Below are positions 1 through 64,000 of a stretch of DNA of 64,000 nucleotides, one piece after another. The stretch comes from Torpedo marmorata (lineage: Eukaryota), in NCBI GenBank assembly GCA_977017645.1, contig OZ360229.1, forward strand, positions 87,916,001 to 87,980,000. The letters are read 5' to 3'. The stretch's first letter is position 1. Every line of letters starts with the position of its first letter. The notes below the pieces were generated by a model that was not told the origin of the DNA, did not search any database, and was given only the letters and a program-made list of their open reading frames with translations. Made by a program: the position numbers and the translations under genes.

Positions 1-35
1 CGAGAGGGGTACGGCGGAAGCAAGATAGCAAGAAA
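1..35 (-). CDS. Candidate exon of an unidentified host gene, running off the window start
   Basis: Minus strand has a strong polypyrimidine tract and acceptor (ttttctccttgattttctctctcgccttgttcag) followed by CpG-containing sequence. One open frame reads FLLSCFRRTPL and is phase-compatible with the 19-nt exon at 228-246. Confidence 0.55.
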
Positions 36-227
36 CTGAACAAGGCGAGAGAGAAAATCAAGGAGAAAATTAAGATCAAACTCATTCTGCACAATGTTCA
101 GTTTAACAGAGTTGTTCAGAAATAGTTATTCCAATAAAGTTCTTAACCCTTTAACGTGTTGGAAAAAAATGCAAATGCATTTACACCATACAGTGAATAT
201 TAAATACAAAAATCAAGATGAATTTAC

Positions 228-246
228 CTAGTCACATTCTTCTGCT
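228..246 (-). CDS. Candidate 19-nt microexon
   Basis: Minus: atttcccatttcag|AGCAGAAGAATGTGACTAG|gtaaat, with a 192-nt intron to the next acceptor at 36-37. Confidence 0.5.
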
Positions 247-469
247 CTGAAATGGGAAATTTTAGATCAAGATGAGGAGAATAATTTAGCTCAAAGATGC
301 ACAATGAAAGGCAATGATGATAACTACACTGGTATCAAAACATATCCCCTGGCATTATTTTTGCATTGGATACAATGACAAGAGAATGGGACACAGAATA
401 AAACATTGCTGCCAATGTATCACAGTATATAATCTTGTTTTTTTTAAGGCCACATGAGTACATTGGACT

Positions 470-770
470 AGTGGCGTAGCTAGTAGAACTGCTGCCTCAA
501 GGCTGCAGTCTCCCAGGTTCAATCCTGACCTTGGGTGATAGCCGTGGAGTCTTCCTGTGACAAGTGTGCTTCCCGCAGATGCCTCGGCTTCCACCCCCCT
601 CCCACCATTTCAAACGTCATGCAGGTCGCGTAGGCTCCATAGTGACTGAATTGCTCCTGTTGTGTAGGAGAGTGGCAGCTCATAGGAATGTAGAAAGATT
701 GAAATGGGATTAGTGTGAGTGAGTGATCAGTGTGTCAGAGGCCGTTTCCATGCTGTCTCTCTCTCTCGAT
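470..770 (+). mobile_element. tRNA-derived SINE (HE1/V-SINE-like), decayed
   Basis: A-box-like gtggcgtagct, B-box-like ggttcaatcc, conserved central domain and a CR1-like tail (ccgtttccatgctgt). Confidence 0.7.
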
Positions 771-2459
771 GTAACCCGAGGTTGATTCAAGGTTAGCGAG
801 TCGCTTCTTTTGAAGAAACCCAACAGACTGGTCACGTTTCCCCCAAAATCCTCACCTGATCAACTCTGAACTCTGCTTAGGAACAAACACTATTTTAATC
901 AAATTCCTTCATTATTACTTCGAGAGGAAAGGATGCCAACCTGATGGTTTTTTTTCATTGTGATCGTTCTAGTATGATTCCAGTAAACCTGAAATCCATG
1001 GGAATATGAGGAAGAGTTCCTGGACCTTGATATTAGGCTTGGTGCAACAAGATCATTGTACAGTTGCAAACATGCTTCAAAATTGCACCAATAAACTTTT
1101 TTAAAAATAAAGATTGGACTCTCACTCAATTATCTCAGATACCTCGCATCAGAGAACAACTGACTTGTGCTGATTTTTCACTCAAGCCAAGCAGCTCACT
1201 CACTAAAATCTTTGCAAATCTGAAGGAATGTTAACCTAGAAACACATGTTCAGTAATTCAATAGAAGAGAGGAGGTCATGGCCGCATACTGAAATCCACT
1301 GGAAATCGATGACCATAATCCACCAGCTCCAACCAGCCTGAGCACCTCCAAGTGAGAACTCCTCCAGTGACATGCATCATAGAGCCATCCCAAAACTCCA
1401 GACAAGCCTCCAATTTCCCCAAGCTATCACTTTCCATCTGCCAGGAATGGAATCGTACCCTTAAAGCTGCACCCCAAAGAACAGTGCTTCCAAAGGAGAA
1501 GGGGGAGAACCTCAGGACAGGAGAACAGACCCAATAAATAGTGGCCAATTTGCCCTCGACCCCTTGGCTTGAGAGAGGGGAGGGTTTGTTTGCCAAATCA
1601 CAACGCTGTCACCCACCCAAGTCACACAATTCCATGCTGTGGAAGAAAACCTTCCCAGCGGATTGAGGGGTTAACAAGCTAGCAGTCACGTTTGACACCA
1701 ACAATAAATCCATAATTTATGTCTTCAAAACATATGTTTGAACACCTCATTTCTAAATTTAAGAGGCACACATACTCGTAAATCTCAGTTTCATTTCAAA
1801 CGAAAGCAGATTACAGCCGTGTGTTATTGAGCAGTAATAGAGTTGGCCAGATAAATCAGTCGGCTTTAAACCCACGCTGATCAATCTGCTATATATAATT
1901 CCTCCTGGGCTCTTGGTGCTGTGCAGTCAACTGCCTTCTGTGCTTCTAGGGTGCAGAAATAATAAAAATAAATTTATTGGATGACTCGGCCAACCATTGT
2001 TTATTCCCTGCACAGGCTTTCTCCCCAACTAAACATATGTCCCAAATCAGAAATAAGGGGCAGTAGAAAAATCAAGCAAGTCTCTAATATATACAATAAA
2101 ACCCCTGGTATCCAGTACCTATGGGGATTGGTAGATACCAGATAAGCGAGTTTTTCGGTTGCTTTTTAAAAAAAAATATTTTATTTAAAATTTTTAAATC
2201 ACACAGTACATAGTTTAAAATGCAAAATTATCAAATTACATGTGATACATTTTCACCCCCCCCTCCCTCCCCTCCCGAAAAGAAAGAAAGAAAGAAAGAA
2301 AAAGATAAAGTAAGGAGAATGTCAATCTAAAAAAGAACAACTGTAAACTAATTTTATTGTGGAACACAGGTTCGCCAGTCAGATCCGATATCCAGAGATC
2401 TTCAAATCCCTAAACCGACAGTTTTTATATACGGGTTCCATATTTTCAAAAAGAAATGA

Positions 2460-3091
2460 TTCATTCTACATGGTATTGTCCAAAGATTCAAGTTTTTTGG
2501 TTGAAAGTTTAAAAAAAACTTTAGATAAAATATTTAATATTACATTTCCAATGGATCCTATGTTATTTTTATTTGGAGATATTAAAAAATTTAGTATTAA
2601 AAAGAAATTAAATATGTTTCAAGTAGAATTTTTACGAATTGCTTTAGCTGTTTCGAAAAAATGCATTGCTATTACTTGGAAATCTGATTTAGATTTAGGA
2701 TTAGAAAGATGGCATGCAGAGCTCCGTTCGTGTATACCACTGGAAAAAATTACTTATAATTTACGTAATAAATATCATTTCTTCTTGAAAATTTGGAGCC
2801 CATATATGAGAGCTGTGGGTTTAAGGATCTGAAGATCTCTAGATATCGGATCTACTGGCATATTTGACCTCCGTAATAGAATTAGTTTATAGATGATATT
2901 CCCCTTATTCTATCTTTTTCTTTCTTTCTTTTTTCTATTTTTACTTTTATTTTATATTACTAGATTAGTGGGGATGGGGGGGGGTTGGGGAGGGAAGGTG
3001 GGGGGGTGAAAATGTATCACATGTATTTTGATAATTTTATATTTTATCTTATGTATTTTGTGATTTAAAAGTTTAAATAAAATAAAATAAA
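2460..3091 (+). mobile_element. 5'-truncated 3' end of a second, diverged L1, inverted within the first
   Basis: Encodes the ORF2 C-terminus (HSTWYCPK...FFLKIWSPYMRAVGLRI*), then a G-rich 3'UTR and (taaaa)n tail. It is an imperfect reverse complement of 2165-2460. Confidence 0.88.
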
Positions 3092-3092
3092 T

Positions 3093-5680
3093 TTTAATTG
3101 GGCTGCTTTATAATAATATTGAAAATTAGGAAGTTGTAAACCACCCATTTCATAATTCCAAGTTAATTTCTCCATACCTACTCTAGCCAACTTTCCTTTC
3201 CACAAGAATTTCCTAATAATTAAATTTAAATCTTTAAAGAATTTGAGGAATTTCATAAGGAATTGATTGAAAAAGATATTGAATTCTTGGAAAAACATTT
3301 ATTTTAATACAATTTACCCTTTCTATTAAAGTTATAGGTAAATCCTTCCAACTTTCTAAATCATTTTTAATATTCATAAATAATGGTAAATAATTTAATT
3401 TATATAAATTGGCTAATTTTGTATCTATCTTTATTCCCAAATATTTAATTCCTCGATTTGACCATTTAAATTGTGTAATTTCTTTACATTTATTATAATC
3501 CCCTTGTGTCAATGCCATAATTTCACTTTTATCAGAATTAATCTTATAACCAGAGATTCCCCATTTCTCTCAGTAAACCATTCAATTGTATTAAAATAGT
3601 AATAGGTTTTGTCATATAAATCAATACGTCATCTGAAAATAAACTAATTTTATGCTCTTCATTACCAACTTTAATATCTACAATCTTAATATCCTGTCTA
3701 ATTAATTCTGCTAAAGGTTCTATTGCTAAAATAAACAATGCTGGTGACAAAGGGCATCCTTGTCTGGTTGACCTAGTAAAAGAAAATTTTGAAGAAATTT
3801 GTCCATTTGTAACCACTCTGGCAGAACATTCTTTATATGTAGTTTTAATCCAATTAATAAATGTAGTTCCAAAACCAAATTTTCCCAGTACTTTAAATAA
3901 ATAATTCTACTCTAATCTGTCAAAAGCCTTTTCGGCATCTAATGTTAATACTAATTCCTCTCTCTTTTGTGCCACATTTGCTAAACTAATTAATCTAGCT
4001 ATATTATCTTTTGAATATCTATTCTTAATAAAACCTGCTTGATCTACATGAATTAAATCTGGTAAATATTTAGCCACTCTATTTGCTAAAATTTTCGCCA
4101 TTATCTTATAATCCACATTTAGCAACGAAATTGGTCTGTATGATTCTGTTTTCAACAAATCTATCTTTTTTCGTTATAACTGTTATTATTGCATTTGAAA
4201 AAGTTTCCGGTAGAGAATGAGTTTCCGTTATTTGTTTTAACACCTCCATATAAGGAGGTATCAATAAATCCTTAAATTCCTTATAAAATTCTGATGTGAA
4301 ACAATCCTCCCCCGGAGATTTTCCACTTGTTAACTTCTCTCATCGTAAACGATGAATCTAAAAATTCTTTACTATGAATATTTAACCTAGGCATCTTAAT
4401 TTTAGATAAAAATTCATTAATTTTAGAATCATCTTTATCAGTTTGAGATTTATATAAATTTAAATAAAAAGCCTTGAAAGAATCATTTATTTCTCGCGGT
4501 TTGTATGTTATTTTCTTAGAATTCCTTTTTATAGCCGTTATAGTTCGAGGTTTGTTCTTTCTTTAATTGCCAGGCTAAGACTTTATGAGCTTTCTCCCAA
4601 TTCATAATATCTTTGCTTAGTTCTTTCAATTAATTTTTCCATTTTATATGTTTGTAACGTATTATAATAATTTTTTCTCAATTAAATTTTTCCTCTTTTC
4701 TTCTGATCTCTTTTTTGCAAATCCTTCTCCAAAAACTCAATCTCCTTCTCCAAATTATCCAATTCCTGAATATATTCCTTCTTAATTTTTGCCGAATAAC
4801 TTATTTGACCTCAAATAAGCTTTCAAAGCCTCCCAAATAATAAATTTATTGTCAATGGAATCAGAATTAATCTGTAAAAATTATTGAATTTCTCTTATAT
4901 AATTACAAAAATCCGTTCTTTTCAATAAAGAGGAATTAAATCTCTATCTATATATATTTTTTTCTTTTTCTGGAATTATACATGACATTAATAGAGGCGA
5001 ATGATCAGAAATTATTCTTGCCTTATATTGCGCTTGGGTCACCCTATCTTCTAATTGTGATGACAGTAAAAACATGTCTATTCTAGAGTAAGAATCATGT
5101 CTAATAAAAGGAATAATCTTTTTCTCTCGGATTCAACTTCCTCCAAATATCAATTAAATTCAAATCTTTCATCAAAGTAAGAATTCTTTTAGCAGTTTTA
5201 GTTCTAATAGTTGATTTCGATGTTTTATCCATTATTGGATCTAAACAACAATTGAAATCTCTACCAATTAAAATATTATCATTTGCTTCTGACAAATGCA
5301 TAAAGGAATCTTGAATAAATTGTTCATCTTGCATATTTGGCACATATATATTCATAAGTGTCCACATTTCTGAATATATCTGAGAGTTTATTAAGACATA
5401 TCTTACTGACACATCTGTAACCACTGATTGTATTTTAAAGGGTAACTTTTTATTAATTAATATAGCAACTCCTTTTGCTTTAGAATTAAATGAAGACGCT
5501 ACCACTTGACCAACCCATTCTCTTTTCAACTTCTGATGTTCTAAATCTGTCAAATCCGTCTCGTAAAAAAGCTATATCTACATTCAACTTTTTAATATAT
5601 GCTAAAGTTTTCTTCCTTTCAATCAGATGATTTAGCCCATTTATATTAATACTTACTACATTTATTAATTTACTATCCGA
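3093..5680 (-). pseudogene. L1 ORF2 (APE endonuclease + RT), frameshifted and truncated
   Basis: Endonuclease motifs (ININGLN, GVAILI, RDFN); RT motifs YRPISLLNVDYK, LDAEKAFD, RQGCPLSP, LFSDD, IKYLGI. Confidence 0.92.
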
Positions 5681-5954
5681 AATTTCTAATATTTAATAAC
5701 TCTCTCTCCATCAGACCCGCCAGTTCCCCCTTCCACATTTGTAATCTATTTGACATCTCCTTAGAAAGAAAAAGAAATAAAAAGAAAAAGAAAAAACTAA
5801 AAAGCCCACTGTATATAATACTGGTAAATTTACACCAGTACTACCACCCTCCATTGCTCGGGAAGTGGCCCTCGCCATGAAGATGACGTGTGACTAGGTA
5901 CGAAGACGACAAAAAGTCCACCTCCCCCCAAACAGATTTTCCAAAACATTTGTT

Positions 5955-7386
5955 ATCATTTCTTCATCCAGCTTGTTCGAGATCTCTATTAACTTGATCC
6001 TCATCGATTACGACCACATTCTCTTGTCCTGAAGCTCTTGGTGAAAGCAGTTCCTGAGTCAGTAGAGTAACTTAATATTGCCCCAAAAAGTCTTGATCTT
6101 TCTTTAATTCCGGAAGTAAATTTGCTTGCTGCAAAGCTTCTTGATAGTCAGTGAAAAAGAATGATTGATTATCTGCAGACTGTACCTTCAATGTCACAGG
6201 ATATCTAAATAAAAATTTATATCCTTTACTCCACAAAACTGCTTTCGCTGGATTAAATTCTTTGTTTTTTTATTATTGCCGTACTCAAATCAGCATAAAA
6301 AATACCCTATTTTTATCAATCATCAATGGACCATTATACTTTTTTGCATTTTGAACAGCTAATTTCAATATCATCTCTTTATCCTGGTATCGAAGACATC
6401 TAATTAAAACTGAACGTGGCCTTTGACCAGGATACGGTTTCCTTCTATGATCTCTATGAGCTCTATCTAATTCAAGTCCATTTGGAAAATGATCAGTACC
6501 CAAAGTCTCTGGAATCCATTTTTGAAAAAATATAGTTGAATTCATCCCTTCAAAATCTTCGGGTAGTCCCACGATCTTAACATTATTTCTCTGACTCTGA
6601 TTCTCCAATACATCTATTTTTTGTAAAAGTTCCTTTCTTTGTAATTCCCAACCTGTAAATGAGTCTTCCACTTTTTCCACTCTATCTTTGCAGTCCACCA
6701 TTTCTTCATAGTGTTCTTTAACATCCTCTTCAATTTTTTGGACCTTCAATGTTACTTTGTCCACAATATTTGTATATTTTTTCATATCTTGTTTAATATC
6801 TTTCATTTCTTCCTTAACTTCATTAAATCCATGTTGCATACGTTAATTCAATATTGACATTTGGTTTGCTATTTTGTCCATAGCTTGAATAAATGTCACT
6901 GATAATTCTTGTTTACCTTGAAGTATTTGAGTCTCCTCTTCTCCACTTATTTCTTCTTGCTCCTCTCCCTCCATCTCTTGTATCCCTCCTTCCAATTCTT
7001 CATATTTCTTCCTCTCTTTTATCTTCTGACTCTGTTGATGATGATAGTTCTTGTCCAGCTTCATAACGATATAAGTGAGAGACTTTTCCTCTACTGTCAG
7101 CCTTAGCTGACAGTTCCCGATATTTATCGCGCATGCGCAGTCGTTCCGTCTGAAGTTGTAGTTCCTTAGTCTTTCTTTGAGCACCAGCGCCATCTTCCCC
7201 AGCTCCCCGGGAGGACGGTACTGGAGCTGCAATTACCTTCACCGCCCTTGTCTGCATCTTCCTGGGGGGCAGAGGAACCTGATCCCGAGGCTCCATCGCT
7301 AAGGTAGGCCGATCTTCCACTTGAATTAAACTTTCTTTAAACACTGTTTTCTTTAACTTTTGCTCCTTCCCTTTTCTAGTGGACAT
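5955..7386 (-). pseudogene. L1 ORF1 (coiled coil + RRM), frameshifted
   Basis: ORF pieces 7000-7386, 6843-7232 and 6285-6839 contain LENQSQRNNVKIVGLPE, LDRAHR and PRSVLIRCLRYQDKE, typical of L1 ORF1p. Confidence 0.88.
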
Positions 7387-8909
7387 TCTTCAATCGTTAA
7401 TAAACAATCTTAACTTTTTTTAATAACTAAATAAGTTTTTTTCCAGGTTTTAATTAGTTCTGTAGGGAGAGGTGTATTTTCACGTCTCCAACCTACACCA
7501 TCACGCCATGCCCCTCCATTTTTTGGTTGCTTGAGACTGGGTGTTGCATGAATGGAGAACTAGCGACGAGCGTGCCAATTTTAAACCCGCATTTTTTACT
7601 GCGATATTTTTGCTGGTTGCTTGAGGTTGTCGATTGCTTGGATTCCAGATAACAGGGATTTTACTGTACTTGCAAGAGGCTCATCGTGTAGGCAAAGAAA
7701 TTCTCAAACCACACCCAAAAAATAGTTTGAGGCAAGATAATGTTCATTTTCCGTCACTGTTCCAAATGCTTGCAATTTATTGGTTATTCTAAATTCTCAT
7801 CTCAGACATAATCTGCACTTACCAAGAGATAGCTTTGGCTCTATGTTTTTATCTCCAAAACCCTCCTCGAGAACACAGCTCAATGTCCAACATTATCATT
7901 TATTTAAACCCTGTGATATTCTTTACTGCTGCAATTACTCAAGTCAATAACCAATTTTATACCCTTTTATAACCTTATCTCCAGCAGATTTCCTCTACAA
8001 CACAAAAGTCACTACAAATTCAAAAGAATTTTAATGGCTGTAAAGTATCTTGAGATTGTTAAAATATCATGTACGCAATGACAAAATGGGATTAAGAATG
8101 AGGGAATGTGCAGAAAGACTGGAAAACAGATCCTACATGGAAACCATCCTAGGAATCAGAACTACCAGCTGCTATAACTCACCAGCCCCCACCCTCTGCG
8201 CTATCCCCTAATCAAAATCTTAAACATCCAAATCAGATTACTTCTTCGACAAGTGAATACCAAACCATCTTATGCAAGTTAACTCCTTCAGATACCACAA
8301 TGTAATTGGGTTCTTTTCCCCATCGTGTTGTCACATTAAGCAACTTGGGTTGATTCCTGTGCTGGTCACAACCAAGAGGAGGAGGAACAACTATATATTA
8401 AAATGCTGAAGATTTCACCAGCTGGGTGTTAAGTTTTGAGGACTTGGTAAAGTACGAGCTTCAGGAAGGAGATATACATACTACAAATAATTCTCCTCAA
8501 TCACTTCTGAAAGTAACTAAGTGGGAGCTAATTTGCTTAATCTTCTGTAATATAGCTACCTTCTATAAACTGCAGTTTTGAGAAACATTCCTGCTTTTAT
8601 GAGGAAACTGTTTTAAGTTTAAGAATTCAGAGACACCAGTGGACTAATTGGAAGTGCTGCCCTTGTATCCAACTTCTTGGACTCAACAATGCCCTCAATA
8701 TTCACTCCGCTGCATAGAATCTCGCTCCAACAAAAGGATACAAAATACAAAGAATCGCATTCTGTAACATCTTTTCCTTTCATCTTTTTCCATCCATGGT
8801 CCTCCGGTCTTTGCCCTAAAGTTTCCAACCCTTCCCTGCATTCAAAATAAAATTAGTAACCACTGCTTAAAACTTTCTGCACCAAAGCACTGCATCCAAT
8901 TATACTCAC

Positions 8910-8923
8910 AGCCTTGCAGAGTG
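8910..8923 (-). other. Candidate 14-nt microexon
   Basis: Minus: ctaat...ttgttctgtaatatag|CACTCTGCAAGGCT|gtgagtat. The donor is strong and the acceptor moderate. Confidence 0.3.
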
Positions 8924-9219
8924 CTATATTACAGAACAACCAATATTCATTAGAGCAAATTGTTGTTGCATAAACTGGATATTATCTCCAGGCAGAGGCT
9001 TAAAATGATTACCACAGTTGATATCCATCCTATTTCCGAGTTTGTTCAATCCATCAAACCCCAAAGTTAAAGTTGAGCTAAAGCTACAAAATGCCTCACG
9101 TCACCCTGCTTTTCTTCACCAATCACTTTAAATCCCTTTACCCGATTCCCTACCTTTGCCAATGGAACGTTACACTCCATTTTATCAAAATTATGGAATT
9201 AAAAAACCTTCTCTACTTT

Positions 9220-9460
9220 AAAGACAAGCTAGCCTCTTCAGGCATCCAGACAAGTCATACCTTTGTGATAAAACTCCTCTGCACCCTTTCCAGGGTCCTG
9301 ACATCTCTTCTGAAGCATGGTGCTTTGAATTGACCACAATACTTCAACTGAGGACTAACAAAAGTTTTCTAAAGGTTTAGAAAGAATTACCTCTTTTTGC
9401 CCTCCACTAACAACATCAATATGCTTTTAGTAACCGTACAAAGTTGTCCCTGCACCTCAG
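9220..9460 (-). mobile_element. Old CR1 LINE fragment
   Basis: Decayed CR1 RT C-terminal segment (ctcctctgcaccctttcc...cacaatact), homologous to other CR1 copies in the window. Confidence 0.6.
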
Positions 9461-10282
9461 GACAGACACACCCAGAAGCAACTATTTCTGGGCCATAGGT
9501 AAGAACTGAACAGGATCGTTCTCTCCATTCATTCCTCAACTATCAGCAGATTACCCAGCAACTGGTTTAATCTTGGAGCTTGCCTGGCACAAACAGATGA
9601 CAACATTCACCCATATAACAGCAGTGCTGCCTCATCTAACTGTGATTAAAATGATGAAGCTGATTGAAAGAAATAGGAAAACATACAGTGTGTACATCTC
9701 TGAGGCATGAGACAAAGTGGACCTTCACAGTGGCAATATCTTTGGCTACTAACCCTGGCACTCACTCCATTAACAAGTTCACAGTGGAAGGGAATCACTG
9801 GATATAACACCATCACTGAACCGTGGAGTGCATAAAGATTTTTCCAACCCCAAGTGCTTGAAAACCAATTTAAAAAAGAAATTCATTCAAGGCATGTGGC
9901 AACATCGAGAATAATGGCACGTCCTTAATTGAAACTGAACTGATTTTAAACGAGGTTGCACAGGGTAGCAAAATGCTTTGGGTCTGGGATCTCAAGCTAG
10001 ACTGGTTAAAGGCATCAGATTTCTTTTCCTGAAGGACAATCCAGTGGTTTCATGGTGACCATTTCTGTTACTTTTTAAACTCTAGTTTTATTTAACTAAA
10101 CTTAATTCACCACCTTCCCACCCCGCTGTGGGATTTGAACTCAACTTTGGATCTTAGACCACAATTTTGGAAGACGAACCCCACAAAACAAACCATTGGG
10201 CTATCATACACACAAAATCAAGGCCAGACCAGAATATAAAAATGCAATACATAAATGCTGCAAAAAGGCTGACAAAGCTTTG

Positions 10283-10338
10283 CATATTGAATGTTTGCAC
10301 TATGATGCTGCCGCAAAACACCGAATTTCATGACTTGA
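10283..10338 (+). mobile_element. Very short 3' tail of the Rex1/Babar family seen at 23995-24915
   Basis: Near-identical to 24839-24914 (tgcactatgatgctgccgcaaaacaccgaatttcatg). Confidence 0.85.
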
Positions 10339-12099
10339 TCGTGATGATAAATTCTGATTAAGGAACTATACTGAAACACAACTACTGGTTACTACAGATC
10401 TAACAAGAAAAAGTACAGAATAGACCAGCATCAGTCATCCACAAAAGCTTCCAACTGGAGGAGTTTTAGAAGCTCAGTAAAACAGGCTGTGCTCTTTGTA
10501 CAAAAGATGAATTGCTGTAGTGTCCACAAGAGACAGTCAGGTCTGTAATGTTTCTGTAATGGGAGAGTGGATGTGGCTTTGATTAATAGCTCAATGATGT
10601 AAAGCTGATGGCCTTGATCTGAATGGAACAATGCAATTAAAATTCTCTAGCCTGCCCAACTTGAGAGCCTGAAGGTGTCCACATTTAGATGCCTTTCAAA
10701 CAGAAAGACTTCCGGAGGAACCCCATTTAGTGGGAATAGGTCTTTCCAATACTTCCCTTCAGTTTAAACTCTGCTCAGATGAGAGAGGTCCCCGTGATTT
10801 GGTTCCAGATACTAGATCCTCCCATTTACATTATGGTGACACCATTTCCAAACTGTGCCCATTATTGCCACAAGAAAAACTGATGGGATTAAAACAAAAG
10901 GCAGAAGTTAAAATCAGATCTCGTATCACATTCACCTGATCAGTGTTACAAATTGGGGTCAACATTTTTCAGTTAATTTCAGTGCAACTTCAACAGAAAC
11001 TCTTGTTAAAGTGAATATAAATTTCTGAACTTGCCACCAACACCGCAAAAGGAACTCTAGCTGTTTTATAACGAGCAGCAACCACAAGCATTTTGAACCT
11101 CAGCATTTAATTTGAAGAAACAGAAACCACAGCATCTTGGTTTGTTGTTTTTCTCTAGGAGTGAACAATGTACACAAAAATGTGGCTTTTGCTCACAAAA
11201 TATTACACGCCCTGATTTGCTCATCACTGTCGTTAAAAAACTTGACTCCAAATTGGGTCAGGCAAGCCATGCCCTACTTCACAATTTACCACAAGAACCA
11301 GAACACTGGGTTTAAAAAAAAAACTATCAGCAGACCAACAGTCACATTTCCAAAAATTAAGACATTAATCCAATTTTGTTTCCATTCATCCACTGTCCCC
11401 GTTTTCACCATTCACTCCCGGTCCAACTCAAAGCTCTCAAAATTGTACTCAACTTTCCCAACATTCTTCCAACTAACTATCTCACACCTCTGGCTTTTCT
11501 GCATAGCATTTTTCACCTCACAATCAGTCACCATCCTTTTGGTTGCTTACACCTCAAGCATACCATCCTTGTCTCTATAAAATCCACCTCTGAGCCACAA
11601 TGTCACATTCCACCAGGTCCCATTCCTATGATGTACTTAGAGCGCCTTATTCCAGTAAATGCTCACTATAAATATCAGCTGTTCTACATCTGACTTTTCA
11701 AACTCACTTTATGCATTGGCTGCATGTCAATATACCCAAAAATCTAAACTTGGGCAAGGTGCCAAGGTTGTGCTCATGATCAGATATTCTCTCGCTTCAT
11801 AAAGCAGACCAGTTTTAGTGCTAGCTGCCTGGTGACCTCAAGACCATACAGCTCACTTAATAACCATTCAACACAAAAACTGATGCGCTCATAAGGGAAT
11901 ATTCCAAACCGAGTGGGAGTCTCTTTTTCTTCAACCATGGTTCTCCTCACATGCCAGTGAGAGACCCTAAATGTGCCTCAAGGATAGAGAGGCTCTGAAT
12001 TTCCAGCCACCAATGGAAGCACTGAACAATTCTGCTGTATGTCTGCCATGCCTCACAGTTGGTAATGCTCCCTCCTCAGAGAAGGACTGTTTAAGTTCA

Positions 12100-12430
12100 C
12101 GCCTCGCACCAAGGACATCCAGGATGCCACTCCGGTGCAGTGCTGAGGGAGGTGCCTTCTTTTGGACAAGATGTTAAGCCAAGTTCCTATTCCCCAAATT
12201 GGTTCTAAAATATCCATGACACTTTTTAAAAAAAAGAGTTAATTCCAAAATTTCTCTCAAACATTTTTATATTTTTATATTTTTTTTTATTTATTTATAT
12301 ATATATATAAAAGAACATCACACTGCTTTTTGTGAGAACTTGCTATGCGCAAGTCATCCAAAACATAATAGTGATTAGATTCATTGACGATAAAGCATTT
12401 GGAACATTCTGAAAGATACCATTTAAATGT
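12100..12430 (+). mobile_element. DeuSINE-like (SacSINE/AmnSINE type) remnant
   Basis: Deu-domain-like gtgcagtgctgagggaggtgcc...gatgttaagcc and an L2-like tail. Related minus-strand remnants lie near 13430-13590 and 43330-43445. Confidence 0.5.
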
Positions 12431-13072
12431 TTATTGGAGCTCATGAGTCACCAGACCAATACCAGTTGTGAATCATGGAATTGTAATGCAAGTGTTCACT
12501 CAACTCATGAAGGGCCATAACTGTGAGCCTGGATGACATACTCAAAACCATCAACCCAATGCTTCACAGCTCAAACATTCCACCATGCAAGTAGAAGGTC
12601 TGCTGCCTCATAGCAGTTTAAAATATAAAACTTATCGGTAGCTCTCAAATCACTCCATATGCAATGGCCAATTTCAACACAAACTGGTTTTGATCATTGG
12701 CAAACCAGATAGGATTAAGAACCATAAACAGCAAAAAGATGAGTGGCTAGCTCATGCACTTTTATCAAACTGGTTGAGGGGGACAGCGGGGACTCCCAAC
12801 AGACAAGCATCTGGGAATATCTGATCTCACAGAGGCACTTCTGGCAACGTAGCACTCCCTTCCTCAGACATTTATCAGCTATTCAAAGTCTATACAGATG
12901 TTTCATATCATCAGCTCCTGTCAAATGACAAACCAACTTAGGCCATGAATATTTAATATGGTTGCTTGCATCGTTTTACTGCACAGAATAACCAGAATGT
13001 TTATAAAACAATTTTCATAAACTTCAGATATCCCATTGAATTTCACAATGAAGAGCATTTGAAGGGTAGTCA

Positions 13073-13108
<36 letters not shown>

Positions 13109-14199
13109 GGCATAAGTTGCCAGAATGTAAATAACAAGCTCCCCCATCAACAATGATCGGGCAATGTACAGGTAACTAACCAACCCCCCCCCCCCTTCAC
13201 CTCCCCCTCTCCACACATTAAGGCAATGTGAATAATGTATATTTTCCCTTAGGAATTCACAAATCACTACCCAAAAATTTGAGATATTGAATAAAATTCA
13301 CTCACAGAACTTAATAGAAAAAATTCAACTCACATTTTTGACGGATGTGTTGATGATGTGGCTTAGTGACTTGGAAAGTTTTGATACAGACCATTTATCT
13401 GGAATGCCTCCCCACCCCCATAACAGAGGGGTCAGCTGCACTGGATGAGTGTCTGACTCCTCTGACAATGCAGCATGCCCTCTGTGACATTCTGGAATTT
13501 CATTCTCAATCTACTGGCAAGTCTCTGGAATAGGACTTGGACCCTCAACCTTCTGATTCACACAGATTGTTTCTCATTAACCCAGAGACGTGGAATAATG
13601 CACTCAAGCTTCTTGCCTGTTGGCTCCACTTTGGAGTTGGTGTTGAAAAAACAAGCTGAATTTTTATACATTGTAAACACACCAGCCTACAAATTCCCCA
13701 GCTATTAAATATCTGTGCTGCAATCCTGGAAGATCACACTACTTTAATCAAACCGGCAAGCTTCACTTTTCTGGAGATAGTCTGAACACTTCTTTTAAAT
13801 GCTTATAATATGCTGGGGACATTTCAATTTACTTCACTATCACTCTTAACCTGATCAGGCTGTTAACCATTTGCCTGGAGAGGGGAAATATCAACTGCTG
13901 GTCCAGGAATATTTAAAATTTAATCCAGCTCCATGGTAATTGGGATAACTGTGGCCCCCAATAAAATTCCCATCACTTCCAAGTATGAAGCAAGGATAGG
14001 AGAAGCTAACAAACCCAATCTCTGCTCCAGCAACACCCCATAGTGATGGAGAACCAGAAGCAACAAGAGATGTGCATGATGGGGAGGATAGATAAAATTT
14101 CCCACCTCAACCGATCACCTCCTCAGAGTAATTTGCACCTAGCGCAAGGCCAGGTGAGAAATAAAGTTGAAAGGGAGAGTCCTCAGGAGGATTCCACTC

Positions 14200-15200
14200 C
14201 AGGACACACTATCCCAACTTGCAAACGCATTGCATTCCTTCAACGTCACTGCAGCCAGTTCCTGGAATGTTCTGCTCAAAAACACTGTGGGACCACCATT
14301 AGAAAAAGGCTGCAGCCTTTCGAGGTGGCAGGTCACCAGCACCTTCTGAGCTGATTGTTGACTTCAGAAAGGGAAAACCAGATGTGTACGATCCAGTGAT
14401 CATTGGGGGATCAGAGGCAGAGAGGGTGAGCAAATTTACAGTAAGTTCTTGAAAGTCACTATCTCAGAGGATCTTTCCTGAACAACACACAAATGGCATC
14501 GTGAAGAAAGCACATCAGCGCCTCTACTTCCTCGGGAGTTTTCGGAGGTTTGGTATGACATCGGAAACCCTGGCAAGTTTCTACAGATGGGTGGTGGAAA
14601 GTGTGCTGACCGGCTTCATCACGGTCTGGTATGGGGACACCAATACCCCTGAGCGTAAAGCCCTGCAAAAGGTAGTGGACACAGCCCAGGGCATCACAGG
14701 CAAAACCCTCCCCACTATTGAGTACATCTACAGGGAACGCTGCCGTCGGAGGGCAGCAGCAATCATCAAGGATACGCACCACCCACCACGCGCTCTGTTC
14801 TCGCTGCCAACATCAGGAAAGAGGTATAGGTGCCCGAAGACACTCACCACCAGGTTCAGGAACAACTGCTACCCCTCCACCATCAGACTCCTCATCAACA
14901 AACTCAATCAGGGACTTGTTTAAGGACTCTTACTTTTGCACTTTATTGATTTTTTTCTCTCTCTGTATTGCACAGTTTATTTACATTTCTTTATTTGTTT
15001 ACGTGTAAGTTGAGTCTGTTTTTTTTGCACTGCCAATAAGTGGTAATTCTGCCTTGCCCGCAGGAAAAAGAATCTCAGGGTTGTATGTGATATCATGTAC
15101 TCTGACAATAAATCTGAAATCGGAATCTGAAATCTTCTCGAAGATAATTAGGGAGAGGCAACAAATGCCCCGGTCAGGCCAGTGATGCTGACAACCCAAT
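14200..15200 (+). mobile_element. CR1-like tail interrupted by a Rex1/Babar copy
   Basis: Host tail ...caccagcaccttct | cttctcgaagataattaggga...; cttct occurs at both junctions. Confidence 0.55.
14349..15133 (+). mobile_element. Rex1/Babar LINE, 5'-truncated
   Basis: ELIVDFRK...KKAHQRLYFL...YPSTIRLL C-terminus, AATAAA and an (aatctga)n tail. Confidence 0.88.
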
Positions 15201-15759
15201 TAAAAAAATGTTGCTCCGTGGCTGCACAGATTTTTTGTTTTGTTAACCAATTCACATAGCCACATCACTGACTGCAAGTCAATGCATGTTAATGGGGAAT
15301 TATATATAACGCTGCAAGGAGAAACAGTATCAAATAAAAATGAATCTGTTAAAGTCATTGAATTAGCAATAAAGCAATTTGTCTTTTCTTTCTCAAAAAT
15401 ACTATTCTAGAAATGCTGTAGGCTTACCTTTCTGAATATACTCATTTTGTCAGTCTTAACTCAAGATTTATGGGTCTCGTGGACCCATTTAATTGTGGCA
15501 GGGAACATTTAAAACATTAGGTTGATGTTTGCAATCCTGTTATCAGAGACCAAACATGCTATTAACTGTTCAGTGAACTAAGGCCTACTTTGGCAAGCGA
15601 CTTCATCTAATTGGAGAAATCTTGCACAGACAAACAGCAGCACGAGTGAAGTAAGCTTGTCACAAAAGTCTGGTCGAGTTTTAAAAAGACAAATTAACCC
15701 TCAAATAACAGTTAGCAGCATCACTGCCTAATGCACAACCACCTTAATACATGGAACAA

Positions 15760-15890
15760 GTATAACACCAACATCTGCAGACACAGTGGTTGAAGTCAAA
15801 ACACAATGCGAGAGAAACTCAGCAGGTCAAACAGTGTACTTTATGTAGCAAAGATAAAGGTACAGAACCAACGTTTCGGGCTTGAGCCCT
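15760..15890 (-). mobile_element. Penelope-like terminal fragment with 12-bp TSD
   Basis: gagaaactcagcaggtc...aacgtttcgggcttgagccct, flanked by TACATGGAACAA at 15748-15759 and 15891-15902. Confidence 0.72.
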
Positions 15891-15902
15891 TACATGGAAC
15901 AA

Positions 15903-16550
15903 TCCAGCACAGGAACAGACTGTAGCTCTTGATGTCTGTCCCCAACTAGCTGCTAAAGTAAACCAAATCTCTTCTGCCTGCACACAATCCATATCCCTCC
16001 ATTCCCTGTATATTCATGAGTCTATCTAAAAGTCTTTTAAATGCTACCATCACTACTCATGGCACCCCATTAAAAGCCCCCACCACTCTATATAATTGCC
16101 ACGCACATCACCTTTAAACTTTCACATCCTCCCACTTCAAATGCACTTGCCATTCTTATCCTGGGAAAAACATTCTGTCCACCTCACCTATGCCTCTCAT
16201 ATAAATCTCCCGGAGGACTCCAAATCACACTGCTTGGAAACAGGCCCTTCAGCCAGAGTCTGCAACAATCAAGAACCCATTTATACTAATGCCAATTAAT
16301 TCTGCCCAGATTCCCATCAACTTCCTCCAGATTCCACCTGTCACGCACCAAGGTGAGCTTTCAGTGACCAATTAACCTACCAGCCTGCATGCCTTTTGGG
16401 ATGAGGGGGGAAACTGGAGCACCCAGAGCAGACCCACGCAGTCACGGAGAATGTGTAAACTCTGCAGTCAGCAGCAGAGGTCAGGATCTAAACTGGCTCG
16501 GTCGAACAGTATGGCGGCAGCTCTTCTTGCTGTGCCTCCGTGCTACTCTT
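15903..16550 (-). mobile_element. tRNA-SINE followed directly by a CR1 3' fragment (composite)
   Basis: SINE body at about 16230-16550 (gagcacccagagcagacccacgcagtcacggagaatg) abuts a CR1 tail at about 15903-16210 in the same orientation. Confidence 0.7.
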
Positions 16551-16898
16551 GCACGAACCAGTTTGGAGAATTTCAGTAAGCTACCAAAAAACTAGGGAAG
16601 TGGATGGAAAGAAGAATGCTCCAGGTCGTAATGTGCACTCGTCAATAAATGGGCATCAAGAAGTGAGAATCTAGCTGAACAAAAAGGAGAAGTGAAACAA
16701 ATATTCAACTGACGAGGTCAGAGGGGGAAGACTATAAACTAAATAGTCAGGAGTTCCATTTCCCTATATTCTGTGCAATAAATAAAATTAGACCAGAGCT
16801 CAATTCCCACCCAAAATTTAAACAACTTAACTCACAGCTGAGAACCACTTCAGATCAGATTCTATTTATTTTCATGTAATAAAACAGAAATGTAATAT

Positions 16899-17226
16899 TG
16901 TAGCGGCCCGCAGGCCGATCGGCGACCCGCGACACAAGATGGCGACCGAACGCAGCGATCGCAACAAGGCCACGAACTAAATGGCCTTCCTACAGGGGAT
17001 CCAGCTCCGACTGTAAAACCAGCGACCGGCACATGACGTCATTCCCCTGGCGGGAAAACCAACCAATCAGCGGTCGGCCCATGATGTCATCTCGGCTGGA
17101 AGAGGCGGGTCTCACCCGGGAGCTGGCCCGATATAAGCAGAGCCAGAACCTCAATAAAGTCAGTCCTGTTTGAGCTAACCTGAAGTGCAGTGGTGTTCTT
17201 TCCGACGCGGCAGCCGCAGCGCTACA
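16899..17226 (+). repeat. 5' LTR (328 bp)
   Basis: TGTAGCG...CGCTACA with CCAAT, TATAA and AATAAA; homologous to 20950-21257. Confidence 0.97.
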
Positions 17227-17227
17227 G

Positions 17228-17241
17228 TGGTGACCCTGATG
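17228..17241 (+). promoter_or_regulatory. Primer-binding site (tRNA-Trp)
   Basis: TGGTGACCCTGATG matches the tRNA-Trp PBS TGGTGACCCCGACG apart from two CpG-type C>T changes. Confidence 0.85.
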
Positions 17242-17272
17242 GGTCTGAACGGCATTTTTGGACCTGAAGACG

Positions 17273-20200
17273 ATGGACCAGGCTACCATCCACGCAGTCG
17301 CTCTGAAGCATCCGACCTTTAGGACGACACAGCCACAGGTCTGGTCTGAGCAAGCCGAGGCTCAGTTTGAGATTCGCCAGATCTCCTCCGACGCCACACA
17401 CTACCACTACGTGGTCAGCTCGCTAGTTCAGGACACAGCGGCCAGAATCGTCAATTTCCTCCGGCACCCACCAGGGCAAGAGAAGTATGAGGCCATTAAA
17501 GAGCTACTAACCCGCACCTTCAGGCTCTCGAAGCGTGAGCGCGCGGCCCGATTGTTGCACAGATTGGGGGACAGGGCCCCATCCATCCTCATGGGCGAGA
17601 TGTTAGTGCTCGCTGACGGCCATACACCTTGCCTGCTCTTCGAGCAGATCTTCTTAGACCTGTTGCCAGAGAATATCCAATTGCTGCTGGCAGACGACGA
17701 CTTCAGCGACCCCAGGAAGGCGGCAGCCCAGGCAGACGTGCTCTGGAAGTCGAAGAGGCACTCCGACGTCGTGGTGGAGCACGTCGCCCAGCCCCACGTA
17801 TAGCAAGCGACAAGGCCGCCGGCCACACGCGACAGGCACACGGATCCCGCGGGTGAGCAGTGCTGTTTCTACCACCAGCGATGGGGTGCGGAGCCCGCCG
17901 ATGCCGCCAACCCTGCACTTTCCCGGGAAACGCCATGGCCGGCCGTCGTTAATAGCTGAGGCAGTTGGCCAACAAGACAGCCTGCTCCACGTGTGGGATT
18001 CCCTGTCTGGACGGCGGTTCTTGGTCGACACCGGAGCCGAAGACAGCGTCCTGCCCCCCTCGGCACATGACATCCACAACAAACGGCCGGGGCCATCTTT
18101 GAGAGCAGCAAACTGTTCCACAATAAAGACGTTCGGCACGCGTACCGTGCCGCTTCGTTTCAGCAACAGCCGGTTCACATGGTCTTTTACACTCGCCGCA
18201 GTGGAACGACCACTCCTGGGGGCTGATTTCCTCAGGGCTCATTGCTTGTTGGTAGATCTCAAGGGGCAAAGGCTGGTCCACGCCAAAACCTTCCAGTCCT
18301 TCACCCTGGGGAAAGCCGGGTTACCCGCCCCCCCACCTCCATTCCGTCACTGCCGACCGCTATGAATTCTCGCGGAATTCCCATCCATCGCGGTACCGCA
18401 GTTCACCTCCGCCGAGCCCAAACATGGGGTTAAGCACCACATCCTCACGGCGGGCCCTCCCCTCCACGCCAGGGCACGTCGCCTTCCTCCTGATAAACTA
18501 AGCTTAGCCAAAAAAAGAGTTCCTAAAGATGGAGGAGCTGGGGATCGTGCGCAGGTCCGACAGCCCCTGGGCATCCCCCCACACATGGTGCCGAAGACGG
18601 CAGGAGGGTGGAGACTACCGGCGCTTGAACGAGGCAACCACGCCAGACCGATACCCCGTGCCCCATATACAGGACTTCACTGCAAACTTACAGGGGCACG
18701 GGTCTTCTCCAAGGTTGACCTCATCAGAGGCTACCACCAGATACCGGTCAACCCTGAGGACAGAGGTAAAACCACCTTCATAACCCCCTTTAGTTTGTTT
18801 GAGTTCCTGAGAATGCCCTTCGGCCTAAAGAACGCTGCTCAAACATTCCAGAGGATGATGGACAGGGTGGGCTGGGACCTCGATTTCATTTTCATCTACC
18901 TCGATGACATACTGGTGGCCAGCCGCAACCACAAAGAACATGCGACGCACATACGGCAGCTGTGCTCCCGCCTGAGATTTTGGCCTGACCATCAAACTGG
19001 CCAAATGCCAGTTCGGGCTAGAGACTATCGACTTCCTGGGCCACAGAATAAATAAACACGGGGCGACCCCGCTACGAGAAGGTAGAGGCTGTCAGGCGCT
19101 TCACCAAGCCATACACAGTGATGGGCCTCCAGGAGTTTGGCGGTATGATCAACTTTTACCACCATTTCATACCGGTAGCAACCCACATCATGCGCCCGTT
19201 ATTCGCCGTGATGGCTGGCAAAAAGAAAGAGGTGGAGTGGGACAAGGAGGCTTCGGAAGTGTTCCAGAAGGTCAAGGATGCCCTGGCCAACGCTACACTT
19301 CTGGTACACCCACGAACAGACGCCCCGACCACCCTCACAACAGACGCCTCCAACACAGCGGTCGCAGGGGTGCTGGAGCAGCTAGTAAACGGACAATGGC
19401 AGCACTTAGCTCTTTTCAGAAGGCATCTGCGGGCACCCAAGCTCAAGTACAGTGCTTTGAACCGCGAACTGCTAGCCCTGTACCTGGCAGTACGACACTT
19501 CTGATACTTTCTAGAGGGCAGACAATTTATGATCTTCACCGATCACAAACCGCTGACTTTCGCTTTCAACAAAGTATCAGACCCATGGTCGGCCAGACAA
19601 CAAAGGCACCTATCCTACATATCCGAGTTTACCACAGATATCCAGCATATCGACGGAAAGGCTCACGTGGTGGCTGACGCTTTATCACGCCCTACAATCC
19701 AGGTGATACAGACATTGTCCCAAGGGGTCGATTTCACAGTATTGGCCCGAGCACAGCTGCAAGACCCTGAGATTCCCACTTACAGAACGGCGGTAACAGG
19801 TCTAACACTGAAGGACATCGCAATCGGGCCCGGCAACCAGACGCTACTCTGCGACGTGTCAACGGGGAAACCCCGCCCCATCGTCCCCACGGCATGGAGA
19901 CGTCCAGTGTTCGACACGGTGCATAACCTGGTGCACCCATCCATCAGAACCACGGTCAAGATGGTAGCCAACAGGTCCATGTGGCACGGTCTCCGAAAAG
20001 TCAGCCAGTGGGCAAAGACCTGCACACACTGCCAGACGTCTAAAGTACAGACGCATGTCAAGGCGCCCCCACCCCCAAGCATTTGAGCCAGCATGGTGGA
20101 GATTCAGCCATGTCCACATCGACATCATGGGCTAGCTGCCAGTATCAAGAGGGGCATGGTACCTATTGACTATGGTAGACGGGCGTACGAGGTGGCCGGA

Positions 20201-20900
20201 AGCAGTTCCACTGGCAGAGACCTCAACAGGGACGTGCCAGAGCCTTCATCGACACATGGGTGGCTCGATTCGGTGTCCCGGAACACCAGACGTCTGACAG
20301 AGGTGCGCAGTTCACTTCTGGACTTTGGGCAGCCATGGCCAACCTATTGGGAACCCAGCTCCACCACACCACAGCTTACCACCCACAGGCCAACGGGTTG
20401 GTGGAGCGGTTCAACCATCACCTGAGGTCAGCACTGATGGCCTGCCTCAAAGGTCCACACTGGACCAACGAACTACCGTGGGTACTACTGGGAATCCGGA
20501 CTGCGCCCAAAGAAGACCTCGACGCCTCGGCAGCAGAATTGGTGTACAGCACCTAGTTATCCCTGGAGAGCTCCTGGCCACCCCCAAAGGCACAGACGAT
20601 ACACCGGCAGCAACCCTCGAAAGGCTCCGAGAGCGACTGGGGACACTGGCCCCATCACAGCCCACACCGCACGGCCATCCAAAGACATGCCCAGGGGCTT
20701 ACTCGACTGCAGGTTCATTTTCGTGCGACGAGGAGCACATTGTCCACCGCTGCAACGTCCTTACGAGGGGCCCTACAGGGTGATATGGCACAACGGGTCC
20801 ACACGTGCTGGACATTGGAGGCAAGGCAGAGACATTCACTTTAGTCCGCCTTTAGCCAGCACACATCGACACCAGCCCCACGGCGCAGAGGCAGGCCACC
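17273..20900 (+). pseudogene. Gypsy gag-pol with stops and frameshifts
   Basis: Gag with a CHCC-type knuckle (CFYHQRWG...C...C across a frameshift), protease FLVDTGA, RT MPFGLKNA/YLDD, RNase H TDAS/TDHKPL, integrase HHCC, SDRGAQF, NGLVER and GPY motif. Confidence 0.95.
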
Positions 20901-20935
20901 GAAAGCACGGGTCGCTGCCACGATCGGCGGTTCTT

Positions 20936-20947
20936 GGGGGGGGGAGA
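20936..20947 (+). promoter_or_regulatory. Polypurine tract
   Basis: GGGGGGGGGAGA just upstream of the 3' LTR. Confidence 0.85.
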
Positions 20948-20949
20948 CG

Positions 20950-21257
20950 TGTAGCGGCCCGCAGGCCGATCGGCGACCCGCGACGCAACAAGGCCACGAA
21001 CTAAATAGCCATCCTACAGGGGATCCAGCTCCGACGGGAAAACTAGCCAACCAGCGACCGGCACATGATGTCATTCCCCTGGCGGGAAAACCGACCAAGC
21101 AGCAGTCAGCCCGTGACGTCATCTCGGCCGGAAGAGGCGGGTCTCACCTGGGAGCTGCCCCTATATAAGCAGAGCCAGAACCTCAATAAAGCAGTCCTGT
21201 TTGAGCTAACCTGAAGTGCAGTGGTGTTCTTTCCGACGCAGCATCCGCAGCGCTACA
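20950..21257 (+). repeat. 3' LTR (308 bp)
   Basis: Relative to the 5' LTR: a 27-bp deletion, an 8-bp insertion and about 17 substitutions (hand count). Confidence 0.97.
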
Positions 21258-21660
21258 ATATTACACAAAATTGCCTTTAGTCTGCCAGAAGGCAGACAAA
21301 GATTTGTCATTAGCATTGCCCGGCACCCCACAAGGCAGACATAGATTCTCCATTAGCATATGCATTGCTCGGCACTCCTAACAGACAGAGAAAGAGAAGC
21401 AAAAGAGAGTCTCCCCCAGAGTCACCGAGTGTCCGTGGATTCATTGAGCACTCTCGCAGCCTCTGCAGCCGTTCAAGATCCCAGTTTAGTTCAAACCTTC
21501 GGCAACATGAGCCCAGATTAAAAGCTCCAACACGATGAGGAAGCCTTCAGCGCCCAGGGCCCTTCGGGAGCCCTCCTTGCCCTCAGCATCCTCTCGAATC
21601 CCAGTTCCGATACCTGGTTCTCATGAGTCAGTCTCCAGCAGCCCACAGCCAGAACAAGTC
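21258..21660 (-). mobile_element. Non-coding retroposon with Rex-like tail, host of the Gypsy insertion (tail at about 16851-16898)
   Basis: The rejoined sequence matches the reverse complement of 38320-38600 and also matches about 22020-22132. Confidence 0.75.
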
Positions 21661-22132
21661 CTTTGACACTTGCACGATGATTATAAAAAGAGTGTACCCA
21701 GAGAAATAAGTCAGCCCCAGTCAAGGGAGAGAAAAAAAAAACTGGCAATCAAAACTGTTTAGTAGTAGGGATCCATTTTGAATAAGGCCACAAGTGGTGA
21801 CAAGATTATAACCAGCCAGAATGGAGGTGACTGGTTAATTATTTCGTCAATCAAACTTGGTAAGCAACTGAGATTGATTTGATGCACACACTTGTGGAAC
21901 AATCTTCCATTTACTATTTTTTTTCTGGAAGAAATGGTCCTGTTTTTGCTGAGACATTGTAGTTTGTATTCTCTGCTCTATGCGACTTACTAAGCAAATT
22001 TTCTTTTCATTGCCTGGCATCCATTAGAGAAAGAGAAGCAAAAGAGAATTCCCCAGTCACCGAATGTCCGTGGATTCGCCTCCAGCGCTCCCGCACAAGT
22101 CTCCAGTTCAGTTTAAACCACAGGCACTCGGC

Positions 22133-22497
22133 GACTCTGGCGGAAGAGCCTGTTTCCAAGCAGTGTGACTGTAACTTAGAATCTTCCAGGGGATGTATAT
22201 GAGAGGCATAGATGGTCAGAATGTTTTTCCCAGGATAAAAATGGCAAGTGCATTTGGAGTGAGAGGATGAAAGTTTAAAGGTGATGTGCTGGACAATTAT
22301 TACATACAAAGTGGCAGGGGCTATTTATGGGCTGCCACAAGTAGTGGTGGAAGCAGATATGATGGACACTTTTAAAAGGCTTTCAGATAGACATAATATA
22401 CAGGGAATGGAGGGATATGGATCGTGAGCAGGCAGAAGAGATTTGGCATCGTGTTGGGCACAGACATCAAGGGCTGCAGAGTTTTCCTTGACTGGTT
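22133..22497 (+). mobile_element. SINE-tail + CR1 composite, inverted homologue of 15903-16260
   Basis: Shares the junction tcacactgcttggaaacaggc...ccagagtc and the same CR1 truncation point. Confidence 0.75.
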
Positions 22498-23140
22498 CAG
22501 AAAATTCAACAGCAGAAAGCAGGGTGTTCTCAAGACCACTGGATGACTGGAACAGAGACAGGAGGTGCATGATCCTGTATCGGCCCAATTTACAGCAAGG
22601 AGACAGACCAGAGCTGTGGAATTTCCCTTCCCCCAGCCGACTAATTATAGTACCCCAACTGGCCAAGATCAACACAGGCAGAGGGGAACTCATTGTGACA
22701 CAATCTTCATCTGAAAAGCACTAACATGCACTTGGGACAGCCTCTAGAGAGGCATTCTGAGACATTTCAAAACTGCACACTATCAACAGTTAATCAACAG
22801 GGGGCTGGAGAAAGATGTACAACTGCTTCACATCAATACAGTACACTAAACTTAAGGTGCAAGAAAATTTCTAGTTGAGCTCCTTATTTTCCTTTGTATT
22901 GCAAGACATCCACCTTCAGATCTCATCAAAACAAAGTACAAAGGATGTTTACTTAAGACTTAAGAGTTCCAGGCAGTAAAGCTTTTCTCAAGGGAACCAA
23001 TTCTCCATCAGCCCAAGCAGTCTACCAACCATCTGTTCCCATTGGCACTACAAAACAAACAGAACGGAATCCTGTTGGAATATATTAATTTTTTGGAATT
23101 TGCAGCTTCAACTCCCTCTTCTGCTAAACCACCCACTCAC

Positions 23141-23191
23141 AAGTAGCTCCACCAGAGGCTTATGCTTGGCCATCTGCAGTCTCCTCATCAG
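23141..23191 (-). CDS. Candidate 51-nt cassette exon with upstream YCAY cluster
   Basis: Minus: ...gtgttcattcaacctgcag|CTGATG...CTACTT|gtgagtg. Frame 0 reads LMRRLQMAKHKPLVELL, and about 100 nt upstream is AG-free, pyrimidine-rich and rich in TCAT/YCAC. Confidence 0.6.
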
Positions 23192-23994
23192 CTGCAGGTT
23201 GAATGAACACAAAAACGTGTGAACGAATAGAGTAGGTGGATGAATGAAAGCACAAAAGAAATGAATGAACAAAATGATTAAGCAATATTCTCGCAATTAA
23301 CTGCACCCACACTGAACCTGCAACTCTTACTTGCATTGCAATATTTCTGTTCAGGCCTCAGCTCTCAGACTTCTCACGGTTCTTTAAGAATCTAATATTA
23401 GGTCCCACCAACGATACAACCTGCATCAATGGCAAATCAGGCAGCAATGCCTCCGTCATCAGTTTGCTGCAAGTTTACCCAAGACATTTCAGAAAGATAT
23501 AATCAGGCATATATCTTCCCTACAACCAACACCCAGTTGGAACGTGCAGAGAAAAATAACTGTTTAATTTGGCTGTTTGGTAAACGTTGGTGGGGGAAGG
23601 GAGGAACAAAACACATCAAAAGAAAACCTTCGGTCGCAAGAATGTTTGTTTCTCCACCACCCCTCCCTCACTCCCAATGACCCAGTTGGCTGTGCCCAGG
23701 AACAACTATCATTATTGTTCTACTCTCCCCAATTACAGCAGAGGTTGCATGCTCCGAGTGAAAATACCCAGAGATTTGGAATTCAACCCGTGTTGGCACC
23801 AGGGAGCTGATGGCTCATTCGATTATTTCAACCTGCATTTAAGCAGGTGATCCAAGAGAGATTTCTAGTCGCGCATCCCTCAGCTCATTGCTTCTCAATC
23901 GTGTGCTAAACACCCCTGAACGTTCTGCTGTTCTGGGTTGTTTCAGCCAGGGGAATTGGGGAGGGGGTGGATGATGCAATTTTTCAGTTGTACA

Positions 23995-24915
23995 CCCAAG
24001 GATGCGTGCTTAGTCCACTGCTCTACTCATTATACACCCATGACTGTGTGGCCAGGCACAATTCCAATGCCATCTACAAGTTTGCCGATGACACCACAGT
24101 TGTCGGCAGAATCACAAACGGCAAAGAGGAAGCGTACAGGAGGGAGATAGATCAGCTCATTGAATGGTGTAACGACAACAACCTTGAGCTCAACGTCAGC
24201 AAAACCAAGGAGATGATTGTGGACTTCAGGAGGAAGTCAGGAAAACACGACCCAGTCCTCATCGAGGGCTTAGTTGTGGAGAGGGTCAAGAACTTCAAAT
24301 TCCTGGGTGTCAACATCTCCGAGGATCTGTCCTGGAGCCTCCACGTTGATGCAATCACAAAGGCGGCTCGTCAGCGGCTATACTTTGTGAGGTGTCTGAG
24401 GAGATTCGGTATGTCACCGAATACTCTCGTAAACTTCTACAGGTGTACCGTGGAGAGCATCCTGGCAGGTTGCATCACTGCCTGGTATAGAGGCGCCAAC
24501 TCTCAGGACAAGAGTAAACTCCAGAGGGTTGTTAACTCGGCCTGTGACCTCACAGGCACCAAACTTCACTCCATCGAGGACATCTACACGAGGCGGTGTC
24601 TTAAAAAAGCAGCCTCTGTCCTCAAAGACCCCCACCACCCAGACTATGCCCTCTTCGCTCTGCTTCCATCGGGGAAAAAGGTACAGGAGCCTAAAGACGA
24701 GCACTCAACGGCACAAGGACAGCTTCTTCCCCGCTGCCATCAGATTCCTGAATAATCAATGAACCAAAGACACTGCCTTACTTTTCATGCACTATTACTT
24801 ATAAATTTTTTTAGAGTAATGTCGTAAGATGGTTATAATATGAATGTTAATTGCACTATGATGCTGCCGCAAAACACCGAATTTCATGCCTTGTTCATGA
24901 CAATAGATTCTGATT
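23995..24915 (+). mobile_element. Rex1/Babar LINE RT fragment, 5'-truncated
   Basis: [30 protein letters not shown]; tail ending gattctgat; possible TACAC TSD. Confidence 0.92.
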
Positions 24916-24929
24916 ACACTGCTTTTACA

Positions 24930-25604
24930 TCATTCTCATCAGTCTCCTCCAATGACAGCATAGCCTTCCTTAGATGTGGGGCCCAAAACTGCTCGTAATA
25001 CTCCAAATGCTGTTTAACCAATGTCCTATAAAGCCTCACCATTACATCTTTGCTTTTATATTCTTGTCCTCAAAATAAATGCCAACATAGCATTTGCCTT
25101 CCTTACTACTGACTGAAAGTTAACCATTAGGGAATCCTGCACTAGGACTTCCAAGTCCCTTTGAACGTTTGCTTTCTGAATTCTCTCCCAATTTAGAAAA
25201 CAGTCGTCTACTTTATTCCTTCTACCAAAGTGTATTCCATCTGCCACTTTGTCCTTTCTCCCAACCAATTCAAGACCTTCTGCAGACTCTCTGCTTCCTC
25301 AACACTATCCTCCCCTCCACCCATCTCTTCACATCATCCACAAACATGGCCACAAAGCCATCAATTGCATCTCATTACGTACAGAGTGAAAAGTAACAGA
25401 CCCAACAACAAGCCCTGTGGAACACCACTAGTCACTGGCAGCCAGCCAGAAAAGGCCCCTTTTATTCTCTCTCTAGCTTCTACTAGTCAGCCAATCTTCT
25501 ATCCATGCTAGTACCTTGCCCGTAATACCATAGGCTCCTATCTTGCTTTGCAGCCTCATGTGCTGCACTTTGCAAAGGCCTTCTGAAAATCCACAACAGC
25601 CACT
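24930..25604 (-). mobile_element. CR1 LINE internal fragment
   Basis: Minus-strand remnants of DFQKAF, GVPQG, QRDL.VLV and KANAMLAFI. Confidence 0.85.
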
Positions 25605-25841
25605 AGCCCCTTTCACACTGCCAAGTACATGTGGGTTGAACCGGCCAAATTAGCGGGTCCGCAGCGGGTAATCTGGCGGTGTGAAAGGTTCCAACCGGGC
25701 AGGGCGAGTAAAAATCAACCAGGCTCTGACTCTTGGTGGGGGCAAGTGTCAGATCCCAGCCAGGTTAACGCGTTAATCACTCTGTGGCGGTGTGAATGGT
25801 CTACTCGAATTACCGGGTACCGTTAGAGCTTGCGTCAGTCG

Positions 25842-26130
25842 GTCAGAGCACGGCTGGCCGCGCTGTGAAATATAACTGTGCAGTCGGCGTGGCTGTCGGA
25901 GCGCGGCCGGCCGTGCTGTGAAATATAACTGTCCAGTCGGCGTGGCTGTCAGAGCACAGCCGGCCGTGCTGTGAAATATAACTGTCCAGTCGGCGTGGCT
26001 GTCAGAGCACAGCCGGCCGTGCTGTGAAATATAACTGTCCAGTCGGCGTGGCTGTCAGAGCACAGCCGGCCGTGCTGTGAAATATAACTGTCCAGTCGGC
26101 GTGGCTGTCAGAGCACGGCCGGCGGGGCTG
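25842..26130. repeat. 53-bp tandem repeat, about 5.4 copies
   Basis: Unit GTCAGAGCACAGCCGGCCGTGCTGTGAAATATAACTGTCCAGTCGGCGTGGCT at 25842, 25895, 25948, 26001, 26054 and 26107. Confidence 0.95.
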
Positions 26131-26279
26131 TTAGCACATACCTGTGCTTTAAATCATCACAAGATTACTTTTAATACAATGTAATGCTACGTAAATTGTT
26201 GTTATACTCTATTGTTTAGGGAATAATGACAAGCTGGTCTGTGGGTTTGTCCTAAGTCTGAAGCCCATTGTGTTAGATT

Positions 26280-26482
26280 TTCCCACGGTCTTTTATACAT
26301 TGAACGTGTATGTCTTATTAAACTGTGTGCGTTTTTTCCCCACGGTCTTTTATACATTGAGCGCGTATGTCTTATTAAACTGTGCGCTTTTTTTCCAATG
26401 GTCTTTTATACATTGAGTGTGTATGTCTTATTAAACTGTGCGTGTTTTTTCCCACGGACTTTTATACATTGAGTGCTTATGT
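26280..26482. repeat. About 56-57-bp tandem repeat, about 3.5 copies
   Basis: Unit close to TTCCCACGGTCTTTTATACATTGAGCGTGTATGTCTTATTAAACTGTGCGTTTT. Confidence 0.92.
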
Positions 26483-26719
26483 GCTTTATTCCCACTACGA
26501 TTTCACTGCCCTGCGAGTACATAATACGTCACTCGTGACGTCACTGCTGGAGGCGGGACCCCCCTTAAAATCCCAGGTTCCCAATGAACCAGGTAAATCA
26601 TGGTGCAGTGGGAAAGGCTTCCCGGATACTGCATGCCCTGTATGAAATGAACGCAAAGCTCACTAGAAAGGAATAATCAAAGTGAGTGGCATAGGTGTGC
26701 TCATGGAAAACTGTATTAG

Positions 26720-27062
26720 TAGATCTGGTATTTCTACTGCCTTACAGCACTGGAGACCTGGAGTCAACCCAGACTCTCGATGCTGCCTCTATATAGTTTG
26801 TATTTTCTCACTGTGGGTTTCCTCTAAGTGCTACATTTTCTTCCCACATCCCAAAGATGTGGGGGTTAATAGGTTAATTATCCATTACAAGTTGCCCCAA
26901 GTGCAGAGGTGACTGGTGGAATCAGGGGGAGCTAATCTGGGGGAGTTGGTGAGAATGTGGGGAGAATAAAACAATGGGATTACTGTAGCATTAGTATACA
27001 TGTGTGGTGATGGTTGGTGTGGATTGAGAGGACCATGTTGAATCTTTGTACAACTCTATGAC
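26720..27062 (+). mobile_element. HE1-like tRNA SINE, decayed
   Basis: Same head and core as 470-770 (ctgccttacagc...tgggtttcctc...cccacatcccaaagatgtg). Confidence 0.7.
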
Positions 27063-28009
27063 AAACATCAGACAGGATAAAGCAGAGAGGCAGCTCTGTG
27101 AAGTGCAAACATTAGCCCAAATGCTCTAATTATGTGCCACAAATTGTCTGCATACAGCTCAACACGTTCTCCTCAGACAATGGAAAGATAGGAATTAAAA
27201 TTGTACCGTTGGGTTTATCCTAAATGCAAGTGGGCCTTGTATAAACATATCCATAGTATTAACAGTGTTTCATACCAGTCTGGATATTCCATTTAAAAGA
27301 CACCACCAGAAGTTGATTGGATCAGAGCAGCATTCAACAAGACATTATATGCAAGGTTAAGATGATGTATGGACATTACACATTTTTTGCATTTGCTTCT
27401 TTACTCAGGAATGTGGAACCACTTCCCGAGGGAATGGATGAGACAAACAAAATAGATGCAGTCAAGGAGAAGCAGAATAACCATGGTCTATGGCTGCTTA
27501 CTCCTGGGAAAAAGCGTCTCAAGTTTGGAGACTACAACCATCTGAGGAGACTGCATTGCGTGGTGGTACGTTGCAACATCATTAAACCTTGTGGCAGTTG
27601 GCCATCTTATCTGCAACCAATCTTCCACTTCTGCAAATATGGAGTGAGTGACACTCCTCTCTAAACACCAGCTCATGAAGAACCCACAAAACACTGCTCT
27701 GAAAGGGAGAAGTGAGTGATGAGAGGATTAAACTGAAGGAGGGTTGGAGAAGCACAGTATAAACAAGCAAAAATATAACTCAGAGGCGCATGCCAGAGGG
27801 AATAGACTCACATCAACATCTAGTGATGGAAATAAAATCAAAGTCTCACAATTTATTTTTGAAATAAAGTTTAGGTTTTTTTTCCCAATACTACTCTCTC
27901 ATTTATTCCATTGTTTTCATTTTGCTGTTGGTGGCAATGCCTCAGATTGTACAGACAGTTCACCTCGTCCATTCTCTAATTCTACCAATACAACCAATCC
28001 AAATGTTCA

Positions 28010-29070
28010 TAGAACACTACAGGCCCTTCATCCCTTCTAATGTGTGCTGATCTATTTTTCTGGCAAGTCCCACCAACCTGCACCATATCCCTCCCATCCA
28101 TGTACCGGTCCAAACTTTTCTTAAATGTCAAAATTGAGCCTGCATTTACCAATTCAGCTGGTAACTCATTTCACACTCCCACCACTCTCTTCGTGAAAAA
28201 ATTTCCCCTTGTATACCCTTTAAACTTTTCCCCCTCTCACCCTTAACCCATGACCTCTAGTTTTTAATCTCACCTAACCTCAGTGGAAATAGCTTGTTTG
28301 CATTTATTCTCTATAATTTTGTATACCTCTATCAAATCTCCACTTATTCTTCTGCACTCCCGGAAATAAAGTCCTAACCTGTTTAACCCTGTAACTCGGT
28401 TTCTCAAGTCATGGCAACATCCTTGTAAATCTCATCTACACTTTCAATTTTATTGATATCCTTCTCGTAGTCATGTGACCAAAACTGCACACAATACCAA
28501 ATTTGACCTCATCAATGTCTTACACAACTTCACTACAACAACCCAACTCTTATACTCAATGCTGTTTTATGAAGGCCAATGTGCCAAAAGCTCTCTTAAC
28601 AAACCTCCTGTGTCACCACTTTCAGGGAACCGTGTATCTGTATTCCCAGATCCCCCTGTTCTACTGCACTACCCAGTACCCCACCATTTACAGTGTATAT
28701 CCTACCTTGGAATATCCTTCCAAAGTGAAATGCCTCATATTTGTCTGCATTAAATCCCATCTGCCATTTTGCAGCCCATATTTGCCGCTAGTCAGATCCT
28801 TCTGCAACCTTTGAAAGCCTTCCTCGCTGTCCACTGCACCTCCAATCTTTGTCACCTGCAAACTTGCTGATCAAATTTACCACATTATCATCCAGATCAT
28901 TGACATAGATGACAAACAACAATAGACCCAACACTCATCCTTGAGGCACACCACTAATCACAGAGCAATCATCCATTACCACTCTCTGGCTTCTCCCATA
29001 AAGCCAATGTCTAATTCAATTTACTACCTCACCATGAACACCAAACCTTCCTGACTAACCTCCCATTCAA
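28010..29070 (-). mobile_element. CR1 LINE 3' fragment
   Basis: RT C-terminus and 3'UTR ending (atagaac); closely similar to 46135-46715. Confidence 0.88.
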
Positions 29071-29475
29071 ATGAGAATCTGGCAGCTTCATCTTTTCGAC
29101 CACTTCACTGGTGCCCAACTGGAGCCCTGGCTCTTCAGATAGGTGACCAGGGTACATGGCATCAATGATTAAAGATTATTAAGGAGAGGATCTTCTGAGC
29201 TGGTCATCATGAGAACAATATAATAGGGAATGCTCTTTCAAATGAGTCTACTTGCTACCCAGGGCAAGGAAAGATGCCTTTCTTTAAATAACAGGTTGGG
29301 TTTTTTTTTTTCTGTTACTGTCAAATCCACCAATGGGCCAGGTAATTGCAAAGGTAAAACAAAAGTGCCTGCCACAGAAAATATAAATGTGCATTTTGGG
29401 ATTTAATATTTGACAAGCATGTAGCATACTGCTTGATGTACAGACACATTTCAGGCAGTTGCTTTTATTTTTAAC

Positions 29476-29507
29476 CTTCTCCCTGCTGAGTGTTGCTGAG
29501 CTCTCCA
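29476..29507 (-). other. Candidate 32-nt exon embedded in a hairpin
   Basis: Minus: ...ttcccctgctgattttatgcgatcgtggtag|TGGAGAGC...GAGAAG|gttaaa. All three frames are open; the donor is weak. Confidence 0.3.
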
Positions 29508-29940
29508 CTACCACGATCGCATAAAATCAGCAGGGGAAGGGTTTAAAAACGAAATGAAAGCTTCCCACGTTAACCAGAATAACGCAAAAACAGAACAGCA
29601 GCTCACAGGCTTACACTGAAGGGGAATAACCTCATCAAAGTCTGGTGATGCAAATACAATGAGTCCTGCAATTTCTTTTTAATAAATATAGGTCTTGTTT
29701 TTTTCCCCAATTTAACTTACAGCTCATTTGATTTCCTTCACTTAACCACCAGTAACTCTGTGTTAGAGCCAAGCTTCTAAATTCTGCCCCTCAACATCTC
29801 TTTCTTTCCCTTCTCCATTAAAACTAACTTTAGATCCTCTTTTGGAAATAAATTAGAGGATTTTGATTTATCTTGTGATGATTATGGAGCCCCTTGGGTT
29901 ACCCTGCTGTGCCAAAATCCATGGATAAATGCAGATGATG

Positions 29941-30587
29941 TGTTATGGACCATGGTCTGACCTTTTGGACTGTGGACTGTCATTATAAAGGATGGAATTC
30001 TGCTGAGAACTCTGTGTGACTTGTGGTACAGCTGAGTGCTGACTCGCCAAGGTTGAGCTGGGCAGACAGAGAGACAATGGAACGGCAGTTGGACCGGAAG
30101 AACGGCAGTTGGAGTGGCAGAGGGCAGCTGGAGAGCTGTGTGAAATGCACATGCCTCATAAGTGAGGAAGAGTTAAAAGCTGCACTTTGAGAACCAAGGG
30201 AAGTCATCTGAGGAAGCCTGAAAAAGGATTCGTAAGCTTACTGCAACATCAGTCATTTCTCTCTCCAACGTTCAATACGATGTCCTTTGTTATCAGTTAA
30301 AGAACTGAACTTGGACATTGAACTTTGAGATTGAATTTTGTGGACCGACTAACTTGACTGACCTGGGGTTTTGGGGATTTTTCCTTCTTGAATATTGGGC
30401 ACAGACTGTAATGGTCTGGGTTTTTCACATACACACTGTTTATAAATATATGATATCCGTATATTTGCTATAGATACTTATAATGTCTTAACACAATTAA
30501 CCCCACTATATTGTTAGTCATTAATAAATAGAGTTAAAATTTAACTCTTTTGAATTGCATCTTCTGTTGCTGGTTTGAGTTGTAACA
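29941..30587 (+). mobile_element. Probable solo LTR
   Basis: TGTTA...TAACA termini, TATAAA near 29984, AATAAA near 30524; no clean TSD. Confidence 0.55.
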
Positions 30588-30977
30588 TGTATAGGATTTA
30601 ACGTGATCTTCTTAAAAGACAGGTGAAGCTCAAGAGACTGCACATGTAACACCTGCTTTGATTTTTAAGTTCTTGCTGAGCCTTCCTTTCCAGAGGTGAA
30701 CACCTATTTCATTGCAATGGGAAAGAAACAATGAGTCCAAGTAAGTTTGACTTGATGTCACCTTAAGCTTTGAAGGTCATGTTCAAGCAAGGACTCACGA
30801 GTCTGACTTAGGTGATGCTCTTTCTGAATTATCAACCAGAGATGCTAAACCAAGACTCTATTAGTATATTAATATGGAGAGACAAAATATCCACAGAAAC
30901 CTGAAAGGAAAGGAGAGCAGCTGTCATTCAGGCCCATAGTCACCCCCAATTCCCATGCCAACAAAGTCTTCATCCGA

Positions 30978-31079
30978 AGTAAAACATAAAAGTCCGCAGA
31001 CACCGTGGTTGAAGTAAAAACACAATGCTAGAAAAACTCAGCAGGTCAAACAGTGTCCTTTATATAGCAAAGATAAAAA
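30978..31079 (-). mobile_element. Penelope-like terminal fragment with 11-bp TSD
   Basis: Homologous to 15760-15860; flanked by TCTTCATCCGA at 30967-30977 and 31080-31090. Confidence 0.75.
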
Positions 31080-31439
31080 TCTTCATCCGAGTGGGTCATG
31101 GATGATATAGAAATGTATTTATGCTTTTCTTTGACTAGGCTTGCTAGTAACTGGAATCTAAATAGCAAGGTCATTCTGAGGATATTGTGTCACTGAGGTT
31201 GGCATTTGTTGTCCGTAACTAGAGGCCCCTTCATACCATCTTCTCAGTCTGCTAGTGCACATGGTGAAAGCACTCCCACATTGATGAAAGAATGATGGCC
31301 CAGCAAACATGACATGCAGCCAAGATGGAATATTGTGGGATTTGCAAGGTAGCTGAAAGGTAAAGTGCTCCCAGAGGCAATGAATGCTATGTGTGGGCAG
31401 AGAGAGAGTACAGCCCAAGGAGTGTCAACAGGAGTGGTC

Positions 31440-31915
31440 TGGGCAGTTTGGTTTTTGATATTCACTGTTTTGGAACTGCTCTGCCCAAGACCACAAGAAA
31501 CTGCAGAGTTGTGAATGCAGAACACAAACTAGCCCTCCCCTCCTTTGACTCTGTCCACACACCCTGCTGCCTTGGGAAAGCTGCCAACATATTAAAGGAC
31601 ACCACAGACACACACTCTTCTCCACCTTCCATCAGGCAGATGCTCGAAAACGCAGACCTCTGAATTCAACAACTTCTTTCCTGCTGTTATCAGACTTTTG
31701 AATAGACTTCTCATTAGTAAGGGACAATAATGCCCTTGCACTGTTTTAACTGCAACCTGCACTTAACCTTTGCAACGCTACACCCTGCACTGACTTATTG
31801 TAACACCACACCCCGCACTTTTGTTTTATTACACAGCATACTGTATTTAAGTACAGGTTGACTTGCCTGGGAAAGTTTTTCCACTGTATCTCAGTACACA
31901 TGACAATATTCAATA
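31440..31915 (+). mobile_element. Old Rex1/Babar-like 3' fragment
   Basis: Decayed KKLQRVVN/KAANILKD/FFPAVIRLLN segment and a tail ending catgacaata. Confidence 0.7.
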
Positions 31916-32821
31916 TACCTATAAAGCTCTGACAGTTTAGGCCAAAGGTTTGCAGCCAATATACAAAATGGGCATCCTTATCCAAGATTCTCACTCTCAA
32001 CTCAGAATAGCACATCAGCCGTTTCCTACACAGTGACCTCACCGGTGGTGGGAGATTCAGGCATCGCAAGCAGCATTTAATAAACTACCTTTTCTTTCTC
32101 CTACCAGTGTGTTCTGGAGCTACTCCCATTAATTAAACCTACCTCTCCACCCCAGCTCCTGGAACTGATCCACAGATTCATTGTCAATTACGTGGAGCTG
32201 ATGTTATTTTGATAATTAGCAGGAGGAACCAGTCCAGAGGTCAGGAGGGAAGGTTTCCATTGAAACACTCGCGTGGGGAGCAGTCACTGACCCACAAGGC
32301 CTGACACTGCCGTGCAGGGTCCAGTGTCTTTGTGACAAATTCAAATAGCGATCACAGTATCATACAAAACTAGCAGCCATTGGGCCAAATCTCTTGCACA
32401 AAAGCTCTCACCTTTAAATTTCATCCTCTTCCACAACTTTTAAGACAGTGATAATTAAGATATTATAGGTTATAAATGTAGATTTATGATGGTTCTTACA
32501 ACTTGAAACATTATCAAAAATCTCAATTTTTAAAACTGGAGGAAAAGAAATTCAGGATCACATCCCATGTCCAAAATCCCAAAGAGGAATGCTGTCACCA
32601 CAAAATAAAAAGATCAGATTATTGAACTCAACCTGTCCAGCAAAAATAATAGCTTCTCTTTAAAAGTTAACCAAAATTATGCATTTATTATCTTTTCCAC
32701 CTACAGCCTACAAAATTTCAAACAGCATTCTTGGGCTTATTGGTTTGGAATTATCTTTCACTATCTAGTCTGTTAACATGCCCCATCTAACCTGAGCCTT
32801 CGAAGTAATATGGCTTGGTAT

Positions 32822-33025
32822 AAAACAAAGTACTGAAAATGCTCAGCAGGTCAGACAGCAGAAAGAGAAACAGAGTTAATGTTTCAGGCTGAAGATCCTT
32901 TGGTCAAAACTCACAGACAATGGGTCTTTGACCCATAACACTTGCTCTTTTCCCCTTTCCACAGACGCTCCCTAACCCAGGATCATAAACCCATTTTTAT
33001 TTCCCGCTCCCAGCATTTGCAATTT
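32822..33025. mobile_element. Inverted pair of Penelope-like terminal repeats
   Basis: ctcagcaggtcagacagca...tgtttcagg, then the opposite orientation gggtctttgaccc...tccacagacgct...cagcatttgca. Confidence 0.55.
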
Positions 33026-34039
33026 AAAATAAAAATTACAGCACTACTTGGTACAATGATTGTGATGTAAAGTTTATTAGATGAAACCATTCAATTGAAA
33101 AGGCTTGGGTTCAAATCTCAGGCTGTGCATCGATCCCCTCAGTTAGTGGAGATTCTTTGGCCCAAACATCATCTGGTTTTAATATCAGAATTTCAGCAGC
33201 AGAACTCCATGGTCGTTGTATCCATGTTATCTGTGATGCATCGCAATCATTTCGCCATCTTCTTTCCTGGTACCAAATGGGACAGCAAGAGCAAGGAGGG
33301 AGTCTGCCCCAGATTGGCAACACTAAATGCACAAGATAGTGCCAGTGACATCTAATACTCTGCTTCTAAAATTTGCTGCTGACGACATCAATAACCTCCA
33401 TATTGTGTATCCCAGTGACAGAGATGAAGGGTGAATTTCCACCTCCACAACCAGGCTTCGATCTAAGTCTCATTGGATTGGTTGCCTCCCCATCATACCA
33501 GAAGGACCACGATAAGAGAATAAATTTGAAAAGCAGTGCATAAATTAACTTGCACTTTAAAAGGCCAGTCCAACCTCAAATGGCCCCCTTCAGTACTGCC
33601 TTATTCTGGATCAAAAATGAAAGAAAATGCAAGCTCTTTGTAAATTGTAAACTGGTCCACTGGAATCCCACAACTTGCAAACCGACATTCAAGGGAGAAG
33701 CAGGATAATTCATACCAGGCTCATTCTTAAGAAGAGCGACACCAAAATTTCAAGCAAAAGCCATTTAATCCAGTCAGTAACTGGCCTACAGTCGCACTCC
33801 ACTTAGTCTCTGGGTCATTGTTGAGTGGTGCCAAAAAAGCACACAATTCTGTAACAAAAACCACACAACCTCAAGAACAGTTTGTCTGCCTCAGTGACCA
33901 CCAGTTTGTGACCTTTCTCGTGTGTAATGGCACTACTGCTGTGCACTAACTCCAAGGGAGCTCACAGCATATACAGAGCACATGACTCCAAGTGTAGATT
34001 CGTGACTCCAACTTGTTTACAAACAAGGCTAAAGGAGGG

Positions 34040-34450
34040 GTGATCGAATAGAAGTCCATAAAATAAGAGCAGAGATAGGGTAGATGATCATCTTCTCCTG
34101 GTAGGAACATCAAAGAGTGCACAGGTTCAAAGTGAGATGGAGTGTTAAAGGGGAACTGAGAGGAAAGGTTTTCTTAAAGGAAAACCATAGAAAATGGTTG
34201 GTATCCGAATCTCACTGCCAGAGGTGGTGGGGAATCAAATACAATCACTGGATTGAAGAGACATTCAGACAAACACTGAAGTAGACAAGACCATAAGACA
34301 TGGAGCAGAAATAGGCTATTCAGCCCATCGAGTCTGCCCCACCACGACAATGGAAGATATGATCCTAATGCAGATAAATGGGATAGTGTAGATGGGCAAA
34401 ATGGTCAGCAGAGACTCAGTGGCTGGGAAGCCCTTGAACTGTACACCTTT
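34040..34450 (+). mobile_element. CR1 3' fragment with a short inverted tail inside
   Basis: Decayed GDRIEV...W..LP segment and CR1 3'UTR. Confidence 0.65.
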
Positions 34451-36270
34451 ATGCCCCAGCAGGTTTGGAAGCAGATTGTGGCATAAATTGGCCTTTCAAG
34501 AGATCTGCATTGTCCAGTTAATGTTCAGCAGACGTTACAACGATGGAAGTGCGGTCAAGTAGCAACATATTGATAGTTCGATCTCCTTAAATGAGAGTTG
34601 ATGGGTAGATACCAGGCAAGTCCAAAATGCAACTTACAGCCCAAAACAATTATGTATGGTTTTTAAAGATGTCAAATTAAGTTTCATACTTGGAGATTTT
34701 AGGTTTTATTAAACTAAATTCCACAATATTTGGATACATTATGCTTTAACAAGGAAACCACATTTAAATCCATTAAAGGTACATTACAGGAGGTCATGAA
34801 TAATCCATAGGGATTCTCAGGTCTGGTCTGCTATTTGGCAAGATCACAATTGATCCTATTCTTAAATTCACTTCCTACTCATCGTTACCCCACTCCAATC
34901 CCAAAGAGTTACAATGTTCCCAGTAAAGCAATTTCTTCATCTTAATCCCAAATGGCAGAGTATCTCCAATGAGACAATACCACCTCTTGATAGATTCCAC
35001 AGCCTGAGAATAGGGCCTCTTTGCATCTACCCTATCTCTGAGGAAAGGAATACAGTTGCCCAATTATCCTGATCAGGAATTTATAGAAAGAGCTAATCTC
35101 AGCAATAATCATTGAGATAAAGACAATAACCTAATTGGTTTATTGGGGTCCCAAGAACACAGCTCAGAAAAGAGTGGCAGAGTTTCACACAAGATGGAAC
35201 TGTCATCAGTTGACACCCCTCTGTTCTGTGCCTTCGGTATTTGAACTATTCAACACTTGAAGTATCAAGTATTTGCGTGATCATTTTTTGCATGCAGTTC
35301 TACATATCTGATAAAAATGTTACCACTTAATGCTGCTAACTGCAAGAATTGTTTAAAAATGGCACAACACCACAAGCAAAAACCACACGTTAAAAGTTGT
35401 TTCATAAAGATCAGCTTTCAGAACAAATCAGTCAATTTTGTTTTCCCTTAAAGGACACCAGTATCAGAGGTGGAGCAGCTGGGGTCAAGATCAGTTTTCC
35501 AACTTTGTTCCCAGTTGAATCGGCAAATAATCTTACAGTTAACAAGAAAAGCACTGTATCCCATACCTAACACTAACCCTCTCCGCACCAGAAAAATCTA
35601 ATTCTAAACCAGGAGACGAGGATAATATAATGATTTTTTTTTCCCCCCGGAAAAGGTCAATTATTTAGCCAATTCCAGATTAGAATATATTGATCAAAAC
35701 GAAGAGTTTGGGTGATCAGGTCCATGCATCATTGGAAAATGATTGGTTTGTGCAGTGCTAAGTGTTTAAAGATAAACATTCAAAATTAAGTTGATCAAAA
35801 CTAAGAGATTGGAATTGATACAAACTTAACCAGCAGTAACAAGCTTAACCAGTTCTTAACAAGTCATCTCCAGAATAATAATAATTATTAATAATATTAA
35901 CTTCCTTAACATTAGCATTGCATGTTATTTATTCAAACATTGCTTGTATACTAGTTTCATTTGTTAGAAAGAATGCTTAGTTGGATGTTTTGTGTATTTA
36001 ATTTGACCGACTGTTGCAGTAATGTAAAAAAAATGCACTTTGATTTTGGAAAGATACCAGTAGTGAATTTATTGACAGGAGGACAGAGGCAGACAAAAAG
36101 AAAAAAATCAAAGTAAAAAAAAAATACATGTGTATGTTTGATATGAGGGAGACAGCAAGCAAAGCCAGAAAAATGGAGGCAAAAGGAGAAAGAGTGGGTG
36201 AATACATCAGGAAAGGCCACGCGAAGCTGCTTTATCCACATGATCGGTAAAGTAATTTTTTTTAAAGTAC

Positions 36271-36284
36271 CACGGCCTCTAGTC
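36271..36284 (-). other. Candidate 14-nt microexon
   Basis: Minus: gtgtcgtatttgtag|GACTAGAGGCCGTG|gtactt, in a non-repeat patch that retains CpGs; donor weak. Confidence 0.25.
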
Positions 36285-38319
36285 CTACAAATACGACACT
36301 TCGCACTCAGATGCCAAAGTGTTGCTGCATGAATCGAGAGATTTTACACAGTTAATGCTTGCTTTAACAATTTATAAGTAACATTAAACACCTCCAACAA
36401 CCTTTCTCTTATTCCCTTGCATCAGCAATTACTGTCTTTTAAAGCTTGCTAATCATAAACCCTCTACTCTTAATCTTTCCACTGCAAGCCAAATAGAGTC
36501 CTCCCTAGTTAACCAGACATTGCAGCCCCCGCACTGTACTGGATCTCTTAAACACATAGCTGTACAGACCTAGTCCAATAGCCAAAAAGGACAGGTTCCA
36601 ATACAAATACAGGGCTCTTTGTGATCAACAGAAACATACATACGGTGCAGGTAAATGCAATTACAGTGCTGTAATCTGCAGGGAGAAGGAATGTTGATGA
36701 GGGTCCTGAATTCCAAATACAGTATACATAATCTTGTACCATGGTTAAGGGCTAAAACAAGGGTATGGGTGTCTACCACAGTACACTGCATGCTTTATTT
36801 TCATATATCAAAAATGTTAACTTTTCAAACTGCACCAAAGCCTCTTCAGCACATTGAGTCTAGTTCAGGTTTTTGAACAGTAAACCAGTCAGTCCAATTT
36901 TCTCCATAATTTTGCATTCCCTTTTGAAGTCTTGTGCTCAGAATTGGACACAATACTCCAATTGGGACCGAATCATCCATCCCGTGCACGTGTATTCAAA
37001 TACACAAAAATATACATATTAAACACACACATTGACCAATCACAATCAAAAAGTAATTCAAGAACAAATCTAACTTTCAAGCAAAATGCTTTAGCAAGAT
37101 AGGGTAAATGGGACTAATGAATACTGGAGTGATCCAATCTGCATTTTGATATTGTCCATTACAGGCAGTGCACTTTAAATTTTATCTAATGTACAATTAA
37201 ACCACACAATGATAAGTTGTTTTCTGCTAGAATTAGCTCCAGTCTTCTTCACTTTATGGAGAGTGGGAGATGCCAAATTAAGGGGAGAGGTAAAGTGAGG
37301 GTGTGCATGTGGATTATTAGTATCTGAGAGTGGGTTTCATGATCAACAGACTCAAAACTGCTGCCACTACCCAGGGTGATCGTCCGTAGACTGAAATAAT
37401 CAGATAGATTACTGGCTTTGAAAATGTCTGCTTTGAGATGAATATATCATTCCTCCCTCAAATGCTGTCAAACATCCTTCCTGTTTGACCAAAACTCCCC
37501 ACTCTGAGCACCTCATCCAAGTGATCACACTTAACGTCAGCAAGTATAACAGGGCCGTTTGACCAGAGATGTCACCACAATCAACTCTAAACCTGCCGTC
37601 ACCTGCCCGATTTCCATATAAACAGGAACACAGGCTGATTTTGTTTCCTCCTATTATCCTGGTGATGTCACAGCAAAGCACCAAAGTGAATATGTGGGGA
37701 ACTGAGGAGTTTGGATTATGCCCAGGCAGCAGAGATTTAACTTAACTTGGCATCGTGTTTGATTCATACATTGCAGGCGGAAGGGCATGTTACTGTGCTG
37801 CAGTGTTCTATACGTTCTATGTAACACAGTTAAGAAACAGGATAACCTTTTCTCCAACTCTCTATAAAGTGAAGATTGGAGCCAATTCTAGTATTAGATT
37901 TAAAATTCACTACATTCCAATTATATTTTAATTTATTAGAAATTCAGACTACCAGTGTATTTCATAATGCCACAAAATGCTTTTGCATAGCCTGATGACA
38001 TGCAAGACGCTCAATGAATGCATTGCTTCAGGGATCTCCATGAAACGTGCACGAAGAGACATCAAGAACAGCCTGCCAACAGGCACTGTGGATTCGCACG
38101 CAAATGCCCATTAAAGCAGGGTAGAATCTGAACTCAGAGCCAGCATATTTGAGATGAAGGCACATCAAAATTAAAGAATCTATGGAATTCATCGTCAGAG
38201 TCTGCTGTAAAGTGGAGGCTGATAGCTTCTTGATTAGTAAGGGTGTCAAAGATTATGGGGAGAAGGAAGGAGAATGGAATTGAGAGGAAATATATCAGCC
38301 ATTATTCAAATGTGGAAAA

Positions 38320-38600
38320 AATAGTGGTGCTACCGCAGCGCGTCAGAAGTTTGGATCTGGAGCTCTGGTTGCTGATGGTTTGAACTGGAGTCTCTGCGGC
38401 TGCAGGAGTGCTGGAGTCGAACCCACAGACACTCAGTGACTCTGAAGGGACTTGCTTTTGCATTTCATTCTCTTACTGTAAGGGTGCCAGGCAACACTAA
38501 TGGCGACTCTGTCTGCCTTACGACAGACAGAAGGCAATTTCGTGTAATATTACATGTTCTCTACTATTATATGACAATAAAGGAATCTTGAATCTGAACT
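38320..38600 (+). mobile_element. Non-coding retroposon with Rex-like tail, inserted in a CR1 tail (about 38000-38620)
   Basis: Ends atgacaataaaggaatcttgaatctgaa; homologous to 21258-21660 and 22020-22132. Confidence 0.7.
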
Positions 38601-39194
38601 CTGTTTCTATGTCTTATGTTTTTAAAAAGTATTTTCTCCATTAAGGAGCTGTTTAAAATGGTCACCTTCAAGGATAGTTAAAAACCAGATTTTTTTGGGC
38701 AAAAGAAAAAGAACTGCAGATGCTGGAATCTCGAGCAAACAATGAGCTGTTGGAGGAACTCACTGGGTCAGGCAGCACCCATGGTCAGTCAGATCTTCAG
38801 GATAGGACCTTTAAAATCGAGACTTTATTGTAATATTTGGACTAGAGTTCCTAAAATCTCACAGCTTACAAGGCGATCAGATTTCTGAATCTCTCCCAAT
38901 TTATAGGCCTGTCAGACTTTGGGAAGAGATAGCCCAAATAACTGTTTTCCTATCAGCGTTGCTTCCCTACTGCTCACAGATGAACATGCCAGCAATGATT
39001 TGCTTTTAGTAGATTGAGACTAGGATGTCTGAAATCTTCAGGAATATCAGAAGATGCAAAGAAAATATGAAGCCCTCGAGAAAGTAATTTTAACAAAATA
39101 CTTGAAGCACACATTTCAAGTTAATCAGCATTTGATAAAAAAAGAACTAAAGTTAATTGTTTTGACTGAAGTTTCTGCCTCTCTTTTGTAAAAG

Positions 39195-39440
39195 GCCGGC
39201 AAAGTTAGCGTAGCGGGGCAGCATGGTGGTTAGTTAGCACAACGTTATTACAGCTCCAGCGACCCAGGTTCAAATCCGGCGCTATCTGTAAAGAGTTTGT
39301 GTGTTCTCCCAGTGTCTAAATGGGTTTCCTCCGATTTCCTTCCACCTTTCAAAAATGTATGGGAGTTGTTGGTTAATTGGAGTATTTGGGTGGCATGGGC
39401 TCGTGGGCCAGAAGGGCCTGTTAATGTTTTGCATGTCCAA
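39195..39440 (+). mobile_element. HE1-like tRNA SINE
   Basis: B box ggttcaaatcc, core gagtttgtgtgttctccc...gggtttcctcc and tail gggccagaagggcctgtt. Confidence 0.8.
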
Positions 39441-41879
39441 ATTTTCAAAAACTTAAATTTAAAAAAATTAATATCTTCAAAGCAATGCTTTATTTCAGAT
39501 GTCCAACTTTCCCATCTTCCACTGCACCAAGATAATTAAATTGTTCTACTGCAGACTGAACAAAATGTTTTTTAAAAATCACACTGTTCAGCTGAAAGTA
39601 GTAATTTTTCCATTTTTAAAAAAAGCATCTAAAAGAAAGGAATTGGTGACCATGCCATCACAGTTGCATGTGTTCTTTCTAAACAAGTTAAATAAAGAGT
39701 TTGTGGAGTGATATAATTAACCTCTAATTTCCTGACTGGACAATGATCACATTCTGGAAGAAGCACTATTTTGACAAAAGGCGGTAGATATATTTTGGAG
39801 GGAATTTGACCTTTGCCCTTGCACTGATAAGGCAGCTTGCCCCTCCCCCCTAGAGGCCCACGATCCTGTTCCAAAGGGACTCCTTGCCCTCGCCAGACCA
39901 GACTGCACAGAACAATGAGCTTCTTCGGACCACTCTGCAGCCCCCAACCTTTCCATGCACTGTGCTCCTAACCCTCGAAAGGCCTGACTGAACAAACACA
40001 GTGTAGTTTCCACATGGCCTCCCCGAGTCCCATTTCAGTCCAGCAATGAAAAGAACTACTGTAAATAAAGGAGGCCTCTGACCTGTCATTGTCTGTTTTC
40101 AGACCCCCGTATCCATTCTACTGTAACCCAGCCACACTCTGCACAATGGACTCACTGATGGCTGTGGTAACCTTTGCCTGAGAGTGGAAGAACTATAGCT
40201 TCAGAAATAAAAGAGCCCTGTCAAAGATTTCCCTCCCCACTGCGCTCCCAAACCCTGCAGCTTTGCTATTCCTGCTGATCAAGGCTGTAGACCTACAAAT
40301 TCACATTTAAAACATTTGTTTTCTTTCAATAAATCTTTCAGGTAATATGGTTGTTTGTTTTTTTTTTTTTTAAACTGCTAAAATCTCATCTTTTTGCTAT
40401 CTGTGCAAACTGAGATCACAAATTCAACAGCACGATTTGTAAAATGCAACCGATTGGGGACAAATTTAAACGATGTTGCTAATAAAAAAAAATACCAACA
40501 AGTCAGTCCAGGGAATTAAGTGGTATTTATCCAACCTACATACATGTATGATAGTTGCAAGTATTCTCATTGTTCCTCAAGGGTGATCGGATTCAGGGCG
40601 AGCTATAGAGGTTGCAATTTACAGATCGTTTTGGAGAGCTCTTGTAAAACTTCACAAGCAATGTGGGCACATCTCTCGAGCTGCTTCAGTGAGATGATTT
40701 CTGGTGACCAATGTTTCGGTTTGGAGCTCTGTTCTGCTCTGTACCCTAGGTGAAATCCAAGGGACAGGCAGCAATCTGCTGGGAATCCTGGCCTTCAAAG
40801 TCATAACTGTAACGTGCGCCATGAGATTATGTTGTGGACTTGCACAAAAGATCAAGACACAAAATCCATGTCATTTAAAAAAAGAATGGGAAACATCAGG
40901 AATCATTCTTCCCCTTGCTCTAAAGATAAAACAAACTGAGATGTTACAGCTGCCAGGAAAGGTTGACTAGATGGGGGCTCTTTTACTTCCAAAAGGCTGA
41001 GGAGTAATCATATACAAAGGCACGATTATGAAATAATTTGATAAACAGAGGTGGTGCTTCTATAACATCAACACAGAGGATAGCATTACTAATACAAGTC
41101 ACTCAGTGGTGAGAATGAGGAACTTGTCAACTCATGGAGCTATTAAAGCCTGTAAAATGGATGCATCTGAGGGGAAAATCCATAAGGGCGCAATGAGAAA
41201 AGAATAGGGTTTGCTGATGGCTGATGCCTCATCTCCAGTACAGACCTCCTGGGTGCATAGATCAATCAGATAAACAGGCCAAAACTAAAGATTGGCAGAA
41301 AATGAAATTTGTTGCGAATTGCAAGAATAAAAAAAACTGCCTTGAAATGGAAAGGGGGAGAAAAAGAGCGTCACTGGAAAAAAAAAAAAAACTACTCCTT
41401 AAAGTGTGCACGGATTCAATTTAGCTCATGAAATAGACAGTTGTTGCAGGGAATAACTATTTGGGAATTGTACCAGGCAGAAAGGAAGTTTTAAACCAGC
41501 AGGGGGAAACAATGTGGAAGAGGATTTTTCCAAGCTTTCCAATCTGCTCCTTATTCATTAAGAGCAGAATCAAACCCACCCTCTAAACCAGAAACAGACT
41601 GAAGTCTACAAGAAGATTTGCCATATTGAATTATTCAAAATAGGATAGTGAATAACGCAGTTACACCAGGTGAAATATGCAAATATAATGGAAAATTCAA
41701 CCTTATTATTTTCCTTTCCACAAGACTGAAAGAGCCAAGTTGGTTTAGAAGGGTAATCCCCTTCACAGCTAATCAGATTTCTGCCCCCACACCAATTCGG
41801 AAATCACGTTTGTCATGAACTCCACTTACAGCATGCTGAAGCTTTTTTCCCCCCCAGAAGTGGGTTGAAAGGGCGATAC

Positions 41880-42325
41880 ACAGAACATAACAGCAGTCCC
41901 TCTGCCCTCGATGTTGTGCCAACCTATAAATTCCTACCAAAAAATACCAAATCCTTCCTACCTCATGACCCTCTATTTTTCTTTCATCCATGTACCTGTC
42001 TAAGAGTCTCTTAAATGCCCCTATTGTTCCAGCCTCCACCACCATGCATTCCAGGCACCCACTACTCTTTAAAAAAAAAACGTACCCCTGATATCTCCCC
42101 TAAACCTTCCTCCCTTCACTTTGTACAGATGTCCTCTGATGTTTGCTATTCCTGCCCTGGGAAAAAGGTGCTGGCTGTCCACCTTATCTATGCCTCGCAG
42201 AATCTTGTAGACCTCTATTAAGTCTCCTCTCATCCTTCTGCACTCCAAAGAGAAAAGTCCTAGCTCTGCCAACCTTGCCTCATAAGACACGTTCTCCAAT
42301 CCAGGCAACATCCTGGTAAATCTCT
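41880..42325 (-). mobile_element. CR1 LINE 3' fragment
   Basis: RMLPGLE.SYEARLAELGLFSLE.RRMRGDLIEVYKI plus 3'UTR. Confidence 0.92.
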
Positions 42326-42377
42326 AGTCTTTGTCCTTGGTCCCAATTTCCTGACTATTGGTAAGCAAAGTGACTGG

Positions 42378-42640
42378 AGCACAACATTATCACAGTGGAA
42401 CAGCTGGTAGAATTGCTGTCTCAAAGTTCCAGGGACCCAAGTTCAATCCTGAATCCTGGTGCTGTCTGTGTGGAGTCTGCACATTCATCCTGCCTACATT
42501 TCTTCTGGGTGTTTCATGTCCTCCCACATATGTGATGTTGATTGGTTAATAGATCACTAATGTATGATGGGAATAAGAAAACATATTCCAGGGAATATTA
42601 TGAGAAATGGAAGTTGACGTAGATGCATGGACGAGTGTCA
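42378..42640 (+). mobile_element. HE1-like tRNA SINE, decayed
   Basis: cacagtggaacagctggtaga...gttcaatcctga...gctgtctgtgtggagt. Confidence 0.65.
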
Positions 42641-42687
42641 ACCTGGCCTCATTTTCAAGTTTAATGGTTGGACAAGCATGCATTTGG

Positions 42688-42906
42688 GATCAAAGGATGC
42701 TGATGTCAAAGGCCCACTGAAACAGAGAGATCCAAAGGATGCTGATGTCAAAGGCCCACTGAAACAGAGATCCAAAGGATGCTGATGTCAAAGGCCCACT
42801 GAAACAGAGAGATCCAAAGGATGCTGATGTCAAAGGCCCACTGAAACAGAGAGATCCAAAGGATGCTGATGTCAAAGGCTCACTGAAACAGAGAGATCCA
42901 AAGGAT
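42688..42906. repeat. 42-bp minisatellite, about 5 copies
   Basis: Unit CCAAAGGATGCTGATGTCAAAGGCCCACTGAAACAGAGAGAT; one copy is 40 bp and one has a C>T. Confidence 0.97.
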
Positions 42907-44667
42907 TCCACAGCACTAACAACAAAACAGGAAATCCTCACTGTGCCCCAACACTTCTCTCAATGTTACAAATAAATGAACTTATTTCATTGGTAATAAA
43001 GGGATCTTGCTACCAGAAATGGGTTGCTTTACTCAGACATAAAAGAGCCTACATTCCACAATTGACTGAGAAATGTTTTGTGAAAGCTAGAAAAAGTCAA
43101 ACCAGACATAGATGTTGAAATTGTTCAGCTTTTTTTGAAAACTTGTATTTAAGTGGAACCTTTTGTGTATCCAAAAGTGCTCCATCACTAATGTGATATT
43201 TAGATATTGAAAAATAGTCAAATGAGCACATATCAGGATTTCATGAATGAGGATGTGATTTCCTCATGCTGAATGAGCAATAAATGTAACGTTCTGGGAT
43301 CTTTCATTCCCACCCAAGCTGGGAAGCAGGATCTCAGTTTATCACCTCATCTGAAGGACTGTACCTTTGACAAAGCAGCAGTCCCATAATACTGCATAGG
43401 AATATTAGCATAATGATATTCTGTACAGTGGGACTTGAACCAAAATCTCAGTGTACAATATTTTAGATAAGTCACTCTTAACTTCCATTCTATGCGGAGT
43501 TTCTGGCCCCTCATCAAGTCATTAAGGATGCTACAAAGTCAATAAAGATTTTTTTTTGTCCCCCTTCAGGTCCTTTTCCAGCAGAACTTACTGCAGAGTT
43601 CACCAATGTGGAGATCACTCAAGGGCAGCATGCATCCAAACAGGCTAGTACCCCTTTACCATTAGTATTTCCTTTCCTAGGAAACATGGCAGAGGTTTTT
43701 AAATTATCAAGGAGTTTGATAGAGCAGATGGAGAGATTTGCCTGCTGGCCTAAAGCCAGAGGTTAGTGATTCCAGGACAGCCAACAAATCCAATAAAGCA
43801 CTCAGAAGGAACAACTTTACCCAGACAGAAGAACTGGTTGAGGCATTTAAGGGGAAAGAACCTTGAGTGAGACAAAATAAAATAGACAAATGTGGTTGAA
43901 TGGAAGGAGTAGTGAGTCACGTTGAGCATAAACACGTTATAGATCAGTTGCATCTGAGCTGAAATTAATTCTCAAAATACAATTGAATAGCCTGCTAAAC
44001 TTCATTACTGAGGTTCAAAATACAACAAAGGGCCACCTGGACTACAGACCGAAAGGCTGCTGCTTTAATCAAGCGAGACTTCCACTGGACGGACAAAGGA
44101 TTCGCTGGCATGTCAATGCAACTCTTAACCTTTGGCCTGTCAACTCTGGACAAATCCATGTGCTGTGCCAAGCCACTTCACCACCTCTTGGCCAAATTTC
44201 ATGTGCGTGGCTGACGTGATATTTAGTCAAACATTACACTCTAACCTCCAAGATGGCAGTACAGAGTTCAAAATGATAGCGCTCAAAATGATAGCACTCA
44301 AAAACACAATGTCTGGAAAGATCATGATGCCAACATCATTGATCTTATTTGCACATTTTTAACCAGTGCTCTCATCACATCCAGGAACTTTGTGTTGAAA
44401 CAAAGTTAGTTATGAGAAGAGACCATCTAGACTGAGTTGTTTTCTTTGGAACACAGGAAACAGAGGGAAGATTTAAATGAGATGGACAAAATGATGAAAT
44501 GTCTGCACAAGGTAGATGGCAGGAAACCATTTCCCTTAGCAGAGAGCTCAGTAACCAGGGAACAATGATCTAAATTTGTTGCTGTAAAGGATTAAAGGAG
44601 TAACAATACAAGGGTCTGGAACTCGCTTTCTGAAAGGGTGGTGAGAACAAAAAAATGCACCATACTT

Positions 44668-45790
44668 CTAGAACATTACAACACAGTACAGGCCCTTTGT
44701 TCCACAATGTTGTGCTGACCCATATATACTGTAAGAACCGTAAGTTTAATTACTTACCTTGGTCGCGGCACTCCGATGGTCTCGGCGGGTTACGGAGGAG
44801 TCGCGGTGTTTGTTAGGCCGTGCTTCTTAGTACTCTGCGCATGCGCTAGAGTGCCGACAGGCGCATGCGCAGTTGGGAATTGACGGCAGCGTGTGCGCAT
44901 TGAGCATGCGCGAATCGGGAAAAGGAATAGGAAAAGATGGCGACGGAGGAGGGTGAGTGAGATCGCCATATCTTTTATTGACCGTTTCATTGAACGTTTA
45001 AACTCGTTTCATTGATGGTTTAAAGTCTTTAAAGTCATTTAATTGAACATCTAAATACAGTCAAAGGAATCGTTTAAAGGAACTCATTAAACATCGTTAT
45101 CAAGAACTGTTTATATTTCGTTTAAAGAAGATATTTAAGTCATTGAAGATTGCTGCAAGTCACGTGTGTAAATAAAGTTTTTTGAACCTTTGTTAGTAAA
45201 TTAATTGAAACGCGTCAAAGACAAGTATCTCACCTAGCCTCCAAGTGACTATTTGTTGGATTGAAGTCACTATATATTCCTACCAAAAAACTAAACCCTT
45301 CCTACCTCATAACCTTCTTTTTCTTTCATCCATGTGCCTGTCTAAGAGACTCTTAAATGCCCCTAATGTTCCAGCCTCCACCACCACCCCTGGCAATGCA
45401 TTCCAGGCACCCACAACTGTGTAAAAATAACTTACCCCTGATGTCTCCCCTTCCTCCATTCATTTTTTTTTTAAACCAATGTCCTCTGGTCTTTGCTACA
45501 CCCGTCCTGAGAAAAATGTCCTGACTGTACCTCATCTGTGCCTCTCTATCTTGTAGACCTCTGTTAAGTCACCTCTCATCCTTCTTCGCTCTAAAGAGAA
45601 AAGCCCAAGCTCTGCTAACCTTGCCTCATAAGACTTATTTTCTAATGCAGGCAACATCCTGGTAAATTTCCTCTGTACCCTCTCCACAGCTTCCACATTC
45701 TTCCTGTAATGAGATGACCAGAACTGAATACAATATTCTAAGTGTGGTCTCACCAGAGATTTATAGAGCTGCAACATTACCTCAAAGCAA
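44668..45790 (-). mobile_element. CR1 3' fragment interrupted by a solo LTR
   Basis: LVRPHLEYCIQFWS...RRMRGDL at 45532-45790; the tail continues at 44668-44729. Confidence 0.9.
44730..45273 (+). mobile_element. Probable CpG-rich solo LTR
   Basis: Starts TGTAAG, has AATAAA at about 45171 and cleanly interrupts a CR1 tail (compare 41910-41945). The terminal CA and the TSD (tatac/tatat) are degenerate. Confidence 0.65.
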
Positions 45791-46134
45791 TTGATGAGAC
45801 AACCTACAGGGCTCTGGGCCAACATTGATTCACTGGAGCAAATGTCTGTCTTTTGTGCTGGAAAATTTTATGATTGTAAGACACTTAAAATATCTCTTTC
45901 ACACAAACGTACAAAAGTAGCTCATTGCTTGAAACACTGATACACAAAGATACTATAATACAATTATAAATGCTCTCACTGTCCCAAAAGAATTGCTATA
46001 TTTGTAACTGCTTCACTGCTTGAACAGAGTTTAGCAGTTTCCATCAAGTAATCCACTGATTTATTGAGAATTGAACAGTTAAAGCAATGTTGGAAGTAGC
46101 TATTCAGCCAAGATCTCTGAGAGAGCACCCAATT

Positions 46135-46715
46135 TAGAACCATAGAACATTACAGCACAGAAACAGGCCCCTTCAGCCCTTCTAGTTTGTGCCGAACCAT
46201 TTATTTGCCTAGTCCCACTGACCTGCACCCAGTCCATAGCCCTCCATACCTCTCCCATCCATGTACCTGTCCAAATTCATCTTAAATGTTAAAATTAAGC
46301 CCGCATTCACCACTTCAGCTGCCAGCTCATTCCACACTCCCACCACTCTCTGTGTGAAGAAGTTTCCCCTCACGTTCCCCCTAAACATTTCCCCTTTCAC
46401 TCTTAACTCATGACCTCTAGTTTGTATCTCACCTACCCTCAGTGCAAAAAGCCCTACCTACATTTACTCTGTCTATCCCCCTCATAATTTTAAATACCTC
46501 TATCAAATCTCCCCTCATTCTTCTACGCTCCAGGGAATAAAGTCCTAACCTGTTTAACCTTTCCTTGTAACTCAGTTTTTCTCTGCACTCTTTCTATCTT
46601 AGATATCGTTCCGGTAGTTAGGTGACCAAAACTGCACACAATACTCCAAATTTGGCCTCACCAATATCATATACAACTTTACTATAACATCCCAACTCCT
46701 ATACTCAATACTTTG
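46135..46715 (-). mobile_element. CR1 LINE 3' fragment
   Basis: [17 protein letters not shown] and NFFTQRVVGVWNEL; tail (agaaccat)n. Confidence 0.92.
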
Positions 46716-49700
46716 ATTTTGACTTGACACTCCAGTGTTCTCCCAGCACCCTGAGCCATGTGGCCCAGTCTCCAGCTCAATGGCCTGTCCCATTTGTCGG
46801 CGCTAATCTCCTACCCTTAAATTCCTTTACCCCTCCCCCAAGTATTTCTCCAATTGCTTTTTCAAAGTTCTGATTGAATTCATTTCCAGGTGTGTTGGAC
46901 TCTAGGCTATAGAGTGATAGCGAGAGGCAATGGGAGATGTGAAGAGAATGAACATTTAGGGCTAATGTAGTGGGTGGTGATAACCTGGGTGAAATTTGAG
47001 CACAATAGTTGAAGACAGTCATCGTGAAGCCCCAGATGATTCAACAAAATACTGACAAAATATGAGTGGGAAATGTAGATGATTGTAAATAAAAGAATGC
47101 CAGAGCTTTCACTCACATTCTTCATGTGGCAGCCAATATGGACGTCTGTTTCAGATCCTTCCTCATCATCATTTCTCGGGAGATATTAAACTGGCTCTCC
47201 AGGGAACAGAAGAAATCCCCAAGATTTATATATTATTTAGAGTGCGGAGGTCTACTGCTGATAAAAATTCCCCCTTCATTGCATCCGACTTTTCTTGGAG
47301 CATTTCACCTACAGACAGCAAGTCAAAAGCCATCCTCTCACAACTCAAAAACACTGGCAGGACTAGCAATTTAATACCCACATCCAAATACCCTCGAGAG
47401 GGAATGTCAAGCCACTGGCATCATCCACCTGATGAAGACACTCCCACAATCCTGCTGGGGTACAGTTGCACAATTTTGACCCATTGATAATAAAAGAACG
47501 GCAATACAGTATGAAGTCCGGAAACCGTACAACTTGAAGGAAACCCACTGCTCCAACCACGGGCCTTAAAATAGAATTGCTCACCAACTTCCATCTTCCC
47601 ATAACCATCAAGCGCTCAGGAGCAGAGTGACATGACCCTGACCACAATTTCATTAGTTTCATTCTCTGTCAGGGTTCCACATTTAAGTTCCTTAATATAC
47701 AAAAAAAGGCTTCCAACTACTCACCAGGGTAGTACTCAAAAGAAACTTCTCCAGCGATTTTGGATCAAAATGGTAAAAGGATTGGACGCCATATACACAA
47801 CCCCCTTTTTCCTCCACCCGAGGAATTGTGGCCACATAACACACCATCAGCTTTTCCAAATGTTTCCCCAGCTGCTTCTTTAGTTGAAGAGACTTTTTAT
47901 TACATAATCATATTTTCTATTTTGGCACCCTGAGGCACTGTTTCTCATTTATTAAATTCTGTTTGACCAAATTCCTAAGTGGTTGTTGTTTTTTTTTTGT
48001 TTTTTTTTTTTTTTAAGAAAAACAGCAGACTGCCCAGAACATTCCGTTTTTTTCTTGCACAACACTTAGATCTAAAATTTAAAAACAGGCAGTATTTGTT
48101 AACTATTTTGATCATATTCCCACCAGTTGCTGTTCCATTCATCACATCTGCGAGATCACCCTTCAACAATCTGGTTTAAATCACTACAAAGCCCTCTCTT
48201 TCTCTCCTACTACAATACAAATTAATAGCATTACAATGACTTTCAAATTTCTTCATATTAAAACTGTGCCTCAGAATTAAATCTTTAGTTTGAATGTGAG
48301 CTTAAGGGAAATGGTGCGCTCTGCTCCTTTAGGGCTTGTAGTCAACCAAAGGGGCAGACATTTTTGTGGTAGGTCTATTAGAAAGCATAACTTTGTCAAG
48401 TGCAAAGCCAAGCCACAACATCATTAGACTTAATCACAAAGGATTTCCTTCCACTGGCTCCATCACTGCAGAATTGTCAGAGAAAGGCAGGTAGGTCCAG
48501 AAGGGGAGTGATGGAGATCAAGGCCAAGAGATCCAGGTGTGCAAGGACAGTTGCACGATTAATTGGGGTAAAATGGAGGGTGCTGGGATTCAAGATCAGA
48601 GTTGTAGTTGGAGGTGGGCTGTGCATGTCTTCAGGCAAGATACCAAAAAAGTGGATGATGCAAAAATAAAAATTTGAGAGGATCTACCTGCCAGAAGATG
48701 GACCCCAACTCAATTGCTACTGAACAGATACGGCTGGTTTCTCACAGCGGAACGATAAGCAAGTCTCAGCTGCTTTATTAGGATATGCTTTTGCACAAGT
48801 TATCCCTTGGTAGGTCACAAAAGAACAAGTGGATTTTGCATGTCATATGCCATTTGACATCACTATACACATCTTTCTGTCTTTGCCACTGCACAGTGCG
48901 CTCAGAACAAAATTAGCAAAATACTTTATCCAATTCCTTAAGATTTATTTCCAAGAAGCACACAAGGTTGTATGAGAACAGAATCACCACCCTACAGCAT
49001 TGAATGCATTGGTCCTTGTGCTGGCTTTTCCTCATAGACCAAGCTTAAGGATCAGAAAGATGGAAGATTCTTCTGCTGCTTTAAGGCAACAAACTGCCTT
49101 GAATGCAGCAAAACATCCCAAGGTAGCAAAATAAAGCCAATACTCAGCCAACAATGATTACAGTGGCCTAAACCACCGCCAACTAGTCCCATTAATGATC
49201 AAATGAGACATACGATCATCTCTTGGATGCCGACCAAGAAATTTACAAATATATTGGGGCTAAAGCCTGTAAAATCAAAATGAGCAAAACAGGGCAAGAA
49301 CAGGAAAAAGATGCAAATTACTTTTGACACCAGACTTCTAGAAAAACTTACAAAAAGTCTGAGGTGTACTAGCGCAAGATGAACTATTTTGCTGTCATCA
49401 ATTCACAATTGGTTGAACATTGCTGCTGAACTTTATACGTTGCTAAAGCCCAAATATTTCCTTGAATACACCCACATCTTTGACCCCCTTCAGTGCTTTT
49501 CAGAAAGAGCATGAATAAATACATGGCTTTTATTCAAAATTATAAACTATTTCCCTTTTCACAACTTTCTCAAAAACTATGCCAATAAAGTTTGGGCTGG
49601 GTGGTAGTTCTCTCCTTAACCGTACTTTTCTGGTTCATGGCACCTCTGCCTGTGTAGGACGTTGGGGGCAGAGTTGAGAGTAAAACAGATCAAAGACAAG

Positions 49701-50819
49701 TCTCTGAACAATAGTTTCATCTCAGAGGTGGTGAAGTGATTTACTATTGTAAATTGTGAAATTGTAAGAGAACATTTATAAACACAAGGCATTTTAAAAT
49801 AGATACCAACTATACTTTCATACGATTGCACCACATTGTATACAAGGTAATTTATAGTCAGGCTAAACTTGAAAGCAATCAACTTTATTTAACGAATGTG
49901 CAAGATAAGACTCCAGCGAAGATGTAGAACACAAAAGATATTCTTTTTATCTCTCAACTTCCTTATCTAACCACAAGTGCACGAGTCTGTGCCTTCAAGC
50001 ACGGCACACTATTTCATAACAGCCACCTGACTAGTCAACCAGGGCCCCAAATGCACACTGAGGTTTGCAGTTACTGGTTTATACTGGAAAGTAGTGAGCG
50101 AAGAAATACAAACTGTTTTCTTACGCAATGGTACAACTTTATCTCTGCTCTTCAAATTCAGTTTGTGATACCAGCACCACCCTTGGAACCCACATTCTGT
50201 AACTAGACTGGTGTAACCACACTGCTTCACTACTAACATTTTAAAATGCACACTTGTAGCTATGCACTGGTCTGTACAGAGGATTTCTTGAAATTAATAA
50301 TCTAGAAATTAAGTGATCATTGGAATCCAACATAGCCCTAGAATCTGCTGACTTTCTTGTTTAACTCCATTAAGCAGATAGGGCCTGTTCTTTTCCATCA
50401 AACTTTCAATGGCACAAATCAATATTTTTCAGAAGATATTTCACATGTACATTATTTTTATTCCACTGGAAAAAAAAATCTGCTCAATTCCAGACCCACT
50501 TTTGAGCATCCCCCCAACCTCCTCCCTCCCTCAATATCAACCCCATTGTACCCTACAAAGAATGGTGCTGCTCTTTTCTCCTGGCCCTATTTTTGAGTCA
50601 CATTCTCCCAGAGACCAACTCATCTCTCTGGCAAAGATCAAAGAGAGAGATGGCGCTTCAGGATCTGTTCAGACAAGCGTCATTCCTATTTAGAAGAATG
50701 AAGTTTGAATCCCGGTACCAGTCAGTCTCCAGGACTTTGCCCCGTTTACATTCCTGGAAGATGCTCTGGGACATTTCTCTGCAATAAGGCAGCTGAAGGT
50801 CATTCAAGCTGTCTTCAGA

Positions 50820-50943
50820 GGTTTTAGATGCAACAACACCCAGGAGTAGCTCACACAGTGCAGCTCCCTCAACTTCTGGTTCTAGATGCAACAGCACCCA
50901 GGAGTAGCTCACACAGTTCAGCTCCCTCAACTTCTGGTTATAG
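50820..50943. repeat. 58-bp tandem duplication
   Basis: tagatgcaac...acccaggagtagctcacacagt...ctccctcaacttctggt starts at 50825 and again at 50883. Confidence 0.92.
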
Positions 50944-51880
50944 CCTCTAAATTCACAGCACCAGAGTGACCATCAAAAACTGAAGCCTGATTGCATTTTT
51001 AAAAAATATGGTCATTTTCATCCTTAAATATGCTTAATGATTGAAGTGGGGCAGATGGGGAAAAGGGAGAGAAAAGTACATGCTCCCAAAAATGAGTTAC
51101 AGGGAATCGGTGGGGCAGAATCATGACTAATGCAGAATTTAACTGACAAGAAAGTCTACAGGAAGAAGGGGACAGAGGTGACTAACACAAGTTATCAGGC
51201 ACCACGAAGCCTTCTCTTCATCATCGCCCAACATTAACCACAATTTTATAATTTCAATGACTAATTTTCTGTTGCTAAAAATTGTTTTAAGAAATTAAAG
51301 CACTTTTGATGTTCTAAAGTGACTATGATTAAAAAATAATCACTTTTCCAAGAGAATGTCATTTCACTGTGTAGGCTTGAAGTACTGCGGTAAATGCATT
51401 AGGCCTTTGTAAAACCGAATAGACTGCAGGCTGTAAAAGGTCAATTGCTGCTTTAAGCTTTGCTACTTTATGTACATTGTTAGCATCTGGTCTCTCTCTG
51501 GGGTATGAAACTATGGACATTTTGGTGGAGTCAATGGAATGAAGTCAGGATTCTTGAAGCATCTGAATCATGGAGAGCTTATTCGACACTTCATGGTTAT
51601 GGAGTTAAATGGAAAACCCAGATAATGATGAGTCCACACCAACCTGTGGACATCCAAAGACCAACAGCATACATGCCATTGAATTCTGTTGCCTACAACC
51701 AAACTCAGACCATCACAATCACATCCTCTGAGCAAAAGCCAAAATCACAGAAACACTTGGACCCTGAAGGATTGATAGAAAGACTTGGGGAAAAAAAAAA
51801 AACAATAAAACCAAGTTTAAGGCATTTGTTTGGATTTTTATACAAAATTTTCACGATTACAAAAAGACGAGACACTTTAC

Positions 51881-51912
51881 CCTAATATATCATTCATCCT
51901 TTATACAATTAG
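51881..51912 (-). other. Candidate 32-nt exon with stops in all three frames
   Basis: Minus: tttgcactcttttttgcattttggcag|CTAATTG...TTAGG|gtaaag, with several UGC motifs upstream. Confidence 0.35.
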
Positions 51913-52149
51913 CTGCCAAAATGCAAAAAAGAGTGCAAAATGAATAATAAATGCAAACCTTTCTCATTCAATGCATTATATCTGTATGAAAGTTGAAGTC
52001 TGCAATTGCAAACTACTCAAGCTGTCATTAAATGAATTGTAATTATTGATGAAAATACAAAGAACTGCAGAAATATTTTTTTTCCATTCTGTGAATGGGA
52101 AGTGAAATTGACATTTGCAAATAAAATTCCAACCCATCAAATCAAATTG

Positions 52150-52845
52150 CAGGTATGGAATTGGTTACCGATGACAGAGGAGGTGCTTACTCTAGAGGTA
52201 AGCAAGGGCTTGACAAGATATTCCCTCAGACTTTGAGGGGGGCTCATACAGAAAGTGTAGGGGCCCAAGCAGAGATATTTAAAACTTCCTTTGCCAAGGG
52301 TGAGGTTCCGGAGGAGAGCTAATGTTCTTTTTTTTTTTAAATAAAGAAAGGCTCCAAGAATAATCTGGGAAATTATAGGCCGGTGAATCTGTCAACAGTA
52401 ATGGGCAAGTTAGAAGGTATCCCAAGAGATTAATTTACATGGATAGGCAGGGACTGATGAAGGATAGTCAACATGGCTTTGTGCATGATAGGTCATGTCT
52501 AATCAATCTTAGAGTTTATTTTCCTCCCCAAGGAGGTTACCAGGAAAGTTGATGAAGGAAAGTCAGTGGACGTTGCTAACATGGACTTTAGTAAGGTCTT
52601 TTACAAGGATCCACATGGGTGCTTGGTCCATTGTTGTCTGTCATTAATGTCAATGATTTGGATGATAATGTGGTAAACTAGATCAACAAATTTGCATGTG
52701 ACACTAAGATTGGAGGTGGAGTGGACAGTGAGAAACACTCTCAAAGCTTGCAACAGAATCTGGACCAGCTGGAAAAATGGTCTGTAAAATGGCAGATGGA
52801 ATTGAAAGCTGACAAGTATGAAGTGCTGCACTTTGGACATGCAAG
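52150..52845 (+). mobile_element. CR1 RT fragment with internal deletion
   Basis: GNYRPVNL, SQHGF, MDFSK, KFA.DTKIGG and WQME. Confidence 0.85.
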
Positions 52846-53779
52846 ACACACAAATGTTTAACAGCACTTTGACAAATTTCATTTTTCAAAGCTGTGCTCA
52901 AGCCATAACATCCAATTTATTTGTGGAACACCTACTCATAACATATACCAACAACATTTTGCAACCTTGACAGCAATTAGTTAAAGCAGAATTAGAAAAT
53001 CATGCAACAGTTCAAATCAAGTTGTGGAAGCCATCAAACAAGTCTTTGTTTTTGAGATTTGCAAAAAGGATTAAATTTCCTTTCTTTGACCAAATTCAGG
53101 ATGCAAGAACTGAACAATTACATTGTTAAATTATTGTGCAGAATTCCTCTGAACTGTACTCTAAATGAGATGCATTTCTGTCAAAGCAAACTAAGCAAAT
53201 CAATTCCCAGTTAAATTGATTGACATCGACCACCAGGATATAATCCACAAGTCAAAATTCACTGGGCAGTAGTCATTATCACAGAGATCTGCTTTTCAAA
53301 CATTGGTTATTTCTGTGTGTTCAGCAACATTGACCCAAATGCTGTGGGACTTCCTCTCAAAAGGTCCCACCTCTCCAACACACTCCTTTAATCCAGGTAA
53401 GTATTTGGTCACCTGTTCTAATATTGAATCCAAAGCATCCCTGACCATGTACTGAGCTGTCACAGCTCAAGAAACTCCCAGGATGAGCAGACCTGAGACA
53501 AGCTTACAGTGAAGGCCAATGTAACTGTACCTAGATAAGGTATATATACACATATATAGCGAGCTAGTTTTAGGAGCCCGTTTCGGAATATCTCCACTTA
53601 GGTTCCTCAATGGCAAACCCCTAAAAACACAGACACTTCAGTTTCAGGGAATAAACAAAGTCCATTCCTAGTTCAATAAATAAAGAGAAGGCCATATGCC
53701 CCACATTCACTGGAGGGATGGATGAACCAAGCATTCTGTTTACTCTCAAGCCAGCACCTGCAATCCTGAGACCTAGTTG

Positions 53780-54165
53780 GATCCCTCTTTCACATGCCTA
53801 ACACCAGACCACAGATCAAGACTCTCCATTCCAAAGTCTGGTCTGTCTTGTGAAGAGATTTACCAGGTGAACAGAGGAAAAGATGCAAGGATTTGCTCAA
53901 GGCTTTCTTGAAGAAATGCAACATTCCCATGAACTCCTGGGAATCCCCAAGCAAAAACCAAAGTGGCAGTGGTGCATTCTGGGTGGCATTGAGAACCTGG
54001 AGCGCCATACCTCAGAAGCACAAGTGGAGGAAAAAATCCACCCCCTCGCAAATCCACCTGCCCACCCTTTCAGGCACCTGCCCCATTTCTGGAAGAGTCA
54101 AGAGTTCCAGCTGAGGCCTCATCAGCCACCTCAGGTACCAAAACACTGGAGTGGAAACAAGTCAT
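53780..54165 (+). mobile_element. RTE (BovB-like) LINE 3' fragment
   Basis: GEQRKRCKDLLKAFLKKCNIP.NSWES followed by a zinc-finger-like ending GLISHLR. Confidence 0.7.
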
Positions 54166-54214
54166 GCCATAGACTGGTCTATCAGTTAAATGGTGAAAAA
54201 TCACAGCATACTGT

Positions 54215-55392
54215 TGTGCAGATACACCTGGGAGTGCTTGTTCATGAATCACTAAAATTGAGTTTGCAGGTGCACTGGGTAATCGAGAAGGCAAATGGGA
54301 TGTTGGCCTTCAATAATAGAAGGATTGAATTTAAGAGCAGAGAGATTCTGCTGCAACAGTACAGCGTGTACTTGTAAGGCCGCATCTAGAGTACTGTGTA
54401 CCGGTCTAGTCCCCTCACTTGAGAAAGGGGAGACTGGCTTTGGAGTCAGTGCAGAGGAGGACCACCAGGCTAATTCTGGAGATGAGGGGTGGGGGGGGTG
54501 GGGTAGTGAAGATCAAGTCACCTGGGACTATACTCACTGGATTGAAGATTATGAGGGGATTTTATAAAACAAAATTATGAAAGGGGCAAGAAAGTAGTGT
54601 CCACCGCGAGGTGAGTCTAGATCCTGGGACATGGCCTTGAGATTTAGGGAGATGTGGGACAGAGACAAGGAGGAACTGCTTTTAACAGAGCAGCAAATAT
54701 GTGGAATTCTCTGCCAAAGAAAGCAGCAGAGGCTGCCTCATTAAATATATTTAAGACATCATTACTGTATATACATGTGGAATAGTCAAATTTTGTAGTC
54801 TAATTTTTCGGGTAAAATGTAGGGGGTCGACTTTTACATGCATACTACTTTTAACCATGGTAAGTGCCTGCATTGTTCGGGGCGTCGGGAGCTCGATGGG
54901 CAGGCGGGTGGCAAGTCCATGTTCGGGGCATCAGGAGCTTTGATGGGCGGGCAGGACTGGGTGGTAAGTCTGTATTCAGGGCGTCAGGAGCTCGGATGGG
55001 CGGGTGGCAAGTCTGTGTTCGGGAACTCGGTTGGGCGGGTGGGTGGCGTCTGCGTTCAGAGAGTTGGGAACTCGGATGGGTGGGAGGCCGAGGCGAGAGT
55101 CCGCGGTCGGGCGTCAGGAGCTCCGGTGGGCAGGCGGCCAGGGTCAAAAATAAGAGGGGGGTCAATTTTTAAAAGGCGATATGGAAAATTCCAGATTTTG
55201 GGGCCAAAAATAGGGGAGGTCGACTTTTACACGGTATTGACTGTTACACGCGTATATACGGTAGATGCAAGGGTCATGGGGAAAAGGGAGGTAGGTGGAA
55301 CCGAGTCCATGGCCAGGTCAGCCAAGATCTTATTGAATGGCAGAGCAGGCTCAACAGCCCAAGTGTCCTCCTCCTGCTCCCACGTCTTATGT
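54215..55392 (+). mobile_element. CR1 3' fragment interrupted by a Tc2-like MITE
   Basis: KANGMLAF, RPHLEYCV and WNSLP; the 3'UTR resumes after 55263. Confidence 0.8.
54765..55261. mobile_element. Non-autonomous TcMar-Tc2-like element
   Basis: TIRs CTGTATATACATGTGGAATAGTCAA and TTGACTGTTACACGCGTATATACGG, TA TSD, subterminal GGTCGACTTTTAC repeats, and degenerate GC-rich internal repeats. Confidence 0.82.
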
Positions 55393-58300
55393 AAAATATT
55401 TAGCAGGTTTGACAATTCCACCCGAGGATGGTTTGGGGCGACGTCCAAGTTATGGCAGACTTTGCTCCTAAACGGAAGGCATCCAGTCAAGGAGAACAAA
55501 CCAAGTTCCTGAGAGAGTGACCAAACACACACTCCACTGTGATCGTGCAGTAACTCGCTTTGACTGAGCAAATAGCAAGGACGAGTGAGTCCACCCAGAG
55601 AATATGCAATTGGCATCACTGGGGGGCTTACAAAAGTAGTTTGCATCATAAAAAAGTGTTACCTCTTCCCATCTCATCACCACCTCTTCTGTGAATGCAT
55701 TATAAAATAAAGTTTGAATAATAGGCTCACTTTCCCCCTTCCTCAGTCATGCTCCACCCCAGTTTCCTCACCCTTGCTGATTCTGCCCAAATCTTTTGCC
55801 ATAATCAAAAGCCTCTGAAATTTATCCTCCATTTCTTCCCCTCACATTCACAACGTCCCATGTGTTCTTGCATCGCAATTCACCCGTAATGCATCATTAC
55901 TAGTGAACACATTTCCCCCAGAACCTCATCAGTATCAACTCTATTCCTCAATATTTCTTTTGCCTTTTAACCTATGGGAGGAGACAACCAATCAGTCCTT
56001 TAAGTCAACTAAATCACAGCTGATGTGCACATCTTTATCGGATAGATTAGTTCAGATTAACTCAACAGCCCTCATTATCCTTACTTAACCTATCAGTCCT
56101 CCCCTCACATGAAGCTAACCTCCACTGCTATCGGCCTGCCTGGTCAGGAGCACTTACTTGGATTACAAGCTGCTGATAATTGCTGGCTTTCAGATCCAAG
56201 AAATGGTACACACATGCACGCTTTCTATCCCCTCACGCAAGGAGGAATGTAAATATTGGACACCTGCCAGAAAAACTAAAATTCAACCAGAAACGCTATG
56301 AAAGCAGTGGCCTGATGTACAAACACTGCAAGTGTCAATGATTTCACAGCCATTCAGGCAGGGTGTTGTAAATGGGGCAAAGAACTCAAAGACTTAGGAT
56401 AACACGAATTGAGGAAAGAATAAAATCCCGCAGAACTGTGTGACTTTAATTCCCTAGATTCCAATGGCAGAGTTATAGCCTCCAATATTTATCTACAAGT
56501 CTTCACAATATTGTTAAGCTTTTTTTTTCTACCCCCCAAACCTAAAAATTCCAGGGACTTTTCATCGTCACAGCTTCTATATTAAGACCCTTAAGTCTCA
56601 TTATTTATAATAATGCAAAGGTATATTTTAGTATACCCCTTTCACATCTGTTTCAGTCAACAAACCGTAAATCATCCATTAGTCAGCAGATTAATCATTG
56701 TGCATTAATGTTTCAATACCAAATCAAGAAGCAATTTCACACTAAACCATTTGCCACCACAATATAAAGCTTTGCTTAAGAAACAGCCAATGAGAGTCCC
56801 TTTCCTTGTCTTTTAGTCGAGATAGTAACAACTAGTATTTATATGGATCTTTCAATGTAGTAAAGACTCCTGTGTCACTTCACAGAACTGTTACCAAATA
56901 AAATGTGATACTCAGCCACATAATTAGACATTTATCATTGGTGAAAGAGATAGGTTCAGAAACAGAAGGAAAGACTCAAGGAGCAGATTCCAGAACTTGG
57001 GACCTTAGCAGCTGAAGGAACTGACATCAATGATGAAATTATTAAAACTCGGGGCAGCTCAAGAGGTGGTGGTTGGAAGAGGGAGCAGAGATCTCACAGG
57101 ATGGGAGAAGGGAACCAAAATAGGGATGTATTGAAACCACAGGATAAATTGAAAATAACAAGGACACCCTCACCAACACACTGGCTCATTACAGGCAGGA
57201 ATGTGGAAATACATTGAAATAAGTTAAAAATCAACATTCCTGACTTTTTAAAAATACTCAGAGTCTTTGAAGCTGACGTTAGCCCAGCAGAAACCTGACC
57301 TAATACGATGGCAGAAGTGGGAAGAAATCAGTCTTTAATCCCTGGTAGCAGAAATATCAGACCATTCAATCTCATTCAATTTCAGTGGAGTCAAAAGAAT
57401 CAAGAATGCAAAAGGCAGTGACAATCAGCAGCAAATGTCCTCTTTCACATTTAGCAGTAGCAACCACAGAAATTTCTAGTCCAACATACTTTGAGCTGCT
57501 GCTAAGATGCCACAGTAGCAGAGAGATGAGAAAGCAGAAAAGTCAGGATTGGTTTGCAGGAAGTTAAACAAACATCAAAAAAAACAGCAGCATCAGGAAT
57601 TAGGGTTAAAAAAAGTTGAGATACAACCCAAAAGATTGATAGTTACCCTTTTCAGGCTGGCTGCAGTTATTTCATGATTAGTCGGGTTATTACATGATTA
57701 GCCTCGTCTGAATTAATTTGCGATCTAGCACTAACCAGGAAAACAGTTTTGAAAAGAATGACACAGTCCAGGACTGCCTAGAATGAATAGAATAATCAAA
57801 TTCACACAGGAAGCCAGCACTTACCAGGCCCTTCATTCTAACACACATAACCCTGTGTTGTATCTGGAAGCAATTACACAGAGTTAAACATGATCTAGCT
57901 TCAATCTGCCTTCCACTGAAATTAGTCCGAAGAAATATTTTAAACATTTGTAAAAGGAGATGGCAGGGTCTGTGCAGACTGCCTGGCTAAGTTTACTAAT
58001 TTGCCACTCAAAACAATTCCACATGCAAACTTCTGCATAGTTGCCCAAATTTTAACAGATCTTCACAGGTAGATTTTGACCAATTAGAAGTATCTGAAAG
58101 TAACATTTAAGCAAAGGAATTTTTTTTATGAAACTGCCCACACTCAAATAAACAACCTGCCACTACAATCTCAGTGTCCAAACATTGACCAAGAGTTTTT
58201 TCCACTCGCTATTTAAAGATCTTGATTTAATTTTCTGAAAAGCCTTTTCTTCAGTTAAAATGAACCAATGTTCTTAAATATCTACCAATTCAATTACTGT

Positions 58301-60404
58301 AAAAATAAATTTTACTTACTAATTTAAAACTGGTGCTACTTTGTTTCAGAAATAAAACTCGTTCAGAAAATTGAGGCTTTTCTTTTATGAACTTTTACCT
58401 TGCACTCCTGTAATTTAATAAAAGCAGAAGCATTTCATTGAAGTTTCAAGTGAACATATTTAAGAGAGATTCAATACTACAAGTGTACAAAATATTGTTA
58501 CCTATATGCACTGTGAGCCTGGCAAAAGAATGGGGGAAATAAACAAGTCAGCAGAATGAACACATTATATAGCAGGTTACAGAACAACAGTCATAATCCA
58601 ATTCAAAAGATTTCTTCGAAGAAGAAACTAAACTGAACCAAGTGGAAGTGAGGTCATTTTATCCCAATGTTGCTGGTGAGAAACTCTGGCAGTCCAAACC
58701 CACTCACCACCTGGTTTTATTTTTCATTGGTTTAACTGAAAAATCATGTTGAGTCAAATTAAAATGTGCTGTTATCAATTAATTTCAGAAGAAAAATCAT
58801 TGGCAGACTTGTGATCCTCTGATTCTGTGGTGAGGGATAAAGTTTTGAATGCTGGGCAGATTATGGTAAACACAAACCATGTATTAGAATTCATTCCAAC
58901 CCAAGTGGACCAGAATTCCCCTTTTCCAAGATCAAGCTGCCGCAGCCATCCATGATGCGATCCATCACCATTGTGCAGAAAAATACTCATCTGAAAATAA
59001 TTCTTCATTGAATTGTGAGCAATTAGTTCACAGTATGATCGGAGGTCATTGTTTTTCTGCTAGTTCTTCATGAGCCACCCAATTCTATTCCTACTCTGAC
59101 TGCTTTTATTAAAAAAATAGCTCGTTGACAATTAGATTATATTGGCAGGCTAATGTGAAATATTTGGTGTCTTTGCCAATTACCCAAGAAAATAAACAAA
59201 AGCTACTTAATCCACACAACTACCATGTTTAGAAAGATTGGGGTTGGAATAAATTATTAGAGTTTATCACATCTGTCCACCATTCCAAGCACAGTGAACC
59301 ACTGTGTATAGTTGGTATTGTGATACAAACAAACCTGGTCGCAATGTTGTGTATCAAGACCCCAACTAATGAAGGACCTCCATCTACGAGTTAATCTGTC
59401 ATTTTCTTTTGGTCATTGATAGCCTTTAATATTTTTTAAAAAAAAGATAGGTTGGTGAACAAAAAGATCACTGATGCTCAAGGAAGTTTAATCTCACCGC
59501 ATCACCGTATTCTTTTATTCCCCTTTCACGACAGATTTTTCTACCATCCCTTAACTGAACTTCTATTCACCCAATTACTTCTTGTAGTAATAAGCTTCAG
59601 GTTAACTTTATTCCAGCACTTTTTATTTATCTTTATACATTTGGTATATACTTAAGTTTTACAGTAACCCTTTTAGAAGGGGTAAATGGACTTGTGGAAC
59701 ATCAACATACATGGTTGAGAAGAGGCAAGCAGAGCACAAGGCTGCATCTTGCTTCCAACACCATTAAAAATGCCTTCGGGTTAAGAACCCACGCAACAAT
59801 TCTGTGTGATTGCAAGATCAACAATATACCAGGCCAGAACTGTGACACAGATTATCTACTCGAGTAATCTACTGTCATTTATGGATTCAAACCACATTTG
59901 TGCACATCAGCATTCTTTGGAGGAGAAAGGGTGAGAGAGAAAAAATACAAGAGACATAACCATCGGAAATAATCCTGCATTGAAATTCATAATAAAAGTT
60001 AGGCAAAATTCCATTGGATTCACTACTATGCTCTTAAATTAAACTACCCATTTTAAAATAAACACCTCAAGTTCCTTGTAGGAGGAATAAATCAGAGGTC
60101 ACAAACTTATTTCTTGCCAAAGGAATGTCAATCTGTAGACTTTTTGTTAACCTCGGGACTCAAGACAAGAACCAGAGTAGCAGAAATCCCAAGTGTGTTG
60201 ACAGAGGTCTTTCCAATGAGCAGGGGTTACACGAGCAGGTCAAGATCTTGTGCCTTACTGCAGCACTCATTTCCTGAGCAGCCCAGGATCTTCCAGCAAT
60301 AAAGCTAATGGGACTTCCTAGCATGGCATGTTCAGACTGACAGAGCTGTCTGTCACTGGTCATGAAGAGGGGAAGTGCTGGTTTCGATTAGGAGGTTACA
60401 TTAC

Positions 60405-60413
60405 CAGGTGCCA
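60405..60413 (-). CDS. Candidate 9-nt microexon
   Basis: Minus: branch-like tttaac, about 85 nt pyrimidine tract, then cttattag|TGGCACCTG|gtaatg; frame-preserving. Confidence 0.55.
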
Positions 60414-61636
60414 CTAATAAGCTCAAGAATAAAAGAGGATCAAATGGCAGTGGGGGTGGAGGAAAAGGGGAGAGGGCAAGAGGAACAGACAGACAGAAAG
60501 ATAAGTGGGTTAAATACATTCCTCTAAGAAATTTACTTAAAATATGGAAACTATATTCAGAGGGTGCCCAAATAGAATGGGCAAAACAGCTCCCATAAGG
60601 CACTGCTTTCTTCAGCCAAATGCAGATGCATTTTAATTTGTAATCTGCCACAGCAACCGGCACATGGAAGGACAAAACCAAACAGAAGCAGCATCACACA
60701 GCATTCAAGGCAACCGCTTCACTCCTTACGCCTTTGCTGCATCTTTGAATCTTTCCCTTCACTCTCACACCTCTCTGCTCATTCCTTGAATCCCATCATT
60801 TTACTCCCTACCCCTTTTCCCAGCAATTCTTTCAAGTTATTAAACCTTCATTGAGCATCCTTTAAAAATAAAACTCAGGTGCTACGAGCCAGGATGCTCT
60901 GCTCTAAAGATTTATGCACTTAACTTTTCAAGCAGTAGGAACTCATTATTTCCTTGGCCAACAGAGGTCAGGTGCCAAATATTAACCCCTCCTTCCCTCT
61001 CAACTCAGATTTTCTTTTTTTTAAAATGTCAGCTACACAAATTTTGTACTGCTAGGCTTGTTTAGGCTTCAAGTCCACATAACTCCCTAGTTTAAATCTC
61101 AGAATTATTTGAGATGCTATCCTGATGGCATATTCACACAGTACAACTGCATTGTGAATATGCAGGTAAAGGAGGCCATTCAGCCTCTCAAGCCAATGCT
61201 GCCATTGGATGCTATAGAAAGTTTGGATAGCATTGACTGGGTATTCACACTGGTGAAACTGGACACTGCCAGATACAACATCGCACTCACATTATGGAGT
61301 GGAAATTAGTCCTCGTTTGCCAATGTTAAACTCCTATTGTAGCAGCTTCTGCACTTCTATTCTGCTTGAGACTCTGTGAACTGTGACATTGGGCATCGAG
61401 GTCAGCTTCTGATCTCTCCACATCCAGAATCACACGAGGACAATGCTGCTCATGCCAAGATTTATCTCTTGGTAACTGTACAAACTGAATTCCAGTTTTA
61501 TCACTCCTGACAAAAATGTATATGAATAATATTCCCAATGGTCTTAACCGAAAAACTGCTCTATATAATTTAGCAGCAAGTAGATCAAATAAGAATTTTA
61601 GTTCCATCCAATGCAAGTTGGTTAGTCAGCTTCAGA

Positions 61637-63288
61637 CCATCACCAACCACAAGACTACACCATCTGACTGTGCTGGTGATGCCTCCCTCCCAGATGCACT
61701 GAACAACTTCTACGCGCGTTCTGAGGCGAAAAATTATGTAGCGGCAAAGAAGACCACCCCTCCTCCAAATGATCAGGTGCTGTGTTTTACAGTGGCTGGC
61801 TTGAGGAGAGTGTTAAGCAAGGTTAACCCACGGAAAGCAGCTGGTCCAGATAACATTCCCGGCAGAGTTCTCAGGGGATGTGCGGCCCAGCTGGCTGATG
61901 TTCTCACCGACATCTTTAACATCTCCTTGAGCAGTGCCGTGTTTCCAACGTGCTTCAAAGCCGTTACCATCATCCTCGTGTCGAAGAAGTCGACGGTGTC
62001 CTGCCTCAATGACTACCGCCCTGTCGCACTCACATCTACCGTCATGAAGTACTTCAAGGCTCATCATGGGGCACATCAAGCTTCTGCTGCCCACCTCACT
62101 GGACCCCCTGCAGTTCGCATATAGATCAAACCGCTCTATGGATGATGCCATCATTACCACCCTCCATCTAGCCCTCACCCACCTGGAAAATAAGGACGCG
62201 TATTTTCGAATGCTGTTTATTGACTTCAGCTCAGCATTCAACACGATCATACCTCAATACCTGATAGGGAAGTTGAGCAGGCTGGGCCTAAACAACACCC
62301 TCTGTGATTGGATTCTAGACTTCCTGATGGGAAGACCTCAGGCAGTCCAGATTGGAAACAGCACTTCTAAGGTCATTACATTGAGCACGGGGGCTCCCCT
62401 GGGCTGTGTGCTTAGTCCATTGCTATTCACTCTGCTGACTCATGACTGTGCAGCAAAACACAGCTCAAATCACATCAAGTTCGCTGATGATATGACCGTG
62501 GTGGGCCTTATCAGTAAGAATGATGAGTCAGCATACAGAGATGAGGTGCAGTCGCTAATGGAATGGTGCGGAGCCAACAACCTGCATCTGAATGTAAATA
62601 AAATGAAAGAGTTGGTTGTCGACTTCAGGAGGGCCAGGGGGGATTATTCTCCATTGATCATGGACGGCTCTACCATTGAGGTCGTAAAGAGTACCAAGTT
62701 TCTTGGAGTGCACTTGGCAGAGAGTCTCAGCTGGTCCCTCAACACCAGTTCCATAGTCAAGAAAGCCCAGCAGCGTCTTTACTTCCTGCGAAGGCTGAGG
62801 AAAGTTCATCTCCCACCTCCTATCCTTACTACATTCTACAGGGGATGTTTTGAGAGTATTCTGAGCAATTGCATCACGCTTGGTTTGGTAACTGTACCAT
62901 CTCGGACCGAAAGACCCTGCAGAGGATAGTGAGGGCAGCGGAGAAAATTATTGGAGTCTCTCTTCCTACCATGACAGACATCTACAACACACGATGCATG
63001 AGGAAGGCTAAAAACATTGTGAAGGACTTCTCACACCCCTTTGGTAAACTTTTTTCCCTTTTGCCATCTGGAAGGAGGTACCAAAGCACTTGGGCTCGTA
63101 TGTCCAGATTGTGCAACAGTTTTTTCCCCCCAAGCCATCAGGCTCCTCAATTTTTAGATATATGTGTATTAGCATGTTATAGTTTTTTTTTTATTGTATT
63201 ATGATATTTATGTACATCTGCCCATGGTCCTCGAGAAACGCTATCTTACTGTGTATATGGTAATGAACGACAAATAAAGGTGACTTGA
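61637..63288 (+). mobile_element. Rex1/Babar LINE, 5'-truncated, RT largely present but frameshifted
   Basis: [41 protein letters not shown]; AATAAA and (gactt)n tail; TSD CTTCAGA at 61630-36 and 63289-95. Confidence 0.95.
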
Positions 63289-63660
63289 CTTCAGAACAAG
63301 GTGCTGAGTATCAGAAGTTCAGTCACAATAGGTAAAGTTATCCTGAATTAAAAGGGTATCCCAAATCTGAGAATTACTTTGTGATATACAAAAAGCTCTA
63401 CTTACCACACAACAGAATTTGAGGACGGAAGTCAAAAAGTCAGCACTTTTTATATAAAAAAGATCAGCCTAATGTGGGGGTGAAAACCCACATCCCACAC
63501 TTCTGTGGCACAATGCAATGATACACGTTAAGACAGCCAATTCTTATATATGTTATCCCCACATTACTATCTGCAGACTGAACCAGGTGACAGGAGAGAT
63601 GGTCTGATGTTGGTCAGCAGATACGTTAGCAAACTCCTAATCAGACATGTACAAAGCAAG

Positions 63661-63698
63661 TAAAAAACGAAAATCTGTAGACACCGTGGTTGAAGGTC
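63661..63698 (-). mobile_element. Minimal Penelope-like terminal fragment
   Basis: aatctgtagacaccgtggttgaag is the same fixed end seen at 15760 and 30978; flanked by AAAGCAAG. Confidence 0.65.
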
Positions 63699-64000
63699 AA
63701 AAGCAAGGCTTCATTATCAGAAGATTGGGAATCCACGTGTGCTCTTTCTTGCAATACACATCAGCTGCACTGGGGAAGAAATTATTTTCTATGCAAGGCA
63801 CTCAATCATCAAAGCAGGGTTTAGATAAATACTCAGCACGTCAACACAAGACATGTAGAAAAGCATGCTCTTCAGAGATCAAGCAGAGGTACAAGTTGGA
63901 CAAAATGGAAATGACACGAATGAAGCAGCAGGCACTCTTTGGAGATGGGTCTGGTTCAGGCAATGCCAAACTATTGAAAAATATCAATCAACAAAATATA

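Follow-up and report, generated by a model that had tools for sequence, protein, structure and literature searches.

The window, a 64-kb stretch of Torpedo marmorata DNA (positions 1-64000), is in its entirety part of intron 2 of zbtb16, the gene for PLZF (ZBTB16), on the minus strand. We examined 200 kb of flanking DNA on each side of the window for the host gene. Just past the window end lies a minus-strand reading frame of 408 codons that encodes a BTB domain and a first zinc-finger half; this is zbtb16 exon 2 (66627-67945, minus strand), which extends from the BTB domain to the first half of finger 1. Its BTB domain matches PLZF structures (1BUO, E 1.6e-67), the named matches are ZBTB16, and the exon 2 protein is 94.6% identical to that of the sawfish Pristis pectinata, 91.4% to those of two rays and 85.7-90.2% to those of sharks. 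Five exons follow at about -19.8, -71.9, -142.8, -175.7 and -177.7 kb, negative coordinates lying before the window. The first of these, exon 3, is 98 nt long (-19889 to -19792, minus strand). Exons 3-7 contain eight finger patterns, which together with the split finger 1 give nine C2H2 fingers over six coding exons. The BTB domain, exon number and finger number are those of known ZBTB16/PLZF, and we found nothing unusual in the protein. An exact look-up of the exon 2 frame gave no identical entry in the protein collection searched. Intron 2 measures 86,417 nt in full and interrupts finger 1 in phase 2; the end of exon 2 at 66627 falls between the two histidines of that finger. The original prediction, which saw the letters of the window alone, had proposed a large minus-strand gene with no ordinary-sized coding exon in the window and had left the naming of the gene to the neighboring DNA. 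All of this holds: zbtb16 exons lie on both sides, and the nearest ones, exon 2 and exon 3, are both outside the window. At the exon 4 acceptor, about -71800, a tandem CAGCAG explains the one-residue isoform pairs in the sawshark and Mobula gene models.

About one third of the window is self-similar repeat, including reverse-transcriptase and integrase remnants. A broken LTR-retrotransposon with reverse transcriptase, RNase H and integrase zinc-binding domains occupies about 15700-21700 on the plus strand. LINE remnants lie at 2079-7672 on the minus strand and at 14453-14920, 23910-24752 and 61489-62926 on the plus strand, the latter three with RVT_1 and/or ALKBH8_N Pfam matches. Beyond the window, two long open frames of an LTR retroelement (251 and 1070 codons) are found at 249239-253204 on the plus strand, and a 196-nt exon-like segment at 190369-190564, upstream of zbtb16 and on the opposite strand, presumably encodes an immunoglobulin V-type domain. 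Rfam returned no match to a known structured RNA in the window.

To establish how intron 2 is normally spliced, we compared 238 homologous proteins, 181 of which span the exon 2-exon 3 junction; of the remainder, 48 end short of exon 3 (in one of them our pattern overlooked a direct join) and 9 lack the finger pattern. Exon 2 is joined straight to exon 3 in 170 of the 181. In the other 11 the junction holds one of six unrelated inserts, 16-75 residues long, and no insert of 2-15 residues occurs among the 181, a count to be read with the caveat that gene models can miss microexons. Contigs from three runs in three studies (closest 99.3% identity, tissue unspecified) diverge from the genome at the exon 2 donor. 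Their next base is G, the base with which exon 3 starts, and one contig continues for 97+1 = 98 letters past exon 2, a length from which we take the continuation to be exon 3. The direct joins in homologues, the following G and the 98-letter extension together indicate that joining of exon 2 to exon 3 is the default. For the main cluster of sharks and rays, 16 of 52 members were compared, 4 of them unrelated 49-residue entries, so that an insert-free sawshark isoform or further inserts may be hidden there. Tortoise, whale and rhinoceros gene models also show unrelated inserts at this junction; mapping these inserts to the window intron gave nothing convincing (rhinoceros, E 0.013, weak). Human isoform X2 ends three residues past the junction.

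The original prediction had read eight tiny minus-strand segments as alternatively spliced microexons that make up a variable region and possibly give several short C-termini. All eight segments are indeed preceded by AG and followed by GT, the donor of 1-35 being a weak GTATCT. They had further been presented as the best splice-site pairs outside the repeats, and here the claim fails. Using a simple weight matrix of general splice-site frequencies, not trained on this genome, the eight picks score from -1.4 to 6.3, compared with 10.8-11.9 for three true zbtb16 exons (three of the six coding exons were scored). In 42,486 unmasked bases, the score of the weakest pick is reached by 449 minus-strand pairs of 3-51 nt, against 403±29 in 20 shuffles and 274 on the plus strand; that of the best pick is reached by 12 pairs, against 14±2.7 in shuffles and 9 on the plus strand. 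Since neural microexons are reported to combine weak acceptors with a pyrimidine tract in a shifted position, at lengths of 3-27 nt (bioRxiv 10.64898/2026.01.16.699960), we also applied a microexon-tuned filter (pyrimidine fraction of at least 0.7 at -45 to -16, donor score of at least 1.8, 3-27 nt). It retains 8 minus-strand donors versus 2.5-3.4 after shuffling (a count of 8 was reached in 0 and in 1 of 30 shuffles), a mild excess, and 5 on the plus strand. When the donor has to be as strong as in true exons, none is left on the minus strand and two on the plus strand.

Upstream UGC motifs and extended pyrimidine tracts had been cited as features of such microexons; both occur together in two of the eight picks, each a 32-nt frame-shifter. 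UGC is present at -20 to -3 in two picks and at -30 to -3 in three. In phase 2, a stop occurs inside three picks, four more shift the frame, and the 9-nt pick alone stays open. The peptide obtained by joining 228-246 to 1-35 is not in the PLZF frame, in which 228-246 ends in a stop, and in a script comparison its pieces shared nothing beyond chance 4-mers with the homologue junctions. Any insert at this position would moreover come between the two histidines of finger 1. A microexon array thus has in its favor the intact AG and GT dinucleotides, the mild minus-strand excess under one filter, and the position of the 9-nt and 51-nt picks in stretches that are better conserved than their neighbors in one relative; chance-level scores, frame disruption in seven of eight picks and the missing short inserts in 181 homologues stand against it. 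We consider an array of eight picks to be very improbable and not supported, and the picks other than 23141-23191 are likely pseudo-exons.

Two of the picks lie in sequence that is of interest for other reasons. The 9-nt pick (60405-60413, minus strand) has a long pyrimidine tract, modest sites and no UGC close to its acceptor. In DNA of the relative, the surrounding 616 nt (60000-60616) differ at 21 positions, compared with 51 of 727 next door, and are about as conserved as exon 2 (21/616 versus 48/1322); judging from this comparison, 60000-60616 is probably another constrained element. The 51-nt pick (23141-23191, minus strand), YCAY-rich upstream, has fared both ways: it overlaps a conserved element that is used as an exon in sawshark gene models, but it meets two immediate stops in the PLZF frame. 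Sawshark models X1 and X2, both of which were compared, contain a 16-residue insert at the exon 2-exon 3 junction, and within the 86-kb intron this insert matches significantly at one place, 23160-23207 on the minus strand under the 51-nt pick (11/14 identical, E 1.2e-6; 34.1 bits versus a maximum of 23.5 in 300 shuffles). The stretch has a single match in the genome. A search confined to the insert region gave the sawshark query alone, and among the best 120 of 291 proteins in a search with the wider region, none was a second protein with the sawshark insert. Over 22500-23900, the contigs of three runs leave the 51-nt pick uncovered, which counts neither for nor against it.

The positions equivalent to the acceptor and donor of the sawshark exon are not AG and GT in the window. 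In the relative's DNA, a 281-nt core shows 6 differences versus 53 of 837 in its flanks (p 0.005, with boundaries chosen afterwards and on the assumption that 20 unshown rows fall beyond 23394), the 51-nt pick has the same AG and GT, and the length of the sawshark exon is recovered through a 3-nt insertion. The sequence at 23160-23207 therefore appears to be constrained with turnover of its splice sites. We regard 23141-23207 as likely to be conserved regulatory sequence that was exonised opportunistically, with different sites in the ray and the sawshark; it may alternatively be a second poison cassette.

The strongest candidate exon in the window is a segment that was absent from the eight picks. 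It spans 39 nt at 57825-57863 on the minus strand, between an acceptor TTCCAG and a donor CTG|GTAAGT, and, read in the PLZF frame, offers ten codons followed by TGA. Its splice-pair score of 9.0 is the joint top in the window among the 449 pairs; a 17-nt pair at 856-872 (minus strand) is tied with it. The segment has a single match in the genome. The 3' splice region at 57864-57887 contains TTAAC at -24 to -20, which we take to be branch-point-like, TAATTG, presumably a homeodomain-type motif, and UGC at -9 to -7. Pyrimidines make up 15 of the 30 positions at -45 to -16. Within 700 nt of the element there are two frame-keeping micro-candidates on the minus strand, both with UGC and a pyrimidine-rich upstream region: 58502-58510 (9 nt) and 57490-57501 (6, 9 or 12 nt, with tandem acceptors). 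A further frame-keeping candidate of 15 nt, with UGC, 83% pyrimidines upstream and a strong donor, lies in the same intron at -11671 to -11657 (minus strand).

Conservation of the 39-nt segment was examined with its open reading frame, which we compared with 1.84 billion representative sequences. In six unnamed records the match extends over 37 codons and contains no gap (E 3e-8 to 5e-6), which indicates that the distance from acceptor to donor has been kept. All six are translated sequences that come with neither name nor context, and four of them are distinct. Across all six, 21 of 37 codons are invariant, and the invariance is concentrated on the splice signals: 10 of 11 codons over the branch point, acceptor and donor do not vary, versus 11 of 26 elsewhere (one-sided p 0.007, with zones drawn afterwards). 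In the 3' splice region, 7 of 8 translated codons are invariant, and the UGC codon is Cys in all six records; the Met-Lys pair underlying the TGA is likewise present in 6/6. Downstream of the donor (57777-57824, minus strand), the first three codons are invariant and 8 of 16 overall. The residues of the records (Q at the acceptor, V-S at the donor) are compatible with AG and GT, as far as translations can show. The probability that the top splice pair coincides with the matched element by chance is roughly 0.3% by length ratio, reckoned after the fact. Metagenome matches to the 57.9-kb motif numbered 0 in a first scan and 18 in a second, none extending past about 22-36 nt, and were taken as chance.

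A teleost gene model places the same element in zbtb16. Isoform X2 of killifish zbtb16-A carries a 40-residue insert at the exon 2-exon 3 junction, the last 9 residues of which match 57878-57852 on the minus strand, across the acceptor of the 39-nt segment (8/9; E 7e-5; 0 of 500 shuffles as good; one of 2 matches among 25 inserts and tails tested). The match is on the right strand and ties the element to zbtb16 intron 2 in a teleost. The splice sites of the killifish model differ from those proposed here, forming a longer in-frame exon that ends 11 nt inside the 39-nt segment.

Our preferred reading, to which we give a probability of about 0.5, is that the window is part of zbtb16 intron 2, that the eight picks are at chance level, and that 57825-57863 is a normally skipped poison exon with a stop inside zinc finger 1. 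By default, exon 2 would be joined to exon 3 and the 39-nt segment skipped. Its inclusion, possibly aided by a UGC-binding factor such as SRRM3/4, would introduce the stop well upstream of the last junction, with exons 3-7 still to follow. A stop upstream of exon junctions leads to removal of the message by nonsense-mediated decay, and the five junctions downstream of the predicted stop would expose the zbtb16 message to this fate. Any protein that escaped would consist of the BTB domain and the middle region without an intact finger, and the outcome would be a splicing-level brake on PLZF dose. Stop-bearing microexons that act as negative regulators are an established class, and SRRM3/4 are reported to act via UGC beside weak acceptors (PMC10551640).

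Several observations count against a poison exon. The contigs leave exon 2 with G, the 39-nt exon would start with A, and the main contigs contain no inclusion junction. Among the homologues, 48 have short or odd C-terminal tails, and the predicted ten-codon tail fits none of them. The killifish gene model relies on different sites, and a pyrimidine content of 15/30 is unlike that of typical neural microexons. Furthermore, regulatory sequence that is conserved or open is known in mammalian Zbtb16 intron 2 and could alone explain the conservation.

The last point leads to the main alternative, which we hold to be a credible possibility, if a less than even one: the conserved elements act at the DNA level as zbtb16 enhancers, their splice signals are incidental, the sawshark and killifish exons are leaky cryptic ones, and the window contains no regulated exon. 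In the rat, a 2,964-bp deletion of conserved intronic sequence in intron 2 (PMC5919955) leads to the Lx limb phenotype (PMC5058558). In the mouse, ATAC peaks are abundant in intron 2, and expression of PLZF depends on an intronic enhancer bound by Runx1 (PMC5643357). Like the elements described here, the rat Lx element and the mouse +21/23 Runx1 enhancer are intronic non-coding sequence of Zbtb16 that is conserved or regulatory, and a further Zbtb16 enhancer has been described upstream (PMC11600591). The six unrelated inserts of different lineages are what cryptic exons would give, 23160-23207 has kept its sequence and lost the sites of the sawshark exon, and the TAATTG of the 57.9-kb element, a homeodomain-type motif, would suit an enhancer. 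At 57825-57863, however, invariance is concentrated on the branch point, acceptor and donor rather than on the middle, and the gap-free spacing and the joint-best splice pair of the window likewise argue for splicing.

Strong, conserved-looking splice sites in a very long intron also fit a role in which the 39-nt unit never enters the mature mRNA. Decoy or intermediate splice sites occur in long vertebrate introns, and such a site could aid processing of the 86-kb intron by stepwise removal or by control of its retention. The acceptor in the ray is not followed by an immediate GT, which a classic recursive site needs, and we consider this role quite improbable.

Measured against known systems, the preferred poison exon is of a familiar kind. 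With conserved poison exons (PMC10551640) the candidate shares a short cassette, a premature stop, apparently conserved flanks and a dose-sensitive regulator as host; the best-known cases are in splicing factors, whereas the candidate resides in a developmental transcription factor and its inclusion and NMD sensitivity are predicted. SRRM3/4-dependent neural microexons resemble it in UGC beside a modest acceptor, a strong donor, apparent deep conservation and a length below 51 nt. It differs from them in measuring 39 nt rather than 3-27 nt, in having no extended pyrimidine tract and in supplying a stop instead of added residues (bioRxiv 10.64898/2026.01.16.699960). The splice variants that the covered part of a review lists (PMC3398472) do not include the candidate. 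With respect to the protein, a parallel can be drawn to REST4, a likeness in truncation with no claim of homology. REST exon N, a small neural exon, cuts short a repressor with zinc fingers that acts in progenitors. The REST4 product keeps several fingers and the candidate product would keep none. No mention of REST exon N or REST4 was found in the covered portions of PMC10551640 and PMC6948980.

A broader proposal would be that jawed vertebrates share a UGC-flanked 39-nt ZBTB16 poison microexon, an SRRM3/4-type switch that shuts PLZF off as progenitors become neurons by splitting finger 1, and that sharks and rays add a second finger-breaking cassette with turned-over sites. Loss of PLZF in the chick spinal cord leads to premature neuronal differentiation (PMC3792860), which makes a neural off-switch plausible. 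Taken as a whole, this extension is rather unlikely.

Literature searches at the level of listings yielded no paper on a poison exon in ZBTB16; GENCODE, VastDB or existing poison-exon catalogues may contain an entry for it. In 12 of the 13 supplementary files of PMC12626420 there was no match. Poison exons are a known kind of element, and the 39-nt ZBTB16 candidate is apparently new and testable. PLZF controls progenitor maintenance, and intronic lesions alter limb pattern in the rat (PMC5058558, PMC5919955). Were the element an enhancer only, the finding would be an ordinary one. If the poison exon is real, some of the conservation in intron 2 would reflect splicing and not enhancers, and the element would offer a precise site for deep-intronic variants to act and could be targeted by antisense tuning. 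Shared by rays and teleosts, and probably by other vertebrates, such an exon would then constitute an unrecognised splicing-level control of PLZF dose.
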